The translations under genes were made by a program, and so were the position numbers. From positions 3,926 through 67,925 of the forward strand of contig WJMK01000017.1 in assembly GCA_014727975.1 (NCBI GenBank): a stretch of 64,000 nt of DNA, read 5' to 3'. Below the pieces are notes generated by a model, which saw nothing but the letters and a program-made list of their open reading frames with translations, was not told where the DNA came from and ran no database searches. This document shows positions 1 to 64,000 of the stretch, piece after piece. Position 1 is the first letter of the stretch. Each line of letters begins with the position of its first letter. This stretch comes from Candidatus Micrarchaeota archaeon. Its GTDB lineage: Archaea; Micrarchaeota; Micrarchaeia; Anstonellales; Bilamarchaeaceae.

Positions 1-447
1 GACAATGTTCCGGTCAAGCTCAGCGAACTGGCATACAGCGTAAGGAAGAACATTACTGATGGCGCAGATGTGCTGGACGGGGACCTTGAAGCAATACTCA
101 AGGCAATGGAAAAGAAGGGGATTGTGGAAAGGTACGGGGACTACTACCAGCTCAAGGGCTGGGGCGATGTGAAAAACGGAATGCTTATGCGGAAGGCAAG
201 GGACACCCTGGTAAAGAACGGGGTAAAATTCAAGGAAACAAAACATGGGTTTGACACCGGCTCAAAAATAATTTCGGCAGAGTATGCGGACCTGAAGAAA
301 AAGCTCCTGCTTGTGTTCGATGGGGAGGAGGACGCAAGGAGGTTCATGAAATCGCTGAAGGGAAGCGAAAGGGCAAGGCTTGAAGTAAAGAAGGCAAATG
401 ACATGATAACCCTTGTGCCCATCGACCGGCTGGAAGATCTGCTATGA
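1..447 (+). CDS. hypothetical protein, 5' end cut by window edge
   Basis: Frame 1 is open from nt 1 (DNVPVKLSELAYSV...) into the listed 70..447 ORF. Its stop overlaps the next start (ATGA). No family recognised. Confidence 0.5.
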   Translation, partial: DNVPVKLSELAYSVRKNITDGADVLDGDLEAILKAMEKKGIVERYGDYYQLKGWGDVKNGMLMRKARDTLVKNGVKFKETKHGFDTGSKIISAEYADLKKKLLLVFDGEEDARRFMKSLKGSERARLEVKKANDMITLVPIDRLEDLL

Positions 448-1661
448 TTAGGGAGTGTTTCCTCCTCCTCCTTGTTCTTTCTGTTTGCATTGGGCTTGAG
501 GACCCCCCGGTGGATGACGTTGTGCAGCACAACCAGGGCATTTCTGCAAGCATGGCGAGGAACCCGGCACTCACTACAGGGGAGCTTACAAGGCAGGACC
601 CTGCAAGGGTTAACATGAGCATTGTTACTGTGCTCCCGTGCGTGGACAGCAGAATACCGGAAGATGCGGAGGAGCTGCTCTGGGGATGGAATGAAAACAA
701 CGCAGACGGAATGCACCTCACAGAAGAGGACCCTGATGGCTGCACGGACAGGTACAACCCCACGCTGATAAACCATACAGAGCAGGCAACAATAGCATTT
801 GAGTTCAGGGGCGAGAGGCGGGAATCTGCCCTGAACATGAACGATGGGATTGCAGATATTCCTTTCAGCCCGGAAGAGCTCTCTGAATCAAATGGCACCG
901 AGAATCTTACAGTAACCATTGAGTGGAACTTCTGGTATTATTTTGAGGTAGTTGTAACCAACAATGTAATGAAGAACGGGAGCTGCGAGAGCCAGGTTGG
1001 GACCCCCCTGGAATACTGGGACATCTACATAATCGGAAACACAAGCAAAGAGTTCATAGTGGAGCCAGGAGAAGCAAGCTTTTTCCTGGCAAGGCCTGTG
1101 CTGGGAGAGCAGTGGTACAAGAACAACCATTTTGATACGCTGGTTTTTTCCAGAAAAGGCATCTACAAGGCAGAGATAAGCATGGACGGGGAGGAAACCG
1201 CATATGCAAGGATATATGAGTTTACAGTAATGGAGGACCCCTTGGGCGCATGGCACATCACTGCAAACAAAACAGAAGACTTCAGAAACGCGAGCATGGG
1301 AAACCACGAGATTTCATACTGGGCAAACCCTGTAGTGAAGGAAAACAACTCATTCTCCCATCTCTATGAAATCAACCATAGCTATGGGGCATGGGGGCCC
1401 AGGAACATGAGCATAACTGTCACTGATTTCTTCACGGGGGAGCACAGATATAGCAGGGAGATACTCAGCAGGAAACTTACCAAAGGGGGAATGAGCGAAA
1501 CAGGGGAGCCTGCCGGGAATGAAGGACATTACCGTCCGGGAGAGCCGGCAACAGAAGAAGAAGGGATAACGCACAGGATTCTCCCTTCAAACGAAATGCT
1601 GGTAATCTTCATGATTGCTTCGCTCTGGATGTTCTGGCATTATGCAAGAAGCGGAAAATAA
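444..1661 (+). CDS. secreted protein with C-terminal TM anchor, rich in N-glycosylation sequons
   Basis: N-terminal hydrophobic signal-like segment (CFLLLLVLSVCIG). C-terminal TM (MLVIFMIASLWMFW) followed by a basic tail. Many N-x-S/T sites. Confidence 0.6.
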   Translation: MIRECFLLLLVLSVCIGLEDPPVDDVVQHNQGISASMARNPALTTGELTRQDPARVNMSIVTVLPCVDSRIPEDAEELLWGWNENNADGMHLTEEDPDGCTDRYNPTLINHTEQATIAFEFRGERRESALNMNDGIADIPFSPEELSESNGTENLTVTIEWNFWYYFEVVVTNNVMKNGSCESQVGTPLEYWDIYIIGNTSKEFIVEPGEASFFLARPVLGEQWYKNNHFDTLVFSRKGIYKAEISMDGEETAYARIYEFTVMEDPLGAWHITANKTEDFRNASMGNHEISYWANPVVKENNSFSHLYEINHSYGAWGPRNMSITVTDFFTGEHRYSREILSRKLTKGGMSETGEPAGNEGHYRPGEPATEEEGITHRILPSNEMLVIFMIASLWMFWHYARSGK

Positions 1662-1785
1662 GGTTAAATGGGGCAAATGCTGTTGGATTGCGGGACGCAG
1701 AAACATTTAAATATATAAGTAGGCTAAATATTGGAACCTAGAGTATCCAGCTTTTTATTGAAAAAGCAACAAAACAGGTGAAAAT

Positions 1786-2196
1786 ATGGTTAGGGTATAT
1801 GATGCTGATGCAAACGCGCTGATAGAAAAAACAGCAGGCAAGCTCAAGAAAATGGGCATAAAGAAGCCTGAATTTGTAGGGCTTGTGAAGAGCGGTGCGC
1901 ACACAGAAAGACCCCCGCAAAGCGAGGATTTCTGGTATACAAGATGCGCCTCACTGCTGAGGCAGGCCTACGTAAACAGCAATGTAGGAGTGCAGAGGAT
2001 GAGAAGGCACTACGGCGGGAAAAAGAACCGCGGGGTAAAACCTGAAAAGCATGTTCCCGCAGGGGGCTCAACCGTGAGAAAGGCGTTCCAGGCAATGGAG
2101 GAAGCAGGACTCATGGAAAAGGGGCCCACAGGCAGGAAGCTGACTGCAAAGGGAATGTCCCTGCTGGACAGCGCAGCAAGCGAGCTCAGCGGGTGA
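1786..2196 (+). CDS. rps19e: 30S ribosomal protein S19e
   Basis: Translation matches the S19e pattern (VYDADANALIEKTAGKLK...FWYTRCASLLRQ...GGSTVRKAFQAMEEAGL). Confidence 0.95.
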   Translation: MVRVYDADANALIEKTAGKLKKMGIKKPEFVGLVKSGAHTERPPQSEDFWYTRCASLLRQAYVNSNVGVQRMRRHYGGKKNRGVKPEKHVPAGGSTVRKAFQAMEEAGLMEKGPTGRKLTAKGMSLLDSAASELSG

Positions 2197-2498
2197 AGGG
2201 TTTGGCTGAAGGCCTCGAAGAGGCAAGAAAGAAAAAGCTCGAGCAATACCAGCAGGAAGCAGAAGCGCAAAAAAAAGAGGAGCAGGTAAAGGCCATGCTC
2301 CGGATGGCACTTTCGGAAAATGCGTATGAGCGCCTTATGAACGTGAAGCTGGCAAATGCGCAGCTCTATGGGGCTGCAGCAAACCAGGTGTTTGGGCTCT
2401 ACCAGAAAGCCGGGAGGAAGCTGACGGAGAAAGAGCTGATCGCCATCCTCAAGGCAATAAAGGGCTCCCAAAGAGAGCCGAAAATAACATTCAAATAA
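2193..2498 (+). CDS. PDCD5/TFAR19-like DNA-binding protein
   Basis: About 100 aa with a coiled N-terminus and the ...AYERLMNVKLANAQLY... pattern. Lies in the conserved position after rps19e. The start overlaps the rps19e stop. Confidence 0.8.
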   Translation: MKGLAEGLEEARKKKLEQYQQEAEAQKKEEQVKAMLRMALSENAYERLMNVKLANAQLYGAAANQVFGLYQKAGRKLTEKELIAILKAIKGSQREPKITFK

Positions 2499-2516
2499 AG
2501 CAAAACGGTGGTTTTA

Positions 2517-2681
2517 ATGAGCAAGCACAAAAGCTCGGAAAAAAAGAAGAAATTGGGTAAGAAAACCAGGCAGAATAAAAGGATGCCTGTTTTCGTAACC
2601 GTAAGGACCAAGAGGAAGATAATGTGGAACAACCAGAGCAGGAACTGGAGGACCGACAAGATCGGCCATATCGGTGATTAA
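2517..2681 (+). CDS. rpl39e: 50S ribosomal protein L39e (below the ORF-track size cutoff)
   Basis: Hand translation gives MSKHKSSEKKKKLGKKTRQNKRMPVFVTVRTKRKIMWNNQSRNWRTDKIGHIGD, the typical L39e basic pattern. Lies in the conserved position before rpl31e. Confidence 0.85.
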   Translation: MSKHKSSEKKKKLGKKTRQNKRMPVFVTVRTKRKIMWNNQSRNWRTDKIGHIGD

Positions 2682-2682
2682 G

Positions 2683-3174
2683 ATGGCTGACCTTGAAAGG
2701 ATTTACGTTGTTCCGTTCAGGAGTGTGTATGATTCCCCGCGGACTAGGAGAAGCAGGAAGGCAGTGAAAACCCTGAGGAGCTTCATTTCCAGGCACATGA
2801 AAGCAGAGGAAAGCGAGGTTGCAATAAGCGAAGGCGTAAACCGCCTTATCTGGAAACGCGGGATACAGAAGCCCCCAAGGAAAATCAAGGTGCGTGCAGT
2901 AAAGAGCGGGGACAGAGTAGTTGTTTCCCTCCTTGATGAAAAAGTGGATGAAAGCAAGGCTGAAGTGCCGAAGACAAAGGAGAAAAAAGAGCAAAAACCC
3001 CCGGAACAGGCAAAAGAAAAGGGGGAAACGCCTGCTGAGAAAAAGGAGAAAAAACCCGGGCCTGCAAAAGAAGAGAAGGCGCCTGAGCCCAAAAAGGAAG
3101 AAAAGAAGGAGCCTGAAAAGAAGCCTGAGGAAGAGGAAAAACCTGCAGAAAAGGCTCCTGAAAAGAAGGAGTAG
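2683..3174 (+). CDS. rpl31e: 50S ribosomal protein L31e with a Lys/Glu/Pro-rich C-terminal extension of about 75 aa
   Basis: MADLERIYVVPFR...RKAVKTLRSFISRHMK...WKRGIQKPPRKIKV is canonical L31e. The ATG at 2683 follows the rpl39e stop. The tail is low complexity (KKEEKKEPEKKPEEEEKPAEKAP). Confidence 0.9.
   Translation: MADLERIYVVPFRSVYDSPRTRRSRKAVKTLRSFISRHMKAEESEVAISEGVNRLIWKRGIQKPPRKIKVRAVKSGDRVVVSLLDEKVDESKAEVPKTKEKKEQKPPEQAKEKGETPAEKKEKKPGPAKEEKAPEPKKEEKKEPEKKPEEEEKPAEKAPEKKE
3091..3160 (+). repeat. 70-nt coding repeat (KKEEKKEPEKKPEEEEKPAEKAP), copy in the rpl31e tail
   Basis: 66 of 70 nt are identical to 4593-4662, in the same reading frame (aligned by hand). Confidence 0.9.
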
Positions 3175-3176
3175 AA

Positions 3177-3848
3177 ATGGCATACAGGAGAGCCGCATAC
3201 TTCGGCAATCCCTTTATCGGGCTGTTTTTCTGCACAAACGGGAAGCATACGCTTTTCCCAATAGACACGAAAAAGAGCCTGGTGAAATCAATTTGCTCCA
3301 GCCTGGGCACAGAGCCCATAATGGTGAATATCCAGCAATACAACCTGAATGGGATGTACGCTGCGATGAACAACAACGGAATCGTGCTCCCCTCACTTGC
3401 TTCAGAAAAGGAGAAGAAGCTCCTGGAGGAGGAAACCGGGCTCGCGGTTTATGTTTCAAAAGAAAAGATGAATGCGCATGGAAACAACCTTGCCCTAAAT
3501 GACATGGGGGGCCTAGTGAACCCTGCGGTTAAACAGAAGGAGAGGATTGAGATGGAAGGCTGCCTGGGCATTGAGCTGGTGCCTTTCAGTGTCTCCGGAT
3601 TCAGCACAATGGGTTCCCTCTGCGTTGCAAACAACAAGGGATTCATAACCCACTATGCTGCAAGCGAGAGAGAGCTTGCAGAAATGGGGGATGTGCTTAA
3701 GGTTAAAGGGCTTCCGGGCTCCATAAACATGGGAACCGGTTTTATTGGCGTGGGGCTGCTTGCAACGGATGAAGGGTATTTTGCAGGGGAGGCAACAAGC
3801 CCATTTGAGCTTGGAAGGGTTGAGGAGGCCCTTGGATTGATTGAATGA
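3177..3848 (+). CDS. eif6: translation initiation factor 6 (aIF6)
   Basis: Pentein-repeat pattern: FGNPFIGLFF..., NGIVLP, GNNLALND, GSLCVANNKG, GTGFIGVGLLATD. Confidence 0.95.
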   Translation: MAYRRAAYFGNPFIGLFFCTNGKHTLFPIDTKKSLVKSICSSLGTEPIMVNIQQYNLNGMYAAMNNNGIVLPSLASEKEKKLLEEETGLAVYVSKEKMNAHGNNLALNDMGGLVNPAVKQKERIEMEGCLGIELVPFSVSGFSTMGSLCVANNKGFITHYAASERELAEMGDVLKVKGLPGSINMGTGFIGVGLLATDEGYFAGEATSPFELGRVEEALGLIE

Positions 3849-3863
3849 AGATCAGGTGGTAAA

Positions 3864-4040
3864 ATGAAGTTTAAGGTAAGTGGAGAAATTAAGGTTGGGC
3901 CTGAAACAAGGCAGTTCAGCAAGGAAATTGAAGCTGAGAGCGAAGCACATGCAAGGGAGAAGACATATGCGCTTTTTGGGGCCCAGAATGGGCTGAAAAG
4001 AGTCAACGTAAAGATTGCTGAAATCAGCAAGGTGGCATAA
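3864..4040 (+). CDS. rplX: 50S ribosomal protein LX (L18Ae family), below the ORF-track cutoff
   Basis: Hand translation gives MKFKVSGEIKVGPETRQFSKEIEAESEAHAREKTYALFGAQNGLKRVNVKIAEISKVA, which fits the LX pattern. Lies in the conserved position between eif6 and pfdA. The stop overlaps the pfdA ATG. Confidence 0.8.
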   Translation: MKFKVSGEIKVGPETRQFSKEIEAESEAHAREKTYALFGAQNGLKRVNVKIAEISKVA

Positions 4041-4423
4041 TGAAACAAGAAGAAATACTTGCAAACGCAAGAATGTACAGCCAGCAAAAGCAGGCGGTTG
4101 AAAGGGAACTTGAGAAGCTGATGGTCTCGCTTATGGAGCTCAATAACTCAATAGCCACGATAAAGGGGCTTGAGGAAAGGGAAGGGCTTGTGCCTATAGG
4201 TGGAGGCGCATTTGTAAAGGCAAAGCTTGAAGGGGAAAAGGTGCTGGTACCCATAGGCTCAGGCTACACAAAAGAATACAGCATAAAAGATGCAAGCGAA
4301 GAAGTCTCAAAAAGAATCGAGCTTACAGAAAAGGCAGTGAAAAGGATGAGGGATGAACTCTCAAAAGTTGACAAAGAAATGGCAAAGCTCGAACAGGAAT
4401 TCAGGAAAATCCAGCAAGGGTGA
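4040..4423 (+). CDS. pfdA: prefoldin alpha subunit
   Basis: Coiled coil, then beta hairpins (LVPIGGGAFVKAKL...VLVPIGSGY), then coiled coil. Conserved operon position. Confidence 0.85.
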   Translation: MKQEEILANARMYSQQKQAVERELEKLMVSLMELNNSIATIKGLEEREGLVPIGGGAFVKAKLEGEKVLVPIGSGYTKEYSIKDASEEVSKRIELTEKAVKRMRDELSKVDKEMAKLEQEFRKIQQG

Positions 4424-4430
4424 GCTCTAA

Positions 4431-5867
4431 GTGTTTGGCCTCCTCAAAAACAAGATTTCTGGTTTTGTAGAGAAGCTTTCAGGGAAGAAAGACCAGGAGG
4501 CCAAGGAGAAGGCTGAAAAGAGCCCGGAAAAGGAAGAAGCTCCAGGGAAGAAAGAGGCTCCGCCTGAAGAAAAAAAGAAGAAGGTGCAGGCAAAAAAGGA
4601 AGAAAAGAAAGAGCCTGAAAAGAAGCCTGAGGAAGAGAAAAAACCCGCGGAAAAGGCTCCTGGGGGAAAGAAACAAAAAAAGGCGGAAAAGAAAGAGCCT
4701 GAAAAGAAGCCAGAGCCGGTTAAGGAAAAGGGGGAGGATCCGGGACCCAAAAGGGAGGAAAAGCCCAGCCCCGGGAAAAAAGAGCAAGCAACGCCCCTGG
4801 GAAAAAAAGGAGGTTTCTTTGAGAAATTTCTCGGGAAGAAAGGGGAAGAAAAGGGGCCTGCTGCAGAGGAGAAAAAGCCGGAACCGGCCAAAGAGCCCCC
4901 TCCAGAGCCTGGAAGAGCTGTTGAAGCAGAAGCAAAGGAAGAAGCTAAAAAAGAGAGGGAGGAGTCCCTCAGGAAAAAAGTAAAGAAAGGGCTGCTTGCA
5001 TCAGTAAGCGAAACAATAAAGGGGGAAAGCGAAATCAGGGAGGCGGAAGTGGAAGAGCTCCTTGAAGAGCTTGAGCTGGGGATGCTGGAAAGCGATGTTG
5101 CCCTCTCTGTTGCAGAGGAAATCAGGGAAGAGCTCAGGAAAAGGATTGTGGGGGCGAAAGTAAAGAGGGGACAGACCGCACCATTCGTGAAAGAAAGCCT
5201 GCGGGAAATCCTTCTGAAAATGTTCAGGGAAACCCCTGGTTTTGAATTCTCTGAAAAATTTTCCGGTGCTGAAAAACCGTACAGGATGATGGTTGTGGGT
5301 CCAAACGGGGCAGGGAAAACAACAACAATTGCAAAAATAGTCAAGCTGCTGCAGAATGAGGGGCACAGTGTCTGCATCGCTGCATCAGACACATTCAGGG
5401 CAGCTGCAGTTGAGCAGCTTGTGCACCACGGGGAAAAGCTGGGTGTTAATGTAATACACGGGGCATACGGGGCGGACCCTACCTCCATTGCATTTGATGC
5501 GGTCAATTATGCAAAATCAAACCGGATAGATGTTGTAATCATAGATACTGCAGGAAGGCAGGAGACAAACCTGAACCTGCTTAACCAGCTCAAGAAAATG
5601 GACCGGGTAATCAAGCCGGATATGAAGATTTATGTGGGGGAAAGCATTGCAGGCAACGCAATGGTTGAGCAGATTTCAAAGTTCAACGGGGACATCGGGC
5701 TGGACGGAGTGATACTCACAAAGCTGGACTGCGATGCGAAGGGGGGCACTGTAATCTCTGTTTCCAGGGTTGCCAGCCTGCCAATACTCTATGTGGGAGT
5801 GGGGCAGGGATACGGGGACATGAAAAAATTTGTTGCAGAGGAGATTGTGGAGGAGATTCTCTCTTGA
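4431..5867 (+). CDS. ftsY: signal recognition particle receptor FtsY with a long Lys/Glu/Pro-rich N-terminal region
   Basis: NG domain motifs: VVGPNGAGKTTTIAK, DTAGRQ, TKLDCDAKGG. GTG start. The first ~200 aa are low complexity. Confidence 0.95.
   Translation: MFGLLKNKISGFVEKLSGKKDQEAKEKAEKSPEKEEAPGKKEAPPEEKKKKVQAKKEEKKEPEKKPEEEKKPAEKAPGGKKQKKAEKKEPEKKPEPVKEKGEDPGPKREEKPSPGKKEQATPLGKKGGFFEKFLGKKGEEKGPAAEEKKPEPAKEPPPEPGRAVEAEAKEEAKKEREESLRKKVKKGLLASVSETIKGESEIREAEVEELLEELELGMLESDVALSVAEEIREELRKRIVGAKVKRGQTAPFVKESLREILLKMFRETPGFEFSEKFSGAEKPYRMMVVGPNGAGKTTTIAKIVKLLQNEGHSVCIAASDTFRAAAVEQLVHHGEKLGVNVIHGAYGADPTSIAFDAVNYAKSNRIDVVIIDTAGRQETNLNLLNQLKKMDRVIKPDMKIYVGESIAGNAMVEQISKFNGDIGLDGVILTKLDCDAKGGTVISVSRVASLPILYVGVGQGYGDMKKFVAEEIVEEILS
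4593..4662 (+). repeat. 70-nt coding repeat (KKEEKKEPEKKPEEEKKPAEKAP), copy in the ftsY N-terminal region
   Basis: 66 of 70 nt are identical to 3091-3160. A shorter third echo (GAAAAGAAAGAGCCTGAAAAGAAGCC) lies at about 4686-4711. Confidence 0.9.
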
Positions 5868-6241
5868 GGAAAGTTTTGCTTGATACCAATTTCCTGCTTG
5901 TCCCGTACCAGTTCAAGGTAGACATATTTACGCAGGTTGAGGAGCTCCTGGAGCAGGCGCATGCATTTATTGTCCCTTCAGGGGTAATCCGGGAACTGGA
6001 AAACCTGGCAAAGGGGAAGGGGAAGGAGGGTGCAGCAGCAAGGTTCGGGATTAAGCTCATACGGCACCACAATCCAGAAAAAGTGGAAAGCAGCGGGAAT
6101 GTGGACGACTGGATACTCAGCTATGCAAAAGAAACGGGCGCAATTGTGGCAACAAATGACCGGAAGCTCAGGGTTAAATTAAAAAAGAACAATGTAAAAG
6201 TGATATCACTCCTTTCCAGGTCAAGGGTAGGGGTAGTGTGA
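5864..6241 (+). CDS. PIN-domain ribonuclease (Fcf1/VapC-like)
   Basis: LLDTNFLL acidic N-terminal motif and a ...VATNDRKLRVKL... C-terminal motif. TTG start overlapping the ftsY stop. Confidence 0.75.
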   Translation: MRKVLLDTNFLLVPYQFKVDIFTQVEELLEQAHAFIVPSGVIRELENLAKGKGKEGAAARFGIKLIRHHNPEKVESSGNVDDWILSYAKETGAIVATNDRKLRVKLKKNNVKVISLLSRSRVGVV

Positions 6242-6591
6242 TAGAAATGCTTGAAAATATAGATATTATGGGGTGGGCCCTGATTGGGGCATTCGCATTC
6301 TTCGCACTAATGGTTTTGCTGATTATTGTTTATCTGGTATGGAAAAAGGGCTCAGGCTCAATTAAATTCAGGAAAAAGATTGTAGAGGGGAAAAGCGAGG
6401 TTCTGGTGCAGCCCTTTGTGAACCTGAAAAGGATAATGGTACAGGACAAAGTAGGGGGGCAGAACATCGTATTTGTAAGGGAAAACCTTGTTTCAGGGGA
6501 AAGGGTGTGGTTTGAGTACCCTGCATCCAACACCCCTGCAAGGCTAACCACCGAGGGGGACATTTCCGTTACGATGGAAGCGAAGCCCTGA
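6238..6591 (+). CDS. small membrane protein, unknown function
   Basis: Single N-terminal TM (WALIGAFAFFALMVLLIIVYLVW). Overlaps the PIN gene stop. No family recognised. Confidence 0.45.
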   Translation: MIEMLENIDIMGWALIGAFAFFALMVLLIIVYLVWKKGSGSIKFRKKIVEGKSEVLVQPFVNLKRIMVQDKVGGQNIVFVRENLVSGERVWFEYPASNTPARLTTEGDISVTMEAKP

Positions 6592-7297
6592 TGGTTTCGG
6601 TTAGCACGAGTATATCTTCTTTTGAAAGCTCCCTTGCGCGCTTTTTGGGAAGCTTGGCATCCGTTTCAATCCCTCCATGCTTAAGGGCATTGCGCACAAG
6701 CTGGTTTTTGTGCTGGAAAAGGATTCGGATTATCCTTTCCTGGAAGGGGTCCATGTCAAAATCTTTCCTTTTCAATAGGATTATTGCTGAATCCACTTTT
6801 GGGGGCGGGGTGAATGAGCCTTTTTTCACTTTCTTTACCAGTTTAGGCTGGAAAAGGAGTTGGGAGGTGACCGAAAGCCTTCCATATTCGCTTGTCTTTG
6901 GCTCCGCAACCATCCTTTTTGCAAACTCCAGCTGCACCATCAGGATTGCCGATTTGAAGGGCATCATTGCAAGCGAAAAGATTATGGGGGAAGAGATGTA
7001 ATATGGGAGGTTCCCGACAATTACGTCTGCAGAAAGGCCTTTCTGCTTAAGGATGTCTCCTTCAATCACAGTTACTCTTTCTCCGAATTTTTCCTTGAGG
7101 GACTCTGCCCAGCGGGAGTCTTTTTCAATTACTGTTAATGATGCGGGTTTCTTCTCAAGGAGCTTTTCCGTGAGCCTGCCGTCCCCAGGGCCAATCTCGA
7201 TAACGTCTTTTCCTTTTGGGTTTGCAAGAGTAGCCTCAAACTCAAGCAGGGAGGGGCTGCTGAGAAAGTGCTGGCCAAGGGATTTCTTCAGTTTCAT
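6569..7297 (-). CDS. rsmA: 16S rRNA (adenine-N6,N6)-dimethyltransferase KsgA/Dim1
   Basis: LGQHFL, VIEIGPGDGRLT, GNLPYYISSP and FTPPPKVDS motifs. Confidence 0.95.
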   Translation of the reverse strand: MKLKKSLGQHFLSSPSLLEFEATLANPKGKDVIEIGPGDGRLTEKLLEKKPASLTVIEKDSRWAESLKEKFGERVTVIEGDILKQKGLSADVIVGNLPYYISSPIIFSLAMMPFKSAILMVQLEFAKRMVAEPKTSEYGRLSVTSQLLFQPKLVKKVKKGSFTPPPKVDSAIILLKRKDFDMDPFQERIIRILFQHKNQLVRNALKHGGIETDAKLPKKRARELSKEDILVLTETIRASLPS

Positions 7298-7539
7298 TCC
7301 GGGAAATCACCTTTCTTGTTTTCGATGATGAGCAGGGCATCAAGCAGCCCGTATGAATAATCCGAGCAGCCAAAAGAACTGAAATAGTCGCCCTTCCCCA
7401 GGTAATGCAGGGAATCCTGTGCATATTGGGAAGCAAGCTCAAAAACCTCAGGGTACCTGGAATCCAGGCCAAGTGAACTGATGTCTTTTAGCCTTGATTC
7501 AAGCTTCTGCAGGCTCTTCTCTGCCCTTTCCTTTTGCAT
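7294..7539 (-). CDS. small conserved archaeal protein upstream of ksgA (possibly DUF357-like)
   Basis: 81-aa helical protein translationally coupled to ksgA by a 4-nt overlap. The family assignment is from memory of KsgA-linked DUF357 and is not verified. Confidence 0.5.
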   Translation of the reverse strand: MQKERAEKSLQKLESRLKDISSLGLDSRYPEVFELASQYAQDSLHYLGKGDYFSSFGCSDYSYGLLDALLIIENKKGDFPE

Positions 7540-7696
7540 GGGGATAGTGTGGTGGGAAAGGCTTAAATTTGCGAGTTTGGGGGGGTATGTGGTAATATGT
7601 GTATATACATACAGGGGGGTTTACGTCTGTGGGGCACTGGGGGTGTGGGAGAAAGAGTTTATAAATGTTTCTATACTATAATATAATCAAATAAAG

Positions 7697-10600
7697 TTGG
7701 AATTGATGGTTATGTCTGAAAAAAATGGGAACCCGAAATCCGGAAAAGGCAGCGGAACTCTTAGAGATGATGCTGCCCCTCACGGAAGGCCTGCAGGGTC
7801 AAGAAGCTGGGGCAGCATTATCAAGAAATCAACAGTGGCAGCCCCCAGCTCAAGCGAGGATTCCAGCGGCGACATTTCTGAAGCAGTCGAGGGGTTCGCA
7901 GAAGAGCACGCAAGGCAAGACGAGGTTTCCCAGCTTTCAGGCCTGGTTCCGCTCAATAGCTTTCTTGAGGCAGTTGAAGGCGACAAGGAAGTTGCATTTG
8001 TTGATTTTGACGGAACTGAGATAACAAACTTGCACATGAGGGTGATGGAAAGGATGGGCCAGCTAAGGGACCTGAGGGAAAACATTGCCATGGAAGAGGG
8101 GGAAGCCGGACCAGTGGTAACGAAAATCGATGAGGAGCTCCTTATGCTCAAAGCACAGGTCCCACAGGGAACAGACAGCATGCTTGACGGAAGCTCTGTA
8201 CTGTTTGATGTGCGCAGGATAGAAGAGGGCAAGGGGCGCATGCCCAGGGAAAGCGGAGCAGAGGACATAGGGCCCGAGCTCGAAGCAGAAGGCCTGGATG
8301 TGCCTGTGGAAGAAGTGGGTGAAGACGGAGTAGACATTGACCTTGAAGAACTAGAGCGCAGGGACGACCAGAGGATGAGGGGGCTTGGAAGCGCAAGGCA
8401 GGAGCCTGGCGGGCTTGCGCGCACAAGCACATGGCAGGCCCCGCAACCGGACAAAGAGAAAAGGGGAGATGAGCTCAATGACCCCTGGTTCCAGGAAGAA
8501 GAAAGGGGCAGCGAAATCCCTGCAAGAGATTCGATGATTATTGAAGAGAGAGATGCTTATGTTGAAGTTGGCGGAATAAAGATTACCCCACTAACTTCAG
8601 GGGAAGAAAAAAAGATTGAAATGATTGGGGAGCTTATGCCGGAAGAGCTTAGGGAAATGGCGCGTGCAAGGATAAGGCACCTGTCAGGGACCGCATATGA
8701 GAGGGACAGCTGGGCAGAAAACACCCATTTCATCCACCAGGCCAAGGCACTGGAGAAGGAAGCAGAAAAAAGAGCAACAAAAAGGGCAAGGGAGCTCTGG
8801 GATGCAAAAAAAGAGGGAGTTGGCAGTGCCACTGTAGTGAAAAAAAGCGGTGAAAGGGGAGAAAGGAGCCTGCCTGGAATGGGCAGCGGGAGGAGAACAA
8901 ATCCCAAAGGCGCCGAAACCATTGTTGGCAGGGAGGGGGCAAAAATTGCCAAGCCCAAAGCAGGGGATGCCCAGAGCGAGGAATCTGGCCTTAGCAGGAC
9001 CGGCCTTTTCGGGGACCTTGATGATACTGGCATACCCGATCCCACAAAGGAAGGGAGCAGTGCAGAAGTGCTTGGAGACCTTCTTGATGAAGGCAAGCCG
9101 AAGAAAAAGGAAAGGAGGATGCCTACAATAGATATGAAAAGGGGTGAATCAAGGGAGCTTTCAGGACTGGAGAATACAGGGACAGGCCTGCCGAAGCCCA
9201 AAGCAGGGGATGCCAGGGAAGAAGACCAGGGAAGGGAACTAACCGAAGAAGAGATGGCAGCCACAAGGCTCTCAACCCCTACCGGAAGCATGACAACTGC
9301 AGTCACCGAAACACTTGAGGACTTCAGCAGGTATGGGGACATTTATTATGCGCTGGAAAAAACATTCGGGGAAGCCGGAATGAAAAGAAGCGGGCTCCGT
9401 GAGCTGGAGGAGGAGATCGATGAAGCAATTACGCTTATTGATGAGTTAATCGAAAGGGAGGGGGATACTGTTTATGATGGCGACCCTGGGAACGTAAGCC
9501 CGGAAGTAAGGAGAAAGCAAAGGCTGAAGGCATTCAAGAATGAATTCCTTGTAAAGAGGGGGGAAAGCACAGAAAACAGTCTGGAAAAATACCGGCTCTG
9601 GCTTGAGGCAAAGGGAGCAGAATACAAAAAAATAGAAGATGTTTTTGACATACTGGAAATTTCCCCTGGGGAGTACAGCAGGAAGGGTGTGCTCAGGATA
9701 TGCGATATGCACCTTGAGACTGGGGCTCTCGATGATGCCCAGGAAAAGAAGGTAAAAAGGCTAAAGCAGATGCTTGAGCCTGAAGAAGGGGATGATGAGT
9801 TTGCCGCAGAAAGGAACGGAGAGCTGATGCACGAGATGGTAGTTGGCCTTGGCACAAAGAGGGAAAGAATGCTCAGGGGGAAGCAGGTAAGGGAAATCGT
9901 CAGGCTCGAGGGGCAGCTCAGAGAACTAAAAATACGCGTAAATGCGTTCAAGGCAAAGGAAAAGCAGCTGGTCGATATTCTTGTAAAACTCCAGACTTCA
10001 GTGAAAACTTCAGAGAGCAAGATGGAAGGCATGGCAAAATACCTCCCTGAAATAAAGAAGGCGCTGATGGAGCTTGAGCCAGACTACAAGGAAAGGGACA
10101 AGTACATGAAAGCGCTTTTCAGTGGAATCAGGGGTGAAGGGGAACTCGGGGAAATGCTCGATGCAAAAGCAAGGGAGAAAATGGAAAGGAAGATCAGGTT
10201 TGCAAAAAAAGAAGCTGCAGAGGAAGCACTTACCGAAGCTGCAAAGCAGAAAATTAAGTCAAAGAGAAAGGACGTTACAAAAGGGATTGCCATTGCAGGG
10301 CTCCCGGTTGTGGGGGCAGCAATACTTGCAGGGGGACTCTGGCTTGGCCAGCATGGGGTAAAGCTCCCTCTTGGAAACAACAGTGCTGGCGCAGAAAAAG
10401 AAGTGGCTGCAGAAGTGCAGGATGCTGCGGCAGAGGGGGACACTGAAACCTCCCTTCCTGCAGGGGTTGCAGAAATGCCTGATGCAGGGCCCCTGATGGA
10501 GGAAGAGCCTGCTGGTCCAGAGCCTAAAGAAAGCAAAGGGCTTGAAAAAGAGCAGGAAATGGATGTGCAGAAAACAGTCCCTGAAGAGCCGGCTGCGGAA

Positions 10601-11659
10601 GAGGAAGAGCAACAGGTCTCTTACCCGAGGACACCAAATGGGGTGCAGCAGGCGCTTGATGACTGGTGTGCACAGAGGGAAGCGGGAATAAAGAAAGTAC
10701 AGGAAGAGATGGAAGCAAAAGGGGAAAAGAGAAGAGTATTTGTATCAACCGGAATGATAAGGGCTGCATACAGGGCAATAGAGCCCCAGCTTAAGGGGCG
10801 CACAAACCCTTACGACATCGGAAGGTGGGAGAAAAGGCTCCTGAAGATGAAATACCCAAACAAGCTTGTGGAAGCAGTAATCATGACAGACCTCTGGACA
10901 ACTGATATTCCGGCAGAAGCAAAATATGCTGCAGGGGTAAGGCTATCTTTCCTCCTGGGCAGAAGGGCAGGCAGGCCAAAATACGATTTCAAGAAGCAGT
11001 GGAAAGAGGCAAAGGAAGCAGGGATTGTGCTTCCGGAACTCGATGAGGGGACCCTCCTGGGTGATGTGGAGAGCACAGGGCGGGCAGTTGCAAGATGCGG
11101 TTCTGCTTCACTTATGAAAAGCGTTGTATCCAAGATGGAAAACATCAAAGAGCAGGCAACCAGGGAAAGCAAGGATGAAGAGCGCAAATTCATGAAAAAG
11201 GTAAGGAAATACCTTGGGAAAAGGGCCCGCAGAATACTGAAACTCTGGGAACACTCAGTGGATGAAGGAAAATTCGAATCAAGAAGGGATGTTTGCAGGA
11301 CGGCCACAAGGGGGAAGAGCGGAAGTGATGCTGTTGAGAGGAGTGTTGAAGTAGACACCTACTGGGGAAAGCTTGCAAAAAAGAGGAGCCAGAAAAGAAG
11401 GAAGGCCAGGGAAGAGGCAGAAGAAATTACTTCTGATGCAATAAGCCCTGAAGCAGAACAGACCGTTTCCCCTCCGCCAAAAAAGAAAAAGAAGGCAAAG
11501 AAAAGCCCTTGCAAAGGGCTTGAAGGCACAGCATACTACGAGTGCGTGCACAGCAGGAACCAGAGGCCTAGAAAGGACAACGGGGAGAAAAGGATGCATG
11601 CGCCCAAAAACAAAGGCTTTGGCAGCGTTTCCAAGGCAAAGCGGCACGTCCGAAACTAA
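7697..11659 (+). CDS. giant (about 1320 aa) highly charged orphan protein with one central TM segment
   Basis: Uninterrupted ORF, E/K/R/D-rich and predicted to be largely disordered or coiled. One hydrophobic segment (GIAIAGLPVVGAAILAGGLWLG). Basic K/R tail. The start may be TTG 7697 or ATG 7706/7712. Confidence 0.6.
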   Translation: MELMVMSEKNGNPKSGKGSGTLRDDAAPHGRPAGSRSWGSIIKKSTVAAPSSSEDSSGDISEAVEGFAEEHARQDEVSQLSGLVPLNSFLEAVEGDKEVAFVDFDGTEITNLHMRVMERMGQLRDLRENIAMEEGEAGPVVTKIDEELLMLKAQVPQGTDSMLDGSSVLFDVRRIEEGKGRMPRESGAEDIGPELEAEGLDVPVEEVGEDGVDIDLEELERRDDQRMRGLGSARQEPGGLARTSTWQAPQPDKEKRGDELNDPWFQEEERGSEIPARDSMIIEERDAYVEVGGIKITPLTSGEEKKIEMIGELMPEELREMARARIRHLSGTAYERDSWAENTHFIHQAKALEKEAEKRATKRARELWDAKKEGVGSATVVKKSGERGERSLPGMGSGRRTNPKGAETIVGREGAKIAKPKAGDAQSEESGLSRTGLFGDLDDTGIPDPTKEGSSAEVLGDLLDEGKPKKKERRMPTIDMKRGESRELSGLENTGTGLPKPKAGDAREEDQGRELTEEEMAATRLSTPTGSMTTAVTETLEDFSRYGDIYYALEKTFGEAGMKRSGLRELEEEIDEAITLIDELIEREGDTVYDGDPGNVSPEVRRKQRLKAFKNEFLVKRGESTENSLEKYRLWLEAKGAEYKKIEDVFDILEISPGEYSRKGVLRICDMHLETGALDDAQEKKVKRLKQMLEPEEGDDEFAAERNGELMHEMVVGLGTKRERMLRGKQVREIVRLEGQLRELKIRVNAFKAKEKQLVDILVKLQTSVKTSESKMEGMAKYLPEIKKALMELEPDYKERDKYMKALFSGIRGEGELGEMLDAKAREKMERKIRFAKKEAAEEALTEAAKQKIKSKRKDVTKGIAIAGLPVVGAAILAGGLWLGQHGVKLPLGNNSAGAEKEVAAEVQDAAAEGDTETSLPAGVAEMPDAGPLMEEEPAGPEPKESKGLEKEQEMDVQKTVPEEPAAEEEEQQVSYPRTPNGVQQALDDWCAQREAGIKKVQEEMEAKGEKRRVFVSTGMIRAAYRAIEPQLKGRTNPYDIGRWEKRLLKMKYPNKLVEAVIMTDLWTTDIPAEAKYAAGVRLSFLLGRRAGRPKYDFKKQWKEAKEAGIVLPELDEGTLLGDVESTGRAVARCGSASLMKSVVSKMENIKEQATRESKDEERKFMKKVRKYLGKRARRILKLWEHSVDEGKFESRRDVCRTATRGKSGSDAVERSVEVDTYWGKLAKKRSQKRRKAREEAEEITSDAISPEAEQTVSPPPKKKKKAKKSPCKGLEGTAYYECVHSRNQRPRKDNGEKRMHAPKNKGFGSVSKAKRHVRN

Positions 11660-11680
11660 TCCTTTTCTTTTTTATAATCC

Positions 11681-11690
11681 TTTTAATTAA
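11681..11690 (+). promoter_or_regulatory. TATA-like box for tRNA-Arg
   Basis: TTTTAATTAA is centred about 27 nt upstream of the tRNA 5' end at 11713. It is embedded in a T-rich stretch that could also terminate the upstream giant ORF. Confidence 0.45.
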
Positions 11691-11712
11691 GGTAGTGCTG
11701 TAAATTAACTAA

Positions 11713-11812
11713 GGGCCCGTGGCGCAACCTGGATAGCGCGGCTGGCTTCGGATGCCTTCTCCTGATTGCAGGGGAAACCAGCAGGTTGCGGGTTCGAATC
11801 CCGTCGGGCCCA
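11713..11812 (+). tRNA. tRNA-Arg (anticodon UCG) with a ~25-nt intron at the canonical 37/38 position
   Basis: Folded by hand as follows. Acceptor GGGCCCG/CGGGCCC. D arm GCGC-AACCTGGATA-GCGC. Anticodon stem GCTGG/CCAGC, interrupted after CTTCGG by about 25 nt (11752-11776). T arm GCGGG-TTCGAAT-CCCGT. Discriminator A. No encoded CCA. Confidence 0.85.
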
Positions 11813-11814
11813 CT

Positions 11815-12387
11815 ATGGAAATCACGGAAAAGGAACTGCAGGAAACTTTCTCCAGGATGAAAATCCCGGAGAATATCCGCCTGTTCATGATAACCGAAAA
11901 GATGTATGTGCGGATATACAGGGGGAAGGTCGCCTGGAGGCTGCTTTCAGAAGAATTTGAGTTTGTGCGGAAGCTGGAGTGTGAAAGGGGGGAGATACTG
12001 GACCTTTTCTCAAAGATGGAATTCCTGGTGAACGAGCTTATCCAGCTGCAGCTGCTGGGGGCAAATTCAGCAGAGGCAGGAAAGCTGGATGACCTGCTTG
12101 GGAATGTTGATTTTTTCAGCAGGCTGAAAATGCTCAGGAAATGGGGTGCCCTAGACAACAAAACAGTGGAAATGGTAAACCAGACCAGGCAGGTAAGGAA
12201 TGGGTTTGCGCATGCGTGGGGAACTGCGGAAGTGCGGTACAAGGAAAAGCCGATAGAAGAAAACTTTGGGAAGTTCAAGCAGGACATGGAAGAAATCTGG
12301 AAAGCGCTGGTGGACGTTTATTCTATAGAGCAGAAGAAATATGATGTTTCAGGAATATTCAGGAGGATAAGGGAGGAGAACAAGTAG
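11815..12387 (+). CDS. HEPN-motif protein (putative RNase/toxin-like), 190 aa
   Basis: The ATG at 11815 lies 3 nt after the tRNA. Helical protein with an Rx4H motif (RNGFAH, nt 12196-12213) in the context TRQVRNGFAHAWG. The upstream extension in the ORF track (from 11752) overlaps the tRNA and is rejected. Confidence 0.55.
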   Translation: MEITEKELQETFSRMKIPENIRLFMITEKMYVRIYRGKVAWRLLSEEFEFVRKLECERGEILDLFSKMEFLVNELIQLQLLGANSAEAGKLDDLLGNVDFFSRLKMLRKWGALDNKTVEMVNQTRQVRNGFAHAWGTAEVRYKEKPIEENFGKFKQDMEEIWKALVDVYSIEQKKYDVSGIFRRIREENK

Positions 12388-12394
12388 CCTATTC

Positions 12395-13069
12395 TTAATA
12401 TTGGAAAGAATAGATGAATTCATCTCCTGTTTCTGAAGGAAGGGGATCATACACAAGGCGGAGGGTTCCATGGATAGGGTCGGTTTCCTTATCGATTTGT
12501 ATCCAGACTTCTCCGGAAACAGCCTGGCCGGGCTGCAGGTACTTTGTGTCCAGCAGTAGCTCCTGGTAGTTGTCCCTGCAGGAATAGTAGGGGAGGACAG
12601 AATCAGGGGAATGTTTGTAGCCTTCGGCATCAAGAAGGTAAAATCTGGGGTAGCTTACGAACTGGCTGCGGTTAAGGGTGTTCTTGGCCTTTGTCTCAAA
12701 AACAAGGTAATAGCTGTAATCCTCGCTGTCTGAAAACCCTATGCAGCGCCTCTCTTCCAGGAAATCTGCCTGAAGCTGCAATCCATTAAGGGAAAGTGTC
12801 TCGCCCAATGGGGCAGCAGGGCAGTCAATATCAGTGATTGCGGTGCACCCATCTGGGCAGCATCCGTCCCCTGGGCTGCAGGAACTTACCTGGGAGCAGG
12901 AAGGGGGGAGAGGCTGTGCAGGAGGGGGCTCCTTGGGCTCGCTTTCTGTGGCATTTCCGGCTGCAGGAAGAGGCGTATCCGGGGGTGTGCTGGGCAGGAC
13001 CAATAGAACTGATGCGGCCAGTGCAAGCAGGAAGAGCATAGGCAATAGTGAATAAGCATCAAACTTCAT
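12395..13069 (-). CDS. secreted protein with Pro/Cys-rich linker and a DUF4352-like beta domain
   Basis: Start taken at MKFDAYSLLPMLFLLALAASVLL (signal/TM). Followed by a PPDTPLP...CSQVSSCSPGDGCCPDGC linker, then a beta-rich C-terminal domain. Confidence 0.6.
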   Translation of the reverse strand: MKFDAYSLLPMLFLLALAASVLLVLPSTPPDTPLPAAGNATESEPKEPPPAQPLPPSCSQVSSCSPGDGCCPDGCTAITDIDCPAAPLGETLSLNGLQLQADFLEERRCIGFSDSEDYSYYLVFETKAKNTLNRSQFVSYPRFYLLDAEGYKHSPDSVLPYYSCRDNYQELLLDTKYLQPGQAVSGEVWIQIDKETDPIHGTLRLVYDPLPSETGDEFIYSFQY

Positions 13070-13113
13070 GATAAGGATTTGGGAAAAAGAAAATAAAAAG
13101 AGTGGGTTTTCCA

Positions 13114-14829
13114 CTAGTTCTTTTTTGCTTTTGTCTTTTCTTCCTTGTCCCCTTTCTTGCGCATAAGGAAGTAAACAACAATGAGCACAACTACAAGCAG
13201 GAGCAGCCCGAGCAGGAGCATCGGGTCAATGCCTTCTGGCTCGAGTATCTCGACCGGTGTTTCCATGCTGTTGTCAAGGAAGCCTTCCCTCCCCCCATAT
13301 TCGGTAAGAACATGCATCTCAATGGTGGGCAGTTCATCCTCAGTAACAAGGAGCCCGGCAACGCGGACCACAGTGCTCTGGCCCGGGTCAAGGGTCCTGA
13401 CTTCTGTATCGTCCACTGTTGAGCTTGAAACATCACTGGAATAAAGCACCGAAGTGCGGAGGTAAACCGGCTCTTCCCCGCTGTTTGAGTATTTTACGGA
13501 AACTGCGTCCGCATCCGGGGAATAAGTTGCAGTGAGGACTTCAAGTGAAGAATCATCCACAAAAGAGACTACGCCCATATCCACATAGGCATTCAGTGCT
13601 TTCTCATAGTTGTACTTTGAAGAGCTGAAATAGGTTGTGAGGTTTCCTGTGAGGGTGCCCGGGTTTTCCACATTGAGCGGATAAGAGAAGCCCTTTGTTT
13701 CATCCCTTGCGAGCAGCTGTGCTTCAGAGTCACCAACAGAGCCTATAAGCTCCCCATCTGAATACACATTAAGCGAGGAAGTGACGTATGTGGCTATGGA
13801 GCCCTTGTTTTCAAGTATTATCTCGACTTCCCCTTTTGCAGTGTTATACTGGATCTTGGAAAGGCCCACATCAAGCACAACTGCTGGAAGCGGATAGCTG
13901 GAGAGGGGCTGGACTTCCCCGGGCTTGGATGAAGCGGCCTGTCCCATCTTCACAAAAACTGAAAACCTTTTTTCTTCAAAGTTTTCATTTATCCTCTTCA
14001 TGAGGTCGTATGCTGCAGAGGTGTAGTCCGGCTTTACAAGAATGGATGATGAAACCTCCCCTGAATTCACCAGGGAGTAAATCAGGTCATAAGTAGAAGT
14101 TGGGATTGTATTGGAGATAAGGAATATGGGGAACTCCCCTTCAGTTACAGATGGCTCAAAGAAAGTGCCGTCTGCAAAAACAATTTGCTTGTTTGCGTCA
14201 TAATTCGCAAAAAAGTTTTCCACAAGCTCATTGTTGTCCAGGTACTTGTCCCCGTTCTCTATCTGCTCGTGGGTGATGCCTGAGGAAGAAAGGGAATCAA
14301 GGACTTCCTGGTCCACGGTGCCGTAAACAAGCACAGGCCCGGAAGCCTGGGAAGAAATGAAATTGGAAACCTCTCCTGCGTTCTTCTTTGTCGCAAAAAG
14401 AACATATGAGCCCGAGTGCTTTGCATAAGAAAACAAAACAACAAGGTTGTAGCTATAGGCGGGGTCGGCAATTATGAAGGAGTCTGTCCCCGAGCGCTCT
14501 GCAAGCTCAAGGTTAAAGGAAAACGAATCGGAAGAAACAAGCTTCTCAGTCACTGTTGCGCCGTTGTTCTGTAGGGCGCTTTGGTAGCTTGCGTGCACAG
14601 GCTGGGTTTCAGACTCAATAAGGATGAGGCTTTTGGGGCCTACCTGGAGGACAGCATCCTGCAGATTTGTGGACGGGTAAACATAATAGAGATCATCTCC
14701 AACAACATTTGCATAAAATGCAGCAGAAGCAACATCCTTGTAATCAAGTGAATTGACCACTACCTGTGTTGCGCTGGAAAAGGCGCACAGAAAAACTAAT
14801 AAACCAAGGAATAAACTATACCTCCCCAT
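13114..14829 (-). CDS. surface protein: signal peptide, repeat/CARDB-like domains, C-terminal TM anchor with Lys-rich tail
   Basis: N-terminal signal MGRYSLFLGLLVFLCAFSSA. C-terminus MLLLGLLLLVVVLIVVYFLMRKKGDKEEKTKAKKN. Middle segments resemble CARDB/Ig-like beta domains. Confidence 0.65.
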   Translation of the reverse strand: MGRYSLFLGLLVFLCAFSSATQVVVNSLDYKDVASAAFYANVVGDDLYYVYPSTNLQDAVLQVGPKSLILIESETQPVHASYQSALQNNGATVTEKLVSSDSFSFNLELAERSGTDSFIIADPAYSYNLVVLFSYAKHSGSYVLFATKKNAGEVSNFISSQASGPVLVYGTVDQEVLDSLSSSGITHEQIENGDKYLDNNELVENFFANYDANKQIVFADGTFFEPSVTEGEFPIFLISNTIPTSTYDLIYSLVNSGEVSSSILVKPDYTSAAYDLMKRINENFEEKRFSVFVKMGQAASSKPGEVQPLSSYPLPAVVLDVGLSKIQYNTAKGEVEIILENKGSIATYVTSSLNVYSDGELIGSVGDSEAQLLARDETKGFSYPLNVENPGTLTGNLTTYFSSSKYNYEKALNAYVDMGVVSFVDDSSLEVLTATYSPDADAVSVKYSNSGEEPVYLRTSVLYSSDVSSSTVDDTEVRTLDPGQSTVVRVAGLLVTEDELPTIEMHVLTEYGGREGFLDNSMETPVEILEPEGIDPMLLLGLLLLVVVLIVVYFLMRKKGDKEEKTKAKKN

Positions 14830-14918
14830 GAATAGTTTTTCTAAGGAAACCTATATAAATATTGTCCGGATCGGGAACGAGAGCAGGAATATAAAGGTTG
14901 GGAGGCAAAAAACAACGC

Positions 14919-15827
14919 ATGGAAGAAGAAGCTCCAGAGGCAAGCATGGAAGAGTTCAGGGAAGCCGGGAAAATAGGGGCAAAGGTCAGGGAAGAAAGCA
15001 AGAAACTGATAAATATAGGGGAGGGAATCCTGGACATCGCCGAGACAATAGAAGGAATGATAAGGGAGGAGGGAGCGGAGCCTGCTTTTCCAGCAAACGT
15101 TTCAGTAAATGAGATCGCTGCGCACTATACTCCTGAATTTGAGGATGGTGCAGTCATAGGGGAAAATGATGTAGTCAAGGTGGATATGGGGGCCGAATTA
15201 AACGGAGCATTGTCGGATACTGCCTACACCATAGACCTGAGCGGAAAGCATGGAAAGCTCGTGGAGGCTTCGGAAAAGGCCCTGGAAAGCGCAATAAGCA
15301 ACATGAGGGCAGGAGTAAGCATAGGCGAGATCGGCGGAATTATAGAAGAGAAGATAAAGGAATATGGGTTTAAGCCTGTTGCAAACCTCACCGGGCACCG
15401 CATAAAAACAGGGATGCTCCACAGCGGAATAGATGTTCCCTCAATCAAGACTGATGACCCTTACCAGCTGCAGGAAGGGGAGGTTTATGCGATAGAGCCA
15501 TTTGCAACAGATGGGAAGGGTTTTGTTTCTGACACTGACCAGGTTGAAATATTCAGCCTCTACATGCCGGGAAGGCTAAGGATGAGGCAGTCAAGGAAGC
15601 TGCTCAACCACATCATTTCAAACTACGGAATGCTCCCTTTTGCAGAAAGATGGCTCATGGGAGAATTCAAGTCCAAGCTGCTGCTGAAAAATGCGCTTAA
15701 GGAGATGTTAAGGATGCAGGTGATAAAGGGCTACCCTGTGCTCAAGGAAGCAGGGGGAGGCCTAGTCTCACAGGCGGAGCATACGCTGCTCATAAAAGAA
15801 GATGGGGCGGAAGTCCTTACAAAATAA
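14919..15827 (+). CDS. map: methionine aminopeptidase, type 2 (archaeal)
   Basis: M24 motifs: AFPANVSVNEIAAHYTP, VKVDMGA, LTGHRI, YAIEPFAT, QAEHT. The ATG at 14919 is preferred over the TTG at 14898. Confidence 0.95.
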   Translation: MEEEAPEASMEEFREAGKIGAKVREESKKLINIGEGILDIAETIEGMIREEGAEPAFPANVSVNEIAAHYTPEFEDGAVIGENDVVKVDMGAELNGALSDTAYTIDLSGKHGKLVEASEKALESAISNMRAGVSIGEIGGIIEEKIKEYGFKPVANLTGHRIKTGMLHSGIDVPSIKTDDPYQLQEGEVYAIEPFATDGKGFVSDTDQVEIFSLYMPGRLRMRQSRKLLNHIISNYGMLPFAERWLMGEFKSKLLLKNALKEMLRMQVIKGYPVLKEAGGGLVSQAEHTLLIKEDGAEVLTK

Positions 15828-15838
15828 TTCGTTTACTG

Positions 15839-17905
15839 CTATTCAGCAGTAGATTCTTCCTGTGTCTGTTCAGGTGGCTTTTTTGGATAAGAGACCTGCT
15901 TTTTCCGCTTTTCATTTTCGTTTTTCCACCACAAATAAAGGAAAGATAGGAACTGGAGCAGGGCAACATTCATCATGAAGCAGGGCTCGAGTATCCATAT
16001 GCCGGGAAGGGCAAGCAGCAATGGGATTGCGGATATGATTGCCTTTCTGGACTGGTTGAGGTTTTCCCTCCACTGTATCAGCTTCCAGTTTGCAAGGAAC
16101 AACAGGAGAAGGAATGCCCAGGGGACGAAGAGGTCTGGGAAATCAAATATGTGGATGAATAGCGGGAACTGGCAGGCAGGGCCTTCAACTTCATAGCCTA
16201 CAATAAGCTTAAGTACGCCTTCTCCAACCAGGCGCTCATTTTCATATACCCTGAATGGAACATAGTAGGTGCCGGGCTCGTAATCAGAAGGGACGGAAAC
16301 AAAAAGAAGGGCTTCCTTGGATTCACCATGGTAGATTGGGCTGGGAGTAGTTATTATGGCAAACATGCTGGATTGCAGGCCTTCTGCCTGGAGGCTGGGC
16401 GCATACAGGTAGGCTGTCCCATTCCCGACATTTGTGAGGTTCAGGGTGAAAAAGTCTTGTTCGCCAACCATCATGCCCAGGGTTTCTTCCTCCACCTCTA
16501 TCCATGGCTTGTTTATCGTCAGGTAAAGGTTGGCCATTGTGGAAAGCATCAGGCTCGGGCCATTTTCTGGCTTTCCCACGCATTGGATACGGCCTTCGTA
16601 GTCCCCATCGTAATCTAGGATTTCGGTTGGGGGCATCTCCACTATGATTTTGCCGGTTATGGTTGAATTGTCAGGGATTTCGGTGGATTCGAGTTCAACA
16701 CGCGCATACTCTGCAAAATCAGCATCAATAAAGCACTCAACATCATTTAGCGCAGTTGTGGAATAAAGGGTGAAATTTGCCTCTCCTGGAAGAGGATAAT
16801 TAATTATTATGTCAATGTCCTCTGGATTTATGGAAAAATGCTCATATGCGGGGGGGACATAAGGAGGGGGCTCAACCGGCTCTTCCGGGGGAATGCCTAT
16901 GTGCGGGCCCCCGGGCCCGCTTGGGGGGGAAGGTGGCCTCTCCCCAACCCTGAAGGTTACCGAGTCAGACCCTACCTGCCCTTCGCTGTCATTTGCATAT
17001 AGCTCAAGCGTATGGGTGCCGTCTTCCACAATGAGTATATACGGTATTGTGCAGTCAGGCATGTCCGTCCTTTGCCCATCAAGGAGGTACCAGCAGGAAT
17101 CCAGAGGATAGTAAGAATAAATCGTATATGTGAAGGGGATTTGGTTTATGGTGTATCCCGTCTCTTCAGGAGAAAGGATTGTGACCATGGGCGGGAAATT
17201 GCCCGGGCCTATTCCGTTTATGTGGATTACGTATCCGCTTGTGTATCCGCCCAGTGAAAGAACAACAGAATCATTTATGGAAGTGATTGCAGTGTCGATG
17301 GTTTCAAGCGTATCATCAGGAAGGGTGCCAACAACAAGGTAATCTACATCAGGGATTATGGGCGAGCCGCCATCATCAAGGGCTTCTGTAACTGTGATGT
17401 TGACTGTATTCCCTGTGCGGTTTTCCACAACAGTATAGTTGCCTGCAAGCCAGCCGTTTGTGGGAAGGAGCTTGACCCTCTCCGGGCTGGAGAGGTCTTC
17501 GGAATCAGAAATGAAAACAAAGGGGATGGAAGGATACCATGCCCTGAAGCTCGAGAGGTCCAGGGGAAGGTAAACACAGTTGGTTGGGGGCACCGAAGTT
17601 ATCTGCAGGGGGTAATGGGATATCTCTAGGTAGTCCCCGGGATTAATCCCGTCTGCATACGCCATTGCGACCCATTTTTCCTGGAGCTCTGCTGCGGTGT
17701 CTGCACAGAGCCTTAACTCTGCATCCGGGTTTTCCAGGGAATTGTCTGCATATGAGTAAGAGCCATTCTGGGGGCCCCAGCCCTGGGCAGAATAATCATC
17801 ATAAACAAGATTGATGACAGAATGGTTGTTTGCATCCACTATGTATGGGTAATAGTAGGAAAAGGAAAGGGAAAGCAGCGCTAGCAAAAATAAAATGCGC
17901 TTCAT
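15839..17905 (-). CDS. membrane-anchored surface protein (688 aa), paralogous N-domain, Pro-rich linker, about 3 C-terminal TMs
   Basis: Signal MKRILFLLALLSLSFS. Its N-domain is shared with the upstream 565-aa protein. Contains an Ig-like segment (LDG...GTHTLELYANDSEG) and the linker PPSPPSGPGGPHIGIPPEEPVEPPPYVPP. The C-terminus is hydrophobic. Confidence 0.65.
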   Translation of the reverse strand: MKRILFLLALLSLSFSYYYPYIVDANNHSVINLVYDDYSAQGWGPQNGSYSYADNSLENPDAELRLCADTAAELQEKWVAMAYADGINPGDYLEISHYPLQITSVPPTNCVYLPLDLSSFRAWYPSIPFVFISDSEDLSSPERVKLLPTNGWLAGNYTVVENRTGNTVNITVTEALDDGGSPIIPDVDYLVVGTLPDDTLETIDTAITSINDSVVLSLGGYTSGYVIHINGIGPGNFPPMVTILSPEETGYTINQIPFTYTIYSYYPLDSCWYLLDGQRTDMPDCTIPYILIVEDGTHTLELYANDSEGQVGSDSVTFRVGERPPSPPSGPGGPHIGIPPEEPVEPPPYVPPAYEHFSINPEDIDIIINYPLPGEANFTLYSTTALNDVECFIDADFAEYARVELESTEIPDNSTITGKIIVEMPPTEILDYDGDYEGRIQCVGKPENGPSLMLSTMANLYLTINKPWIEVEEETLGMMVGEQDFFTLNLTNVGNGTAYLYAPSLQAEGLQSSMFAIITTPSPIYHGESKEALLFVSVPSDYEPGTYYVPFRVYENERLVGEGVLKLIVGYEVEGPACQFPLFIHIFDFPDLFVPWAFLLLLFLANWKLIQWRENLNQSRKAIISAIPLLLALPGIWILEPCFMMNVALLQFLSFLYLWWKNENEKRKKQVSYPKKPPEQTQEESTAE

Positions 17906-19599
17906 GTTGGATCCACCAGCTTCTTGGTGATTGAGTATACCTCGTACATCCAGTCATAGATGTCAAAGATGTAGGTATTCTTGTTTATTACGTCCTTGTC
18001 GTTTGTCCAGCCTGGCCCAACACAAGTTTTGTTTGGTACCAGCAGTGGGTAGTCTTCTATCTCTGAGCCATTGTATGCAAAATCTATTGGATTCGAGCCG
18101 CCGCTGTGGTAGCCGTTCACTATTACTGAATAATCCCCTACGTTCGGGGTTAGGTTTACCGGGGATCCAGGAGAATAGAACTTATTGCAAGTCGGTATCA
18201 GAGTAACCGTAACATAACCGGAAGAATTGCCCGTAGCTGTACCCTTTGATTCGCTGCTAAGGCCCCTGGGGGTGGCCCCGTCAGTCCAGGTCTGTATTGG
18301 GGCAAATGGGTTGAGCCCGTTGGTTTCAGTTATCTCATACCTTGCATTCGGGACTTCGTCTCCGTTGGAATTGTTTATGTAGAATGTTACGTTGTAGGGG
18401 CGGCCCCATTCAGGGAAAACATTGGTATAATTTCCGTCTATCCAAACATGGAGGTACCATACTGGGGAGATTGAAATTGTGGCGGTCCCAAGATTGTCTG
18501 CCTTGGAGCATTCTGCAATCTGGTTTGTGGAATCTGCATAACCCCTCAGGTTTACGTTACCTGCAAGGCCGGTTGCATTGAATATGTAATTCCGGGTGGT
18601 TGAGCCTCCCCCGGAAGCCAGGTCTTCTGTAATTGGATAATTGACAGTGTCAGAATATCCTGAGCCGGAAACATTGAACTGCAGCACAAAATCAGTTGTA
18701 ACATTCACATTTCCGGCATTGGTAATGGTTATTGTTACGTTGCTGCTGCCTCCATAGGGAATGGAGCCAGGGCTTGGGGAAACAGTAGTGCGCAGGTTGG
18801 CCCCTATGCAGATGGGGTCTCCCAGGCCGTCAACAACCACGTAGCGGTTGTGGACGTGCTGGTCATCTACTGTGCCCACAAGGGAAAGGCCCACAGGGAG
18901 GTCTGAAGAATCATTTGCGATTACTGCATCATCGCACTCGTTCCCGAAATCATCATCACAGAGGGCAATGAGCATACTGCGCCCTGTTGTGCTGTTCAGG
19001 CCCCAGTCCGCAGCCCCTGGTCCCCTTGTAATAGAGCCAAGCTCAGTCTGGAAAGTGATTGAATTTACATTGGCATTGACAAGCCCGGTTGCCTGGCTGA
19101 ACGAGCGGGAGACAGAATAGCTTCCCTCAAGCCACCCATCTGCATAATCAACAGGCACCAGGTCAGGGGAACCGGTGCCATCAGAATTATCAGAGATTAA
19201 TGCATGGATCCTCCCAGGAAAGGCGGAAACAAAAACAGGAGGCGTCCGGGTAGAGTCCTTGAACTGGGAAAATGCAAAAGAATCAACAGGAGTGTAGTAG
19301 CAGGGGCCTGTGCCAATAGAAGTGTAAACCATGGTGTTCGTTGAGCCTGAAGTGAGATTCTTGCTTATTGGAACCATTATCCAGGTTCCGCTCACATTGG
19401 CAGTGTAAGCAGCGGCGATATACTTCTGCCCCTCATTGCAGAGCTCAAGGGCAAAATCAGGGTTGTTTCCGAAAGTGTCCACATACACCTTGAAGGCGGC
19501 AGAGGATTCTACATTGGTGGTTACGTTGCTTGCATCCACTATGCTTGCAGATGCGAAAAGAAGCGGAAGGCAAAACAGGAATATTGCTATTTTTTTCAT
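17902..19599 (-). CDS. secreted protein (565 aa) with CARDB-like domain
   Basis: Signal MKKIAIFLFCLPLLFASA. CARDB-like segment (NVTITITNAGNVNVTTDFVLQFNVSG...ECSKADN). Many N-x-S/T sites. Its 3' end overlaps the start of the downstream gene (15839..17905) by 4 nt. Confidence 0.65.
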   Translation of the reverse strand: MKKIAIFLFCLPLLFASASIVDASNVTTNVESSAAFKVYVDTFGNNPDFALELCNEGQKYIAAAYTANVSGTWIMVPISKNLTSGSTNTMVYTSIGTGPCYYTPVDSFAFSQFKDSTRTPPVFVSAFPGRIHALISDNSDGTGSPDLVPVDYADGWLEGSYSVSRSFSQATGLVNANVNSITFQTELGSITRGPGAADWGLNSTTGRSMLIALCDDDFGNECDDAVIANDSSDLPVGLSLVGTVDDQHVHNRYVVVDGLGDPICIGANLRTTVSPSPGSIPYGGSSNVTITITNAGNVNVTTDFVLQFNVSGSGYSDTVNYPITEDLASGGGSTTRNYIFNATGLAGNVNLRGYADSTNQIAECSKADNLGTATISISPVWYLHVWIDGNYTNVFPEWGRPYNVTFYINNSNGDEVPNARYEITETNGLNPFAPIQTWTDGATPRGLSSESKGTATGNSSGYVTVTLIPTCNKFYSPGSPVNLTPNVGDYSVIVNGYHSGGSNPIDFAYNGSEIEDYPLLVPNKTCVGPGWTNDKDVINKNTYIFDIYDWMYEVYSITKKLVDPT

Positions 19600-19601
19600 T
19601 A

Positions 19602-21173
19602 TTACACCGTAGATATCGACTTTCCAATGTTGGAAAGCACCTGGTTGATGTTCTGTAGCGCAGAAGCTATTAAAGCATTTGTAGCAGTGTCCATTGTCGG
19701 CTCTGAGGAAGTCGGGGGCTCAAGCAGTGAATCAACTGCAAAGGTAAGGGTTGCTATGTTGCTCCCCCCATATTCCACAAAGACCGTAAGGTTTGCATCA
19801 TTGTTGTAGCGGGTCGGGATAAGTATGAATGTTTCGTTGCTTGGGAAGGGCCCGGTGTTGTTGTAAAGGGATTTCTCAGGCTGGAGAGGAACAAAAATTA
19901 TGAATCCGTCTGTTTCCTGGACCGTAAGGTTCGCAGTGACCGGAACCCCGCCGTTGGTTACGGTTATGTTGAATATGTTCGGGGCACCTGCCTTAAGGGT
20001 GGGGGAGCCGGTCACGCCCCCAAGGGTGGTCACATTTACAGATGCACCACGGTACTTGCCTGCATAAATCCAGGTGCTTGCAGTTGTTGCAAGCTGGTTC
20101 ATGTTCTGCACAGATGACTTTACCTGGCTTTCATAAGAGGGATTTACAAGTGAGGAGCGATAGGTGGGGGTAAGGGAGTCATATGTTGCAATGGAAAGAT
20201 TTATCCTGCAATAAGACGGGCTGGTAACTTCTGCATATATCTCATGGCCATATGGATCCGGGACATTGTAGCGGGTAGGGGAAAGCGCAAAAACAGCATT
20301 CCCTGCTGCATTTGTTTCCATCAATGCCCTTCCAACATAATCCCTGCCAGGGTAAAGATTTGGGTAAAGGATATTGCGCCCGTTGGTTTCAACCACATTG
20401 ACAACTGCGTGGTCGATTGGTGCGGTGGAGTTTTCATATGTTACCAGAAACTCCACATCATAGGGAACTGCGGTTTTTGGGAAAACATCTGTTGGCACCC
20501 CATCTATCAGCACAGATATCTCGCACTCTTCCGGATAAACGTAGAAAAGGTAGTGGTCTTCCTTTGGGACCATATACTGGAAATCAAAATATGTGCCATT
20601 GTAGCCAAGGACGGTGGAGATATTGGTAACGAATACCGGCTCCTGATGAGTCCCATTGTCGAACTTGAGCACCCCAAGGAAAGAATGGTTTTGCAGGTAG
20701 ATGTAAGCACAGGAATAGGTTACTGCACCAATGGTGCAGGGGGCGGTTGCAAGGGGGTCTGCAAAGGTGCGGAGGGGGCTATCTGAAAAGGTGGAAAAAT
20801 TAAGGCCGCTGAATGCGCTAAAGGAGCTGAACATTCCGGTGGAATTGAAATCAGATGCAGCAGGGGAATAAACGTCAGAAAGGTATGGCTTGTTGCTTAT
20901 GCGGTCAGAAACCACAATCATTGATTCATTATAGTATGTGCCATTGGGGTAGTTAAGGTAAAATGTATCCGGGGGGCCCACAGTTTGGTTGGATATTGAG
21001 AGATTAGGGTCTGATGGGGAAAAAGGGTCCATCCATCCGACTATCCCTGACCAGTAATGGGTGAGCTCCTGCCCGCCCAAATCAGTATAGGATATGTTGC
21101 CGCCTTCTATATTTACATCGTCTGCAAGGGACAGGGAGGTCGCTAAGAGGAGCGCCAGCAGCAGGTTCCTCAT
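19602..21173 (-). CDS. secreted protein (523 aa), first gene of the surface-protein operon
   Basis: Signal MRNLLLALLLATSLSLA. Sequon-rich. Shares a beta-domain with the 565-aa protein (VLIDGVPTDVFPKTAVPYDVEF...VVETNG versus VWIDGNYTNVFPEWGRPYNVTF...ITETNG). Confidence 0.65.
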   Translation of the reverse strand: MRNLLLALLLATSLSLADDVNIEGGNISYTDLGGQELTHYWSGIVGWMDPFSPSDPNLSISNQTVGPPDTFYLNYPNGTYYNESMIVVSDRISNKPYLSDVYSPAASDFNSTGMFSSFSAFSGLNFSTFSDSPLRTFADPLATAPCTIGAVTYSCAYIYLQNHSFLGVLKFDNGTHQEPVFVTNISTVLGYNGTYFDFQYMVPKEDHYLFYVYPEECEISVLIDGVPTDVFPKTAVPYDVEFLVTYENSTAPIDHAVVNVVETNGRNILYPNLYPGRDYVGRALMETNAAGNAVFALSPTRYNVPDPYGHEIYAEVTSPSYCRINLSIATYDSLTPTYRSSLVNPSYESQVKSSVQNMNQLATTASTWIYAGKYRGASVNVTTLGGVTGSPTLKAGAPNIFNITVTNGGVPVTANLTVQETDGFIIFVPLQPEKSLYNNTGPFPSNETFILIPTRYNNDANLTVFVEYGGSNIATLTFAVDSLLEPPTSSEPTMDTATNALIASALQNINQVLSNIGKSISTV

Positions 21174-21250
21174 GGGAGGTATAACTACCGCATAATTTAT
21201 AAATAAAATATGTGCTTATAATTAGCAGGAATAATGAAAGGTGGATAGTT

Positions 21251-21925
21251 ATGGGTTCTAGAGAATTAGAAATGCCTGGGAAGACAGGCGAAGTTGAAGT
21301 GCTTAAACTGCCTGGGGAAAAGAAGGTACTTAGGCAGTTCGATCGGGCAATGAAGAAGGCAATTAAAGACTTTACTAATGTGGGAAGAGCATCGTTGGAA
21401 AAAAAGGGAGGTGTCCCCACAAATAAAAAGTTGGAAAACATTGCAAAAGACCTTGGGTACTGGAATGATGAAGAGGGTAAGATTGATGATATTAATGAGT
21501 TCATGGCAAAGGTGCAGAAAATCTTGATTGGAGCACATAACGGCATAAAGACTACTGTCCCTGCGCTGTACAAAGAAGTTTCTTCAAAAAACAGGCCCTG
21601 TAGTGCACAGGCATATGCCAATACTGATCACATTGGTATTGATGCAGGGACACTCAAAAAAACGCTTGAGATATTCAATAAATTTTTCAACCAAAAATAT
21701 GGTATAGAGCACAGGACAGGAGGGGAGGAGCATGGGACAGGGGAAAAGGGGAGGGTCCCGATTACCCTGAAAGACGTTTCAATAGATGAGGATACAGAAG
21801 GCATACGCTGGGCTACAGTAGAGCTGGATTGGAGCGATGACAGGTATTTCAAAGAAACACAGGATTACGCTGCATTGGTCCCTAAAAAAAAAGAACCTTC
21901 TGAATTCCGGAAAAAGCATGCATAA
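21251..21925 (+). CDS. hypothetical protein (orphan), immediately upstream of lhr
   Basis: ORF with ATG at 21251 (MGSRELEMPG...). By eye it is more AT-rich than its neighbours. A 5-nt gap separates it from lhr. No family recognised. Confidence 0.5.
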   Translation: MGSRELEMPGKTGEVEVLKLPGEKKVLRQFDRAMKKAIKDFTNVGRASLEKKGGVPTNKKLENIAKDLGYWNDEEGKIDDINEFMAKVQKILIGAHNGIKTTVPALYKEVSSKNRPCSAQAYANTDHIGIDAGTLKKTLEIFNKFFNQKYGIEHRTGGEEHGTGEKGRVPITLKDVSIDEDTEGIRWATVELDWSDDRYFKETQDYAALVPKKKEPSEFRKKHA

Positions 21926-21930
21926 CTCTC

Positions 21931-24465
21931 ATGAAAAAAACCATTTCAGAGCTTTACAGGGAACGCTTTCCCGAGGCCACTGCGGTGCAGAAGAAGGCGA
22001 TTCCGCTTATTCTTTCCGGGAAAAATACCCTAGTGGTTGCTCCCACAGGTAGCGGCAAGACTGAGGCTGCTGTGCTGCCGGTGCTTGAAAAAATTCACGG
22101 GGAAGCGGGGATTGCTGCATTATACATAACGCCACTGCGTGCATTGAATAGGGACATCTGCAAAAGAGTGGAATGGTGGGCTGAGCACGCAGGCATCAGC
22201 CATGCGGTAAGGCATGGGGACACGCCGCAAAGCGAAAGGGCGAAGCAAAGCAGGAAACCGCCACAGCTGCTGATTATTACTCCTGAAACGCTGCAGGCAA
22301 TTCTTGTGGGGAAGGTATTGAGGAAGCATCTTGCAAATGTGAAATACGTAATTGTGGATGAACTGCATGAACTGGTGGACAACAAAAGGGGAGCGCAGCT
22401 TTCAATGGCTTTGGAGAGGCTTGGGGTGGTTGCGGATTTCCAGAGGATTGGGGTAAGCGCAACAATTTCGGATGAGCAGGAGGCAGGGAAACTGCTGTGC
22501 GGAGTGGGGAGGAAATTTGAGGTTGCTGCAGGGGGGAAAAGAAGGAAGATGGACATTTCTGTGGTAAAAAGCTATGGGGGGGAAGAAAAGGCATTTGAAA
22601 AGCTTATTGGGATGATCGGGGACAAGCAGCGCATACTTTTTGTGAACACACGGAGCACTGCGGAAGCCATGGCAACTTACCTGAACCTGAAAACAAAGGA
22701 AATCGATGTGCACCATGGATCGCTTGCTGCAGGGCTGAGAATTAACACAGAAAAGGAATTCAAGAAAGGAAAAGTGCATACGCTTATTGCTACCTCTTCG
22801 CTTGAGCTGGGGCTGGACATCGGGGGGATTGATGAAGTGATACAGTTTGGATCCCCTAGGCAGGTTGCAAGAATGGTGCAGCGGGTAGGGAGAAGCGGGC
22901 ACGGGGTTGGAAGGCTTCCTGTGGGCAAGATCATTGCAGGGGATATTGACGATTACCTTGAGGCGAAGGCAATCGTAGACAAGTGGGGGGAGGGGTACCT
23001 GGAAAAAAGGGAGGCTGTGAGGGGGGCGATGGATGTTGTGGGCCACCAGGTTGTGGGGATGCTGATGGACAATGGAAAAATGAAGCAGGAAAAGATATTC
23101 AGGGTGCTTAGCAGGGCCTACTCTTTTGGGCTGGATAAAGAAGGATTTGAGAAAGTAGTAGAGCAGCTCTGGAGGGAGAAGCTGGTGCTCATTGAATATG
23201 GGAACCTGATCTTGAGGAGATACGGGAGGGAATATTATTTCTACAACCTGACAACAATTCCAAAGGAGAGGAAATTCAAGCTGAGGGACAGGATTACCAA
23301 CAGGATTATCGCCTCCCTAGATGAAGTATTTGTAGTGAACCTTGCACCTGGGGAAACATTCTCATCAAAAGGGAAAGTATGGACAGTTGTTGAGATTGAG
23401 GCAGATGAGCTGATTGCGGAGCCTGCAATGGGCTTTGACTTTGTGATTCCGGATTGGGTGGGAGAAGAGATTCCAGTTGAGTGGGAAGTTGCGAGGGAGG
23501 TTGCGAAGCTCAGGGAAAAGGAAGTGAAGCTGGCTCCTAAAAAGAACGAGATTTACCTGGAGATTGTGGATGATGTAGCTGTAGTGCATTCATGCTTCGG
23601 GAACAGGGTAAACGATTTGTTTGCAAGGATATTTGCAAAGAAACTGGGCGAGAGGCTAAAGTTTGAGGTAATTGCAGTTGCTGATCCGTACAGGGTAATG
23701 CTGAAGTTCCCTTACCCTGTTGCAGAAGAATGGATAGAGGGAATATTTGAGATGGGGGATGTGGGCGTTGAGGCTGAAAGGGCACTGGAAGGCTCTTCGC
23801 TGCTTAGGATGAGTTTCCTGCATGTGGGTAGGCTGTTTGGGTTATTTGGGGAAAATGCAGAGGTAAGCAGCAAGATGGTAAGGTTCATGCGGGAAAGCCC
23901 GGTGTACGAAGAGGCTGTAGAGGCAGTATTCAGAAGGAGGCTGGACATAGAGGGGGCAGAAAAGGTTGTGGAAGGGATTAGAAAGGGGAAATACAGGCTG
24001 AGGGTGGAAAAAAGGAAACGTCTCTCTATGCTTGGAAGGGTCGGGGTCGGGAGGCTGAGCAGGGGAGATGCAATGGGAGCATTCGAGCCAAGGGAATCAA
24101 TGATACGGCTGTTCAGGGAAGAGCTGGAAAACAAGAAGGTAACGCTGAAGTGCCTGAATTGCGGGGCAATTCGGATTACAACGGCAGGAAAAGTTGAGGA
24201 GGGCCCAAAATGCCACAAGTGCAGGCGACAGGCCCTTGCACCCATGATGAAGCATGCAACAAAAGAGGAAGAGAAGTACATGACAGGGATACTCAGGGCA
24301 TATGGGAAGAGGGGGCTTTATGCACTACTTGTATATGGGGTGGGGGCAAAAACTGCAGACAGGGTGCTGAGGAGGCTGCACAGGGACGAAGAGTCGTTCT
24401 TTTTGGATTTGATAGAAGAGCAGAAAAAATTCATAAAAAACAAGAAATACTGGAGCGTGAGGTAG
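21931..24465 (+). CDS. lhr: Lhr-like ATP-dependent DEAD/DEAH-box helicase
   Basis: AVQKKAIPLILSGKNTLVVAPTGSGKTEAA, VIVDELHELV, SATI, and helicase C motifs (LIATSSLELGLDIG, QRVGRSGH). C-terminal Cys4 ribbon (CLNCG...CHKC). Confidence 0.9.
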   Translation: MKKTISELYRERFPEATAVQKKAIPLILSGKNTLVVAPTGSGKTEAAVLPVLEKIHGEAGIAALYITPLRALNRDICKRVEWWAEHAGISHAVRHGDTPQSERAKQSRKPPQLLIITPETLQAILVGKVLRKHLANVKYVIVDELHELVDNKRGAQLSMALERLGVVADFQRIGVSATISDEQEAGKLLCGVGRKFEVAAGGKRRKMDISVVKSYGGEEKAFEKLIGMIGDKQRILFVNTRSTAEAMATYLNLKTKEIDVHHGSLAAGLRINTEKEFKKGKVHTLIATSSLELGLDIGGIDEVIQFGSPRQVARMVQRVGRSGHGVGRLPVGKIIAGDIDDYLEAKAIVDKWGEGYLEKREAVRGAMDVVGHQVVGMLMDNGKMKQEKIFRVLSRAYSFGLDKEGFEKVVEQLWREKLVLIEYGNLILRRYGREYYFYNLTTIPKERKFKLRDRITNRIIASLDEVFVVNLAPGETFSSKGKVWTVVEIEADELIAEPAMGFDFVIPDWVGEEIPVEWEVAREVAKLREKEVKLAPKKNEIYLEIVDDVAVVHSCFGNRVNDLFARIFAKKLGERLKFEVIAVADPYRVMLKFPYPVAEEWIEGIFEMGDVGVEAERALEGSSLLRMSFLHVGRLFGLFGENAEVSSKMVRFMRESPVYEEAVEAVFRRRLDIEGAEKVVEGIRKGKYRLRVEKRKRLSMLGRVGVGRLSRGDAMGAFEPRESMIRLFREELENKKVTLKCLNCGAIRITTAGKVEEGPKCHKCRRQALAPMMKHATKEEEKYMTGILRAYGKRGLYALLVYGVGAKTADRVLRRLHRDEESFFLDLIEEQKKFIKNKKYWSVR

Positions 24466-25728
24466 CTAAAGGTCGATTGTATCCCCGTTCTTGGGTGCAA
24501 CCGCATCAAAGCCCATCCCTGCAAGCTCCTGGGCAAAACCAGGTGTATCGTCCCCATGGTTGAGTATTATCTTTTCCGGGTTGACTTTCTTCACAAAATC
24601 GACTAGCCCGGAGTGGCCAACATGGGCACTGAAATCCAGGTAGTCTGCAGGCACGGAAACCTCAAGCTCATATCCATCAACAAGGGCCTTACTCTGATTC
24701 AGTATCCTCCAGCCATTTGTGCCTTCAACATTATAGCCTGTGAAAATGAGGCGGGATGCAGGGTTGAGGTGCTGGAGGTACCTTAATGCAGGGCCGCCCT
24801 CCATCATCCCTGCGGTGGAAACAATTATGCTGGGCTCTGCAGTTGCATCCTTCTTGTCCCTAATGCTATCTGCAAAAATAGTTTCTTGGGCAGCTTCCCG
24901 GAATGACTTGGGGTCGCGTATGTAATCATCGTTGTTTAGGTAGATGTTGGTTACTGCCTTGGACATTCCGTCAAGAAATACTGGTATGCCACGAAGGCGC
25001 GAATGGAGCACAGAAAGCAGTTCCTGGGAGCGCCCAACTGCAAACGCAGGAAGCAGCACTGTCCCCCCAAGGTCGATTGTTTCCTCTATTGTGGAGATAA
25101 GCTTTTTCTCAAGCTCCTCCCTGTTGGGGTGCTCGCGGTTGCTGTAGGTACTTTCCAGGATAAGATAGTCTGCCTCTTCTGGGGGCACTGCTCCCTTGTG
25201 CATACGCGTGTCCCCCATCTTGAAATCTCCGGAATAGAGGAGCGTCTTTCCATTATGCTTTGCCTTGACCATAGCAGAGCCAAGGATATGGCCTGCGTCA
25301 TGCAGAGAATAGTCGGTGTCGCCAAGCGAAAGAACCTGCTCGTAAAGAAGGGGCGCATAGCGGTTTTCCGCACGGTTTACATGCATCTCCTGGTAGGGGG
25401 AATCCTCCCCCATTATTTTAAGGGAGTCTGCCCAGAGCAGGGAAGCAATCTCCATTGTGGGCGGAGTCCCGAACCAGTGGACAGGCGGGCGTGTGTAAAG
25501 CTCAGGGATGCAGCCGCTGTGGTCCAAGTGGGCATGGGAAAGGACCATTGCATCTATGTCCCCTTGGTAAGGCAGGGGCATCAGGTTTTGCTTTTTTGGA
25601 TTCTGCCTGGAATAAATTTTCAAGCCATAATCAAAAAGGGTGCGCTGGTCTGTTTCTACAAGGAAGCAACTCCTTCCAACTTCCTGGCAGGACCCAAGGC
25701 AATGCACTCGCATGGGAGAGGTATCCAT
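24466..25728 (-). CDS. beta-CASP metallo-beta-lactamase RNase (aCPSF2-like)
   Basis: The HxHxDH motif (SHAHLDHSG) plus beta-CASP-like C-terminal motifs, with a length of about 420 aa. The start may be Met6 (25713). Confidence 0.85.
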   Translation of the reverse strand: MDTSPMRVHCLGSCQEVGRSCFLVETDQRTLFDYGLKIYSRQNPKKQNLMPLPYQGDIDAMVLSHAHLDHSGCIPELYTRPPVHWFGTPPTMEIASLLWADSLKIMGEDSPYQEMHVNRAENRYAPLLYEQVLSLGDTDYSLHDAGHILGSAMVKAKHNGKTLLYSGDFKMGDTRMHKGAVPPEEADYLILESTYSNREHPNREELEKKLISTIEETIDLGGTVLLPAFAVGRSQELLSVLHSRLRGIPVFLDGMSKAVTNIYLNNDDYIRDPKSFREAAQETIFADSIRDKKDATAEPSIIVSTAGMMEGGPALRYLQHLNPASRLIFTGYNVEGTNGWRILNQSKALVDGYELEVSVPADYLDFSAHVGHSGLVDFVKKVNPEKIILNHGDDTPGFAQELAGMGFDAVAPKNGDTIDL

Positions 25729-25766
25729 AAAAAAGGATTAATAGGGGTGGGTTGGCTGACGGTAGG

Positions 25767-25782
25767 TGTAACCATGGTTACA
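25767..25782. promoter_or_regulatory. perfect 16-bp palindrome TGTAACCATGGTTACA (copy 1 of 4)
   Basis: Read directly from the sequence. Lies in the divergent intergenic region between the beta-CASP RNase (-) and acdB (+). Confidence 0.9.
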
Positions 25783-25829
25783 AAGAAGCCGTGCAAATCC
25801 CTCACAATTTAGGCAAAAACACCGGCGAC

Positions 25830-25839
25830 TTTAAATTTA
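25830..25839 (+). promoter_or_regulatory. TATA-like box for the acdB-acdA operon
   Basis: TTTAAATTTA is centred about 26 nt upstream of ATG 25860, which suggests a leaderless transcript. Confidence 0.5.
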
Positions 25840-25859
25840 TTGTAGGATTAAACTGGAGC

Positions 25860-26492
25860 ATGGCGAAAAAAGCCACGCTTCCGGAATTTGAAATGCTTGG
25901 GAAATACAAGATAAAGCCTCTTCCATATGGGATTGCAAAAACCGAGGAAGATGCACTGGAGATTGCAAAAAAGATAGGCTACCCTGTTGCCCTGAAGATC
26001 GTCTCCCCGGAAATAACCCACAAAACAGATGTGGGCGGGGTAAAGGTAAGGATAAAGGATGAAAAAAGGCTGAAGCATGCATATGAAGACATAATGGAGG
26101 GGGCAAAAAAGCACAAAATAACCGGGGTGCTGGTGCAGAAGATGGCAAGGAGGGGGGTGGAGCTGATTATAGGAGGGAAAAAAGACCCACAGTTCGGGCA
26201 CTTAGTGATACTCGGGATGGGAGGAGTATATGTGGAAATTTTCAGGGATGTCACCGCAAGAATCTGCCCGATTAACAAACAGGATGTAAAGGACATGATT
26301 AATGAGCTGGAGTCCCACCCCCTAATAACAGGAATACGGGGAATGAAGCCGATAAAGCTTGGTGCCCTTTACTCATTAATGGTCAAAACATCAAAGATGA
26401 TTGTAAATGAAGACATGGAGGAGCTGGACCTTAACCCGGTAATATTTGATGAAAAAGGGTATGACATTGTTGACGTGAGGTATGCAAAATGA
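25860..26492 (+). CDS. acdB: acetyl-CoA synthetase (ADP-forming), beta subunit (ATP-grasp)
   Basis: ATP-grasp pattern: GYPVALKIVSPEITHKTDVGGVKV...ELIIGGKKDPQFGHLVILGMGG...ELDLNPV. The ATG at 25860 is preferred. Confidence 0.85.
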   Translation: MAKKATLPEFEMLGKYKIKPLPYGIAKTEEDALEIAKKIGYPVALKIVSPEITHKTDVGGVKVRIKDEKRLKHAYEDIMEGAKKHKITGVLVQKMARRGVELIIGGKKDPQFGHLVILGMGGVYVEIFRDVTARICPINKQDVKDMINELESHPLITGIRGMKPIKLGALYSLMVKTSKMIVNEDMEELDLNPVIFDEKGYDIVDVRYAK

Positions 26493-27874
26493 GGGAGGGC
26501 CTTTCCAATCTTAAATATGTATTCGCCCCCAAGTCAATTGCAGTTATCGGGGCATCTGAAAACCCCTCAAAGCTCGGAAATGTAATATTGAAAAACCTGG
26601 TGGATGGCGGATATGAAGGGAAGATATACCCTGTGAATCCAAAATACCAGGAATTGCTTGGGATGAGGTGCTATCCAGACATAAAAAAGCTGAGGGGAAA
26701 GGTGGACCTTGCAATTTTTGCAATACCTGCCCCGCTCATACCAAAAGTTGCAGATGATTGCGGGAAAAATGGGGTAAAGGGGTTGATTGTCCTTTCCGCA
26801 GGTTTCGGGGAGGTGGGAAACAACAAGCTTGAGGAAAAGTTAGGGGCAACTGTCCAAAGGCATGGTATGGCCATGGTGGGGCCAAACTGCCTTGGGGTGC
26901 TGAATCCGGAAAAACGGGTGGACAGTATATTCTTTCCCTTCTTCAAATTCGGCAGGCCAAATGTGGGGGACATATCGATTATAACCCAGAGCGGGGCAGT
27001 GGGAACATGCATAGCGGACCTTGCTTCATATTACCGGGTAGGCTTTTCCAAATTTATTTCATATGGGAACGGCACGACAATAAATGACGCGGACCTTGTC
27101 GAATACCTGGGCGCCGACCCCAAAACAAAGCAAATCCTGCTCTATCTGGAGGGGACAAAGGATGGAAAAGGGCTCCTTAAAGCGCTGGAAAAAGTGAATA
27201 GGAAAAAGCCTGTCATAGTGCTGAAAGCAGGGAAAAGCAAGTCTGCAGGAGAAGCGGCAATGTCCCATACAGGGAACCTTGCAGGGAACTACCTGGCATA
27301 CCAGGCTGCGTTCAGGGAAAGCAGGGCAATAGAAGTTGATTCGGTTATAGAGCTTTTCCAGGTTGCAAACATATTCAGCCAGGCAATGCCAAAAGGAAAA
27401 AAGGTTGCGGTGCTTACGGACGGTGGTGGGTTGGGGGTCCTGGCTGCAGATGCGCTTGAAAAAGAAGACTTAGAGGTAGCAAAATTCAGCAGGGAAACCA
27501 CAAGGAAGCTTAAGAAAGTCCTGCCTTCATATGTGAATGCAGTAAATCCATTGGACATTGTTGCGGACTCCGGGACAGAAACGTATGAGAAAGCACTGAA
27601 GATACTGATGGAGGACAGAGAAATAGATTCTGTGATTGTAATTATATTGTTCCAGGCTCCCGCCGTGGATTCAAGAATAATAGATGTGCTGGTAAAGGAA
27701 TCAGACAGGAAAGTGAAGCCGATAGTTGTTGTCGCTGTTGGGGGGGAGTATACAAAAAACAATATGAAAGTGCTTGACAGTTACGGCATACCTACGTATG
27801 GATATCCTGATGCTGCAGTAAAAAGCCTGAAGAGGTTCACTGACTACTCACTTTTTCTTAAGGACAAGAAATAG
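26489..27874 (+). CDS. acdA: acetyl-CoA synthetase (ADP-forming), alpha subunit (CoA-binding/ligase-CoA domains)
   Basis: SIAVIGASENPSKLGN, YPVNP, GPNCLGV, SQSGAVG and a phosphohistidine-type motif MSHTGNLAG. The start overlaps the acdB stop. Confidence 0.9.
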   Translation: MREGLSNLKYVFAPKSIAVIGASENPSKLGNVILKNLVDGGYEGKIYPVNPKYQELLGMRCYPDIKKLRGKVDLAIFAIPAPLIPKVADDCGKNGVKGLIVLSAGFGEVGNNKLEEKLGATVQRHGMAMVGPNCLGVLNPEKRVDSIFFPFFKFGRPNVGDISIITQSGAVGTCIADLASYYRVGFSKFISYGNGTTINDADLVEYLGADPKTKQILLYLEGTKDGKGLLKALEKVNRKKPVIVLKAGKSKSAGEAAMSHTGNLAGNYLAYQAAFRESRAIEVDSVIELFQVANIFSQAMPKGKKVAVLTDGGGLGVLAADALEKEDLEVAKFSRETTRKLKKVLPSYVNAVNPLDIVADSGTETYEKALKILMEDREIDSVIVIILFQAPAVDSRIIDVLVKESDRKVKPIVVVAVGGEYTKNNMKVLDSYGIPTYGYPDAAVKSLKRFTDYSLFLKDKK

Positions 27875-28498
27875 GTGGTCCTTCTCGTAAGGCTCCAGGT
27901 TTATCTCTTCAACGAGCTCAAGCTCTTTTGAGAGTTCCTCTTTTACCTGTGTGTAGGTTTCTTCAGGTTTTTTTGTAACATCTATGCTCTGGGACTTGAT
28001 TGCAATCATTGCATGCCCCCCTTTTTTCAGGAACATGCGGGAGTTCTTTAGCAGGATGTCTGCCTGCTCGGGTGAAGCCACATCCTCATAGATAATATCG
28101 ACTTCACCTACTTCATGGTAGCTCTGGGGCTGGCGGGCATCGGCAAGAATGGGTATGATGTTGTCCCTTTTTTCACAAAGCCGCAAAAGGGTTTTCATGG
28201 AATGTGCAGAGACCTCAACCGCGTATATCCCACCATCAACAAGGATGTCAGAAAGATGGGAGGGAGTAGTGCCTGTTGAGGCGCCAAGATAAAGGATTGC
28301 GGAATTATATTTTATTGGGTTATTTCTGAGGCCGTTCTTTATTGCTGCGCAGAGCTTGCTCCTGTTGGGGTTCCATGCACGATATTCCTTCCCCCCAATC
28401 TGCATTAGATTCTCTCCATAGACCTGTGATCCTGGAGCCCTGTTTGGGGTGAGGATGCGGCCCTGGTGCTCAAAAACATTTTCAAAAATCTCTTTCAT
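27848..28498 (-). CDS. flpA: fibrillarin (rRNA/tRNA 2'-O-methyltransferase)
   Basis: YRAWNPNRSKLCAAI, ILYLGASTGTTPSHLSDI and DIIYEDVA motifs. Confidence 0.95.
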   Translation of the reverse strand: MKEIFENVFEHQGRILTPNRAPGSQVYGENLMQIGGKEYRAWNPNRSKLCAAIKNGLRNNPIKYNSAILYLGASTGTTPSHLSDILVDGGIYAVEVSAHSMKTLLRLCEKRDNIIPILADARQPQSYHEVGEVDIIYEDVASPEQADILLKNSRMFLKKGGHAMIAIKSQSIDVTKKPEETYTQVKEELSKELELVEEINLEPYEKDHLFLVLKKK

Positions 28499-28523
28499 GT
28501 GCTAAATTAAGAAAAGAAGGAAA

Positions 28524-29555
28524 TTAAAGGTGAGGCTTTCTGAATGCCTTCATGGGAAATAATTCTTCTGCCTTTTCTTCAGAGAGGAAATCCAGGGCAG
28601 TGCTGCAGACAGGGCATTTAAACCCAAAGTCTGTGGCTGAAACAAATTCATGGATGCTTGAGCCCCCGCAATTTGGGCAAAAATAGTATTCTCCGTTGCT
28701 GAAATCAAAATTCTTGCGCTCCTCCTCAATCTTGGAGTTGACCCATCCCTGCATTCTGCCTACATTAAGGCACCAGAAATAGGAAAACCAACCTGTCTCT
28801 GAATCCTTGTGGCGGGTGTAATCAACTATGCCCAGGGAATGGAGCTTATTCAGGGTTGCCCGGACATCACTGATTTTTATTTTCATCTTTTTTGAGATGT
28901 CTTCGTCGCTTGAATTGTTGGAAAAGCCGCGGACAATCTCCAGTGCATGTTCGCCTCCTGCCTCAATGATAAGGTGGCGGGCATAAGCGTCTGAAAGTAG
29001 CCTTGATATCTCTGCCCTGTTGAGCTCCTTTTGCGGAGAATCCCTGGGTTTTTTCTTTTCTTTTATTTTTGGTTTGGGCTTCCTGGCCAGTTTTGGGGCA
29101 GATGGCTTTGTTTTCTTGGTTGCCTTCCTGGCAGGCCTTTTGCTTGCCGCTGGTTTTTTCCTGGGTGTTTTCTTTTTCACTGTTTTGTTTTTGGTTGTTT
29201 TTTTCTTGGGGGATTTTCTGCTGGATGAATTCTTTTTCACCTGTTTCTTTTTCACGGTTTTTTTGCTTGTGGTTTTTTTAGCGGTTTTTCTTGTGGGTTT
29301 TTTCTTGGCTGGCTTCTTTTTCACGGTTTTTTTCTTGCAGGGTTTTCTGGACTTTTTGGTTTTCATGCTCTTCACTCTCTTCTTTGTCGTTTTCTTTGCC
29401 CTTTTTGCAACCGCTTTTCTTACTGCATTGCGCGCAGTGGATTTCTTGAGTTTTTTTGAGGCCTTTTTAGGTGCAGTTTTCTTTTTTGGGGATTTGTTTG
29501 CGGGGCGTTTTCTGGTCTTTTTTTGTGATTTTTTCTTCATTTGCTTCTTCGGCAT
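28524..29555 (-). CDS. tfe: transcription factor E (TFE alpha) with a Lys-rich N-terminal extension of about 170 aa
   Basis: The C-terminal ~170 aa comprise a winged helix (ISKKMKIKISDVRATLNKLHSLGIVDY...ETGWFSYFW) plus a Zn ribbon (CPNCG...CPVC). The N-terminal half is KKxxKK low complexity. Confidence 0.8.
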   Translation of the reverse strand: MPKKQMKKKSQKKTRKRPANKSPKKKTAPKKASKKLKKSTARNAVRKAVAKRAKKTTKKRVKSMKTKKSRKPCKKKTVKKKPAKKKPTRKTAKKTTSKKTVKKKQVKKNSSSRKSPKKKTTKNKTVKKKTPRKKPAASKRPARKATKKTKPSAPKLARKPKPKIKEKKKPRDSPQKELNRAEISRLLSDAYARHLIIEAGGEHALEIVRGFSNNSSDEDISKKMKIKISDVRATLNKLHSLGIVDYTRHKDSETGWFSYFWCLNVGRMQGWVNSKIEEERKNFDFSNGEYYFCPNCGGSSIHEFVSATDFGFKCPVCSTALDFLSEEKAEELFPMKAFRKPHL

Positions 29556-29716
29556 CAGGAACCACCATGAGGCAAGTGTATTTAGGGGCGCCCCACATAT
29601 TTAAATCTTTTTGAGGGCGGAAGGGGCAAAGGGTTTTATTTAGATATGGTGGGGCACCGGAAACCTGGCCTGAAAGATATTTTAAGCTGGAAAACCAAAT
29701 AATTACGGGAAAGACG

Positions 29717-30901
29717 ATGAAGCCGGACAACTACTGCGTAATATGCAAAGGCACCAAAAATATGTGTGGCCTGGGCTATTGCCCAATACTGAAAAAAATA
29801 AACCGGCAGTGCAAAATAAGCAAGGAGGTAAAGCAGGATGTTTTCGGGGCAACAAATGAAGCATTTGTGGGATCAGGCAACTATCCTGATGTTTCCTGGG
29901 GCCCGGTGCTCTCGCTTGAGGCACATAAAGACATGAGGGGGATATATGAAGAAGGATACGAAAAGGTCATTGAGTACCGGGCAGCTATGGTGAAGGGAAG
30001 AAGGTTTGGCGGGATACGCCCAAGCAGAAGAAGCGCTAGGGAAACGCAGGAAGCTGCGCTTTCAGTAAAGCCGGTAGACCTTGAAATAAACTTCTCAAGG
30101 AAGCCAAAGTATGATATGAGATTTTCTTCTGTTGTGCAGCCAACCGGGGCTTCGGCACCCATGCGCAGGGTAAGGGTATGCGACAACCCAAGGATACCAA
30201 AAAAAGTTGATTCGCTTATTGATGAAGGAAGAAAAGCAAGGGAGACTGCAGTGGAGCTTTATGAGCGGGGGCTTGGGAATTACTATATTACCAATGTGCT
30301 TTCAGTAGGGAAGCTTGGTGCGCTTGAGAACAGGATTATGGTTCCGACACGCTGGAGCATAACCGCAACTGATGATATGCTGGGGAAGCACCTTATGGAA
30401 AGGGTGCGGGAATACCCCAAATTAAACAAAGTCTGGCTATTCAGCCATGAATCTTTTTCGAATCACTACGAGATACTGGTTATTCCGGGCGCATGGGAAT
30501 TCGAGAATTTTGAGGCATGGTGCCCGAACACAGTCTGGAACATTGGGGGAAGCGTTGCCCGTGTAAGCGAAGAGTACGAGCCGTTCGGAGGGAGGAGCAA
30601 ATATGCGGCCACACAGGCAGGTGCATATTATGCAGTGAGGCTTGCGGTGCTGGAGTTCCTCGAGCGGATACGGCGGCAGGGGAGGGTTGTTGCAATACGG
30701 GAGGTTTATGAAGGGTACCAGGTCCCGGTTGGGGTTTTCCAGGTGAGGGAGAACGCAAGGGATGCAATGGAAAACCCAAAAATGTACTCAGGCGTAAAAG
30801 AGGCACTTGGGATAGCAGGGGAAAGGCTTAGGTTGCCTGTTTCTGAATACACAAAGCAGAGCAGGGTTATTGGGCAGAGAAACCTGCTTGAGTTTTTGTA
30901 A
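29717..30901 (+). CDS. nreA: NreA-family DNA repair protein with C-terminal PIP box
   Basis: N-terminal CVICKGTKNMCGLGYCP motif typical of the Nre N-domain. The C-terminus QRNLLEFL fits the PIP consensus Qxx[LIM]xx[FY][FYLM]. Confidence 0.75.
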   Translation: MKPDNYCVICKGTKNMCGLGYCPILKKINRQCKISKEVKQDVFGATNEAFVGSGNYPDVSWGPVLSLEAHKDMRGIYEEGYEKVIEYRAAMVKGRRFGGIRPSRRSARETQEAALSVKPVDLEINFSRKPKYDMRFSSVVQPTGASAPMRRVRVCDNPRIPKKVDSLIDEGRKARETAVELYERGLGNYYITNVLSVGKLGALENRIMVPTRWSITATDDMLGKHLMERVREYPKLNKVWLFSHESFSNHYEILVIPGAWEFENFEAWCPNTVWNIGGSVARVSEEYEPFGGRSKYAATQAGAYYAVRLAVLEFLERIRRQGRVVAIREVYEGYQVPVGVFQVRENARDAMENPKMYSGVKEALGIAGERLRLPVSEYTKQSRVIGQRNLLEFL

Positions 30902-30912
30902 CCATGGTTACA
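30897..30912. promoter_or_regulatory. perfect 16-bp palindrome TGTAACCATGGTTACA (copy 2 of 4)
   Basis: Overlaps the nreA stop codon. Lies about 40 bp upstream of the TATA-like ATTATAAATTT (30938-30950) that precedes purL. Confidence 0.9.
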
Positions 30913-30983
30913 TTGAACCCGCGCGTGCCCGCACGCAATATTATAAATTTAGGCGCAGAGTAACCGCAATATTGGTGGGATTG

Positions 30984-33899
30984 ATGCGAAGAATTGAAGT
31001 CAAGCCAAAGGGCAGCCTGCGTGAGCCTGCCAGCTATCCCCTTAAAAAAGAAATAGAAGGCCTCTTCAAAGTCGAAGTTGCAGATCTGATGATAACAAAG
31101 GCGTACACCATCGATGCTGATTTAAGCGATGAAGAAATGGAAAGGCTAGGCAAGGAGCTTTTTGCAGACCGAATTGCAGAAGAATACAGTTTTTCAGGGC
31201 CCTGCTACCCGGGCGCTTGGAGAATAGAAGTGGGGCTCCTTCCGGGCATGACCGACAATGTGGGCAAAACAGCGAAGAAAGCAGTTGCAGATATCCTGGG
31301 AAAGGACCAGGACGTATACTATTCCCGGGTTTACTACATAGATGCAGAGCTTGAGGATGAAGAAGCGCTTGATGAGCTGGCGGGGAAGCTGCTTGCAAAC
31401 AGGGTAATCGAACGCTGGAGGGTCTATCCCCCGAAAGACAGCACATTTGAGCCGTTCCCTGCAAAAGTAGAGCTTGGCCATTCTCCAGAAGTGGAAGAGA
31501 TAAACCTGGACATTGGGGATGATGCATTGGCCAAGATGAGCAAGGAAAGGCTTCTCGCCCTGTCCCTGGAAGAGATGAAAGGGATAAAGGAATACTACAA
31601 ACAGGGCACTGTGCAGGAGCAGCGGGAAAAGGTGGGGCTGGGCAGCCGCGCAACAGATGTGGAGCTTGAGGCCCTTGCTCAATCATGGAGCGAACACTGC
31701 AAGCACAAAATATTCAATGCAACAATTGAATATTCAGAGAACGGGGAGCTGGTGGAGGAAATAAATTCGATTTTCAAGACATACATACGCGGTGCAACAG
31801 AGAAGGCGATGAAGCCTTATGTAATTTCAGTTTTCAAGGACAATGGAGGGATAATAAAATTCAACCTGGACCACGATGTTGCAGTAAAGGTTGAGACCCA
31901 TAATGCTCCCTCAGCGCTTGACCCATATGGGGGGGCAATAACCGGAATCCTTGGAGTAAACCGCGATGTACTGGGCACAGGAATGGGCGCAAAGCCCGTG
32001 GCAAACATGGACATGCTCTGCTTTGGGCACCTGGATGAGAAAGACGTGCCTGAGGGGGTGATGCACCCAAAAAGAATTGCAGAGGGAGTAATCAAGGGGA
32101 TAAAGGACGGGGGGAACCCGGTGGGCATCCCCACTGTGAACGGGTCCATTGTTTTTGAAAAGTGCTATACTGCAAGGCCGCTTGTGTATGCAGGCACTGT
32201 GGGCATAATGCCCAACAAGGTAGAGGACCGGCCCACTGCAGAAAAAAAGATTGAGCCAGGATACCTGGCAGTGATGGTGGGGGGAAAGATAGGCAAAGAT
32301 GGCATACACGGTGCAACCTTCTCTTCCCAGGAGCTTACAACAGGCATAAGCTCAAGCGTTGTGCAGATTGGGGATGCTATAACCCAGAAGAAGGTAATCG
32401 ACTTTGTACTGGAAGCGCGCGACAAGATGCTTTTCGAAGCGATAACAGACAACGGTGCCGGAGGCCTTTCATCAAGCATAGGGGAGCTTGCGCAGCTCTC
32501 GGGCGGATGTGAGATATACCTTGACAGGTGCCCCCTGAAATACCCTGGCCTGGACCCCTGGGAAATCCTGCTTTCTGAGTCGCAGGAAAGGATGACCCTT
32601 GCAGTGCCTAAGGAAAGGTGGGGAGAGCTGGAAGGCCTTGCAAAAAAGCATGATGTTGAGGCCACTGTTGTTGGCACATTCACTGGCAGCGGCTATTTCC
32701 ATATTCTTTACAATGAGGAAACAGTAGGTTACCTGATGATGGAGTTCCTGCATGAGGGAATGGGGAAAATGAAGCTCAGGGCAAACTGGGAGAAGAAGAT
32801 TTATCCTGACCCAAACATAACAGACACCGACCCTAATGATTCCCTTATGAAACTGCTTGCCCAGCCAAATATTGCATCAAAAGAATGGGTCATCCGCCAG
32901 TATGACCATGAGGTGCAGGGGGGCAGTGTTGTGAAGCCAATAATGTGCAACAACAGCACTTCAGATGCGGCTGTGATCAGGCCTATACTTGACTGGGAAG
33001 AGGGCCTGGTGGTTAGCCACGGCATCTGCCCAAGGCAGGTCGAGGATTCTTACCACATGGCACAGCTAGCAGTGGATGAGGCAGTCAGGAACGCAATTGC
33101 AACAGGGGCAATGTTCGGCTACCTTGCATGCCTTGATAATTTCTCCTGGCCCGACCCAATCAAATCTGAGAAAACACCCGATGGGGAATATAAGCTTGCG
33201 CAGCTCGTCAGATGCGTGAAGGGGCTGCATGATGCTGCGGTGGCATATGGCTGCCCATTGATTTCAGGCAAAGACAGCATGAAAAATGAATATACTGTAG
33301 ACGGGCAGAAGTATGCAGTAAATCCCACTCTCCTGGTCACAGTAGTTGGGAAGATACAGGATGTGGAGGAGGCAGTCACAGTGAATTTCAAAGAGCCAGG
33401 GGACCTAGTCTATGTGCTTGGGAAAACAAAGGGGGCAATGGGAGGAAGCGAATACTTTAAGCTCTACGGAGGCATTGGAAACGGGATGCCGACTGTTGAC
33501 CTGCAGGCAAATATCGGCCTGTATTCTGCACTTTCAAAAGCAGCTGCTGCAGGACTTGTCAGCTCAGCGCACGATATCTCAGATGGGGGGCTGGCGGTCG
33601 CATTCGCAGAATGCACAATGGCCGGGCTGAGGGGGGCGGACCTTGACCTTGGATTATGCGAAGCTGAAACAGACGACCCGTATTGCCTCCTGTTTTCAGA
33701 AGACCCTGGCAGGTTCATTGTAACAGTAAGGGCTGAAAATGAGAAAAAATTCGAAAAAATAATGGCAGGGACCCCCTTCAGGAAGGCAGGCAGGGTGAGA
33801 GGCGACAGGAGGATGGTGATACGGCAGGGGGAGAAGGTCCTTGTGAATCAGGACGCATCAGATGTGAAGGCCGCGTGGAGAGGAGGGTTGAAATGGTAG
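30984..33899 (+). CDS. purL: FGAM synthase PurL with two N-terminal PurS-like domains (PurS-PurS-PurL fusion)
   Basis: PurL core motifs: WSEHCKHKIF, ETHNAPSALDPYGGA, AIRS-type domains. The N-terminal residues 1-70 and 78-148 each resemble PurS (…LGKELFADRIAEEY / …LAGKLLANRVIERW). The ATG at 30984 is preferred. Confidence 0.9.
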   Translation: MRRIEVKPKGSLREPASYPLKKEIEGLFKVEVADLMITKAYTIDADLSDEEMERLGKELFADRIAEEYSFSGPCYPGAWRIEVGLLPGMTDNVGKTAKKAVADILGKDQDVYYSRVYYIDAELEDEEALDELAGKLLANRVIERWRVYPPKDSTFEPFPAKVELGHSPEVEEINLDIGDDALAKMSKERLLALSLEEMKGIKEYYKQGTVQEQREKVGLGSRATDVELEALAQSWSEHCKHKIFNATIEYSENGELVEEINSIFKTYIRGATEKAMKPYVISVFKDNGGIIKFNLDHDVAVKVETHNAPSALDPYGGAITGILGVNRDVLGTGMGAKPVANMDMLCFGHLDEKDVPEGVMHPKRIAEGVIKGIKDGGNPVGIPTVNGSIVFEKCYTARPLVYAGTVGIMPNKVEDRPTAEKKIEPGYLAVMVGGKIGKDGIHGATFSSQELTTGISSSVVQIGDAITQKKVIDFVLEARDKMLFEAITDNGAGGLSSSIGELAQLSGGCEIYLDRCPLKYPGLDPWEILLSESQERMTLAVPKERWGELEGLAKKHDVEATVVGTFTGSGYFHILYNEETVGYLMMEFLHEGMGKMKLRANWEKKIYPDPNITDTDPNDSLMKLLAQPNIASKEWVIRQYDHEVQGGSVVKPIMCNNSTSDAAVIRPILDWEEGLVVSHGICPRQVEDSYHMAQLAVDEAVRNAIATGAMFGYLACLDNFSWPDPIKSEKTPDGEYKLAQLVRCVKGLHDAAVAYGCPLISGKDSMKNEYTVDGQKYAVNPTLLVTVVGKIQDVEEAVTVNFKEPGDLVYVLGKTKGAMGGSEYFKLYGGIGNGMPTVDLQANIGLYSALSKAAAAGLVSSAHDISDGGLAVAFAECTMAGLRGADLDLGLCEAETDDPYCLLFSEDPGRFIVTVRAENEKKFEKIMAGTPFRKAGRVRGDRRMVIRQGEKVLVNQDASDVKAAWRGGLKW

Positions 33900-34672
33900 G
33901 AAAAACAAATGCCCTTGTGCTCAATGGATATGGAATAAACTGCCCTGTTGAAACAGCATATGCAATAAAGGCGGTGGGCGGGAATGCTGAGATAAAGCAT
34001 GTCAGCGAGATCCTGGAAAGCCCTTTGCTGCTCGAAAACTACAATTTCCTTGTAATACCAGGGGGTTTTTCTTTTGGTGACGACATAGGCTCTGGCAAGG
34101 TGCTCTCCAACAAACTCAGGTATAAAACAGGTGGGAAGCTGCTTGATTTCATAAGCCAGGGAAAGCTCCTGATGGGTATCTGCAATGGGTTCCAGGTCCT
34201 GGTAAAGATGGGGCTGCTCCCAGAGCCTGATTTTGAGCAGAGGGTTACGATAACATATAACCAATCGGGAAAATTCGAAGACAGGTGGGTAAATCTGCTC
34301 GTAAACCAGAAGTCTCCCTGCATATTTACAAGGGAGCTGGCAGAAATAGACATGCCTGTTCGGCATGGAGAGGGAAGATTCATACCTGCGACAAAGGAAG
34401 TGCTTGATGAAATTACTAAAAGCGACCTGCATGTTATCCAGTACATAGATGACAAGGGCGGCCTTGGAAAATACCCCTGGAACCCCAATGGATCGGTCCT
34501 GAACATTGCGGGAATCTGCGACAAAAGCGGACAGGTCTTTGGAATGATGCCCCACCCGGAAGCCTACAACCACCGCACAAACCACCCCTGCTGGGCAGGG
34601 GGGACAGGGTCGACAGGAAGGGGGCTCTCCCTGTTCAGGAACGCGGTTTCATATATTGAGCAGGAATGGTGA
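33893..34672 (+). CDS. purQ: FGAM synthase glutaminase subunit PurQ
   Basis: Class I amidotransferase: GGFSFGD, GICNGFQVL, MMPHPE. The ATG overlaps the purL stop. Confidence 0.9.
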   Translation: MVGKTNALVLNGYGINCPVETAYAIKAVGGNAEIKHVSEILESPLLLENYNFLVIPGGFSFGDDIGSGKVLSNKLRYKTGGKLLDFISQGKLLMGICNGFQVLVKMGLLPEPDFEQRVTITYNQSGKFEDRWVNLLVNQKSPCIFTRELAEIDMPVRHGEGRFIPATKEVLDEITKSDLHVIQYIDDKGGLGKYPWNPNGSVLNIAGICDKSGQVFGMMPHPEAYNHRTNHPCWAGGTGSTGRGLSLFRNAVSYIEQEW

Positions 34673-34678
34673 GGGCGG

Positions 34679-35164
34679 ATGCCAAAGAGAAAATTGCAGG
34701 TGGTGAAAACAAAGGGGGAAAATTCCCTGAGGCACGTATGGAAGCACCGGGACCCCTTCAGGGTGGTTTTCAATTTCATAATAATTTACTTGGCAAAATA
34801 CGTTCCAAGCATGAGGATGAAAAATGGCCTCTTGCAGCTTACCGGGATGAAGATAGGCAAAAGCGCCTCCATAGGCCTTGCTGCAATGTTTGACATCTTC
34901 TATCCTGAATTGATAGAAATAGGGGAAAACAGCATAATAGGATACAATGCCACAATACTTGCGCACGAGTTCCTGGTAAATGAATTCCGCACAGGGAGGG
35001 TAAGGATAGGGAAGGATGCAATGGTAGGGGCAAATGCAACTGTGCTTGCAGGAGTGGATATAGGGAACCGTGCAACAGTTTCTGCAGCGACCCTGGTGGA
35101 TGGCGATGTCCCTGAAAATGGGTTTGCAAAGGGGAACCCAATGAAAACAGGTGGGAATTCTTGA
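34679..35164 (+). CDS. hexapeptide-repeat (left-handed beta-helix) acyl/acetyltransferase
   Basis: Repeating [LIV]G-x4 hexapeptides (IGENSIIGYNATILAH...IGKDAMVGANATVLAGVDIGNRATVSAATLV) after an N-terminal hydrophobic helix. Confidence 0.75.
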   Translation: MPKRKLQVVKTKGENSLRHVWKHRDPFRVVFNFIIIYLAKYVPSMRMKNGLLQLTGMKIGKSASIGLAAMFDIFYPELIEIGENSIIGYNATILAHEFLVNEFRTGRVRIGKDAMVGANATVLAGVDIGNRATVSAATLVDGDVPENGFAKGNPMKTGGNS

Positions 35165-35739
35165 CAATAGTGAAAGTTCTTTTTGTAGTGTTTTGCTTTG
35201 TTTCATTTTTCTTCGGCTATCTCAGCTATAAAGACATGTTTGGCAGTTTCGGGGCAGAAGCATGGGTTTTCATACCTGACTGCCCACTGTATGTTGCACT
35301 CCTTCTTCTGGTTGTGCTTTTCGACATAAAAAATGACGGGTTCAGGTTCCTGGTTGGTGCGGGGCTGATAAAGTATGGAATCTGGACCTTGATGATTTTT
35401 GCGCTGTACCCTGAATATTACTTTTCATCTCCATATGCAGCGCAGACCACAATATTGGTGCTGGGCCATGCGCTCATGGTGCTGTCTTCCCTTATACTTG
35501 TGCCAAAAAAGGTGGATGCAAGGCTTGTGCTGCTTGTGGTCTGCTGGTTCCTGCTGAATGATTTCATGGATTACTGGGCAGGGACGGCCCCTCTGTTCCC
35601 AGACGGGCACATGGATTTTGTAGTTCCTGCAACAATAGCCTTAAGTGCCCTTTCTGTGTTTGCATTATATGAATTAAGGCATCTGCGGGATTTAGGGATA
35701 ATGGAGTGGCTGCGGATGCAACTGGGTGTATCGAAATGA
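35161..35739 (+). CDS. polytopic membrane protein (possibly DUF1405-like)
   Basis: About 5-6 hydrophobic helices and an FIPDCPLY motif. TTG start overlapping the upstream stop. The family assignment is tentative. Confidence 0.5.
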   Translation: MTIVKVLFVVFCFVSFFFGYLSYKDMFGSFGAEAWVFIPDCPLYVALLLLVVLFDIKNDGFRFLVGAGLIKYGIWTLMIFALYPEYYFSSPYAAQTTILVLGHALMVLSSLILVPKKVDARLVLLVVCWFLLNDFMDYWAGTAPLFPDGHMDFVVPATIALSALSVFALYELRHLRDLGIMEWLRMQLGVSK

Positions 35740-37202
35740 AAGTGGAATTTGAGAAAAAGGCAATTGAGGATGTTTCTGCGGATGCGGTCGTGCTTCCGTG
35801 CATGAAAAAGAGGGTCCCTTCCTGGGTGCTTGAAGAACTGAAGGAAGCAGGGGTAGAGGATGATTTTGATGGTTCAAAGGAAACAGCTTACCTGCTTCCC
35901 GTCCCAAAAAAGCCATATAAACGCATTATGCTGATTGGGATTGGTGATGAGAAGAAGGGTAAACTTGAAGACTTCAGGCTGGCAGGGGGCAGGGCACAGA
36001 AAGCAGCTTCAAAAGGCGGGCTGAAAAGCTGCGCACTCTGGATCAATGAACAAATGGACCTGCCTACGGGGAAAGCAGTGCAGGCATTTGTGGAGGGGTT
36101 TCTGCTTAGGGGCCTAAAGCTGGACATATACAAGACAGAAGAGAAAAATGAAAAAAAGGAGGTTGAAAAGCTTGTTGTGGTTTCAGAAGAAGATTTTTCC
36201 CGGTTTGTAAAGGAAGCTGTGGTGCTTGCAGAATCCCAGAATTATGTAAGGAGGCTTGACCTGGAGCCTTCAAATGTGCTTACCCCTCAGAAAATGGCTG
36301 ATGAAGCATTGGTGCTTGCAAAAAAACATGGAATGGACTGCAGAGTGTACAGCCTGGGCGAATTGGAACAAAAGGGGATGGGGGGCATCATCTCTGTAGG
36401 GAAAGGGAGTGCAAAGCCCCCTGTGCTGGTAAGGATGGCATATAATGAGGGGAAGGACCTTCCGCACATCGCGCTTGTGGGAAAGGCTGTCACATTTGAT
36501 AGTGGGGGGATTTCGCTCAAGCCGGGCAAGGGAATGGCAAGCATGAAATACGACAAGAGCGGGGCGCTTGTCCTGATGGGAGTGATGCGTGCGCTTGCAG
36601 AGCTCAGGGCACCTGTAAAGGCAACCCTTGTTTTTGGGGCAGTGGAAAACATGCCAGACGGGAACGCGACAAACCCTGGTGATGTGGTAAAGAGCTTCAG
36701 CGGAAAAACGATTGAGATAATAAATACAGATGCAGAGGGAAGAGTCTGCCTCGCAGATGCAGTTGCATATGCAGCAACAAAAAAACCCGAACTTATCATG
36801 GATGTTGCAACCCTGACTGGGGCTGCAAATATTGTGCTGGGAAAACAGGGGATTTGCATGATGGGCACTGAGCAGGGTGTGCTGGACCTTTTTGAAAAAT
36901 GCGGAAATGAGACTTATGAGCGAGTATGGCCCCTGCCTACCTGGGAGGAATACTCAGACATGATAAAGAGCGATATTGCGGATGTGAAGAACCTTGGCAG
37001 CGAACAGGGCGAAGCGGGCACGATAACTGCAGGGATGTTCATCAAGGAGTTTACTTCAGGCCTGCCCTGGGTGCACCTGGACATTGCAAGTGTTGATCTA
37101 ATGGAAAACCCAAACGCATACCTGCCAAAGGGCCCCAGTGCAAGAGGAGTGAGGCTAATCACCTCTTTTGTGCGCGAGTGGGCCCAGAAAAGGGGGAAGT
37201 AG
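35736..37202 (+). CDS. pepA: leucyl aminopeptidase (M17)
   Basis: VGKAVTFDSGGISLKP, MKYDKSGA and the signature NTDAEGRVCLAD. The ATG at 35736 overlaps the upstream stop (ATGA). Confidence 0.9.
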   Translation: MKVEFEKKAIEDVSADAVVLPCMKKRVPSWVLEELKEAGVEDDFDGSKETAYLLPVPKKPYKRIMLIGIGDEKKGKLEDFRLAGGRAQKAASKGGLKSCALWINEQMDLPTGKAVQAFVEGFLLRGLKLDIYKTEEKNEKKEVEKLVVVSEEDFSRFVKEAVVLAESQNYVRRLDLEPSNVLTPQKMADEALVLAKKHGMDCRVYSLGELEQKGMGGIISVGKGSAKPPVLVRMAYNEGKDLPHIALVGKAVTFDSGGISLKPGKGMASMKYDKSGALVLMGVMRALAELRAPVKATLVFGAVENMPDGNATNPGDVVKSFSGKTIEIINTDAEGRVCLADAVAYAATKKPELIMDVATLTGAANIVLGKQGICMMGTEQGVLDLFEKCGNETYERVWPLPTWEEYSDMIKSDIADVKNLGSEQGEAGTITAGMFIKEFTSGLPWVHLDIASVDLMENPNAYLPKGPSARGVRLITSFVREWAQKRGK

Positions 37203-37243
37203 GGGCAACGCAAAAAATTAAATAATGAACGAGAAATTATATT

Positions 37244-40200
37244 ATGAAAGCCCGATTTCTTATTCTGCTTGTTTTGGTAGCGGCATCCAGCATAAATGCT
37301 GCAAGCGAAAGCTACCCACGGCCATGGGAAAATGAAACATGGGTGGATGAAAATCCCTATGCGCATTGCTTCTTCGGCATAATGTTCCTGGACATAAGCG
37401 GCTCTCTTGTGGCAGATGAGGACAAGTTAATTGAAAGCAGCCTCAACCAAAGCATCCCGGATTTCCAGGAAAGCCTTGATACGATTAGGCTTGGGGAAAT
37501 ACACTCAGAATTGGCAGTAGGAGGCAAAACAAACAACAACATCGACCGGGCAATTGAAGCAAAGGACAATGCAGATGAAATACGCCTTGGGGTAGAAGAC
37601 ATCGTGCCATTAAAATATTCTTGGGACGTGTGGAGCTACCCCGGATATTGGGGGGATTGCATTGATTATTCGCTTCTTGCACTTGAGGGATACGCAGCAG
37701 AGATCAACCAGAAGCGGGGAGAGTTTGAATCATGGAGGGGGAAGCTGCAATATGCCGGGGTGTGTGACGAGGATTACGCCGGCCAGAGCATTGAATACTG
37801 CAATATGCCTCTTGAAGATGCAAAATGTGTTGCCTCTGGCATATGGGAGGACGTCCCTGATTTTGAATGGTATTATGGGTGCATGCACGAGCACTGGGAA
37901 ACAATAGATTCCCTTGATTCCAGGCTCAATGGGGTAATGCTGGCGTACAATGAAACAGTGGACATGTGCGAAGACGGCAGAGAAGAAGCTGAAAACCGCA
38001 AGGCGGAAGCAGACTCAAAATTCTCAGAGATAGAGGGGGAAGAACTAGGCAGCATCTACCGGAGCTCATATGGTGAAGGGAACAGTGGTGCGCTGGGGGT
38101 AAGGGGCACATACGAACGCCTGGTTGAAACAAAAGATGCTGCAGATGCAGAATATTCCAAAGCAGAGAAAGCAGATGAGGGGGACAGCAAATGGCTGAAA
38201 GACTGCATTGTGGGGAGCGGGAATGCAATTTCCGGGTATGAACTGGTCTTGCAGAGCAGCATACTGGAAGAAGCAGATTCAGTAGTTGAGGAATATGGGG
38301 AGGGTGCATGGGAAAGGCTAGAAGAAGCAAACACCATCGAGAATAAGATGGGGGGACTGGGGAAAGACCGGCTTGCAACCGCCCGGGCCGAGTGCACTGC
38401 AGGGGACGGGGCAGGCACACTCGGGCAGAGGTTTGTGCATTATGGAAAATGCACCAAATATGCTAATATGGCGATTGAATCCGCTGAAGAGGGGGAGGGT
38501 GCCCTGGAGGCATATATATCTGCCGAACTCTCCTGGCTGGATGGTTTCCTTTCCAAGGCAGAGGAGGACTTCATAGATACACATATTGAACGTGCACAGG
38601 AAGCCTTATTGGAGCAGGGAATGCCCGCAGATTTCCTGGAGGTTGTGGAGAATATTGAAGAAAGCATCCTGGCCAAAGCAGAGCACAAATATGGATACCT
38701 TGAAGAGAAAAGGGCTGCGCTCAAAGCAGATATCTTGTTGGGGGGCCAGCAATTCGGGTACCTGAACAGTTGGTTTGAGGTAGGGGAGGAATGCTATTCC
38801 GGCAATGTCCTCGACTATTCCTGCGCACTTGGCCAGCTGAATGAGATGGGCAGCCTCTACCTGGAGATTGAGGGAGAGCTCCTTGCGCAGAAAGACCTCC
38901 TGGTTGAGAGTTCCCTGGTAGTGGATGAAGAGGAGAGGCTTGAGATTCCAAAATTGGATGATCCTAGCGAAGCATACCTTTATGTTGACATCACAAACCC
39001 CACTAAATTCTCTGGGGAGGATGTTGTTGTGGAAATCCCCACAAGCTTTGAATTCAGGAAACTTGATTTGGTTTCCGGCTCGGATTATGTGCGCATGGTT
39101 ACCCCTTCAAGGAATAAAATAGAGATATACCTGACAACAATAGGGCCGGAGGAAACAATCCACCTACAATTCAAAAAAGAGCATGTGGTCTGCAGGTCAA
39201 AAAGCTATGAGGAAGAGGCTTTTGGAGATAGTGAGGGGGGAGCAACCGTATCAAAGACCCTGAAAATTGACTGTGAGCAGGAAGTGGGGGGGATTATCCT
39301 GGGGGAGGGATTTGAAGCGGATGAAGTGTATGTAAATGGCCTGAGAGCGGAGATGGAAGAAGGGTGCCTCCCTTCTGTTTTTGCTGAGGGGGCCCACACT
39401 ATAGAGATGGAGTCATATGAAATAGATGCATATGATGTGGAGAGGGAACTTGCATTTGCAAGCACGCTGGGGCAGACCACCAATATTGAGCTGTTTTTCA
39501 ATTTCGAGCCAAAGAAGGACCTGGAATACATTGCATACTCGAGTGTGGAAGAAGGAAAAGACTTGGACGACCTGGATGTGTTCGGCTATACAGGGGAAAA
39601 AATAACTGAAAAGAAAACAATGGGGGAAAGCACAATCTTCTTCAAGGTGCATGACTTGGTTGAAGGAAAGGAGGCCAAAGTAAGGGTCAGTTATGAAATA
39701 AGCGACCTAGAGGATTACCTTAATGAGCAGATACTATATTACTCAGGGCAAAACCTTACGGAAGAAGAAGAAGTCCTCCTAACACAGGCAAAAAACTACC
39801 TGCTTGCTGATGAGAACACTGGTGCCTACCAAGCAATTGAAGAACTAAGGGGCAAAACCGAAAAAAGGAAAAAGGCAGAGGGCAAGGTGGCCCAGAAACA
39901 TGAAAAAATTTGTGAAAAAATCGAAGAAAAAATAGCCAAGCTAAGTGCAGCGGTCAGCCTGGCAGAAGAGTTGGGCATATCCAACAACATCATAAGGGAG
40001 ATGGTGTCCCGTTTAAGCGAGTTGGAAGATGCGCTTGGAACAGAGGTAGAAAGCGGGGCGCTTGTCGGCCCGCTTGAAAGCTTTGACATGAACTGGGAGA
40101 AGAGGGAACTTACAAAGATATCGAAGGAGCTGCTTAAGCTTGAGAAAGATGTCAAAGAACAATGGTCTGAAACAGGAATGGAAGATGAAGCTGTTGGGGA

Positions 40201-40924
40201 CGCAATAGAAGAAGTTGAGCAGAAAAACAGCCAGTTTTCAGGGAGCCTTGATTTTGAAGATGGTGTGAGGGCGTTTTATGCATTAGGCCTTGCAGAGAGT
40301 GCACTTGAGAAATTAGGGGAAGAGCAGGATAGCTCGGATGCAGAAAACAAGGCACTGTTGGAAAGCGAACTGGAAGATGGATATGATTTGCTGGAAGAAT
40401 ACAGCCGGGAATATGAAGAAGCGGATGGTACGCATCTGGAAGGGCTCTTCATGAAAAAGCCAAGTGAGATAAGCAAGTCGTTCAAGGAGGCTTCCTCTTC
40501 AGAGGATTATGATGGTGCTATCTCCGGAATAACTGAGCTTGAAGAGGAGATGGAAGGGACCATGGAGCTGCTTAAAAAAGAAGCTGAAAGAACAGGGGAG
40601 AATGTAGAAGCACTATATTCAGAAGTAAAGGATGAGATGAAAGAAGCAGATGCGGCTTTTGTTGAGGCATCGATCCAGAATGCAGAAAACTATTATTCCA
40701 ATGGTGAATATGTGCGTGCAATAAAAAGCCTGGAAGATGGAATCAGGAGGCTTCAGAGCTTCGAACGGAAGCAGGAAGGCCTGCTTGTGCTTGCAATAAC
40801 CGGGCTGCTGGTCCTGGGGATAATTGCCCTTTACCTGCTCAGGGACCAGATACCAAAAGACCTGCTTCCAAAAAAGGAGGAGAAGAAATACAAAAAACTG
40901 AAACGGGAGCCGCCTAGCCCATGA
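37244..40924 (+). CDS. giant (1226 aa) very acidic surface protein: signal peptide, coiled-coil regions, C-terminal TM anchor
   Basis: Signal MKARFLILLVLVAASSINA. Very E/D-rich. C-terminus LLVLAITGLLVLGIIALYLL followed by a basic tail. Confidence 0.6.
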   Translation: MKARFLILLVLVAASSINAASESYPRPWENETWVDENPYAHCFFGIMFLDISGSLVADEDKLIESSLNQSIPDFQESLDTIRLGEIHSELAVGGKTNNNIDRAIEAKDNADEIRLGVEDIVPLKYSWDVWSYPGYWGDCIDYSLLALEGYAAEINQKRGEFESWRGKLQYAGVCDEDYAGQSIEYCNMPLEDAKCVASGIWEDVPDFEWYYGCMHEHWETIDSLDSRLNGVMLAYNETVDMCEDGREEAENRKAEADSKFSEIEGEELGSIYRSSYGEGNSGALGVRGTYERLVETKDAADAEYSKAEKADEGDSKWLKDCIVGSGNAISGYELVLQSSILEEADSVVEEYGEGAWERLEEANTIENKMGGLGKDRLATARAECTAGDGAGTLGQRFVHYGKCTKYANMAIESAEEGEGALEAYISAELSWLDGFLSKAEEDFIDTHIERAQEALLEQGMPADFLEVVENIEESILAKAEHKYGYLEEKRAALKADILLGGQQFGYLNSWFEVGEECYSGNVLDYSCALGQLNEMGSLYLEIEGELLAQKDLLVESSLVVDEEERLEIPKLDDPSEAYLYVDITNPTKFSGEDVVVEIPTSFEFRKLDLVSGSDYVRMVTPSRNKIEIYLTTIGPEETIHLQFKKEHVVCRSKSYEEEAFGDSEGGATVSKTLKIDCEQEVGGIILGEGFEADEVYVNGLRAEMEEGCLPSVFAEGAHTIEMESYEIDAYDVERELAFASTLGQTTNIELFFNFEPKKDLEYIAYSSVEEGKDLDDLDVFGYTGEKITEKKTMGESTIFFKVHDLVEGKEAKVRVSYEISDLEDYLNEQILYYSGQNLTEEEEVLLTQAKNYLLADENTGAYQAIEELRGKTEKRKKAEGKVAQKHEKICEKIEEKIAKLSAAVSLAEELGISNNIIREMVSRLSELEDALGTEVESGALVGPLESFDMNWEKRELTKISKELLKLEKDVKEQWSETGMEDEAVGDAIEEVEQKNSQFSGSLDFEDGVRAFYALGLAESALEKLGEEQDSSDAENKALLESELEDGYDLLEEYSREYEEADGTHLEGLFMKKPSEISKSFKEASSSEDYDGAISGITELEEEMEGTMELLKKEAERTGENVEALYSEVKDEMKEADAAFVEASIQNAENYYSNGEYVRAIKSLEDGIRRLQSFERKQEGLLVLAITGLLVLGIIALYLLRDQIPKDLLPKKEEKKYKKLKREPPSP

Positions 40925-42440
40925 ATTGCATAATTGTGTTCTGGCCTCTTGTTTTCTTCTTTTTTGCGGAAAGGGGCTTTCCTGCCCTGAATTTTTCCTG
41001 GAAAGAAAGCAGGACTTCTTTCATCTTTTTTTCGCGTTTTTTTGAGGCCCAATAATAATGCTCATCCCGGGTTGATTTTGTCATTAGGACATATACTGCG
41101 CCTTCCCTGAGCCTTCCTGCCCGCCCCCTTCTCTGGATAGAGCGTATTTCGCTGGGAATGGGCTCGTAAAATATTACTGCGTCCACCTCAGGGATGTCCA
41201 GGCCCTCCTCCCCAATGGAGCTTGCTACAAGGACATCAAATTCCCCTTTCCTGAAGGAGTCCATGGTCTGCTCCTGTATCTTCCTTGTAAATCTTTCCCG
41301 TTTGCCCATAAAGGGCCTGGCTTTTACCCCTTGCTTTTCAAACTCAGAAACAATCTGGGTAATCTGGTCCCGGTATTGCACAAACACTATCAGCTTCCTG
41401 CCCCTAAGCCCAGAAACAAGTGAAAGGAGCTTTTTCATTTTTGGGTGGTCATCGCTAGATGCCAGGAGCGAAAGTATCTTTTGTACTTCCTGGCTTGAGC
41501 TCACTGTTTTGGCTGATTTCGAGTCAGCTTTTGAGAGTTTTTCCAGGTATTTATAAACAGGGGCCTTCCCCTGTGTTTCAAGAAGCTCCTGTAGGTGAAG
41601 GGCATGCAAAAGGCAGGTGTACAGGTAAATAAGGCGATACTTCATAGGGTGCTTTATCTTAAGAATTTTCGGCCTAAGAGCAAGGAAGGCGCGTTTTGAG
41701 ATTATCTGCGGGCGGACCCCCATGTTCCGGAGCAGGGTAACCTGTTTTTTTATATACCTTGAAAGTATTTCCTTTGCTTCGCCATACTCCTTTCCGAGCT
41801 CAACAGGAATCCATGTATAATCCATTTTTTTCATATATGGGCTGACATCAGGGTCTGTTGGGGACCTCACTTCAATATTGGTTATCCTCAGATTTGTAAG
41901 GACCTCCTTTATTTTTGCACGGTCCCCTCCTGGTGAAGCAGTAAGTGCAATTATCTTGGCTTCGGGAGGAATGTGCTCAGCGATCTGCACATAGGCATAG
42001 TCCCCTACTGCCCGGTGCGCTTCATCAAAAACAACAAGGGAAACTTCTTCTCCAGGAAAGATGCCTTTTTGGATATCGTTTCTTATTGTCTGTGGGGTTG
42101 AAGAAATTATTTTGTTTTGATACAATTCTGCGCGTTTTTTTGGAGGGGATTCGCCAGTAACCAAAACCGAGCCTCCGTCTATATTGCCCAAAACATCCAA
42201 TATTGTCTGGGTGTGCTGGCGGGCCAGTGGCTTTGTTGGGGTGAGGAAGATGCATTTGCCAGTGGCCTTTTCCATAAGGCTGAGGGCAATAAGTGTTTTT
42301 CCCAACCCAGTTGGAAGCACTACCAATGTGTTTCCGTTGGCTTGTATGGAGTTAATTATCTGCTCTTGGTATTCCCGTGGTTGGAGATTCATCGTTTTTG
42401 AATATACTTCAGACGATTTAAAAGAGTGAGGGGGGTACAT
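40914..42440 (-). CDS. hef: Hef/FANCM-type SF2 helicase (helicase module only, no ERCC4 nuclease domain), C-terminal PIP-like box
   Basis: REYQEQII...LVVLPTGLGKTLIA, VVFDEAHRAVGDYAY, LTASPG, and helicase C motifs (VASSIGEEGLDIPEVD, QRRGRAGR). The C-terminus is ...KKKKTRGQNTIMQFMG. The start is uncertain (42440 or 42392). The ATG at 42497 lies inside the palindrome and is rejected. Confidence 0.85.
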   Translation of the reverse strand: MYPPHSFKSSEVYSKTMNLQPREYQEQIINSIQANGNTLVVLPTGLGKTLIALSLMEKATGKCIFLTPTKPLARQHTQTILDVLGNIDGGSVLVTGESPPKKRAELYQNKIISSTPQTIRNDIQKGIFPGEEVSLVVFDEAHRAVGDYAYVQIAEHIPPEAKIIALTASPGGDRAKIKEVLTNLRITNIEVRSPTDPDVSPYMKKMDYTWIPVELGKEYGEAKEILSRYIKKQVTLLRNMGVRPQIISKRAFLALRPKILKIKHPMKYRLIYLYTCLLHALHLQELLETQGKAPVYKYLEKLSKADSKSAKTVSSSQEVQKILSLLASSDDHPKMKKLLSLVSGLRGRKLIVFVQYRDQITQIVSEFEKQGVKARPFMGKRERFTRKIQEQTMDSFRKGEFDVLVASSIGEEGLDIPEVDAVIFYEPIPSEIRSIQRRGRAGRLREGAVYVLMTKSTRDEHYYWASKKREKKMKEVLLSFQEKFRAGKPLSAKKKKTRGQNTIMQFMG

Positions 42441-42488
42441 TTCCACTATTCTGCCTTTGTTTCCATAAATGTTATAATTAAAAATATA

Positions 42489-42504
42489 TGTAACCATGGT
42501 TACA
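42489..42504. promoter_or_regulatory. perfect 16-bp palindrome TGTAACCATGGTTACA (copy 3 of 4)
   Basis: Lies in the divergent intergenic region between hef (-) and the 77-aa ORF (+). It flanks an AT-rich TATA-like stretch at 42460-42488. Confidence 0.9.
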
Positions 42505-42508
42505 TAGT

Positions 42509-42742
42509 ATGTTAGTATATTTATACGACCTTAAATCATCTGTTAAGGATTACAACCGCCTAAAAAGAAACTTCTATTACCATCTAAACAAAAATGGATA
42601 CAACCAATATTTCTGGAAAACAAAATCTGTTCTTGTTGCACCTGATGAGATGGAACGCGCACTTGATGGGTTCTTCAAGGATTTCAATAAGTTTGTAGTT
42701 GCTTATAAAATCCATACAGATTCAATAGAAGAGATGGAATAG
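42509..42742 (+). CDS. small AT-rich ORF (77 aa) with a Cas2/VapD-like secondary-structure pattern
   Basis: MLVYLYDL... The residue pattern is compatible with a beta-alpha-beta-beta-alpha-beta ferredoxin-like fold, with Asp after strand 1. It is markedly more AT-rich than its neighbours. No CRISPR or cas genes are nearby. Confidence 0.4.
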   Translation: MLVYLYDLKSSVKDYNRLKRNFYYHLNKNGYNQYFWKTKSVLVAPDEMERALDGFFKDFNKFVVAYKIHTDSIEEME

Positions 42743-42770
42743 TGGAAATGAGAGGCCTCTTCCCATTTCC

Positions 42771-44330
42771 TCAAATCAACTTACTCACATCTATCTCACA
42801 GACCGCAACAGCATGCCCAAGGCCAAATTTTTCCAAGGTTTCCGGATGCACAGAACCAATTATACCAATATCTTCTTTCCCAATGGAGATTTTTGCGCAC
42901 CTTCCTTTTATGAAGCATTTGTCCTCAGCTTCCTTAAGCCTGAATTTCTTTCCCACTTCTTTTATTAGCGTCTGTAGATAGGGCTGGAGAGTTGTGACAG
43001 AGGCACCTTCACCCATAATTCCAAAACAGAGTCTCTCTTCTTCTTTTTTAGTATAAACAGTTCCAATTTCATAAAAAAGCTGGGGGAGCCCCTTCATTTT
43101 GTTTGTTGAGAAGCAACCCATAATGCCAGGAAGAAGACTTGTCCTGAGGAAGGTAAATTCTTCTGAAGCGGAGTTTTTTATACCCAGAGCACCTCTTCCC
43201 CTTCCCACCGCGTTCAATTTTTCCATGTTTGTAAGGAAATAATTTTTTGTTTCCAAAAAACCCATCCCAGTCAAAGCATCATGAAACTGCTCTTCGCTCT
43301 CATCCCCCCCACCAACAGTTGAAATGCTTGGAAGGCTCGGCTCTAGGTTTTCATAGCCATAGCCAATTGCGATTTCTTCTATAATATCAGTAAATGAGAT
43401 AATGTCTGTGCGGTAAGGAGGGACCAGCACTTTCCCCTGTTCTGTGCCCATACCCATTTTTCCCAGTGCGTCGGATGCCTCCTTTTCACTGAGCCCAAGG
43501 CCAAGCACGCGGTTTGCCTCATTTAACTCCATCTTTACCCTGGCTGGGGAGAAATCTGGAAACGTTTTGCACCCAACTTTAACAGCATAGACTCTTCCTC
43601 CCCTGTCTGCAAGTGCAGTTGCAATTATATTAACGGTTTTTTCTACAGTTTCCTGGGAGGTTCCGGTTGATTCAACCAGCACTTCCTTTGTTTTGCTTGT
43701 TACGCGTGTCCTCTCCCCATTTATGATTGGGGGGAACGAGAAAATGCCTTCTTCATCAGATATCAGTACCGCGCCCTTTTCCACAAGGTGGGCGAATGCC
43801 CTTCCTTTCGGGTGCTTTTCCAGGATTTCTGCAACATCCATCTCTCCTTCCATGTCTAAGGGGGAAAACTTTTCTCCATGTGAGACGAAATACCTCATTC
43901 TGCCCTTTATTTTTGAAAGATCATGGATGCCTACTGCGACCTTTTTCCTCTTTCTCCCAATTGTATCATGCAGCTTTTCCTGCATCTGCATCAGGTCAAC
44001 AAGAAAGTCCTCATCAACATCAAGCCCCTTCACAACAGCTGCACAGACCGCGGGCCTGATTTTGGATGTCTCTTTTTCAACTTCCATCACATAGTTTGAA
44101 GGGGCAGCCTTGTATGGAGGCAGCACGTCCCCATAATATGCCTTTACTGCGCGCACAATGCCCTCAATGCAAAACAAGTCCGGCCGGTTTGGGGTAACCT
44201 CCACAACAAGCCCACCTTCTTCCCCTGGTTCTACAGGCATCCCGAGATTGGTAAGACATTCAATTATTTTTTTCTCATTGTGGCCACTAAGCTTTTCCAG
44301 CTTTTTGAAATCAACATTTATGACTGCCAT
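42771..44330 (-). CDS. pheT: phenylalanine--tRNA ligase beta subunit (archaeal type)
   Basis: The N-terminus has a B3/4-like domain (EVTPNRPDLFCIEGIVRAVKAY). The C-terminus has a B5 domain and a class II-like core. Length 519 aa. Confidence 0.95.
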   Translation of the reverse strand: MAVINVDFKKLEKLSGHNEKKIIECLTNLGMPVEPGEEGGLVVEVTPNRPDLFCIEGIVRAVKAYYGDVLPPYKAAPSNYVMEVEKETSKIRPAVCAAVVKGLDVDEDFLVDLMQMQEKLHDTIGRKRKKVAVGIHDLSKIKGRMRYFVSHGEKFSPLDMEGEMDVAEILEKHPKGRAFAHLVEKGAVLISDEEGIFSFPPIINGERTRVTSKTKEVLVESTGTSQETVEKTVNIIATALADRGGRVYAVKVGCKTFPDFSPARVKMELNEANRVLGLGLSEKEASDALGKMGMGTEQGKVLVPPYRTDIISFTDIIEEIAIGYGYENLEPSLPSISTVGGGDESEEQFHDALTGMGFLETKNYFLTNMEKLNAVGRGRGALGIKNSASEEFTFLRTSLLPGIMGCFSTNKMKGLPQLFYEIGTVYTKKEEERLCFGIMGEGASVTTLQPYLQTLIKEVGKKFRLKEAEDKCFIKGRCAKISIGKEDIGIIGSVHPETLEKFGLGHAVAVCEIDVSKLI

Positions 44331-45702
44331 TCCTGTTCCTCCGTTCTTTTGCTTCCTTTGCAGCTGCAGGGGTAAGGTATTCCCCAGTTACGCATGCAAA
44401 GCAGCTTTTTTCTCCAACAACTTTCTTCAACCCGCCAAGGCTTATATAGTGGAGGCTGTCTACCCCCAAGTATTTTTCTATCTCCCCGACACTCTTGTTG
44501 TTTGCAATAAGCTCCTCGAATGTTGGCATGTCCACTCCATAGAAGCAAGGGGACATTATAGGTGGGCAGGTTATCCTCAGGTGTATCTCCTTTGGTTTGC
44601 ATGCGCGCAGCATGCTAATCACTTCTTTTATTGTTGTTCCGCGCACAATGCTGTCATCGAACACAACTATGCGTTTTCCCTCTATTACTTTCTTTATCGG
44701 GTTTATCTTCATCCTGACTGCTCTTATCCGGCTTTCCTGGTCTGGCATGATAAACGTCCTGCCCACATACCGGTTTTTGATTATCCCTTCAGTATATTCT
44801 ATTCCTGTTGCCTGGGCAAAACCAAGTGCAGCGCTTCTTGCTGTATCAGGCACAGGAATGACCAGGTCCGCTTCCACAGCGGACTCTTCCGCAAGCTGCC
44901 TCCCAAGCTCTTTCCTCACATGCTCCACAAGCCTGCCATTTATTATGGAGTCCGGCCGTGAAAAATAAACATACTCAAACATGCAATGCCTTGCCCCCTT
45001 GTCAAGGAGAGCACCATCCTTTCTTTCCCCATTTTCATCTATGATTATAAGCTCCCCCGGCCCAACAGAGCCGCCATAGGGAACACCATTCATGTCAAGG
45101 CTTGTAGATTCTGAGCAGAAGACAAAGTTCCCTTCATTTTCCCCATACACGAGAGGGCGGATGCCGTGCGGGTCACGGAAGACAAACAGTTTCCGGTCAT
45201 AAATCCCAACAACAGAATATGCTCCATCAAGCTTTTCCATCGCGCTGAGCACCGCTTCTTTTATTGAGGCCCCTTCCCTCAGCCTTTCAGTAAGCAGGTA
45301 TAAGATTACTTCAGAATCAACAGTTCCCTCAAACACATATTTCTTTTCTTCGAGCTCTTTCCTGAGTTCCCAGTAATTTGCGATATGTCCATTATGGGCA
45401 ACTGCAAGGCTTCCGGAAACTGAAGGCTGGACATCTTTTATTGTTGCAGTTGCGGTAGTAGGGTAGCGGGTATGTGCAATGCCTGCCCAGTGCGGCTGGG
45501 ACAGGTCCACATCCCCAATGACTTCAGAAACAAGCCCCATCCCCTTCTTTTTGTAAAACGAGCCATCATAGAGGACCATGCCCGCGGCATCCTGTCCCCT
45601 GTGCTGGACCCCGACCATCCCCCTGTAAACAAGCGGCGCCACGGGCTTCTTGTTTTTTGAGATTACGGCCACTACACCGCACTCTTCCCTTTTTTCATCC
45701 AT
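44311..45702 (-). CDS. purF: amidophosphoribosyltransferase
   Basis: N-terminal nucleophile CGVVAV, then VQHRGQDAAG and the PRTase motif VVFDDSIVRGTT. C-terminal Cys residues are consistent with an Fe-S type enzyme. Confidence 0.95.
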   Translation of the reverse strand: MDEKREECGVVAVISKNKKPVAPLVYRGMVGVQHRGQDAAGMVLYDGSFYKKKGMGLVSEVIGDVDLSQPHWAGIAHTRYPTTATATIKDVQPSVSGSLAVAHNGHIANYWELRKELEEKKYVFEGTVDSEVILYLLTERLREGASIKEAVLSAMEKLDGAYSVVGIYDRKLFVFRDPHGIRPLVYGENEGNFVFCSESTSLDMNGVPYGGSVGPGELIIIDENGERKDGALLDKGARHCMFEYVYFSRPDSIINGRLVEHVRKELGRQLAEESAVEADLVIPVPDTARSAALGFAQATGIEYTEGIIKNRYVGRTFIMPDQESRIRAVRMKINPIKKVIEGKRIVVFDDSIVRGTTIKEVISMLRACKPKEIHLRITCPPIMSPCFYGVDMPTFEELIANNKSVGEIEKYLGVDSLHYISLGGLKKVVGEKSCFACVTGEYLTPAAAKEAKERRNRNGSHKC

Positions 45703-45758
45703 TAGCCCACCAGAATATCCTTTTTAGGATATAAGAGTTTTATAATGCTTATAGGTCG

Positions 45759-45774
45759 TGTAACCATGGTTACA
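45759..45774. promoter_or_regulatory. perfect 16-bp palindrome TGTAACCATGGTTACA (copy 4 of 4)
   Basis: Lies upstream of purF-pheT (-), next to the TATA-like TTTTATAAT / GATATAAG (45727-45748). It is 8 nt downstream of the NFACT-R gene stop. Confidence 0.9.
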
Positions 45775-45781
45775 TAAATCT

Positions 45782-46561
45782 TCAATCTTGCCTCTCCACC
45801 AAGGCAAAGGAACCAGAGGGAAGCATATGCACCACTTCACTTTCATCCGCTCCCAAAATCTCCCCAATCTCCTTCCCAATCTTCCCCTTTGCTGTTTTCC
45901 CAGGCACAACCACCACGCTCTTCCCCATCCATCCCGAATTCTCAGCCCCAACAACAACCCTCCCCATTTCATCCAGCCCTACGCGCAGCTTAAGCGGAGT
46001 ATTTGGGTACCATTCTCTTTTACCTGAAATTGCAAATCCCCCTGCTCCGACAAACCCCCCTGAAGCATGCTTGCTCAGCTGTTCTTTTTCCACACAGTAT
46101 GCATCAGCTTGGCTGAATCCCTTCCCCCATGCCTTTGAAAAGCTCGCAGCAATAACTGCAGCAAACTCCCGGTCTTCTTTCTTTGCCCCAGCCCCTCCCT
46201 TCAATATCGTTGCAGACCCGCCCCTTATATCCGCATGGAAAAACAAGTCTCCCTCTTCCATGTGCCTTGCAACTACAACATCATTCTGCTTTGCATTCTT
46301 CCCAAACAAAACCAGCTTCCCTGAATTAGTAAAGCTCCACCCAAACGCCTCATACCATTCCCTCTCCCGCACAACTCGGACTTTTGCCTCTTTCTTTTTT
46401 ATGCCCCGCGCCTCAACCTTCCGTATCTTCTTCTTGGTTTCCCCTATGGCCTTTTCAACTCCCTTGATTTTTTTCTTTATTTTTTTTGCAAGCTGGTGGT
46501 AATACACCGCGCTTTCCTGTGCCTCTTTCCCAAGTTTTATCCTTACGCCCACTCTCTCCAC
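45782..46561 (-). CDS. NFACT-R (DUF814) RNA-binding protein, short form lacking the NFACT-N domain
   Basis: Coiled-coil N-terminus, then WYEAFGWSFTNSGKLVLFGKNAKQND...GDLFFHADIRGGSATILK, which is typical of the NFACT-R domain of RqcH/Rqc2 homologues. GTG start. Confidence 0.75.
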   Translation of the reverse strand: MERVGVRIKLGKEAQESAVYYHQLAKKIKKKIKGVEKAIGETKKKIRKVEARGIKKKEAKVRVVREREWYEAFGWSFTNSGKLVLFGKNAKQNDVVVARHMEEGDLFFHADIRGGSATILKGGAGAKKEDREFAAVIAASFSKAWGKGFSQADAYCVEKEQLSKHASGGFVGAGGFAISGKREWYPNTPLKLRVGLDEMGRVVVGAENSGWMGKSVVVVPGKTAKGKIGKEIGEILGADESEVVHMLPSGSFALVERQD

Positions 46562-46599
46562 ATCCTATTCAGCAATCCTGTGAAAGCTTCTTCTAAAGG

Positions 46600-46609
46600 T
46601 TTATTAATA
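46600..46609 (+). promoter_or_regulatory. TATA-like box for the T4SS-like operon
   Basis: TTTATTAATA is preceded by AAAGG (BRE-like) and centred about 34 nt upstream of ATG 46639. Confidence 0.5.
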
Positions 46610-46638
46610 TTATCTTCTTTATCTTACCGGGTTTTGCC

Positions 46639-46884
46639 ATGGCATATATAGAAACACTTCTCTCAAGCTGGCTAGAGACACTGAAGTCAGCAGGCACCAT
46701 GATTTCAATGCTTTTGATAATACTCGGTGGGCTCCTTTATGGGATTGCGCAACTGCAGCCAGGGGAGACCAGGGGAAAATGGCAAACCACAGGAATTGCA
46801 ATCGTTGTTGGAGGGATACTTATCGCCGCTATCCTTGGTGCAGCGGACCTGATACAGGAAGTCTCCTCAAACCTCTTCAAGTGA
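46639..46884 (+). CDS. small two-helix membrane protein, VirB2/TrbC/CedA1-like pilin candidate
   Basis: 81 aa. Two hydrophobic helices (MISMLLIILGGLLYGIAQL and GIAIVVGGILIAAILGAADLI) are joined by a short charged loop (QPGETRGKWQTT). First gene of the tightly packed module. Confidence 0.5.
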   Translation: MAYIETLLSSWLETLKSAGTMISMLLIILGGLLYGIAQLQPGETRGKWQTTGIAIVVGGILIAAILGAADLIQEVSSNLFK

Positions 46885-46888
46885 AACA

Positions 46889-47830
46889 ATGGCTCTGGAT
46901 CTTACAATAGCCGGGACGATAGTTGCATTGTCTATAGTGCTATCCGGGCTCTTAATCGGAATCGGAAGGGCAATTGGCTCCCACAAGGTGGAGTTCTTTG
47001 GAAGAGAGGAGCTAATCCAGGCAGTCATAAATGCCGCACTTGTAGGGGCGTATGCGACAATTACCCTCACCGCAACAGAAATCAGCAGGGAGATTGCAGG
47101 GGACGGGATTTGTGTCGAAGGGGACGCAATTGAAAACCTTCAATGTGTGTATGGGGGGCTTTCTGACAACATCTACATCCTCCTTGTAGAAAGCCTACAC
47201 CTCCACCAGACTGTTGCATACTACCAGTCCCTTGTGCTGAATTTTTCAACCTTTACCATCCAGCCCCTTGCTTACCTCTCTTCAGTTTCTATAATCCTGG
47301 AAGCCCAGGTCCTTGCCCTCCAGCAGCTCCTGCTGATTTCTGAAATCCATGTCCAGCTCCTTGCATTTTTCGGGCCCCAGCTGCTCACCTTCTTTTTCCC
47401 TCTTGGGCTGATATTCCGTGCATTTTTTTCAACCCGCAAGCTTGGAGGGTTCCTTATCGCCCTCTCAATAGGGCTTTACCTTCTCTACCCCTCCCTGATA
47501 ATGGTTTTCCCCCAGCCGGAGCTCAATGGAACAACAGCCGGCCTTGAATCCATGAACAACAACACAAACTACACGATTACCCCTATACTTGACCTAAATG
47601 ACAATTATGCAATTGCAGGAAAGCTGGACAACATGACCAACACAACCGCGGGCGCAGATTTTACAGGGGACGTAACCACCTCGCTCCAGCAGCTCACCTC
47701 TGCAACATCCTCACTTACAATCTTCATACTCATAGCCCCATTATTTTCAATAATCCTGACCTTGATATTTATAAAGGAAGTAACTGATATATTTGGAGGA
47801 GAGTTCTTCTATTCGGTGGGAATGTTATGA
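46889..47830 (+). CDS. polytopic membrane protein (about 6 TM), VirB6/TrbL/CedA-like candidate
   Basis: 313 aa with 5-6 hydrophobic helices plus a sequon-rich loop (NGTT...NNNTNYT...NMTNTT). A 4-nt gap upstream and a 4-nt overlap downstream. Confidence 0.5.
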   Translation: MALDLTIAGTIVALSIVLSGLLIGIGRAIGSHKVEFFGREELIQAVINAALVGAYATITLTATEISREIAGDGICVEGDAIENLQCVYGGLSDNIYILLVESLHLHQTVAYYQSLVLNFSTFTIQPLAYLSSVSIILEAQVLALQQLLLISEIHVQLLAFFGPQLLTFFFPLGLIFRAFFSTRKLGGFLIALSIGLYLLYPSLIMVFPQPELNGTTAGLESMNNNTNYTITPILDLNDNYAIAGKLDNMTNTTAGADFTGDVTTSLQQLTSATSSLTIFILIAPLFSIILTLIFIKEVTDIFGGEFFYSVGML

Positions 47831-48606
47831 TAGCAAACAGAGTCGTCACATTTGCCGCACTTGGCGGGGGCGTGCTTGCCCTTCTCTTAGCCTTTGTAAG
47901 CGGCCAGGTATTGTTCGCATTGATTGCGTCATTGTTTTTTGCGCTTTCAATCATAATCTGGAAGTATGGATATCTCCTCATCCCGTTTTTCACTTCTGCC
48001 ACAAACATAATTGAAGTCCGGGGCAGCTACAACATTCCCCCTACAAGGGATTGCATCACCAAGAGGACAGGAGGGGGGTTCTACGCGTCCAAATTCCTTG
48101 AAATAAAGTTTTATGAAAGCATGATAGATAAAAGGGAAAACGACCGCTCAAGCATGATAGAGTCTTTTGAAAAGGCCCTGGCATCCCTCAAGAACGTGCT
48201 GAAGATTTCACTCATGGTTTCTTCTGTGGACCTTACCAAGCACATTGACAAGATAAAGGCCAAGAGAAGCGCTGCAGAAAGCAAGAGACGCCGTCTTCCG
48301 CCAAACAGCGAAGAGCTTGTCCGCATAGACAGGGAGATTGCAATGTGGAACCGCCTTCTTGAGAGAATAACCCATGGTGACCGCTCCCTTGAAGTCACTG
48401 CATTTGCCCAGACAACCGCGTTTGGGGTCACAAGGGAAGAAGCAATCTCCAAGGTCAGGAGGCAGGCAAAGGAAGCCCGCACAATTATCTCCTCTACCTT
48501 AGGGGCGGATGTAACTGAGCTCCTTGACACAGACATGATAAAATGCTTTGAGTGGAGCTACTTCATCCCTGCGGACACAGAACAGATGCGGGATGAGGTG
48601 TTCTGA
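47827..48606 (+). CDS. membrane protein with 2 N-terminal TMs plus a soluble domain, VirB3/VirB4 N-domain-like candidate
   Basis: TMs FAALGGGVLALLLAFVSG and LFALIASLFFALSIIIW, followed by a charged helical domain of about 190 aa. Its stop overlaps the ATPase start (TGATG). Confidence 0.45.
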   Translation: MIANRVVTFAALGGGVLALLLAFVSGQVLFALIASLFFALSIIIWKYGYLLIPFFTSATNIIEVRGSYNIPPTRDCITKRTGGGFYASKFLEIKFYESMIDKRENDRSSMIESFEKALASLKNVLKISLMVSSVDLTKHIDKIKAKRSAAESKRRRLPPNSEELVRIDREIAMWNRLLERITHGDRSLEVTAFAQTTAFGVTREEAISKVRRQAKEARTIISSTLGADVTELLDTDMIKCFEWSYFIPADTEQMRDEVF

Positions 48607-50048
48607 TGGACCTGAACGAACACCTTACAAGCCAGATGGCCCAGCGCCTTTTTGTAACACACCCTCCTGAGCCCAGACCCTCACTCCTCCTCTCCAGCCC
48701 CACAGAAGGGATATATGTTGGCAAGACCCGCTGGCTCAATGTCCCGGTTTTCTGGGACTACCACAAGCTCATCAACTCCCATATTGCAATTGTAGGAATT
48801 ACAGGAGCAGGGAAATCATATCTTGTAAAGACTTTTCTCACAAGGGCAGCCCTAGTCTGGAACTCAAATGCCATCATCCTGGACTGGACAGGAGAATACA
48901 ATAAATGGGTCCGCCAGGCAGGAGGGAGGGTAATCACCTTAGGAAGGGAGTCCCTCAACCTCCTTGACCTTGCTGGCCTCAAGGTTGCAGAGCGAATAAA
49001 GCAGATAATGTCTGCATTTGAAATCCTCCTGGACCTCCACAATTTCCCTGATGAGCGCTATGAGATAGAGGAGGCACTTGAAGAAGTTTATGAAAAGGTA
49101 AAGAAGCCTACGCTTGCAGACCTTGTTTCTGTTCTTGAAAAGAAAAAGAAAAAGCATTCAGCGCGCCTCCTCAAGACATTTCTTGTTGAAGGAAGTGATT
49201 TCTTTTCCAGGGAATCCACCCTTGAGCTTGAGAAGCTTGCTGAATCCGGCCTGGTATGCATAGACCTCCATTCCCTCCCAACAGAAGAGATGCGCTCCCT
49301 TACTGGGCTCACAATCCTCCAGTTCCTAAAGGAGAAGATGCGGAGGGAGGAGCTAAAGGAAGCAAAAGGAATCAAGCTTTTCGTGGTTGTTGATGAGGCA
49401 TGGAAGATTGCAAGCGATGAAAGGAGCGATGTAATAACCATCGTCCGTGAAGGCCGAAAATACAACTTCAGCCTGATTGTCGCATCCCAGAACCCTACAG
49501 ACATGCACAAGACCATCATATCGAACGTTGGCACAATGTTCGTCCTCCGCCTCGTCCTCCGCGAGTATAAGGACTACATCCGAAATTCACTGAACTATTC
49601 ACAATACATAGATGATGCAATATCCGGTTTTGGGGTAGGGGACGCTGCAGTAAACATGATTTTTTCAGAGCGCTCTGAACGCGCTCACACATTCCTTCTT
49701 GACAAGATAGACGGGGAAGAGCCTCTCTTTGTCTATACAATAAAGGTGGGCAAAATGACAATTGAAGTAGAAAGAGAACAATTTTCAAGAATGCTTTTTG
49801 AGCTTGGGCTTACAGATGAGCAGATAAACCTCGTGAAAGTTGAGTTTGAGCGGGGGGACGGAGTCCTCGAGGCTTCAGCAATCGTCACTCTTCTGGAAAA
49901 ATTCGGATATTCCCATACTTCCATAATGACATTCCTCCGTCAGCTGGGTGTTGAAGAGAAATTCATCGTGGAGGTATTCTCGCTTACAAGAAGGAGGCGT
50001 GCAACAAAAGGGGTTGTCGACCTTAAGCTGAAAGAAGGTGAGGAGTAA
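48606..50048 (+). CDS. VirB4/TrbE/HerA-superfamily (DUF87-type) ATPase
   Basis: Walker A IAIVGITGAGKSY. Walker B LFVVVDEAWKI. A REGRKYNFSLIVASQNPTDM motif typical of VirB4/HerA-FtsK-class ATPases. An extra C-terminal helical domain of about 100 aa. Confidence 0.8.
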   Translation: MDLNEHLTSQMAQRLFVTHPPEPRPSLLLSSPTEGIYVGKTRWLNVPVFWDYHKLINSHIAIVGITGAGKSYLVKTFLTRAALVWNSNAIILDWTGEYNKWVRQAGGRVITLGRESLNLLDLAGLKVAERIKQIMSAFEILLDLHNFPDERYEIEEALEEVYEKVKKPTLADLVSVLEKKKKKHSARLLKTFLVEGSDFFSRESTLELEKLAESGLVCIDLHSLPTEEMRSLTGLTILQFLKEKMRREELKEAKGIKLFVVVDEAWKIASDERSDVITIVREGRKYNFSLIVASQNPTDMHKTIISNVGTMFVLRLVLREYKDYIRNSLNYSQYIDDAISGFGVGDAAVNMIFSERSERAHTFLLDKIDGEEPLFVYTIKVGKMTIEVEREQFSRMLFELGLTDEQINLVKVEFERGDGVLEASAIVTLLEKFGYSHTSIMTFLRQLGVEEKFIVEVFSLTRRRRATKGVVDLKLKEGEE

Positions 50049-50746
50049 TGGAGGAAATAATAAAGATAAAGGCAAAACGGACCAAACCCCTAAAGGAGCT
50101 AACCCCCCTGCTCGGCTCACTTGGATTCAGCAAGATGAGCTACACAAAAGATACTCTTACGGTTGAAAAAGTAGAATCAGAGGACATCTCCGGAAAGCCA
50201 TACCTCTTCTACAAGATTGAACTTTCCCCTAAATCAATACTGATACGGTACCTCCTTCCTTCCCCTGAGAGGAGGATTGCACGCAGCCTCCAGATGGGGC
50301 TTCTCTCCCTCAATGTTTTCCGGATAATATCAAGCCACTACGATGTCAAGGTTTCTTCAGTTTACCCCTTCTATTATGCTCTGCTGAATTCGCTTTCCGA
50401 TGCACTTGAAAAGGAAAAGCTGGAGGCCATGTCAGAGCTAAATGCGCTGAAGACCAGGCACGTTTCCCTTGACAAGAAGTACAAGGACCTTGTGCGCTCA
50501 AGCGAGCAGAATGCGCGCATCCTTGTGGAGGCAGAGCGCAAAAAAGAGGAGCTTGAGGAAAAGCTCAAAAAGATGGAAGGCATCAACGACGAAGTCCTCC
50601 AGGAGCGCCTCTTTGAATGGATAAGGACTCATGACGGAGAGATTAACACATACGAGTTTGCGAGGATAAACTCCACCCCTGTAGGCAGGGTTGAAGAAGG
50701 CCTAAACCACCTGATAAAAAACGGCTATATAAAGCGGAGGTCATAG
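50048..50746 (+). CDS. coiled-coil protein with C-terminal winged-helix-like domain
   Basis: A central heptad-rich segment (EKEKLEAMSELNALKTRHVSLDKKYKDLV...EELEEKLKKMEG), then LFEWIRTHDGEINTYEFARINSTPVGRVEEGLNHLIKNGYIKR. The start overlaps the ATPase stop (TAATG). Confidence 0.45.
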   Translation: MEEIIKIKAKRTKPLKELTPLLGSLGFSKMSYTKDTLTVEKVESEDISGKPYLFYKIELSPKSILIRYLLPSPERRIARSLQMGLLSLNVFRIISSHYDVKVSSVYPFYYALLNSLSDALEKEKLEAMSELNALKTRHVSLDKKYKDLVRSSEQNARILVEAERKKEELEEKLKKMEGINDEVLQERLFEWIRTHDGEINTYEFARINSTPVGRVEEGLNHLIKNGYIKRRS

Positions 50747-50750
50747 GAGC

Positions 50751-50903
50751 ATGCCCCCAAAGCCCAAAAAAAAGGAAGTTTACCATTTCTCCATTGTGAA
50801 GAATTTCCCAAAATACAAATCATTTGAAATACTGAAGGAGCCGGAAGCGGATTTTCTTTCTGCCTTTGTCAGGACTCTTTCACAATTATTTAAGGGTGAT
50901 TGA
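50751..50903 (+). CDS. possible small protein (50 aa), not in the ORF track
   Basis: Hand translation gives MPPKPKKKEVYHFSIVKNFPKYKSFEILKEPEADFLSAFVRTLSQLFKGD. It exactly fills the gap between the module and purD (4 nt and 1 nt spacers). There is no homology evidence. Confidence 0.25.
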   Translation: MPPKPKKKEVYHFSIVKNFPKYKSFEILKEPEADFLSAFVRTLSQLFKGD

Positions 50904-50904
50904 A

Positions 50905-52200
50905 ATGAAGGTTTTGCTTGTAGGTAGCGGAGCAAGGGAGCATATAATCGCGGAGCAGCTTTCCAGGAGTTCTGAACTGTATTCCATAATGCCAAAGAAG
51001 CATCCGGGGATTGCCTCCCTTTCTGAAGAATTTCTTGTGCATGACCCTGCAGATTCCCCAGTTGTCGGACAATGGGCCAAATCAAAGGGCGTGGATGTTG
51101 CTTTTGTAAGCCCGGATGGGCTACTTGCCCAGGGGGTGACAGACACATTTGCAGACCTGGGCATACCCTGTGCATCCCCTCTCAAAAAAGCCGCAAGGAT
51201 TGAATGGGACAAGGGATATGCACGCAGTCTCATGCGCGCAAAGGAAATCCCTGGATGCCCTGCCATTAAGGTTGCCTCCAGCATAGACGAAGCAAAACAG
51301 GCAATTTCCGAAATCGGGGAAGTTGCAGTAAAGCCAATAGGCCTTACAGGGGGCAAGGGAGTAAAGATTGCAGGGGAGCACCTTAAGAGCGAGCAGGATG
51401 TGCTCAGCTATTGTGCGGAGCTGTTAGAGAAAGACGGAAGCGTGCTCATAGAAGAAAAGCTTGATGGGGAGGAATTTACCCTCCAGGCATTTTGTGATGG
51501 GGAAAGGCTTGCCCTTATGCCCCCTGTCCAGGACCACAAGCGTGCGTTTGAAAATGACGATGGCCCCAACACAGGAGGCATGGGCAGTTATTCCACAGGC
51601 AAGCTCCTCCCGTTCCTTGAGCAGAAAGACCTTGACTCCGCAAAGGAAATAATGGAGAGGACACTGGCAGAGATGAAAAATGACGGCAACCCATTTACCG
51701 GAATCCTCTATGGGCAGTTCATGCTTACAAAGGATGGGATAAAAGTAATTGAGTTCAACGCAAGGTTCGGGGACCCAGAAGCAATGAATGTTCTTTCCCT
51801 CCTCAAAACCCAGCTTTCTGAAGTTTTCCTTTCCATGGCAGAAGGCAAGCTCATTCCTGTGAGTTTTGCCAGCAATTGCACGGTTGTCAAATACCTTGTT
51901 CCCGAGGGGTATCCCACAGAAGGCAAGCGGGACCAGCATGTTGCTGTGGATGAAGAGGGCCTCTGGAACTCAGGTGTGAAGCTCTATTTTGGCTCAGTGT
52001 ATGAGAAGGACGGGGCAATCTATACCACAACATCGCGCACTGCTGCCCTTGTGGGGCAGGCAGAGGACCTGGAGGAGGCCGAAAAAGCCACAGAATCCGC
52101 CACCAGGTTCATAAGCGGCCCGCTCTGGCACAGGAAGGACATAGGCACAAAAAGCCTAATAGGTCGCCGAATGGAGCACGTTAGGCGGTTGAAGGCATGA
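50905..52200 (+). CDS. purD: phosphoribosylamine--glycine ligase
   Basis: MKVLLVGSGAREHII..., ATP-grasp motifs (VKPIGLTGGKGV, EEKLDGEEFTLQAF, EFNARFGDPE). The ATG at 50905 is preferred. Confidence 0.95.
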   Translation: MKVLLVGSGAREHIIAEQLSRSSELYSIMPKKHPGIASLSEEFLVHDPADSPVVGQWAKSKGVDVAFVSPDGLLAQGVTDTFADLGIPCASPLKKAARIEWDKGYARSLMRAKEIPGCPAIKVASSIDEAKQAISEIGEVAVKPIGLTGGKGVKIAGEHLKSEQDVLSYCAELLEKDGSVLIEEKLDGEEFTLQAFCDGERLALMPPVQDHKRAFENDDGPNTGGMGSYSTGKLLPFLEQKDLDSAKEIMERTLAEMKNDGNPFTGILYGQFMLTKDGIKVIEFNARFGDPEAMNVLSLLKTQLSEVFLSMAEGKLIPVSFASNCTVVKYLVPEGYPTEGKRDQHVAVDEEGLWNSGVKLYFGSVYEKDGAIYTTTSRTAALVGQAEDLEEAEKATESATRFISGPLWHRKDIGTKSLIGRRMEHVRRLKA

Positions 52201-53435
52201 GGAACGCCCTGCTTGCATTCCTTTTTATTTTTCCTGTATTTGCATTTTCCTCCGGAAGCGCAGTTATTTCTATAGAGAAGACATGGAGCCTCCATGCAGA
52301 AGAAATGATTACGGATTTAGAGCTGAACGGGACCTTCCTTGTCAAGAACGACTACCAGGAAATTCTCCAGATGAATGTCACGGATGAAGGCGCAAGGTTT
52401 GAAGAGTCCAACGGAACGGTGAGGGTTGTGTTTAATGCAGATAAATTTTCAGGCGAAAAACAGATAACTGCATCCGCGCTTGTCCGCACCGAATATCCCC
52501 TGGAAATACGCACAAACCCCGAGTTCATCCCCAGCCCTGCAAATGCATCCGGACTAATTGAATATGATGAGCACATTTCTTCAACTTCTGAGGCAATCTC
52601 TTCAGGAAAAAAAACCGAGCTGGAGGCGGTTGTGGCTGTTGCCGACTGGGTGCATGACTATCTTTCTTATGACATGGAGTTCTGGGGCAGCCCTTCTTCT
52701 GCCAAAACGGTTTTTAATGAACCGCGAGGTGTTTGTGTTGGTTATGCCCATCTTTTCATCTCAATGCTCCGTTCTCTTGGCTTTGAAACAAGGTTTGTCT
52801 CTGGATATGCATTTGCAGAAGAATGGCAGCCACACGCCTGGGCAGAAGTAAAGATAGGAGAAAGCTGGGTTCCAGTGGACCCTACATTCAGGGAGGTTGG
52901 GGCGCTTGATGCCCGCCATCTTGCTTCCAGTTATTCATCTGACCAGAGCGGGGCGTATGACCTGCTTGTTGCAAGGGGGAACGGGTTCGATTTCAACAGC
53001 ACTGTTTCTGTGTCAACTTCTGAGAAGGAGAAGTTTGAGGAGTTAATTTTTGTACACACTGTCCTCTATGATGATGACCTCAAGGTTACGCTCTATAATC
53101 CAAGCAGCAGCTACATCACCCCGACATATGAGTTCGCAATGCCGGAATTCATCCTTACAAAAGACACACGCATCATAGTAATCCCTCCTTCCTCCTCAAA
53201 GGAGATAACCTATCGCCTGAATACAGGTGAGCTGGAGGCAGGGTATACCCACAATGTGCCCTACTACCTCTCTGTCCAGGGAACCTCTGTAGAAGGAGAG
53301 CATTCTATAATGAAGGGGAGTATTGCGGACGCGGAGCCTGAAGAGGAATATTCTGAGACCCAGCAGCATGAATCATGCCCGCTTATTGCACTTTCCCTTG
53401 CCATGGGCCTTGCAGGCCTGTTCTTAAGGAGTTAA
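52197..53435 (+). CDS. secreted transglutaminase-like (Cys-His-Asp) protein with C-terminal TM anchor
   Basis: Signal MRNALLAFLFIFPVFAFS. Core motifs: GVCVGYAHLFISMLRSLG (Cys), HAWAEV (His), VDPT (Asp). C-terminal TM LIALSLAMGLAGLFL. The ATG overlaps the purD stop. Confidence 0.8.
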   Translation: MRNALLAFLFIFPVFAFSSGSAVISIEKTWSLHAEEMITDLELNGTFLVKNDYQEILQMNVTDEGARFEESNGTVRVVFNADKFSGEKQITASALVRTEYPLEIRTNPEFIPSPANASGLIEYDEHISSTSEAISSGKKTELEAVVAVADWVHDYLSYDMEFWGSPSSAKTVFNEPRGVCVGYAHLFISMLRSLGFETRFVSGYAFAEEWQPHAWAEVKIGESWVPVDPTFREVGALDARHLASSYSSDQSGAYDLLVARGNGFDFNSTVSVSTSEKEKFEELIFVHTVLYDDDLKVTLYNPSSSYITPTYEFAMPEFILTKDTRIIVIPPSSSKEITYRLNTGELEAGYTHNVPYYLSVQGTSVEGEHSIMKGSIADAEPEEEYSETQQHESCPLIALSLAMGLAGLFLRS

Positions 53436-53446
53436 TGGTTTGGCCC

Positions 53447-54196
53447 CTATACATTTTCTATTCTCGGAGCCAAGAAGTATTTTGCGTTTGCACCCACGAT
53501 GCTGTATTCAATCTTAAGCGGCCTGTCACTCTCAATACACATCATGATGTCTGTATCCCCCTTGCTCCCCTTGATAATGTCCTCCATGTAGCTTAGCGGG
53601 TAGGTGGCCTTTGCCCCGCTTTCAATTTCAAGTTCCTTAAGCGCTTCCCCTTCCTTTTCAAATTCTTCCTTTATCTCGCCATCATCTCCCTTTATCTCTA
53701 CCTTTAGCACATTTCCATCAAGCACAAAGCTGATATGTGTGCTTACGAGTTTCGCGTCTTTCAGGACTTCCCTCAGCACATCAGAGCGCATTACTGCTTT
53801 GTTCTTGTATTCTATCTTTGGCTCTCTTTCCAGCCCCTCACCAAGATCCAGCAGTGGGAGCTTGAACACCCTCTTCCTTTTCTTTCCCTTAAACGTGATA
53901 TTCAATCTCCCCTCGTCCACTTCCAGCTCCACGCTCTCCCCTGAGTTCCCCCGTGCCAGTACGCGGGCCAGCTTCCCGATGTCCAGCCCAATCCTTTTCT
54001 GGTCCCCAACCACATATTCACTGAACATGCTTTTTGGCATGCTGAATGAAACCATTGAAATCTGCGAGGGGTCCATGGCCTTTAGGCTCAGCCCATCTTC
54101 ATTCACTTCAAATACGCCTTCCTCAACAAGGTTTACAACTGCTTCAATAGCATCTTTTAGTGCTGGAGCTTCCTCCATGGTAATTTTCATCTGCAC
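53447..54196 (-). CDS. pcn: DNA polymerase sliding clamp PCNA
   Basis: 249 aa with the typical PCNA pattern (...LKDAIEAVVNLVEEGVFEVNEDGLSLKAMDPSQISMV...YPLSYMEDIIK...FLAPRIE). GTG at 54196, or ATG at 54190. Confidence 0.95.
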   Translation of the reverse strand: MQMKITMEEAPALKDAIEAVVNLVEEGVFEVNEDGLSLKAMDPSQISMVSFSMPKSMFSEYVVGDQKRIGLDIGKLARVLARGNSGESVELEVDEGRLNITFKGKKRKRVFKLPLLDLGEGLEREPKIEYKNKAVMRSDVLREVLKDAKLVSTHISFVLDGNVLKVEIKGDDGEIKEEFEKEGEALKELEIESGAKATYPLSYMEDIIKGSKGDTDIMMCIESDRPLKIEYSIVGANAKYFLAPRIENV

Positions 54197-54293
54197 ACCT
54201 CAACCGTCTATTCTCACCAATAATTTATAAACTAAACCACCATATCCAGGCCCTTTTTAACGCCTGTGGTCTATTGCACACTTTTACAATAGG

Positions 54294-54301
54294 TTTATAA
54301 A
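54294..54301 (+). promoter_or_regulatory. TATA-like box for the HEAT-repeat giant gene
   Basis: TTTATAAA is centred about 29 nt upstream of ATG 54327 (leaderless-type spacing). A mirror TTTATAAATT at 54222-54231 serves pcn on the other strand. Confidence 0.5.
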
Positions 54302-54326
54302 CATAATCTGACACAGATAATAGACT

Positions 54327-57300
54327 ATGTCTACTCATAGTAAAGATAAGGCCTCAGAAGAGGGCCCAGATTTTGAAAAAGCGCTGGGAGAGTTCCGCAC
54401 CGCATGGAAAAACGGGAAGGCAGCAGGGGAAAAGGCAGAAAATGCTGCAAAAATCAAACTGCTCACCAAGGGGCGCACAGTAGAGGCAGCACAGGCCATA
54501 ATGGCACTCAAAACTGTAAAAACAGGCGCAGGCAGCGACCTTGCAGGAAACCAGAAATACAGGATACTCCGTGCAGCAGCCCCATTGCTTGCAGAGTCCG
54601 CCAACAAACTAATTGAATCTGCAGAGCATATGGCACTTTTGCCGGTCCCAAAACGGTACTGGAAGCCAAAAAGAAAGCAGTTGCAAGAACAGAGAGACCT
54701 TCTTATCCAGTTTGATGGCTATTACAAGGAACCTGATTTTTCAAGCCCAATCTCAAACGCCTGCTCCCTTTCTGAGCTTGTGCTTTCCTGCAAACATTCT
54801 CCATCCTATCCCCGCCTTACAGGATTGAGGGCAAGGGCCCGCATCTCCAAGCTCCTTAATGCAGCAGAGGGAAATAAGCATAAGGAGGAATGGGCAACCA
54901 ATTATCTTGTTTCTTCAGTAAACTCAACCATTGGCACCGAAGAAAAGGCAGAAGCAATCGCAAATATACTCGAAGCATCCGGCCAGCTCAAGCAATCCGT
55001 CCAGTTCATGAGGGAATTCACTTCCCGCATTTCTGATATGCTTATTGCCCCAGAGCAAGTGCGAACTCCTCTGGCTTCCAGGGTTTCAATCGTGCTCACT
55101 AACAGGGCAAGGGGCAAAAAGCAAACCATGATTTCAGCAATAAATGCAGAGTTCAGGGAAAGCCTGCGCTCTCTCATCGGAGAACAAGAGGATGAAGATT
55201 CCCTGGATTCTCTTCTCAGAAGCCCAGAGGCATGGGCAAGGCGCATGGAAGAAGGCGAGGAGCTAACCCTCCCCAAATCAAGCAGTGCGTTCCTGAAAAC
55301 ACAGCCTGCCCCCAGGCTTATCAATGCAGCAATTGTAGTTGCAAATGCAGATGTCCACCCTGAAATGAGGCTGCCCAGGGGCAAGATTGCCACAAAGCTC
55401 CTGCTTGCAGCCGGTGCGAATCTCCCTTCCCAGGAGGAAGGCGGCAAGCGGCAGATCATGGTTGAGCAGAATCAGGAGAAATTGCTTTCACGGATAAAGG
55501 AAGCAATGGAACAGCCTGCAATCCGCCAGCAAATGGAAGAATTCTTCCTTCAAAGTGAAGATTTTGAACAAAAAGAAAGGCTCCGTTCCCTGTTTGTTAT
55601 GGAACAACAGGAAAGCGAAGATGCGGCAGCAGAACGGCAAGTGCCTTATGCGGATGAGCAAGAGGGCCAGGGGGAAGAACAAACGGCACAGGAGGAACTT
55701 CCCGAGCCAGAAGAGTTCAATATCCCTGGAATGGGCACATTCCCAAGGGAAGAGATTGATGCTCTTGAATTGAGGCAGGCAGCAAGCGAAGCGCCCGGAA
55801 CAACAGATAAAGGCGAGCAACAGGCAGAAGAGGAAGAAGAGCCATTCCTTGATGCTCCCCCACAGGAGATTACGGTGGATGAAAGGGCCCTCATTTTCAG
55901 GAAGCTGGAAGACGCCCTTCCTCTAATCGAAGAAATTGCTTCTGATGGGGTGCCCCTTCCTGACCGCACATATGTGGCAGAGGAGCTTGCAAATCTCCTG
56001 GAAACTCCAGGAGAATCCCCGTGGAAACTTATCCACGAGCTCCACAGCCTTGCGTCTTCAGATAATGAGGAAGCTTCAGGAAAGGCAGTTGCAGCAATGC
56101 TTTCCCTCCCTTATGTTTCAGAATATAACTGGTCCTCAAGGAGGAATTCAAGTGTCCTTGTTTCAGCACTTGCAGCTTCCCTTGATTCAAACCCCGGCTC
56201 CGGGGAAATTGACCAGAAAATTATATCCGGCTTTGAGCAAGAAGCTGATTTTGCAATTGATGCAATTGCCCAATACCTCCGCACTTACACAAGCCTGGAT
56301 ATTCCTGCTGACTTTCCAGTGGAGGATGCAGCACTCCTCTACCTCTCAAGGAACAGGGACCCCTCCAGCTTTGCCAGGGTTGCGCTTTCCCTGCCAGGGC
56401 TCGGGGCATCCAAAACCAAAGTGATGCACTGCCTTGAGGACGCATGGAAGCAGGACGAGAACTCAGTTTACAAAGTGCTCCTTACTGCGCTCAATGACCA
56501 CAGGGCCCAGAAGCCGGGAAGTGCATTCCCCTCCCATTCCGAAAACGAATATTCAGATTCAGAAGCTGAAACAGCAGAAGATTTCTTTTTCTGGCTTGGC
56601 AGGGGAGAGGAAGCCCTGAGGGAAATCTCAATTGCTGCAGGGGTTTCTGAAATCTATAGCCCAGAATCTGCCCAGTTCATTGTGCAGCGCTTCAGCGATG
56701 CAGATAATGAAGATGAGTTTGCAATGTGGGAAGCGGTGCTCCAGGAATTCGAGGGTCCGGAAGCAGACACCATGATTGTGCAGGCATTTGATTCGCTTTC
56801 ACCGGAAAAGAAGGAAAAGGCAATTTCCATTTTATCTGCAAGGGCCCCTTCCCTTGACAACGCTGAGTTCCTTCTTTCCCTATGCATCTCCCCTGACAAA
56901 GAAATTGCAGGGCTTTCCGCAGATGCCCTTTCAAAACTTGATTTCTCAAGAATCGATGAGCAGAGGGAGTTCATGCTACTTTACCGGATGCGCAACCACC
57001 CTTCCCCATCTGTAGTTGAGGTAGCAGGAAAAAAGCTCCCTGCCTTCCTTGCAGAAAACCAGGGCATTCTCTCAAAAGAAACTGCCGAACTTCTTTCCTC
57101 CCTGGACCTTAATGACCCTGACCCAGAGATACGGGGGCTTGCAAAGGAGGCACTCCTGCAAAACCCCGCAGGCCAACTGGAAGGGCAGTTAACTGCAAGC
57201 GGCTTGATTGCTTCCCTTTCAAAACCTGAACCCACAGCAACTCTTGCAACTTATGCCCTTGCAAAGGAAATGCAGCTTGACCCGGACCACCTCACTGAAG

Positions 57301-59240
57301 AAGTTTCAACCGCAGCCCAAGATTATTCGGAAGACCCCCTTTCAATGATGCGCCTGATGGTTGCGGCAACTGCTTCCGATTCAGAGAAGTATGCCGAACT
57401 TGTGCTCGTTCCCCAGCTTGGGGCAGATGACATTTTTTCAAAAGCAGCATCTTCTTTCATCCTCAGGCTGGGAGAGAAAGGCCTGGGAATAGCCGCCCGT
57501 GCAGCAGGCAGGGCAAACCTCCCGGAAGGCATCTCTGCCGAACTTGAAAAAAGAATTTCGGACAAAGCAATCGCAATGCTTTGCAAGAAAAAAGAATTCA
57601 GCAGGCTAGTGCCTTTCCTGAATTCCGCTGACCCAAAAATACGGTCAAGTGTCTACCGTTCACTTGAGGGGGCCCTGGAAAGCCAGGAAAAGGACGAAGC
57701 GCTTCTGGATGCGTTGTCCTCAAGCCAAAGGAACATCAGGCTTGCTGCCCTCAACCTCCTTTCTCATAAAAGCGAACACAGAGAATATGTCACAGAGCTC
57801 GTGGATGATATTGATGAAGAGGTTTCACTGGTTTCTGCAAAATTCGTTGCTCCCCTCTTCTCTACAGAGGAACTTATTGGTTTCCTCAATACTCATGAGT
57901 CTGTTTTTGCAAAGCAAAGAATTGCAGACGCATACCTGAAGCGTTTCCCGGATGCAGTGGGAGAGATGGCTTTCCTTATGGAAGAGGCAGGAAACAAGCT
58001 GGAGACAGTATCTGCACTCAGGTTCTTCAGGGAGCCCAGGACGCTGACCTGCCTGTATGAGACTCAGAAAAACGCGGATGAAAAAGAAAACATGGCAATC
58101 AGAGAGTCTGTGCTTTATCTTTGCCGTTCCCTTGCAATATCTGAAGACCCCACACAGGAACAAATGTTGATGCTCCTGATTGCACAGGAAGCGTTTGGGT
58201 ACGAAAACCTGCGCAGTAATCTGAAAAAGGAGATAAGCCATGCAAACGCATCTTTGATGGCCGATGCGGTGATAGAGAGCAAAGAGCCAAGCCTCCTGCT
58301 TTCAGCAACAGATTTTTTCCTCTCAGCATCCATGGAAGGCCTTGCGGTTGAAACAGCCAAAAGACTTAGGGAAACAGGAGCAGTTTCACACGAGGAACTC
58401 ACAGAGACTTACCAGCAGGTTCTCTTTGGTGGCCAGGCAGACAAGATGCACATGGTCGCCTCCCCCGTACTAGATCCTTCTGCAGACCCTGGCCCATACA
58501 GGCTGGTAAAGGAGATTGCAATAGACCAGATGGTAAACGGCAACGGATCCCCAGAATCCTCCGGACTCTTTTTCCTATTTGCAGATACATTCGGGGACAT
58601 AGAGGGCTTCTTTGATGCCGGCTTTAAATCAGTCTTGGAATTGGTCTGGGCATCCAGGGAAGACGAGGAGAGCAGGGACTATCTTGCAAGCAAGATACCC
58701 AGCCTTGTTGCAGAAGAAATTTCAGAAGACACAAAACACTTGGTTTCCCTCCTCTTGCTGGACGAGCATGGGGAATTGCCCAAGATGCAGGAAAGCCCAA
58801 ACAGCGGAGAGCTCAAAAATATAGTTGTTGAGCATGCGCTCAGGACCCTGGTAGAGGCATCGGTGCTTTTCCCCGACAGGCTGCCTGTTGAAAAGGCAGA
58901 ATCACGCCTCAAGCTGCTTGCGAAGCTTTATTCGTCCGGAATGGTCTCGGAGGGCCAGATTGATTCCATTGGGGAAGAGGGCAACCCAATCGCCCTTGCA
59001 ATAGCCGGAAGGCCCCTGGCACCAGAAGAAGCAGAAAAGGGAAAGGATGCACTGGGCCTTGCGTTGATCGCACTTAAGAAAGAATCCCGCAGGGCAGTGG
59101 ATGAATTCAGGCAAATGTACAACAGCGAAGGCACATTGCCGAAGCCCAGGTTCCGTGCAGACCCACCCCAAAGGCCCGAAGGCTCAATTGAGCCCAAGAG
59201 GCCTGAGAGGCGCCCCAGCTCTCCCCCGACAAGAAAATAG
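54327..59240 (+). CDS. giant (1637 aa) acidic cytoplasmic protein with HEAT/ARM-like repeats
   Basis: No signal peptide or TM seen. Recurrent HEAT-like units (NDPDPEIRGLAKEALLQ, NSADPKIRSSVYRSLEGAL, SSQRNIRLAALNLLSH, SPDKEIAGLSADALSKL). Pro/Arg-rich C-terminal tail. Confidence 0.65.
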   Translation: MSTHSKDKASEEGPDFEKALGEFRTAWKNGKAAGEKAENAAKIKLLTKGRTVEAAQAIMALKTVKTGAGSDLAGNQKYRILRAAAPLLAESANKLIESAEHMALLPVPKRYWKPKRKQLQEQRDLLIQFDGYYKEPDFSSPISNACSLSELVLSCKHSPSYPRLTGLRARARISKLLNAAEGNKHKEEWATNYLVSSVNSTIGTEEKAEAIANILEASGQLKQSVQFMREFTSRISDMLIAPEQVRTPLASRVSIVLTNRARGKKQTMISAINAEFRESLRSLIGEQEDEDSLDSLLRSPEAWARRMEEGEELTLPKSSSAFLKTQPAPRLINAAIVVANADVHPEMRLPRGKIATKLLLAAGANLPSQEEGGKRQIMVEQNQEKLLSRIKEAMEQPAIRQQMEEFFLQSEDFEQKERLRSLFVMEQQESEDAAAERQVPYADEQEGQGEEQTAQEELPEPEEFNIPGMGTFPREEIDALELRQAASEAPGTTDKGEQQAEEEEEPFLDAPPQEITVDERALIFRKLEDALPLIEEIASDGVPLPDRTYVAEELANLLETPGESPWKLIHELHSLASSDNEEASGKAVAAMLSLPYVSEYNWSSRRNSSVLVSALAASLDSNPGSGEIDQKIISGFEQEADFAIDAIAQYLRTYTSLDIPADFPVEDAALLYLSRNRDPSSFARVALSLPGLGASKTKVMHCLEDAWKQDENSVYKVLLTALNDHRAQKPGSAFPSHSENEYSDSEAETAEDFFFWLGRGEEALREISIAAGVSEIYSPESAQFIVQRFSDADNEDEFAMWEAVLQEFEGPEADTMIVQAFDSLSPEKKEKAISILSARAPSLDNAEFLLSLCISPDKEIAGLSADALSKLDFSRIDEQREFMLLYRMRNHPSPSVVEVAGKKLPAFLAENQGILSKETAELLSSLDLNDPDPEIRGLAKEALLQNPAGQLEGQLTASGLIASLSKPEPTATLATYALAKEMQLDPDHLTEEVSTAAQDYSEDPLSMMRLMVAATASDSEKYAELVLVPQLGADDIFSKAASSFILRLGEKGLGIAARAAGRANLPEGISAELEKRISDKAIAMLCKKKEFSRLVPFLNSADPKIRSSVYRSLEGALESQEKDEALLDALSSSQRNIRLAALNLLSHKSEHREYVTELVDDIDEEVSLVSAKFVAPLFSTEELIGFLNTHESVFAKQRIADAYLKRFPDAVGEMAFLMEEAGNKLETVSALRFFREPRTLTCLYETQKNADEKENMAIRESVLYLCRSLAISEDPTQEQMLMLLIAQEAFGYENLRSNLKKEISHANASLMADAVIESKEPSLLLSATDFFLSASMEGLAVETAKRLRETGAVSHEELTETYQQVLFGGQADKMHMVASPVLDPSADPGPYRLVKEIAIDQMVNGNGSPESSGLFFLFADTFGDIEGFFDAGFKSVLELVWASREDEESRDYLASKIPSLVAEEISEDTKHLVSLLLLDEHGELPKMQESPNSGELKNIVVEHALRTLVEASVLFPDRLPVEKAESRLKLLAKLYSSGMVSEGQIDSIGEEGNPIALAIAGRPLAPEEAEKGKDALGLALIALKKESRRAVDEFRQMYNSEGTLPKPRFRADPPQRPEGSIEPKRPERRPSSPPTRK

Positions 59241-59358
59241 CATCCAGCAGAAATACTTGCTCCATCAGACGCTGTTGGCATCATCATCGATTTCTCTCAG
59301 CGGTTGTACATATCATCATCTGGAGGATTAATTCACTCATTTTGGGTATAAAAAGATG

Positions 59359-59430
59359 TGCCTCAGGGCGGATTTGAACCACCGACACCTCGGTCTTCAG
59401 CCGAGTGCTCTCCCCCTGAGCTACTGAGGC
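59359..59430 (-). tRNA. tRNA-Phe (anticodon GAA)
   Basis: The reverse complement folds as GCCTCAG-TA-GCTC-AGGGGGA-GAGC-A-CTCGG-CTGAAGA-CCGAG-GTGTC-GGTGG-TTCAAAT-CCGCC-CTGAGGC-A. No intron and no encoded CCA. Confidence 0.9.
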
Positions 59431-59461
59431 GTAACCTATTCTTCTGCACAGAAATCTTTAT

Positions 59462-60031
59462 TTACCTATCAATTCTCAGGAAATGCTCATGGAATGCGGT
59501 CGAACCTGATAATTCCGGGTGAAAGGTGGTCGCAACATGTTTCCCTTGCTGTACCGCAACCGGCTTTCCCCTATGTTCTGCAAGCACTTCAACTTTTTCC
59601 CCTACCCTCTCAATTACGGGTGCGCGTATAAATACTCCGTCCAGTTTCCCCAGGGAACTCTCAATCGGAGACTGAAACGAATCCAGCTGCCTCCCATATC
59701 CATTCCTTGAAATTGCCATGTCAATGAGCCCGAGAGATTTTTGCCCATTCGCCTGCCCAATAATTTCCCTGGAAATCAGAATCGCACCTGCACAGGTCCC
59801 GAATATTTTCGGGATTTTCCCCAGCCCCTCAACCATCCCCTCTTTCTCTAGAAGCAGTGAATGGGTGGTGCTTTCCCCACCTGGAATAATCAGTCCGTCC
59901 AAACCACCCAGTTCTTCCTTCTCCCGCACAAGGGAAATGTTTTCCGCGATGCCCAGTTTTTCCATTGCGCCCTTAAGGCACGAAATATGCTCAGAGACTG
60001 CCCCTTGCAAAGCAAGAACCCCAATATTCAT
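59462..60031 (-). CDS. pdxT: PLP synthase glutaminase subunit PdxT
   Basis: IGVLALQGAVSEH, IIPGGESTT, GTCAGAILI and FHPEL motifs. Confidence 0.95.
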   Translation of the reverse strand: MNIGVLALQGAVSEHISCLKGAMEKLGIAENISLVREKEELGGLDGLIIPGGESTTHSLLLEKEGMVEGLGKIPKIFGTCAGAILISREIIGQANGQKSLGLIDMAISRNGYGRQLDSFQSPIESSLGKLDGVFIRAPVIERVGEKVEVLAEHRGKPVAVQQGKHVATTFHPELSGSTAFHEHFLRIDR

Positions 60032-60909
60032 TACACTCCCCGCTCAGAAAGCCTCTGCTCCTCAGGTATCTCAGAAATCTCCAGCCCCCGCATTGCTTCC
60101 CCAAGCCCTTCTGAAACTCCTGCAATTTTTTCCGCATCATTGAAATGCGCAACTGCTTCCACAATTGCACGCGCCATCTTCTCGGGGCCTGAGGATTTGA
60201 ATATCCCGGAGCCCACAAACACTCCATCGCACCCAAGCTGCATGCAAAGGGATGCATCCGCAGGGGTTGCAATGCCCCCCGCAGCAAAATTAACAACCGG
60301 GACCCTTTTCTGCCCAATGGTTTTCAGCACAAGGCCTTCAGGGACCCGCATCCTTTTTGCAGCATCCGCAGGCCTTTCCTCCTCCAGGACTTCCAGTTCC
60401 CTGGAAATTGCCCGCATATGCCTTACTGCCTCCACAATGTTCCCTGTGCCTGCTTCCCCCTTGGTCCGTATCATGGAAGCCCCCTCATCTATCCTCCTCA
60501 GGGCCTCCCCGAGGTTCCGCGCCCCGCACACAAAAGGAACATCAAACTCGCGTTTTTCAACATGGAATTCCGAATCAGCAGGGGTAAGCACTTCGCTCTC
60601 GTCTATATAATCCACCCCGATTGCCTGCAGCACCTGCGCTTCAGCAAAGTGCCCAATCCTCACTTTTGCCATCACAGGTATGCTTACTGCCTCCATTATC
60701 CCCTTGATCATCTTCGGGTCAGACATCCTTGCAACTCCCCCATGCGCACGTATGTCTGCAGGTACCCTTTCAAGCGCCATTACTGCGACTGCACCTGCCT
60801 TCTCAGCAACAACTGCCTGCTCAGGAGTAACAACGTCCATAATTACTCCTCCTTTTAGCATCTGCGCAAGCCCTTTCTTCAGTTTAGGGGTAGATGATTC
60901 TTCTTCCAT
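60031..60909 (-). CDS. pdxS: PLP synthase subunit PdxS
   Basis: [13 protein letters not shown]..., [35 protein letters not shown] and [12 protein letters not shown] motifs. Confidence 0.95.
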
Positions 60910-61007
60910 AACAGTTTATTTCCCCCCAATCAGTTAAAAATCTGAGCAGCGCCATGAATAGTAATCTTTATTTAGCTATTCTTGGTAATAGGTCCCGGTG
61001 GAAAGAT

Positions 61008-62396
61008 ATGGCTACTCCAGAAGACGTTTTTGAATATATCACATCCAATAACATAAGGTGGGTTGACCTCCAGTTTTTTGATGTAGAAGGAAGGATGAAC
61101 AGGACAACCATAAATGCAAGGGAGCTTACAAGCGCTTCTTTCACAAAAGGGGTTTATTGCGGGGACCTGAAAGAGGTTTTCGGATGGTCAGATGACGGGG
61201 AGCTCGTGCTCATGCCCGACCCGGATACTTTTGGGAGGATAGCCTGGGAGCCCAGCACCATGCGCATTATCTGCAACGTTGTTGTGAGCCCCCGCGGGGA
61301 AAGGTACCTCAAGGACCCCCGCTATGTACCCGAGCGCGCACTGGTAAATTCCAGGGCAATGGGATTCACGGACGCCACTGCTTCCCAGGAACTTGATTTT
61401 TACGTACTTGACAACGTAAATGTTGACAAGATGACTCCACAGCGCGGACCAAACTGCCTTATCGAGTCGAGAGAAGCCCCCTGGTCACCATCTCCCCTCT
61501 GGAACGGCCCCAGGGGAGCATATTACTCCCAGCCCTTTGATACGCTCTACAGTGCAAGAACCCAGGTTTCAGAAGTGATTGAGGATAATTTCCGCTACAT
61601 AATAACAAAGCACTACCACGGAAGGTCTACCAGCGGCCAGCAGACCCTTGCACTTGCCCCCCTCTCACTGAGTGATTCTGCAGATGCAATAGAGACTACA
61701 AAGTTTGCAGTGCGCAACCTCGCATTCATTGCAAATTCAATGGCCACTTTTATGGCCCTTCCGGTGCTTGGGGAAAGGGGGAGCCAGCTCCTTTCCGGCC
61801 TTACCCTATGGAAAAAAGACGAGAACGTGTTTTATGATTCCACGGATAAGTATGCACAGCTTAGCCAGTCCGGCCGCTATTTCATAGGCGGTCTCCTGGA
61901 CCACGCAGCCGCACTGATGATTTTCACTAACCCGAATACAAATTCCTACAAGAGGTTTGCAACCGACCCACGCCATATTGCCTGGGGAACCCGAAACTCT
62001 TCTGCAATTGTCCGGGTGGAAAACGAAATCAAGAATGACCGCAAGGGCAAGAAGGTAGTTTTCAATCTTGCAGACCCCTCTGCCAACCCCTACATCGCAG
62101 CGGGGGTTGTTGTTGCAGCGGGCCTTGATGGAATCAAGAACAAGAAGGACCCCGGAGACCCAATAGATTCAAACATGGATGACATGGACGAGGACGAGCT
62201 CCAGAAAGCAGGCGCAAGATCCCTTCCCGGAAACATCCTTGAAGCAATTGCTGCCCTTGAATCAGACAACAAGTTCCTGAAGGGAATCCTCTCTTCCGAC
62301 ATACTGGAGAGTTACCTTGAAGACAAGATTGAGGAGCACAAGGAGCAGAGCGCGCGCCCGACCTCATACGAGTTCGAGAAATACTTCAACATGTAG
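61008..62396 (+). CDS. glutamine synthetase-like protein (type I fold) with degenerate active-site motifs
   Basis: GS scaffold motifs are present (VDLQFFDVEG, ATFMA, NSYKR, DPSANPYIAAGVVVAAGLDGI). Canonical catalytic positions appear substituted (see finding). The ATG at 61008 is preferred over 60954. Confidence 0.8.
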   Translation: MATPEDVFEYITSNNIRWVDLQFFDVEGRMNRTTINARELTSASFTKGVYCGDLKEVFGWSDDGELVLMPDPDTFGRIAWEPSTMRIICNVVVSPRGERYLKDPRYVPERALVNSRAMGFTDATASQELDFYVLDNVNVDKMTPQRGPNCLIESREAPWSPSPLWNGPRGAYYSQPFDTLYSARTQVSEVIEDNFRYIITKHYHGRSTSGQQTLALAPLSLSDSADAIETTKFAVRNLAFIANSMATFMALPVLGERGSQLLSGLTLWKKDENVFYDSTDKYAQLSQSGRYFIGGLLDHAAALMIFTNPNTNSYKRFATDPRHIAWGTRNSSAIVRVENEIKNDRKGKKVVFNLADPSANPYIAAGVVVAAGLDGIKNKKDPGDPIDSNMDDMDEDELQKAGARSLPGNILEAIAALESDNKFLKGILSSDILESYLEDKIEEHKEQSARPTSYEFEKYFNM

Positions 62397-62412
62397 AAGG
62401 CATGGTGTATCC

Positions 62413-62667
62413 TTGCTCGACATTGATCTTATCGGCTACCTTGCAGGCATAACGGTAGCAATTTCCCTCACTCCCCAGGTGCTCAAGGCATGGAGAACCA
62501 AATCCACCAGGGACATTTCAGTGACGTGGACACTTATATACATCTTTGGCCTTTTCCTCTGGATTGTCTATGGATTCGGAATCTCCAGCTACCCGGTAAT
62601 TTTTACAATAACTATTGAAGCACTGCTTGCATTCTCCCTGCTGGTGCTGAAGCTGAAGTACGGCTGA
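62413..62667 (+). CDS. SemiSWEET / PQ-loop small sugar transporter
   Basis: About 85 aa with 3 TMs and the PQ motif (ISLTPQVLKAWRTKSTRDIS). The start is uncertain (TTG 62413). The N-terminal part of the listed 62317 ORF overlaps the GS-like gene and is basic junk. Confidence 0.7.
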   Translation: MLDIDLIGYLAGITVAISLTPQVLKAWRTKSTRDISVTWTLIYIFGLFLWIVYGFGISSYPVIFTITIEALLAFSLLVLKLKYG

Positions 62668-62708
62668 GCTCCATTCTCTATTTTAATTTTTCCTTCTTAT
62701 TCTTTCCA

Positions 62709-63215
62709 ATGAGCACCAAGGTAGCAGTTGCAGTGGCTTTCATTGTCCTTTTTTCCCTAGGCCTTGCTTTCCAGGGCGCTCCCCCCTCCACAATCCTTAT
62801 TTGTGCAATAAGCATAGCTATAGGCTCAGCGCTCCCGGACCTGGACCGCCTATTCTTCCCTGTCTGGAAATACCTAAAATATTTACTAATATTAATGGGC
62901 GCCCTCCTTTTTGGATATGTATTCACGATGGCCCCCGCCCTCTGCTATTATATTGCTGTTCCATATTGCACAATCCTCCTCCCTGCACTAGTAGGAATAT
63001 TCATCCTGTTCATATTCCTGTTTGATTTCCTGGACCCCTCCAAGCCCCCGTTCCACAGCCTCATCGCAATGGTTTTCGCAGCCCTCACATACTCCCTGAT
63101 ACTCTCATATGCAGGCTTCGTGGAATCCAGCTTCCTCGCCACGGGCGCTTTCGCAGCAGCCTACACCCTCCACTACTTCCTTGAGTCCGCAAATGTAGAC
63201 CGCTCCCGCCTATGA
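62709..63215 (+). CDS. polytopic membrane protein (possibly DUF457/YdjM-like metal-dependent hydrolase)
   Basis: About 5 TMs. GSALPDLD and PPFHSLIAMV motifs are reminiscent of DUF457. Tentative. Confidence 0.45.
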   Translation: MSTKVAVAVAFIVLFSLGLAFQGAPPSTILICAISIAIGSALPDLDRLFFPVWKYLKYLLILMGALLFGYVFTMAPALCYYIAVPYCTILLPALVGIFILFIFLFDFLDPSKPPFHSLIAMVFAALTYSLILSYAGFVESSFLATGAFAAAYTLHYFLESANVDRSRL

Positions 63216-63315
63216 AGAAATTCCCCAAAAACCGCACTAAAGAACTTTTATAAATATTACTACTTACTAATCACTCCACGTATTTTAGCAACTCTAAAAA
63301 AGGAGTGTGAAAACT

Positions 63316-64000
63316 ATGGGAAAAGTAAATAGTGGAGAAGTAATGCCCGAAGGTTCAAATCGGGTAATTGGAAGAGATGCGATGCGCATAAACATCGCAA
63401 TTGGATACGCGGTTGCAAACATAATCAAGACCACCCTCGGACCGAAGGGGATGGACAAGATGCTCGTTTCCGAGCTTGGGGACATCGTAATAACAAACGA
63501 CGGTGCAACCATCCTCGAGGAAATGAACGTTGACCACCCCGCGGCAAAGCTGATGGTGGAAATTGCAAAGACACAGGACAAGGAAGTCGGAGACGGAACA
63601 ACCACCTCTGTAGTCCTCGCAGGGAACCTCCTCAAGAAGGCAGGCGACCTCCTGGACCAGTCCATCCACCCAACTACAATCATCAAGGGATATGAGCTCG
63701 CAGCCACAAAGGCAGAAGAGCTCCTTGCAAAGCTTGGCAAGGATGTAACTCCGGAAGACAAGGAAATCCTCCTCAAAATTGCGCTTGTCTCAATGGGTTC
63801 GAAAGGGATTGGCAGCGACCAGGAAAAGAAGAAGATTTCCGAGCTTGTAGTTGATTCTATCGGCAAGGTTGCCGAGCAGAAGGATGGGATCTACTACGTA
63901 GACACCGACCTCATCAAGATTGAAAAGAAGGCTGGAGGAGACGTAATGGACACCGAACTTATCAACGGTGTCCTCATAGACAAGGAAATCGTAAACGCAG
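63316..64000 (+). CDS. ths: thermosome (group II chaperonin) subunit, 3' end cut by window edge
   Basis: Hand translation gives [27 protein letters not shown]...[13 protein letters not shown]...[12 protein letters not shown]...[24 protein letters not shown]. It has no stop within the window and so is absent from the ORF track. A GGAG lies 11-14 nt upstream of the ATG. Confidence 0.95.

Follow-up and report, generated by a model that had tools for sequence, protein, structure and literature searches.

In the surface layers of the SlaA/SlaB type, the stalk has a trimeric coiled coil and a single C-terminal transmembrane (TM) helix. An S-layer protein has also been described in Micrarchaeota; the 101-kDa SLP_Mh carries TIGR01564/TIGR01567-type domains, and homologues of it were reported in 38 of 49 genomes (bioRxiv 10.1101/2021.04.28.441871). 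Cryo-tomography of DPANN archaea revealed filaments and attachment organelles, whose constituent proteins are unknown (PMC11420986; PMC8975820). Host contact has been proposed for strain-specific secreted PKD, beta-propeller, CARDB and LamG proteins of Mia14 'Ca. Mancarchaeum acidiphilum' (PMC5498576) and for pectin-lyase-like or lectin-like proteins of Nanobdella aerobiophila (bioRxiv 10.1101/2023.10.27.564410). How DPANN cells grip their hosts is an open question. Here we analyzed three adjacent genes, A, B and C, and their neighbour D in a window of 64,000 nucleotides from Candidatus Micrarchaeota archaeon (GCA_014727975.1 WJMK01000017.1:3926-67925). We consider that A, B and C are probably subunits of one glycosylated surface assembly specific to DPANN archaea. 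No description of this triad was found in a full-text search of the literature.

An earlier reading of this DNA, made from the sequence alone, described three minus-strand genes separated by a 2-nt gap and a 4-nt overlap. Gene coordinates and lengths (Table 1) agree with this, and so do the junctions, which read GTG TAA TA ATG between A and B and ATGA between B and C. An A/T-rich, TATA-like box, TTTTATTTATAAAT, precedes the start codon (ATG) of gene A by about 27 nt and is probably the archaeal promoter of the A-B-C operon. This distance suggests a leaderless transcript or one with a very short leader. The G+C content of the operon is about 0.49, the same as that of its flanks.

Table 1. Coordinates of genes, domains and the putative promoter, counted from the first nucleotide of the window
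Feature	Coordinates	Strand	Length or residues	Basis
TATA-like box	21194..21207	minus		read directly from sequence
Gene A	19602-21173	minus	523 aa	ORF call
A head, 'TEGGN' beta domain	20535..21068	minus	~36-213	pLDDT, swaps in relatives
A C-terminal module	19605..20534	minus	214-523	internal duplication, position in carriers
Gene B	17902-19599	minus	565 aa	ORF call
B N-terminal region	18718..19599	minus	1-294	hhalign and BLASTP to C
B CARDB domain	18490..18771	minus	277-370	Pfam PF07705
B C-terminal unit	17905..18453	minus	383-565	hhalign to A unit
Gene C	15839-17905	minus	688 aa	ORF call
C N-terminal domain, B-like	17114..17857	minus	~17-264	hhalign
C stalk	16181..17113	minus	~265-575	sequence, Pfam matches in homologues
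C membrane region	15842..16180	minus	576-688	hydropathy, alignment
Gene D	13114..14829	minus	571 aa	neighbour of triad in relatives

The sequence-only reading also held that the three proteins are paralogous, and HMM-HMM alignment was significant for two of the three pairs. B and C share an N-terminal domain (BLASTP 27% identity over 182 aa, E 2e-7; hhalign 98.3% probability, E 1.4e-14). The hhalign alignment spans B 1-294 and C 1-264, and the common region is therefore longer than the proposed 170 aa or so. The beta domain ascribed to both A and B was recovered as well (BLASTP 38% identity over 53 aa, E 1e-5; hhalign of B 383-548 with A 219-352, 98.5% probability, E 4e-15). A and C have no significant similarity in pairwise comparison or hhalign, and thus the paralogy of all three holds only via B. 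B is a mosaic, whose N-terminal end is C-like and whose C-terminal end resembles a unit that A carries twice.

Scans of A, B, C and D against Pfam, NCBIfam and PHROGs matched CARDB in B only, and PDB sequence-profile searches with A, B and C returned CARDB-type domains only. A has no family match in Pfam, NCBIfam or PHROGs, and C has none in Pfam or NCBIfam. The NCBIfam and Pfam scans of A, B and C thus bear out the earlier statement that no known S-layer or pilin family is present; PF07752 and TIGR01567 gave no match. By inspection, the signal peptides are Sec-type and none of the three proteins has the class III signal peptide of type IV pilins and archaellins, whose short basic N-terminus is cleaved off ahead of the hydrophobic helix; no type IV pilus genes, which would include an ATPase, a platform protein and a peptidase, were found beside the triad at any locus examined. 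Archaeosortase, PGF-CTERM and LPXTG sorting signals had no NCBIfam/Pfam match at E <= 0.1; the C-termini of A and B are amphipathic helices and lack the succession of motif, TM segment and basic tail. Cohesin, dockerin and SLH had no Pfam match in A, B or C. Fusexins and viral spikes were considered too; Foldseek against PDB and BFVD gave generic beta-sandwich chains only, and there was no PHROG match.

Forty-three homologues of A were found. The AF2 model of A has a mean pLDDT of 73.9; it reaches about 90 in the head and is only moderately confident outside it. The head is the exchangeable part of A-family proteins; in relatives, other domains stand in its place. Weak paralogues of the head were seen within its own genome, and a TEGGN-like domain is seemingly C-terminal in two other secreted proteins there. 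The C-terminal module consists of two tandem units, each a beta-sandwich followed by a heptad helix (residues 345-371 and 496-522), and the internal duplication was detected by hhalign (214-370 with 373-521, 82% probability, E 1e-5). We propose that it is a docking module. Its profile gave 94 matches (cluster representatives) among 1.84 billion proteins, and all complete carriers listed have it at their very C-terminal end. Most carriers are 500-570 aa long and some are 703-5133 aa. The heads that precede the module are mutually unrelated, 200-4800 aa in length, and include NosD/beta-helix, LamG+MAM+FG-GAP, PQQ propeller+CARDB and PKD types; B and C still follow the giant carriers. The two helices are the best-conserved parts of A (mean pairwise identity 0.69 and 0.72; head, 0.50). 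Spacing of a/d heptads is seen in all three helices, two of A and one of B. Foldseek with the A model against PDB and viral structures (BFVD) gave generic multi-beta-sandwich chains only (TM-scores 0.1-0.25).

For B, 69 homologues were found. Its AF2 model (mean pLDDT 90.8, pTM 0.71) is a rod in which a helix at the C-terminus follows about five beta-sandwich domains; this helix is modelled at lower confidence (pLDDT ~70-78). The C-terminal unit comprises beta-sandwiches and the helix 540-562. A CARDB segment had been noted before, and PF07705 indeed matches B above the Pfam cut-off (E 2.4e-5; 24.9 bits against a gathering cut-off of 22.7); the B profile also matches the CARDB-type structure 2l0d among PDB sequences (E 5.5e-10). 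This match names one domain of B only and not the whole system. With the B model, Foldseek against PDB gave generic Ig/MG-domain chains only, again with TM-scores of 0.1-0.25. We regard none of these chains as a relative. Mastigoneme, alpha-2-macroglobulin/complement, integrin legs and two-domain laccases were among the generic chains.

For C, 54 homologues were found. Its N-terminal domain is the best-conserved part (mean pairwise identity 0.62) and its TM region the least conserved (0.28). The stalk consists of an Ig-like 'SCWYxLDG' domain, a Pro-rich linker (~321-352) and a stretch of about 220 residues (353-575). The Ig-like domain also occurs in giant proteins of the phylum, and the counterparts of residues 353-575 in homologues match the beta-sandwich families PF17957 Big_7 and PF10633 (precomputed Pfam). 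A Pro-rich stalk had been placed just before the TM helices; the Pro-rich segment exists but is not membrane-adjacent, since residues 353-575 intervene. The membrane region comprises Cys578, about three hydrophobic helices, Cys642 and a Lys-rich tail. Both conserved cysteines occupy invariant alignment columns, and the number of TM hairpins differs between orthologues.

By hydropathy and by eye, A, B and C each have a single Sec-signal-type hydrophobic segment at the N-terminus, in agreement with the signal peptides reported earlier, and cleavage-like ends, in which small residues follow a hydrophobic core, are visible (SLA|DD, ASA|S and SFS|Y). Beyond this segment hydropathy detects hydrophobic segments in C only (about three, residues 586-665), so that the restriction of C-terminal TM helices to C also holds. 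There are 19 sequons in A, 16 in B and 12 in C, or 3.63, 2.83 and 1.74 per 100 aa; the genome has a median of 0.235, a 95th percentile of 1.27 and a 99th percentile of 2.69. The three proteins were rightly called sequon-rich, as their densities are 7-15 times the genome median and rank in the top 1-3% genome-wide. The genome has an STT3/AglB gene.

Each of the 27 distinct relative loci for which both flanks are present shows the order A-module protein, B, C; these loci range from Micrarchaeota to Nanoarchaeota (a single-cell genome) and Woesearchaeota (a MAG). Orthologues were co-located in every locus checked, and order and tight spacing are preserved across phyla at 30-50% identity. In three loci, two additional membrane genes lie between A and B. 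Of 151 Micrarchaeota genomes, the same ~15 contain full-length A-module proteins, B and C, which makes the set accessory. The range for the triad is ~15-19 of the 151 genomes, and within the genus three of five carry it. One genome of the same family has an 'empty' MetAP-Lhr site, and one of the same genus retains relics of C and Lhr, which indicates loss by deletion rather than gain. The flanking gene order is conserved in relatives. Identity to the L027 relative is 76% for A, 73% for B, 83% for MetAP and 79% for Lhr; A and B evolve only slightly faster than the adjacent housekeeping genes. Gene D encodes a signal peptide, an internally repeated ectodomain (97% probability in profile comparison), a single TM helix at the C-terminus and a Lys-rich tail. 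Thirteen relative loci encode a D homologue no more than 9 kb from the triad, and in five a homologue immediately precedes A. Apart from a weak CARDB-like similarity (17-30% probability), D is not significantly related to A, B or C. This frequent companion of the triad is possibly a fourth component.

In two relatives a single gene stands in place of the triad. P0111 (752 aa) joins an A head to a C stalk and TM region; in a genome of the same genus it occupies the triad's locus, between MetAP and a CPSF-like nuclease. P0112 (714 aa) has the same architecture and follows an ACP_syn_III_C gene, the triad site in a Bilamarchaeaceae genome. The two fusions are thus at different loci. In both, the junction falls at domain borders, and the entire connector is missing as one block.

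The alignments, co-location, co-occurrence and A-head/C-stalk fusions support the earlier proposal of a membrane-anchored base with two secreted partners. We infer physical association, a C-B-A order, the binding surfaces, glycosylation and an adhesive function. All three genes would be transcribed from the TATA-like box upstream of A with coupled translation, and the proteins would be exported via Sec and N-glycosylated by AglB. C would be the base, with a polytopic C-terminal anchor, a stalk containing the Ig-like domain and Pro-rich linker, and the conserved N-terminal domain facing away from the membrane. B would be a soluble connector rod with the C-like N-region at one end and the beta-sandwich plus heptad helix unit at the other. 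A would be the tip, its two beta-sandwich plus helix units docking and its N-terminal head exchangeable (a ~180-aa 'TEGGN' head in this genome; beta-helix, LamG/MAM, beta-propeller or PKD array in relatives). The assembly would hold a binding head at a constant distance from the membrane and so mediate adhesion to host cells or other surfaces. Adhesion is our best guess at the function. The slight divergence of A and B is unlike that of the usual fast-diversifying host-recognition adhesin, and the C-terminal position of the TEGGN-like domain in two other secreted proteins suggests that it could be an attachment domain, not a distal head.

A bolder reading, which we find rather unlikely, is that the triad is a new archaeal surface appendage that does without type IV pilus machinery. 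In it the N-domain would act as acceptor and the beta-sandwich plus heptad helix unit as donor; C would form the base in the membrane, B would be a connector that can polymerise, and A would be a cap, whose docking module would mount interchangeable host-binding heads of 200-4800 residues. If the N-domain binds the beta-sandwich plus helix unit, then C is acceptor only, A is donor only and B is both, and B could polymerise head to tail. A polymeric fibre of base C, shaft (B)n and tip A, and not a 1:1:1 complex, would exactly fit the spread of the two common modules over the three proteins, and B is modelled as a rigid five-beta-sandwich rod with a less confident terminal helix. Such a fibre is nonetheless unlikely: the translationally coupled genes give no sign of an excess of B, tandem copies of B were seen in no locus, no conserved assembly factor (chaperone, sortase or ATPase) adjoins the triad, and the paralogous domains could equally self-pair, N-domain with N-domain and unit with unit. 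In donor-strand fibres (chaperone-usher pili, archaeal threads, TasA/bundling pili) a strand of the next subunit completes an unfinished Ig fold; the complete, high-confidence beta-sandwiches of the B monomer model would speak weakly against such a fibre.

An S-layer or its anchor, in which the C stalk holds an A+B lattice or canopy or the main S-layer protein as in SlaA/SlaB, was also weighed. In its favour, the three secreted proteins are rich in sequons and consist of beta-sandwiches, and C is a stalk anchored in the membrane; the anchoring of SLP_Mh is reported as unknown, with a second stalk-like protein suggested (bioRxiv 10.1101/2021.04.28.441871), and the TEGGN-like domain apparently ends two further secreted proteins. 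However, the triad fails the near-universal presence expected of S-layer proteins, being found in about a tenth of genomes and lost by deletion within the genus, whereas SLP_Mh is widespread. TIGR01564 matched genome-wide only on contigs C10 and C33, outside the triad, as separate weak matches to a Methanocaldococcus-type S-layer family, and A-module heads that reach 4800 aa do not suit a lattice subunit. Distribution and missing family matches led us to reject A, B and C as the S-layer itself, and the wider reading is quite improbable. Common domains show common descent, and Micrarchaeota are known to be rich in strain-specific CARDB, PKD or propeller surface proteins (PMC5498576); A, B and C might thus be three independent glycoproteins, made neighbours by tandem duplication and domain shuffling, with no joint assembly. 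Conserved order and spacing across phyla, the exactly coinciding presence and absence of the three genes, and the deletion of the connector as one block make this very improbable. Patchy distribution and the 'empty' site recall cargo of a mobile element or provirus between housekeeping genes, such as a viral spike or fusogen. Conserved flanks and the lack of a meaningful match among viral structures argue against it, and no integrase or repeats were noticed; flank-like G+C, the C and Lhr relics, which point to deletion, and the absence of PHROG matches led us to reject this exceedingly improbable origin.

The proposed joint assembly is a candidate means by which DPANN cells display binding domains outward, and it gives a compact parts list that includes two dedicated partner proteins. 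The natural bypass fusions predict assembly order, and about 100 hypothetical-protein clusters become one testable system. The docking module would identify an entire class of candidate adhesins in metagenomic data; searching for the A module, then for B and C, gives a handle on the exchangeable heads of uncultivated archaea. If the appendage reading is true, the triad is the device, or one device, for symbiont-host attachment; if it is merely an ordinary accessory glycoprotein complex, its value is the annotation of three orphan families.

Several known systems resemble the triad in part. Like cohesin-dockerin display (the cellulosome) and the SLH-anchored scaffoldins of Firmicutes, it has a terminal docking module that would mount unrelated domains on an anchored scaffold; this resemblance is functional only, as the folds and families are unrelated, the lineage is archaeal, and the docking module of ~310 aa, with two beta-sandwich plus helix units, is unlike cohesin-dockerin. 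Sortase-assembled and chaperone-usher pili likewise use a single operon for three paralogous or mosaic subunits, namely an anchored one, a tip with the adhesive domain (a predicted role for A) and one that shares both interaction ends, but neither a sortase, usher or chaperone nor a class III signal peptide was detected with the triad. SLP_Mh is likewise a secreted, glycosylated protein of Micrarchaeota (glycosylation of the triad being predicted), whereas A, B and C lack TIGR01564/TIGR01567 domains and occur in ~10% of genomes. The Mia14 and Nanobdella aerobiophila proteins come from similar organisms and have the same head-domain types as the A family; as far as the available portions of those reports go, they are single proteins, and neither an A-type C-terminal module nor B and C partners are described. 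SlaA/SlaB of Sulfolobales also combine a secreted, heavily N-glycosylated outer protein with a second protein that holds it non-covalently, encoded by adjacent genes, and the second protein contains beta-sandwich domains and is anchored in the membrane at its C-terminus. The triad has no sequence or family relation to them, and its C anchor is polytopic (about three TM segments) in contrast to their single C-terminal helix. Compared with SlaA/SlaB, the triad has three components including a dedicated connector, an accessory distribution and exchangeable outer heads.

The triad comprises three minus-strand genes, A, B and C (see table), in a source genome of 1.07 Mb and 55 contigs; the names of homologues assign it to the Micrarchaeota, a phylum of the DPANN archaea. 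ORF finding placed all three exactly where the sequence-only reading had put them, and the junction sequences agreed with the 2-nt spacing and the gene overlap that it had claimed: A and B are separated by 2 nt (...GTG TAA TA ATG...), and B and C share an ATGA overlap preceded by GGTGGATCC. Some 27 nt upstream of the ATG of A is a TATA-like, A/T-rich box (TTTTATTTATAAAT; ~21194-21207), a position that would fit a leaderless or short-leader archaeal transcript for A-B-C. Each protein has one hydrophobic N-terminal segment, predicted to be a Sec-type signal, and C alone has further hydrophobic helices, about three within residues 586-665, followed by a Lys-rich tail; this is the distribution of signal peptides and TM helices proposed from the sequence. 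The many N-x-S/T sites noticed there were also recovered: A, B and C have 19, 16 and 12 sequons (3.63, 2.83 and 1.74 per 100 aa), all far over the genome-wide median of 0.235 (99th percentile, 2.69), and an STT3/AglB gene is present in the genome. Elsewhere in the window, Rfam matched a tRNA (55 bits) where ARAGORN found none, consistent with an intron-containing archaeal tRNA. In a separate cluster of four overlapping genes, one encodes a HerA/DUF87-type ATPase and the other three had no family match.

Coordinates of the triad and of other features in the window, in contigs of the same genome and in loci of relatives
Feature	Source	Position	Strand	Description
A	window	19602-21173	minus	523-aa ORF
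B	window	17902-19599	minus	565-aa ORF
C	window	15839-17905	minus	688-aa ORF
D	window	13114-14829	minus	571 aa; signal peptide, internally repeated ectodomain, one TM helix, Lys-rich tail
Lhr-like helicase gene	window	21931-24465	plus	adjoins the operon
tRNA	window	11713-11812	plus	Rfam match
Four-gene cluster	window	46889-50746	plus	overlapping genes
HerA/DUF87-type gene	window	48606-50048	plus	within the four-gene cluster
S-layer family match	own genome, C10	1-2322	minus	weak, TIGR01564
S-layer family match	own genome, C33	4553-5500	plus	weak, TIGR01564
Paralogue	own genome, C5	492-2642	plus	717 aa
TEGGN-like protein	own genome, C44	17696-21550	minus	1285 aa, sequon-rich, secreted
TEGGN-like protein	own genome, C24	3847-5577	minus	577 aa, sequon-rich, secreted
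Inserted genes	L044	6683-8855		two membrane-protein genes separating A and B
Downstream genes	L004	12678-15568		MoxR-type AAA ATPase, DUF58 and VWA genes
Split A	L022	5863-7355		two ORFs

BLASTP revealed that B is related to both C (27% identity over 182 aa, E 2e-7) and A (38% over 53 aa, E 1e-5), and gave no match between A and C. Profile-profile comparison, which had been suggested as a check, was carried out with hhalign on family alignments of 41 B, 25 A and 28 C orthologues. It matched B 1-294 to C 1-264 (98.3% probability, E 1.4e-14) and B 383-548 to A 219-352 (98.5%, E 4e-15), and A versus C was again below significance. The description of three paralogous proteins thus holds for the pairs B-C and A-B and fails for A-C. 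An internal duplication was found in A (214-370 versus 373-521; 82%, E 1e-5). Because its two parts match C and A, respectively, B is a mosaic of a C-like N-terminal region and a C-terminal "beta-sandwich + helix" unit, of which A has two copies. This is supported by AlphaFold2 models, in which B is a rod made up of some five beta-sandwich domains with a terminal helix at 540-562 (mean pLDDT 90.8, pTM 0.71), whereas A (mean pLDDT 73.9) has a confident head (about 40-213) and two units that each combine a sandwich with a long helix (345-371 and 496-522); all three helices have a hydrophobic spacing of 3-4. Among the CARDB/Ig-like segments proposed earlier, a CARDB domain in B (277-370) was borne out, and it is the only part of A-B-C in a named family. 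Pfam, NCBIfam, PHROGs, PDB sequence profiles and Foldseek (PDB and viral) gave nothing specific for the rest, and none of the homologue clusters (69 for B, 43 for A, 54 for C) carries a functional name.

Loci of relatives were scanned with domain profiles of the A head (the TEGGN beta domain), the A module (residues 214-523), B, the C N-domain and the C stalk. Orthologues are co-located: in 27 of 27 distinct loci having both flanks, an A-module protein, B and C follow in this order on one strand, mostly abutting or overlapping. The order is kept, at about 35% identity, in a Nanoarchaeota single-cell genome (L046) and a Woesearchaeota MAG (L047). In three Anstonellales-type loci (L044, L029 and L041), A and B are separated by two additional membrane genes, whose products are a multi-TM protein of 581 aa that has a Gly-rich tail and a membrane protein of 123 aa. 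Of 151 sampled genomes of the phylum, the same ~15 have strong full-length matches to B, to the A module and to C, 4 more have divergent versions, and 3 of the 5 genomes of the window's own genus have the triad, these counts being based on MAGs that are ~90% complete. Therefore, the triad is a single, accessory unit of inheritance.

Variation at the locus hints at how the parts may be connected. The window and close-relative contigs (L022, L026, L027) have the order Lhr, (orphan), A, B, C, MetAP, D. In G062, of the same family, the triad is absent and MetAP lies ~1 kb from Lhr; in G037, of the same genus, MetAP is followed by a 28-residue relic of the C-terminus of C (86% identical) and an Lhr relic, that is, a deletion. 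In G070, also of the same genus, a single 752-aa gene, P0111, lies between MetAP and a CPSF-like nuclease gene. P0111 consists of the A head (residues 39-212, E 2e-66) fused to the C stalk and membrane region (222-552, E 1e-56), and lacks the A module, B and the C N-domain. A second fusion of the same architecture, P0112 (714 aa), is encoded after an ACP_syn_III_C gene, the locus at which the triad of a Bilamarchaeaceae genome (L006) sits. The membrane region of each fusion is of the type of its own lineage. Because both proteins join the A head to the C stalk, the block of A module, B and C N-domain can thus be bypassed whole by covalent joining. This bypass is the strongest indirect evidence that the block links head to stalk.

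Other variants were observed. In the C5 paralogue, a TEGGN-like domain at the N-terminus and a Cys-rich middle precede a membrane region homologous to that of C (hhalign 94%, E 9.5e-8; 57% identity over 40 aa). This is the single-gene head-stalk-anchor layout of P0111 and P0112, and therefore the genome carries both this and the three-gene layout. The Lhr-like helicase gene was independently deleted in several close relatives (comparison with L020, L021 and L025), leaving relics of 33-48 residues or none; one of them, L025, retains the triad. A is split in same-genus G082 (L022), C is split in another same-genus genome, G129 (L012/L026), and several C orthologues have one in-frame stop (TAA or TGA) within the matched region, reflecting either operon decay or assembly error.

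A profile of the last 310 residues of A, searched against 1.84 billion representative proteins, identified 94 carriers, and the module is the extreme C-terminus in every complete carrier listed. Most are 500-570 aa long; longer ones have 703, 896, 917, 965, 1191, 1279, 1385, 1698, 1965, 2363 and 5133 aa. Their N-terminal parts include NosD/beta-helix, LamG + MAM + FG-GAP, PQQ-type propellers + CARDB, PKD arrays and SBBP repeats. Where the context is readable, giant carriers still have B and then C downstream (1698 aa, L002/L035; 2363 aa, L024); the 1965-aa carrier (L023) is followed by a B homologue and, before the contig end, a short ORF matching no C profile. Among ~520-aa orthologues, the helices of A are its best-conserved segments (mean pairwise identity 0.69 and 0.72; sandwiches 0.55-0.58, head 0.50), and in C the membrane-distal N-domain reaches 0.62 versus 0.28 for the membrane region. 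This pattern is expected if the A helices and the C N-domain are protein-protein interfaces, for which they are candidates. The C44 and C24 proteins have a C-terminal domain with the start (TEGGN...W.G..G) and end (...NG...(F/Y).(L/V)M.P...Y.FY) of the A head (hhalign 91% and 40%, respectively). As such a domain thus seems to close both of these secreted proteins, what is called the head of A might instead serve for attachment.

We consider it reasonably likely that A, B and C form a tripartite assembly, in which C would serve as base in the membrane, B as connector and A as tip, a binding head thereby being presented at a defined distance from the cell membrane. Two interface schemes agree with the data. 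Paralogous parts may pair, the two units of A and that of B forming a three-helix bundle and the N-region of B binding that of C. Alternatively, an N-domain may bind a unit, so that the base C would be acceptor only, the shaft B would have both ends and the tip A would be donor only; this scheme could give a fibre, a polymeric variant that we regard as improbable. The function may be adhesion to a host or surface, as suggested by the head types, by the way in which cultured DPANN archaea live and by proposals of host contact for similar single surface proteins in two reports (PMC5498576; bioRxiv 10.1101/2023.10.27.564410), with the caveat that A and B diverge only slightly faster than neighbouring housekeeping genes. 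D may be a fourth component. In 13 loci of relatives, a homologue of D is found no more than 9 kb from the triad, and in 5 of these it is immediately upstream of A; in the window, an oppositely oriented MetAP gene lies between D and C. The N-terminal ~100-aa repeats of D resemble, by eye, alpha/beta cell-wall-binding-type modules and had no family match. In L004, the MoxR-type ATPase, DUF58 and VWA genes directly follow a D-A-B-C cluster.

It is attractive to regard the triad as an S-layer or its anchor, as it is reported to be unknown how the S-layer protein of Micrarchaeota is anchored (bioRxiv 10.1101/2021.04.28.441871). However, the triad occurs in only ~10% of genomes and is lost within the genus of the window, and family searches, in agreement with the sequence-only reading, matched A, B and C to no S-layer family. 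Moreover, contigs C10 and C33 of the genome carry weak matches, apart from the triad, to the S-layer family TIGR01564 of Methanocaldococcus type (N- and C-terminal parts of the family; E 8e-6 and 2e-5, both below cut-off); these are probably the real S-layer protein of the genome, perhaps split by assembly. The idea that A, B and C are independent paralogous glycoproteins is contradicted by the strict gene order, the co-occurrence and the block-wise bypass, and cargo of a mobile element or virus found no support.

A full-text literature search found no description of the triad, and A-B-C is undescribed in families and architecture. In kind, the proposed assembly is a system for non-covalent display or anchoring at the cell surface, and its logic resembles that of SlaA/SlaB, of cohesin-dockerin or of tip-shaft-base pili.

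Follow-up and report, generated by a model that had tools for sequence, protein, structure and literature searches.

A near-invariant 16-bp palindrome in Micrarchaeota promoters is a probable operator, with a small Cas2/VapD-like protein as its candidate reader

What function might be served by a 16-bp palindrome that is repeated without change along an archaeal chromosome? In the 64,000-nt stretch of DNA analysed here (the window), which comes from the Micrarchaeota, very small and uncultivated archaea, TGTAACCATGGTTACA is present in four exact copies, which the original prediction took to be intergenic, too numerous for chance and a candidate DNA-level operator. Their coordinates were confirmed, and dinucleotide shuffles of the window gave a mean of 0.17 matches, none of the 100 shuffles reaching four. 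Allowing up to three mismatches revealed no further match in the window. The DNA flanking the four copies cannot be aligned, so that only the 16-mer is common to them; one base past either of its ends there is a weak preference for A or T. We consider it probable (roughly 0.6) that the palindrome acts in archaeal core promoters as a DNA-level operator for a two-fold symmetric, sequence-specific binder, the likeliest candidate being a 77-aa protein encoded next to one of the copies. The relevant features of the window are as follows, with gene context assigned by Pfam.

24466..25713, minus strand: beta-CASP metallo-beta-lactamase nuclease, downstream of copy 1
25767..25782: palindrome copy 1, between the divergent beta-CASP nuclease and acdB-acdA genes
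25860..27874, plus strand: acdB-acdA (ADP-forming acetyl-CoA synthetase subunits), divergent from the beta-CASP gene
30897..30912: palindrome copy 2, overlapping the Nre stop codon (TAA, 30899-30901)
30984..34672, plus strand: purS/purL fusion, then purQ, downstream of copy 2
40914..42392, minus strand: Hef-like DEAD/ResIII helicase, divergent from the 77-aa ORF
42438..42451: left arm of an inverted repeat, CATTTCCACTATTC
42489..42504: palindrome copy 3, preceded by the TATA (42476-42488) and followed by the start (42509) of the 77-aa ORF
42509..42742, plus strand: 77-aa ORF, Cas2/VapD-like fold, candidate autoregulated palindrome binder
42737..42750: right arm of the inverted repeat, GAATAGTGGAAATG, overlapping the stop codon of the 77-aa ORF
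42771..45702, minus strand: purF-pheT operon, downstream of copy 4
45759..45774: palindrome copy 4, 7 bp past the NFACT-R stop codon

The gene context proposed at the outset (beta-CASP/acdBA, Nre-purS/L-purQ, Hef-like/77-aa ORF and NFACT-R-purF-pheT) agrees with these Pfam assignments, and purD (50866-52200) indeed has no copy of the palindrome. As had also been anticipated from the CCATGG core, the internal ATG of the motif creates spurious starts of mechanically called ORFs (for example, 40914..42497 and 25752..26492); refined starts are 25713 for beta-CASP, 25860 for acdB, 30984 for purS/L and 42392 for the Hef-like helicase.

We then considered the position of the copies relative to TATA boxes and transcription starts, both of which were predicted from sequence only. 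Copy 1 lies ~22 bp upstream of the TATA-like ATTAAT of the beta-CASP gene (25737-25742); on its other side it precedes the acdB TATA (25830-25839) by 47 bp. Copy 2 lies 27 bp upstream of the TATA (30940-30951) of purS/L, the ATG of which is at 30984. Copy 4 precedes the purF start (45702, minus strand) by 56 bp, with TATA-like elements at 45738-45747 or 45727-45737. Copy 3 is ~64 bp upstream of the TATA of the Hef-like helicase (42417-42423); with respect to the 77-aa ORF it sits, unlike the site at most other targets, between TATA and start codon, and it therefore overlaps the expected transcription start. This arrangement, described in the original prediction as repressor-like, is the same in all loci that carry the cas2-like gene. 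When sites from other genomes were included, motif-to-TATA centre distances were 19-21 bp in nine gene families and 30-34 bp in six, and at ~20 sites the motif edge was 36-38 bp from the predicted ATG. The two copies at gene 3' ends were assigned to the promoters of the downstream pur genes, because the upstream gene varies among MAGs while the pur gene stays. Some copies between convergent genes (in L007, L019, L047, L084:6383 and L095) have no evident promoter, which counts against the operator reading.

A scan of 185,579 genomes (596 Gb) for the exact 16-mer returned at least 117 stretches; among the matches listed, 69 are Micrarchaeota-type MAGs with GC contents of 41-60%, and the others come from scattered bacteria at about the level expected by chance for 596 Gb. 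Of 80 copies, 13 overlap a crude ORF call, where 87% would be expected to do so (P about 3e-47), and the other 67 lie outside such calls, where 13% would be expected; a single copy (L021:6870) lies deep inside a long ORF. The distribution in these MAGs is thus almost entirely intergenic. Copy number per MAG is low (at least 4-9 seen), and on one 1.03-Mb contig the copies span 224-624 kb. Within 550 kb we counted 80 exact sites, three with one mismatch and none with two. We note that such near-invariance is unusual for transcription factor sites and counts against the operator reading.

Comparison of orthologous loci indicates that promoters keep the position of the motif while their flanks diverge. 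The motif is retained at Nre-purL in L052 and at the Hef/77-aa ORF junction in L092, at 73% nucleotide identity, and L036 contains the same divergent beta-CASP/acdB-acdA pair with the motif in the same beta-CASP geometry. Sites at purL were found in the window, L052, L003 and L113, and exact sites at purF in the window, L016, L111, L119 and L154. The last of these is one of three purF-anchored loci of a close clade that were fetched independently of the motif, the other two (L156 and L159) having the site with one mismatch; the purF-pheT gene order recurs in L154-L160. The site is absent from four distant purF loci and from four DNA-ligase loci, all likewise chosen without regard to the motif, and this lability of regulon membership counts against the operator reading. 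Lineage-specific variants of the palindrome repeat within single contigs (twice in L140, three times in L153). The genes downstream of the sites include purE, purN, purP, purF, purSLQ and carB, the pur genes recurring as five separate units, together with the Hef-like helicase, beta-CASP, DNA ligase, PriL, TBP, proteasome alpha, aminoacyl-tRNA synthetases, Fic and uncharacterised genes. The proposed DNA-level operator has gained support from a clade-wide, intergenic and TATA-positioned motif that is kept at orthologous purL, purF and 77-aa ORF promoters, and the suspected link to nucleotide metabolism some support from the presence of the motif at five different pur transcription units. Beyond the 77-aa ORF, the regulon is clade-specific and labile, a feature that the original prediction had not foreseen.

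What, then, could read the palindrome? The coupling of the motif to the 77-aa ORF across deep lineages was not foreseen either. In loci chosen by homology to the 77-aa protein rather than by the motif, distant lineages included, TGTWWC-N4-GWWACA was found 0-79 bp upstream of the start in 29 of ~31 cases, with 0.3 expected in 172 kb, and all but two of the homologues with intact upstream DNA have the palindrome or a variant there. The same pattern is present upstream of every homologue in loci that were not fetched by protein. In the clade with the exact motif the divergent partner of the ORF is the Hef-like helicase, and in distant lineages its neighbours vary (Hef-like helicase, acdA, acetyl-CoA synthetase, ThiI or a histidine kinase), the genes around homologues in other loci being housekeeping genes. 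The 77-aa gene with its palindrome is the only unit conserved in all lineages. Distant lineages often show the palindrome at this ORF alone, which is the pattern of a self-contained autoregulator.

The 77-aa protein belongs to a narrow family (71 representatives in 1.84e9 proteins) with invariant Y6-D7, N16, K19, R20 and K39-S40, D7 being an invariant Asp that ends strand 1. Its AF2 model (pLDDT 95) is beta-alpha-beta-alpha-beta, with three strands rather than four or five, and the best Foldseek matches are weak ones to Cas2 and VapD (E 4.5e-3 to 0.1, TM 0.4-0.6). Searches of Pfam, NCBIfam and PADLOC gave no Cas2 match for the protein, a PDB profile search did not return Cas2, and the match of one distant family member to Pfam Cas2 (E = 0.026) did not reach the family cut-off. 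The window contains no cas1, CRISPR-like tandem repeat array, or cas or antitoxin domains. Because the protein is small, has a Cas2/VapD-like fold and is basic in its N-terminal half, it is presumably dimeric, and we infer that it may itself bind the palindrome, although we rate this at somewhat short of even odds. The Cas2/VapD fold has been described in nucleases rather than in transcription factors, and nuclease chemistry is also what the invariant Y-D motif suggests; both observations count against the 77-aa protein as the binder. No clear covariation was detected between the protein family and the palindrome, and the variants of the palindrome are no more symmetric, statistically, than shuffles; these results too count against the proposal. 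In the window, CATTTCCACTATTC/GAATAGTGGAAATG form a perfect 14-nt inverted repeat whose arms enclose both the palindrome and the 77-aa ORF; a second conserved element besides the palindrome, the inverted repeat TTCCACTA/TAGTGGAA, which likewise encloses the ORF, counts against the operator reading as a feature it leaves unexplained.

If the palindrome is an operator, two placements are to be distinguished. At purE, purN, carB, DNA ligase, purF, purSL and beta-CASP the site lies directly upstream of the predicted BRE/TATA, at ~20 or ~32 bp centre-to-centre from TATA, or roughly two or three helical turns, where a bound factor could help or hinder the recruitment of TBP/TFB. A factor bound between TATA and start would instead be expected to block RNA polymerase, resulting in negative autoregulation of the 77-aa ORF. 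It seems reasonable to suggest that autoregulation of the 77-aa gene was the ancestral role, and that one large Micrarchaeota clade later recruited the site to promoters of purine biosynthesis and some DNA metabolism. In its fullest form, in which a Cas2/VapD-fold dimer of the 77-aa protein is an autoregulated transcription factor that reads the palindrome, always represses itself and in one large clade controls de novo purine synthesis and some DNA-metabolism genes, we put this scheme forward only tentatively. If true, it would represent a new regulator family whose DNA-binding members arose from a fold of nucleases and CRISPR adaptation, and it would be the first time that a regulon is defined in DPANN archaea; a description of the motif was not found in the searchable literature.

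Alternatively, the palindrome could be the operator of a conventional factor, of a type such as wHTH, TrmB or Lrp, whose gene lies elsewhere in the genome; the 77-aa gene, for example a tightly repressed nuclease or toxin, would then be simply the most conserved of its targets. Half-site centres ~10 bp apart in a 16-bp palindrome are classic for a helix-turn-helix dimer. The evidence from promoter position and regulon content fits this proposal equally, and the Cas2/VapD fold and Y-D motif would mark the protein as a nuclease rather than a transcription factor. However, no DNA-binding gene consistently adjoins the site, the palindrome stays with the 77-aa ORF as its neighbours change between lineages, and distant lineages often show it nowhere else. 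We judge a conventional factor to be unlikely, if well worth keeping in view.

The remaining explanations fare much worse. A selfish repeat of the REP/MITE type, disseminated by the Cas2-like protein as a domesticated nuclease and devoid of a regulatory role, is brought to mind by the near-identity of the copies and by the single-copy, inverted-repeat-bracketed small nuclease-fold gene that accompanies dispersed intergenic palindromes, as in REP/RAYT. This is very improbable, given that neither homology nor terminal repeats nor target duplications are seen around the copies, that their number in each MAG is low, that MAGs with GC contents of 41-60% retain them at orthologous promoters and at fixed spacing from TATA and start codon, and that pur genes recur downstream of them. 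A role in chromosome organisation or replication (a parS-like centromere or origin element), or as a restriction or methylation target, deserves similarly little credence. A 16-bp TGT...ACA palindrome conserved phylum-wide does resemble parS, the four copies fall within 20 kb of the window, and an element, AGTGGAAA, which we take to resemble the ORB core, lies nearby; yet on the 1.03-Mb contig the copies extend over no less than 400 kb, their placement is in phase with promoters, no ParB or Orc1 gene adjoins them among the window genes scanned, and CCATGG is at a normal frequency (24 observed versus 27 expected). The idea of a transcribed RNA hairpin (a terminator, processing site or stability element) draws on the palindromic sequence, on several copies just past stop codons or between convergent genes, and on some variants that keep symmetry, but it is barely credible because the stem is of low stability (-4.4 to -6.8 kcal/mol, with z-scores from -0.6 to -1.6) and no T-run accompanies it, asymmetric variants are common and neither symmetry nor covariation exceeds that of shuffles, no Rfam family matches, and most copies, being upstream of TATA, are not transcribed from the adjacent promoter.

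The operator reading invites comparison with several known systems. The pur operator of E. coli PurR (LacI family) is likewise a 16-bp palindrome, ACGCAAACGTTTGCGT (PMC3159470). In both cases such a palindrome is found at many purine-biosynthesis units and at carbamoyl-phosphate synthase, with a dimeric reader implied. The two sequences are, however, unrelated; the Micrarchaeota sites occur in an archaeal TATA/BRE setting and for the most part precede TATA instead of covering the core promoter. We saw no LacI-type gene, and the regulator put forward as a candidate consists of a single domain of 77 aa. The regulon also takes in other genes, among them those for the Hef-like helicase and the beta-CASP nuclease. 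Among archaeal regulators, Ptr2, TFB-RF1 and EarA bind just upstream of BRE/TATA, whereas MDR1, LrpA and Phr repress from sites located between TATA and the transcription start. A motif centred ~20 bp upstream of the TATA centre has the activator-type position of the former, and the site at the 77-aa ORF the repressor-type position of the latter. These factors are HTH/wHTH or Lrp proteins with degenerate sites, in contrast to an almost invariant palindrome to which no such protein is linked.

Cas2 and VapD, ferredoxin-like small nucleases, are similar in size to the 77-aa protein and may share the Asp that is invariant at the end of its strand 1, and Cas2 dimers lay duplex DNA across their two-fold axis. 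The 77-aa protein differs in being one strand short of this topology and, in all but two family members, in being tied to a palindrome in its own promoter, in a window without cas1, a CRISPR array or an antitoxin partner. REP/RAYT also combines dispersed intergenic palindromes with one small nuclease-fold gene bracketed by inverted repeats, but the Micrarchaeota palindrome has no extended repeat unit, is low in copy and occupies syntenic positions at fixed promoter spacing. Finally, CIRCE/HrcA and parS/ParB provide precedents for long inverted repeats that stay near-identical over large evolutionary distances, each genome having from a few to some tens of them. CIRCE occurs only at chaperone operons, and parS clusters near the origin, often inside genes, whereas the Micrarchaeota palindrome is dispersed and phased with promoters.

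We confirmed that the palindrome TGTAACCATGGTTACA is present in the window as four exact copies, and the gene context assigned to them from the sequence was borne out by Pfam in all four cases:

25767 (copy 1): between the beta-CASP nuclease gene (minus strand) and acdB-acdA (plus strand)
30897 (copy 2): overlapping the Nre stop codon, with a purS/purL fusion and then purQ downstream
42489 (copy 3): between a Hef-like DEAD/ResIII helicase gene and a 77-aa ORF (42509-42742, plus strand)
45759 (copy 4): after the 3' end of NFACT-R, with purF-pheT downstream

Dinucleotide-preserving shuffles contained 0.17 matches on average and not one in 100 had four, so that chance is excluded, as the original prediction had argued. 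Within the window, neither further copies at up to three mismatches nor an intergenic enrichment of half-sites was found. When the 300-bp flanks of the four copies were aligned, the 16-mer alone was common to them, and it is therefore not part of a longer repeat such as a MITE. Two smaller points of the prediction also held: purD (50866-52200) has no copy, and the ATG inside the motif creates false mechanical ORF starts. The refined starts are 25713 for the beta-CASP gene, 25860 for acdB, 30984 for purS/L and 42392 for the helicase. The same ATG causes wrong start-codon calls in the Micrarchaeota clade, which matters for annotation.

The products of the 77-aa ORF and of purF match proteins of a 'Candidatus Micrarchaeota archaeon' with 100% identity. 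An exact scan of one genome per species (185,579 species, 596 Gb) returned at least 117 stretches carrying the 16-mer. Among the matches listed, 69 came from Micrarchaeota, Micrarchaeia or Anstonellales-type MAGs of many studies (GC 41-60%), several of which gave 4-9 stretches each, whereas the other 48 were single matches in unrelated bacteria, about the chance level for a 16-mer in 596 Gb. The motif is thus a feature of a clade rather than of one genome. We then combined 68 Micrarchaeota-type stretches with the window (550 kb; L078, a probable chance hit, was omitted) and found 80 exact copies, three with one mismatch and none with two, with matches at three to four mismatches at chance level. 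Each stretch had been selected for one exact copy, so only the extra copies within stretches are unbiased; these comprise about 11 exact against three one-mismatch copies. Only 13 of the 80 copies overlap a crude ORF call, compared with 87% expected (P ~3e-47), and most of these ORFs are artificially lengthened by the ATG of the motif. The base next to each motif end is A or T in 92%. Just one exact copy, L021:6870, is clearly internal to a long gene, 1.3 kb downstream of the start of an 819-aa ORF.

Footprinting in relatives, as originally proposed, placed the motif at the orthologous position in L052 (Nre-purL) and L092 (helicase/77-aa ORF), two stretches with about 73% nucleotide identity to the window. 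The gene upstream of purF varies (NFACT-R in the window, Nre in L016 and L111); since the downstream pur gene stays constant while the upstream gene changes, the copies at gene 3' ends belong to pur promoters and not to terminators.

We next oriented each copy toward the nearest gene start, with TATA boxes and transcription starts inferred from sequence. At about 20 sites the motif edge lies 36-38 bp from the predicted ATG, and in most of these a TTTAAA-type box starts 9-10 bp past the motif with the ATG about 21-22 bp beyond the box, a spacing that reads as the layout of a leaderless archaeal promoter. The three purP/β-CASP sites of this class have a TATA about 22 bp away from the motif, and their ATG is probably mispredicted. 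In L102, a single palindrome serves the genes on either side, at 37 bp each. When collapsed by gene family, the distance between motif and TATA centres is 19-21 bp in nine families and 30-34 bp in six, followed by a scattered tail; as judged from these predicted boxes, the two clusters would place the motif immediately upstream of the BRE, at spacings of roughly two and three turns of the helix. Within the window, the motif edge is about 22 bp from the TATA of the beta-CASP gene, 47 bp from that of acdB, 27 bp from that of purS/L and 13 or 24 bp from that of purF. The 77-aa ORF has the arrangement predicted for it, with the palindrome directly after the TATA (42476-42488) and the ATG 4 bp further on, such that a protein bound there would cover the transcription start.

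Pfam assigned many of the downstream genes to purine or pyrimidine synthesis (purE, purN, purP, purF, purS/L-purQ and carB) or to DNA and RNA metabolism (DNA ligase, primase large subunit, Hef-like helicase, beta-CASP nuclease, a KaiC/RadA-like ATPase and Pop5), alongside TBP, proteasome alpha, His- and Thr-tRNA synthetases, acdBA, a Fic protein and several unknowns. In line with the suggested link to nucleotide metabolism, the theme that stands out most is purine synthesis, represented by five separate transcription units. We checked the membership of purF and DNA ligase on loci retrieved via the protein, independently of the motif. Among these purF loci, the exact motif stands 50 bp upstream in L154, and L159 and L156 carry the one-mismatch motifs TGTAACCATAGTTACA and TGTAACTATGGTTACA, while none was found at purF in four more distant lineages (L155, L157, L158 and L160). 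No palindrome of the family occurs in the four ligase loci (87 kb), and the ligase association is thus confined to one sub-lineage. For pur genes, the association with the motif holds throughout much of a large clade, yet the putative regulon is evolutionarily labile. The purF-pheT order (window 42771-45702) is kept in L154-L160, across lineages with only about 55% purF identity, and the 77-aa ORF is usually found within a few genes of it.

The 77-aa protein (MLVYLYDLKSSVKDYNRLKRNFYYHL...) belongs to a narrow family, with 19 clusters in a word-indexed search and 71 representatives at 50% identity in an exhaustive HMM search of 1.84 billion entries. Nearly all members (P0001-P0019, P0140-P0209) stand alone and have 75-100 aa; N-terminal extensions occur in a few (L107, 130 aa and lysine-rich; P0153, 197 aa; P0166, 177 aa). 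Among 36 metagenome loci retrieved by this protein only, about 31 have intact upstream DNA, and 29 of these carry a TGTWWC-N4-GWWACA 16-bp palindrome 0-79 bp upstream of the start, against a chance expectation of about 0.3 matches in the whole 172 kb. Homologues of at least 55% identity have the exact window motif in 10 of 11 cases, the remaining one differing by C7 to T, and distant homologues (38-54% identity, GC 26-56%) have the variants TGTAACTATAGTTACA, TGTATCTATAGATACA, TGTAACCATAGTTACA, TGTATCTATGGTTACA and a few others, which can recur in the same contig (twice in L140, three times in L153). The palindrome is likewise present at every homologue in the genome loci and the purF-anchored loci, with an AT-rich TATA-like stretch 5' of it almost everywhere. 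Only the clade with the exact motif keeps the divergent Hef-like helicase; other lineages have acdA, acetyl-CoA synthetase, ThiI, a histidine kinase or an unknown gene next to the ORF. Because neighbours change while the palindrome stays, the sole invariant unit is the 77-aa gene with a palindrome over its own transcription start, an arrangement that would mark a DNA-binding protein under negative autoregulation.

The palindrome and the 77-aa ORF are also bracketed by a perfect 14-nt inverted repeat, CATTTCCACTATTC / GAATAGTGGAAATG, with arms 285 nt apart:

42438-42451: left arm
42737-42750: right arm, overlapping the ORF stop codon

The repeat is also found in L075, L092, L118-L129, L134, L138, L140, L143, L147, L152, L153 and L155. 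Of 32 homologous loci, most have TAGTGGAA between +231 and +272 relative to the ORF start, distant lineages included, and about 20 have TTCCACTA between -61 and -102; the element is confined to the 77-aa ORF locus. Its core, AGTGGAAA, recalls the archaeal ORB core. A replication origin at this locus nevertheless seems unlikely: no Orc1 gene is adjacent, the flanking string is rich in C instead of G, and the locus is one on which genes converge.

The AlphaFold model of the 77-aa protein (pLDDT 95) has a beta-alpha-beta-alpha-beta topology, and the solved structures that it most resembles are Cas2 and VapD, at weak scores (E 4.5e-3 to 0.1, TM-scores 0.4-0.6). Pfam, NCBIfam, PADLOC, a PDB profile search and a viral fold library gave nothing significant, the last without a useful match, although one distant family member has a marginal match to Pfam Cas2 at E = 0.026. 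The invariant residues include Y6-D7 at the end of strand 1, N16, K19 and R20 in helix 1, and K39-S40; Y6-D7 occupy the position of the catalytic Asp of Cas2 and VapD, and the N-terminal half is strongly basic. No cas1, CRISPR array or antitoxin-like partner was found in the window. In Cas1-Cas2 complexes, Cas2 is a small dimer-forming module, and duplex DNA is laid across the two-fold axis. The modelled fold therefore argues both ways, being that of a nuclease and also of a small dimer-forming module, and we propose the 77-aa protein tentatively, at somewhat under even odds, as the binder of the palindrome. A search for protein-to-site covariation yielded no clean case (residue 17, R or K, is independent of AAC versus ATC half-sites), and symmetry covariation across 13 palindrome variants was not above shuffles in a formal test. 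The variants differ at positions 5/12 and 7/10 and, to a small extent, at 4 and 8 only, and asymmetric ones are common, which argues against a strict base-pairing requirement and does not in itself identify the reader of the site.

A serious alternative is that a conventional transcription factor encoded elsewhere reads the site, with the 77-aa gene as its best-conserved target. Transcription-factor genes adjoin motif copies in two isolated cases, neither of which recurs: L080 has a TrmB-like gene, although an overlooked cas2-like ORF turned out to be adjacent, and L062 has one wHTH-like 94-aa ORF. An RNA-level hairpin, as the copies at gene 3' ends might suggest, is not supported by the tests: the predicted stem is weak (-4.4 to -6.8 kcal/mol, z-scores -0.6 to -1.6), the majority of copies are located upstream of a TATA box, and Rfam yields tRNAs only and no family at the palindrome. 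Selfish spread of a REP/RAYT-like element is contradicted by the absence of an extended repeat, the retention of copies at syntenic positions and the promoter phasing. We reject a restriction site, since CCATGG is not avoided (24 observed versus 27 expected), and a parS-like site, since copies are dispersed over at least 400 kb of the 1.03-Mb contig JBAZFC010000001.1.

The evidence from the clade, the promoters and the pur genes thus supports the original reading of the palindrome as a DNA-level operator of a regulon. The 16-mer is very probably a protein-binding promoter element, and we put the probability that it is an operator for a dimeric DNA-binding regulator, with the 77-aa protein as leading candidate, at roughly 0.6. 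Exact copies between convergent genes (L007:6206, L019:6934, L047:7466, L084:6383 and L095:4432), with no evident promoter or tRNA, are not explained under any promoter model; small genes absent from the annotation, or a second function of the site, may lie behind them.

Several other features were observed. A non-coding block of about 75 nt, AGTTGTGTCTTTTCCTCAACTTTTGTTCAA...CAGACGTTAAATTGAATTCTTTTAAAACC, conserved at the nucleotide level, adjoins the palindrome in five MAGs and, in four of these, a tRNA-Ala/Trp/Ala cluster; it has no Rfam match and could represent either a gene for a small RNA or a promoter:

L011:6797-6880
L040:2560-2640
L041:1995-2075
L099:1156-1236
L093:2825-2899 (reverse)

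In the window, PurS is fused to the PurL N-terminus in a single ORF (30984-33899) with about 80 extra residues ahead of the PurS domain, and L052 has the same long form (971 aa). A TFE-alpha-like protein (28524-29555, minus strand) has 343 aa, compared with only 264 aa in L154, with about 190 extra N-terminal residues before the TFIIE-alpha/winged-helix region and a short imperfect 14-nt tandem repeat in the extra part (29260-29307). A 100-nt tRNA match (Rfam RF00005, 11713-11812) exceeds standard tRNA length and probably contains an intron. Three very large ORFs have no Pfam domains or only faint HEAT repeats:

7697-11659: 1320 aa
37244-40924: 1226 aa; this gene adjoins the Hef-like helicase in L154, L156 and L159
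54327-59240: 1637 aa

Micrarchaeota are DPANN archaea that are uncultivated or grown solely in co-culture, and to our knowledge essentially nothing is known of their gene regulation. In the searchable literature we found no paper on their promoters or regulons and no occurrence of the 14-mer core. A 2025 genomic survey covers their purine biosynthesis, not its regulation, and places de novo purine synthesis among the traits separating less host-dependent orders from others (PMC12892359). Control by the palindrome would thus bear on how these cells manage their nucleotide supply. Our data provide a starting point, namely a concrete cis-element, an almost invariant 16-mer whose place in promoters is defined and whose targets form a short list, together with a candidate protein small enough for direct synthesis and EMSA. 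If a Cas2/VapD-like protein is indeed the regulator, it would represent a new type of DNA-binding transcription factor and the reuse of a nuclease fold for regulation.

As read from the sequence, the element would be of an ordinary kind, a palindromic operator with an autoregulated partner; what sets it apart is its near-invariance, its conservation on the scale of a phylum and a candidate regulator whose fold is not known from transcription factors. In position, most sites resemble those of the archaeal activators Ptr2, TFB-RF1 and EarA, which bind just upstream of BRE/TATA, whereas the palindrome at the 77-aa ORF resembles the sites of the repressors MDR1, LrpA and Phr, whose binding covers the start site. 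All of these families differ from the present case in sequence and in type of protein. The closest functional analogue is the bacterial PurR regulon, in which a 16-bp palindrome likewise stands at many pur units and at carbamoyl-phosphate synthase, although here too neither the sequence nor the type of protein is shared.

Follow-up and report, generated by a model that had tools for sequence, protein, structure and literature searches.

What apparatus is encoded by five adjoining genes of a Candidatus Micrarchaeota MAG that GenBank labels as hypothetical or DUF87 proteins? A preliminary description of the 64,000-nt stretch of contig WJMK01000017.1 analyzed here (the window) had compared them to the VirB2/VirB6/VirB3-VirB4 core of type IV secretion systems (T4SS) and to the Ced/Ted DNA import systems of archaea. 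Here, we examined the layout of the operon, the relationships of its proteins, its conservation, and the functions that it may serve.

Operon layout and gene content

The five ORFs, g1 to g5, were all found intact and co-directional, with intergene spacings of 4, −4, −1, and −1 nt (Table 1). The preliminary description had placed a TATA-like box ahead of them and housekeeping genes on either side, and both are present. The element TTTATTAATATT is retained as TTTAT(A/T)(A/T)A.. 5′ of the g1 orthologues (11 other loci compared) and is a putative promoter element. Upstream lie pheT, purF, and NFACT-R; downstream are purD, a gene for a transglutaminase-like protein, and PCNA.

Table 1. Positions in the window of the operon, its predicted genes, and the genes that follow
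Feature	Position	Strand	Description
TATA-like element TTTATTAATATT	46600-46611	+	Putative promoter element, ~30-40 nt upstream of the g1 ATG
Operon g1-g5	46639-50746	+	Five co-directional ORFs
g1	46639-46884	+	81 aa; VirB2/TrbC-type pilin candidate
g2	46889-47830	+	313 aa; polytopic membrane glycoprotein at the place of VirB6/CedA; candidate platform or channel
g3	47827-48606	+	259 aa; N-terminal TM hairpin (VirB3-like position) and VirB4/CedB N-terminal domain
g4	48606-50048	+	480 aa; FtsK/HerA-superfamily ATPase, C-terminal motor domain of split VirB4/CedB
g5	50048-50746	+	232 aa; N-terminal alpha/beta domain, coiled coil, C-terminal winged helix
g6	50751-50903	+	50 aa; conserved soluble basic protein, 4 nt after the g5 stop
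purD	50905-52200	+	ATG at 50905, 1 nt after g6
Transglutaminase-like membrane protein gene	52197-53435	+	−4 nt spacing to purD; Transglut_core E = 1.6e-26

The proposed extent of five genes held only in part: the five genes are there, but a sixth conserved ORF follows g5, and the close packing runs on into purD and the transglutaminase-like gene. To place these genes in context, we drew on 404 matching stretches in GTDB species representatives, of which the best 80, all Micrarchaeota-type MAGs, were examined. HMM matches to g6 lay directly after g5 in ~74/80 of these loci, including loci where purD does not follow, and g6 is annotated as a 51-aa gene in L088. It is probably the sixth gene of the operon; no PDB relative of it was found. 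Among the same best 80 of 404 loci, purD was found downstream in 70 and the transglutaminase-like gene in 54. Co-transcription of the operon with these two genes is plausible; a functional link to them is speculative.

A pilin candidate, a split motor, and their partners

The g1 protein consists of two hydrophobic helices with a basic loop, QPGETRGKW, between them, matching the architecture described for it earlier. The window protein itself matched the T4SS_pilin family (PF18895) weakly (E = 0.19); 12 of 14 g1 orthologues matched this family, and 5 of 14 matched TrbC (PF04956). The gathering cut-offs were passed by the Micrarchaeota orthologue in L020 for TrbC (28.0 bits; cut-off 27.9) and by the collinear homologue in L085 for T4SS_pilin (28.0 bits; cut-off 26.6). 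By hhalign, g1 is also related to its counterpart in L084 (99.7%) and to the first gene of the L082 module (97.5%). Because orthologues pass the Pfam thresholds, the assignment of g1 to the VirB2/TrbC pilin family is supported at the level of sequence. A pilin gene adjoined the operon in only 16/80 Micrarchaeota loci, and none was found within ±7 kb in the other 64 (best 80 of 404), so that a pilus is not guaranteed in every lineage.

The motor appears to be shared between g3 and g4. Two N-terminal TMs followed by a soluble domain had been proposed for g3, and the AF2 model (pLDDT 75) places two helices at residues 2 to 25 and 28 to 55; a simple hydropathy scan returned this stretch as one merged segment. 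In a Foldseek search of the PDB, ranks 1 to 11 were all TrwK/VirB4 of plasmid R388 (best E = 2.2e-4, probability 1.0). The g3 profile aligned colinearly with the N-terminal domains of fused CedB-like proteins (hhalign; E = 1.7e-5 for P0482), and the g3 orthologue in L084 (hhalign 97.9%) matched positions 5 to 186 of the CedB HMM (E = 2.4e-9), with its partner ATPase continuing at positions 223 to 531, such that the pair spans the model collinearly. The g4 protein carries the expected ATPase motifs, GITGAGKS (Walker A), VVVDEAW (Walker B), and REGRKYNFSLIVASQNPTD, and ends in a family-specific C-terminal extension of ~130 aa. Its Pfam matches were DUF87, AAA_10, and the HerA central domain (2.4e-18). 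CedB was its best NCBIfam match (104 bits, 6.8e-30, model positions 251 to 573 of 590), at a score far below the CedB and VirB4 equivalog cut-offs (104 versus 700 bits), followed by the VirB4-like CD1110 model (92 bits, 2e-26) and then HerA (7e-16); the VirB4_plasma model matched as well. CedB also scored best for every g4 relative sampled from the top 150 of an exhaustive search (10/10), and the fused ones among them span positions 13 to 587 of this model. The P-loop of some g4 orthologues is interrupted by an intein; in conserved proteins, inteins typically insert at such a site, and we take this as a sign of a conserved motor. Given that g3 corresponds to the VirB4/CedB N-terminal domain and g4 to the matching RecA-like ATPase domain, these data support a VirB4/CedB-type motor split into two polypeptides.

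As described earlier, g2 is a membrane protein with a sequon-rich loop and about six hydrophobic segments, of which four are strong and two borderline; five N-X-S/T sequons fall within residues 213 to 253, and one more is at residue 118. Cys75 and Cys86 are invariant. No Pfam, NCBIfam, or PDB sequence match was found for g2, and a Foldseek search with its AF2 model (pLDDT 82) gave no significant match and only a weak one annotated as TrbL (E = 0.22). Homologues of g2 are encoded by the second genes of the L082 (99.5%) and L084 (98.9%) modules. The proposed parallel to VirB2/VirB6/VirB3-VirB4 is supported for g1 and for g3 plus g4; g2 bears no significant likeness to VirB6, TrbL, or CedA by sequence or fold and is a VirB6 candidate by position and topology. 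For g5, the proposed coiled coil with a winged-helix-like end was recovered; the best PDB match of the winged helix was that of CdvB/ESCRT-III (2xvc, E = 0.0013), and EAP30-type matches were obtained for 9 of 25 g5 members. Its position is filled by proteins of 179 to 238 aa in L082, L084 to L087, L089, and L090; likeness to g5, compared for two of these, was detected by BLAST for the L082 protein (E = 0.002) and was evident for that of L090. We regard g5 as a candidate adaptor or regulator.

Conservation and chromosomal setting

Gene order is kept in relatives: the operon was syntenic in all Micrarchaeota loci examined (best 80 of 404), with the g4-g5 pair in 80/80, g3 in 71/80, and g2 in 60/80, and many loci without g2 or g3 end at a contig boundary. 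Its chromosomal neighbours are common to many species-level lineages. Identity of g4 was 59 to 95% among the Micrarchaeota matches listed, and mean column identity of g3 was 69%. In some lineages, giant beta-helix surface proteins are inserted inside the operon.

Outside Micrarchaeota, the same order of five genes is seen in L082 (Marsarchaeota), L084, L089, and L090. In L082, L085, L086, and L087, the module takes a form of nine genes, one of which encodes a second, CedD-like ATPase, and is bordered by housekeeping genes, ribosomal ones included. These collinear modules sit always among housekeeping genes; one is on a 587-kb contig that also carries an archaeal ribosomal-protein operon. For the Micrarchaeota operon, a second ATPase resembling CedD was not found in the window or the ±7-kb flanks.

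The operon had been taken to fit a domesticated system, lacking a relaxase, VirD4, integrase, att repeat, or compositional island, and our searches agree. The window showed no GC island or composition shift at the operon and no att-like repeats. In the Pfam-labelled ±10-kb neighbourhood of a 94%-identical relative, we found no mobility domains, no integrase, and no annotated relaxase or VirD4-type coupling-protein domain. No viral relatives occur in IMG/VR. Together with the same chromosomal setting across 80/80 loci, these results support an operon that is chromosomally fixed, vertically inherited, and domesticated across Micrarchaeota.

Comparison with known systems and possible function

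Both Ced and Ted import DNA and are T4SS that have been domesticated (PMC9905601), and VirB4-like N-terminal domains occur in CedB and CedD (PMC11868833). Like the operon, Ced of Sulfolobales (CedA, CedA1, CedA2, CedB, CedD, and CedE) is a chromosomal, relaxase-less T4SS derivative that combines a two-helix pilin resembling VirB2 with a polytopic membrane protein (PMC9905601), and CedB is the best curated model for g4 and, via the L084 orthologue, for the g3 domain. However, g4 scores far short of the CedB equivalog cut-off, CedB is one polypeptide whereas the Micrarchaeota motor is split over two genes, nothing like CedA or CedA2 was detected, a CedD paralogue is missing around the operon (window and ±7-kb flanks), and g5 and g6 are extra. 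In addition, the operon belongs to mesophilic DPANN archaea, with no UV or DNA-damage link known. In Sulfolobales, a CedD-like second ATPase is needed for import. Ted of Thermoproteales (TedA, TedB, and TedC) is alike by description, being chromosomal with a VirB2-like pilin, a VirB6-like protein, and a VirB4-like ATPase (PMC9905601); its components are reported to lack recognisable sequence likeness even to Ced, and genes for HerA, ParA, and Rad50 often accompany it, whereas the Micrarchaeota operon has none of these nearby. Conjugative T4SS of the MPF_FATA type (VirB2/PrgC-like, VirB3, VirB4, and VirB6; monoderms and archaea) share the two pilin families, the VirB4 N-terminal domain fold of g3, the CD1110 and VirB4_plasma matches of g4, and a TM hairpin before the VirB4 N-terminal domain, an arrangement also seen in VirB3-VirB4 fusions. 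In contrast, the Micrarchaeota operon lacks a relaxase, a VirD4/TcpA coupling ATPase, a VirB1-type hydrolase, and VirB8 or any other scaffold; it does not lie on a mobile element, and its VirB4 is split at the junction of the N- and C-terminal domains.

That last resemblance, to a subset of MPF_FATA-type conjugation genes, could indicate a conjugative plasmid or element that once integrated and has since decayed into a non-functional remnant, and archaeal conjugative elements do integrate into chromosomes (PMC9905601). We consider this the most improbable of the readings: every ORF is intact, g3 and g4 are strongly conserved, the same neighbours recur in many species-level lineages, neither mobility features nor IMG/VR relatives were found, and phylum-wide purifying selection counts as its refutation. 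Very unlikely, too, is a membrane-tethered HerA-type helicase or translocase for DNA repair or antivirus defence, unrelated to secretion. HerA hexameric helicases belong to the same FtsK/HerA superfamily as g4, which matches DUF87, the HerA central domain, and PADLOC HerA defence models (up to 96.6 bits), and solved HerA structures outranked VirB4 in a PDB profile search. For the ATPase domain alone, HerA models score almost as well as CedB, and it is the N-terminal domain and the pilin that decide between them. The g3 domain is of VirB4 type and not a HAS-barrel, g4 shares its operon with membrane proteins and a VirB2/TrbC pilin, no PADLOC match was obtained for g1, g2, g3, or g5, the ±10-kb neighbourhood of the 94%-identical relative contains no NurA, Mre11, Rad50, Sir2, nuclease, or effector partner, and the NCBIfam CedB and VirB4 models outscore HerA models.

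By analogy, the same T4SS-derived machine might instead serve symbiont-host contact, as a pilus or conduit that tethers the cell to a host archaeon and carries proteins, lipids, or metabolites. The model for this is the relaxase-less T4SS that nearly all of the ultra-small, host-dependent Patescibacteria (CPR) have on the chromosome, a cluster centred on VirB4 and equipped with VirB2-like pilins, which was apparently co-opted for a non-conjugation function and was reported to be indispensable for growth as an epibiont (PMC12102498). That system is bacterial; its accessory genes differ, and its VirB4 is full-length and falls within bacterial MPF_FATA. The likeness is thus one of lifestyle and does not reflect orthology. 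Retention of the module in 80/80 loci, the lack of annotated relaxase or VirD4-type domains around the relative and of a CedD-like ATPase near the operon, the beta-helix proteins within the operon of some lineages, and the syntenic transglutaminase-like surface protein gene fit this reading, as do the VirB4-like domains in nanohaloarchaeal giant surface proteins (PMC10266531). We nevertheless think it rather unlikely, given that homologous modules occur in archaea without known symbiosis (Marsarchaeota and the 587-kb contig), that the nearest characterized homologues, CedB and CedD, move DNA, and that no effector candidates were found.

Taken together, the operon very probably encodes a T4SS-derived, Ced/Ted-like apparatus. 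We lean toward a fixed derivative of the same kind as Ced/Ted DNA import, reduced to the inner-membrane core; that it carries DNA into the cell we propose tentatively. Drawing on knowledge of VirB4 and of Ced/Ted, g3 and g4 would form a hexameric ATPase that is anchored in the membrane and docks on g2. By hydrolyzing ATP, it would pull g1 pilin out of the membrane and polymerize it into a lipid-associated, conjugative-type pilus or a short conduit across the S-layer. This complex would also move a polymer across the single membrane, with DNA the likeliest cargo and import, as in Ced, the likeliest direction, and g5 could act on the ATPase as a cytoplasmic adaptor or regulator. By analogy with these systems, whether as DNA importer or as host conduit, the operon of this tiny symbiotic archaeon is a good candidate for either the uptake of DNA or contact with a host.

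Organization, conservation, and surroundings of the operon

The five + strand ORFs predicted in the preliminary description are all present, with exactly matching coordinates (see the table), and are tightly packed, successive intergenic spacings from g1 to g5 being 4, -4, -1, and -1 nt. The TATA-like box proposed upstream of g1 is also kept in orthologous loci. To these genes we added a sixth ORF, g6 (motif Y.F.I.K..P...SF.I.K), whose position directly after g5 is conserved in ~74 of the 80 Micrarchaeota loci of the synteny sample, even where purD does not follow; g6 has no detected relatives outside Micrarchaeota, and none was seen among PDB entries or the distant modules. In the GenBank-type annotation of a Candidatus Micrarchaeota MAG, g1, g2 (100% identical), and g5 correspond to GF412_01985, GF412_01990, and GF412_02005, and g4 is labeled "DUF87 domain-containing protein," all on one 68.9-kb contig. 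Every close homologue of g2 and g3 is a "hypothetical protein" without a Pfam domain.

Coordinates of the operon, neighboring features, and homologous loci (window positions unless preceded by an L handle, which denotes a locus in another genome)
Feature	Location	Strand	Size or remark
TATA-like element, A/T-rich	46600-46611		~30-40 nt upstream of g1 start
g1, pilin candidate	46639-46884	+	81 aa
g2, polytopic membrane protein	46889-47830	+	313 aa
g3, VirB4/CedB N-domain	47827-48606	+	259 aa
g4, ATPase	48606-50048	+	480 aa
g4 C-terminal extension	49650-50045		g4 residues ~350-480
g5, coiled coil-winged helix protein	50048-50746	+	232 aa
g6, soluble basic ORF	50751-50903	+	50 aa; start 4 nt past g5
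purD	50905-52200	+	ATG at 50905, 1 nt past g6
Transglutaminase-like membrane protein	52197-53435	+	4-nt overlap with purD
tRNA by Rfam	11713-11812	+	100 nt
Long purD of 94%-related MAG	L001:9293-11617, L088:12302-14617		771 aa
Intein-bearing g4 orthologues	L056:5276-8290, L067:2406-5483, L080:4846-7890		~1000 aa
Beta-helix/NosD-like inserts, g3-g4	L034:3316-6918, L052:3157-6936		1200-1259 aa
L082 module, Marsarchaeota-labeled			genes of 131, 340, 267, 461, 232 aa
L084 module			genes of 82, 289, 232, 479, 238 aa
L089, L090 modules			five genes; first gene 80-87 aa
Four extra genes of nine-gene modules	L082:8094-11952, L085:7002-10123, L086:9040-12422, L087:8791-12452		

The operon is conserved and fixed in the chromosome. 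More than 1000 homologues of g4 were found; those that carry a name are, without exception, from MAGs of Micrarchaeota, Micrarchaeia, Bilamarchaeaceae, or the like, with 59-95% identity over their full length. When GTDB species representatives were scanned, 404 stretches were found to encode a relative, the best 80 of which all belong to Micrarchaeota-type MAGs. Among these best 80 of 404 loci, g4 and g5 are adjacent in every one (80/80), 71 also have g3, and 60 have g2; where g2 or g3 is missing, the locus in many cases ends at a contig edge. The gene order recurs in relatives. Many lineages share one chromosomal context: purD follows the operon in 70/80 loci and the transglutaminase-like gene in 54/80. 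This putative surface protein could be functionally linked to the operon, for example in envelope remodeling. In some lineages, other genes (beta-helix proteins, radical SAM, esterase) lie between g3 and g4; these inserts differ from lineage to lineage and were therefore not counted as components. Giant right-handed beta-helix/NosD-like proteins are found among them (see the table).

Two further features were observed beside the operon or elsewhere in the window. In the 94%-related MAG, purD encodes 771 aa with a faint LAGLIDADG match, which suggests an intein; the window's purD product (444 aa counted from TTG) is without this LAGLIDADG-bearing extra. Elsewhere in the window, a tRNA detected by Rfam (55 bits) and not reported by ARAGORN probably contains an intron.

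The ATPase and its separately encoded N-terminal domain

The motifs GITGAGKS, VVVDEAW, and REGRKYNFSLIVASQNPTD, quoted previously for g4, could all be read in the protein, which matches the Pfam families HerA central domain/DUF87 and AAA_10. In the NCBIfam ranking CedB came top (6.8e-30), followed by VirB4-like CD1110, VirB4_plasma, CedD, and VirB4_CagE, with HerA after these; the CedB, CD1110, VirB4_plasma, and VirB4_CagE models match at 6.8e-30 to 7e-17. The VirB4 structure 4ag5 matched g4 residues 35-300 (PDB profile search; 3e-13). Together with the Walker A and B motifs, these matches uphold the assignment of the g4 ATPase domain to the VirB4 family, although HerA models score similarly. 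No curated cut-off is reached by g4, and its score against the CedB model NF041017 (104 bits; model positions 251-573 of 590) compares with an equivalog cut-off of 700 bits; as judged by profile score, g4 is a homologue of CedB and not an equivalog. Because HerA models score nearly as high (PDB profile search, PADLOC), the ATPase domain alone does not discriminate VirB4/CedB from HerA, in agreement with the former classification of CedB and CedD with HerA (PMC11868833). A rough NJ tree, constructed without HerA, FtsK, or bacterial VirB4 references and with fused CedB-like sequences dropped by gap filtering, shows only that the Micrarchaeota-type five-gene ATPases (plus that of L084) lie apart from the ~370-aa, ~450-aa, and nine-gene families.

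Past the end of the CedB model, g4 carries a conserved ~130-aa C-terminal extension, also seen in 440-465-aa distant relatives, for which no family or PDB match was found. In three lineages, a LAGLIDADG intein lies within the P-loop (Walker A region) of g4.

The discriminating evidence for VirB4/CedB identity is g3. The AF2 model of g3 (pLDDT 75; input alignments assembled from protein-search hits) consists of an N-terminal helical hairpin (helices 2-25 and 28-55) followed by an alpha/beta domain. In a Foldseek search of the PDB with this model, the first 11 ranks went to TrwK/VirB4 from plasmid R388, with E=2.2e-4 and probability 1.0 for the best and low to modest TM-scores of 0.31-0.35. By hhalign, the g3 profile aligns collinearly with the first 250 residues of full-length CedB-like fusion proteins recovered in an exhaustive ATPase search (P0482, E=1.7e-5; P0440, E=7.7e-4; P0398, E=0.024). 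The g3 orthologue of the L084 module (hhalign, 97.9%) itself matches CedB HMM positions 5-186 (E=2.4e-9), and the adjoining ATPase matches CedB positions 223-531. Taken together, the fold, the profile, and the L084 matches indicate that g3 and g4 are a CedB/VirB4 protein split between its N-terminal and motor domains. A membrane-associated VirB4-type N-terminal domain is present, on a separate polypeptide. The position of the g3 TM hairpin corresponds to that of VirB3 in VirB3-VirB4 fusions, and no VirB3 match to it was found by sequence or fold.

Pilin candidate, membrane protein, and accessory proteins

The window's g1 scored below threshold against PF18895 (T4SS_pilin; E=0.19), and 12/14 of its orthologues match that family, with 5/14 matching PF04956 (TrbC/VirB2). 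The gathering score of TrbC is reached by the orthologue at L020, another Micrarchaeota locus, and that of T4SS_pilin by the collinear first gene of L085. The earlier assignment of g1 as a VirB2/TrbC-type pilin is thus good at the family level, with the window's own copy sub-threshold. The VirB2-like class is shared with CedA1 (PMC9905601). The gene adjoins the operon in only 16/80 Micrarchaeota loci, which form the clade nearest the window; with a diverse pilin HMM, no pilin was found within ±7 kb in the other 64/80. Since the flank covered for each homologue was ±7 kb, pilin or CedD-like genes may lie elsewhere in Micrarchaeota genomes.

As proposed, g2 is a multi-TM protein with a sequon-rich loop: it has six hydrophobic segments (four strong, two borderline), five N-glycosylation sequons in loop 213-253, and two invariant cysteines in the first external region. 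No sequence match was found in Pfam, NCBIfam, or the PDB, and a Foldseek search of the PDB with the g2 model returned generic helical bundles only, none significant. Against a viral structure library, the model weakly matched a TrbL-annotated phage protein (E=0.22, TMq 0.33). From position, size, and topology only, we infer a VirB6/CedA role for g2.

The coiled coil and winged-helix-like end described for g5 were both recovered, preceded by an N-terminal alpha/beta domain. For the winged helix, the highest-ranking matches are that of CdvB (ESCRT-III; 2xvc) and EAP30-type winged helices, a likeness that gives a hint of binding to proteins rather than to DNA. PDB sequence-profile searches returned nothing useful for g1, g3, the rest of g5, or g6.

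Related modules and possible function

Distant relatives of the ATPase lead to collinear modules in other archaeal genomes. The first three genes of the Marsarchaeota-labeled L082 module align with g1, g2, and g3 by hhalign (97.5%, 99.5%, and 96.7%, respectively). A nine-gene form (L082, L085, L086, L087) adds a 164-329-aa protein, two small multi-TM proteins, and a second ATPase of 725-788 aa, whose best model match is CedD (5.5e-11). Most of these modules sit among housekeeping genes (a ribosomal protein operon, purH, MCM, ABCE1, diphthamide synthase). The L086 module (JGI Ga0307374_10000001, 587 kb) adjoins an archaeal ribosomal-protein operon (S4e, L5, L14, S17, RNase P p29); an ATPase identical to that of L086 is labeled "Candidatus Acidoferrales bacterium" in NCBI, and the contig in question is probably a mis-binned archaeal one. 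Together with the operon, the five- and nine-gene modules constitute a wider, apparently undescribed T4SS-like family of archaea. A literature search found no description of the module in Micrarchaeota or DPANN; it may have been described earlier elsewhere.

The module would work like Ced/Ted, yet it differs from Ced in several respects. In addition to the score of g4 below the CedB equivalog threshold, CedD is absent near this operon: homologues of the CedD-like ATPases (725 aa in L085, 788 aa in L082) were found neither in the 64-kb window nor in the ±7-kb flanks of the 80 loci, and searches of the window and the Micrarchaeota flanks likewise yielded none of the small membrane genes known from the nine-gene modules. 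CedA and CedA2 were not detectable, g1, g2, and g3 having no match at E<=1 to NCBIfam models of Ced components, a library that may lack CedA and CedA1 models. The split VirB4, the accessories g5 and g6, and conservation throughout a phylum of DPANN archaea are the module's own features.

Drawing on T4SS biology and on Ced/Ted (PMC9905601, PMC11868833), we propose that g3 and g4 would assemble on a platform of g2 as a hexameric, membrane-anchored motor of VirB4 type. This motor would pull g1 from the membrane and polymerize it, giving a short conduit or a pilus of the conjugative type. The complex would carry a polymer through the membrane, with DNA import as the most plausible case, and g5 and g6 would be cytoplasmic accessories. 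A function in DNA import is inferred by analogy with Ced. The main alternative is that the same machine serves host contact or the transfer of other cargo, which would suit the host-dependent lifestyle of Micrarchaeota and has a counterpart in the relaxase-less T4SS of ultra-small Patescibacteria (PMC12102498).

Two other readings are poorly supported. A HerA-type repair or defense complex would account for the nearly equal HerA scores of g4; however, the N-terminal module here is VirB4-like rather than a HAS-barrel, the operon includes a pilin, and no NurA, Mre11-Rad50, or defense effector neighbor occurs in the Pfam-labeled ±10 kb around a 94%-identical relative. PADLOC matches the ATPase (g4) alone, with no match to g1, g2, g3, or g5, and a defense-system reading was rejected on this basis. 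Descent from a decayed mobile element would explain the likeness to conjugation machinery, but it conflicts with the conserved synteny, with a GC composition that is flat across the region, with flanking repeats that are only short chance ones, and with a scan of IMG/VR that returned no relatives of the module. An integrated element was likewise rejected on synteny, composition, and repeats. The same ±10-kb neighborhood contains no relaxase, VirD4-type coupling ATPase, integrase, or att sites. The operon is not a conjugative element.

To our knowledge, domesticated archaeal T4SS have been established so far only for Ced (Sulfolobales) and Ted (Thermoproteales). The operon extends the principle of the domesticated T4SS to a whole DPANN phylum, and its collinear five- and nine-gene relatives extend it to Marsarchaeota and further archaeal lineages. 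That VirB4 is naturally divided here between its N-terminal and ATPase domains also offers a handle on VirB4 mechanism and evolution. The parallel with Patescibacteria suggests that ultra-small, host-dependent prokaryotes have convergently reused conjugation machinery. Micrarchaeota depend on host archaea and are available in co-culture with Thermoplasmatales; we know of no contact apparatus identified in them. It is a speculative and rather unlikely proposition that the split-VirB4 pilus machine is the sought-after conduit of DPANN symbiosis in Micrarchaeota, bringing in DNA, nucleotides, or other macromolecules (possibly pilin-bound lipids) from the host archaeon; in that case, the nine-gene relatives of this machine would represent an unrecognized, archaea-wide family of domesticated T4SS well beyond Ced/Ted. 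These genes, annotated until now only as hypothetical or DUF87 proteins, are a concrete and conserved candidate set through which Micrarchaeota might take up DNA or interact with a host.
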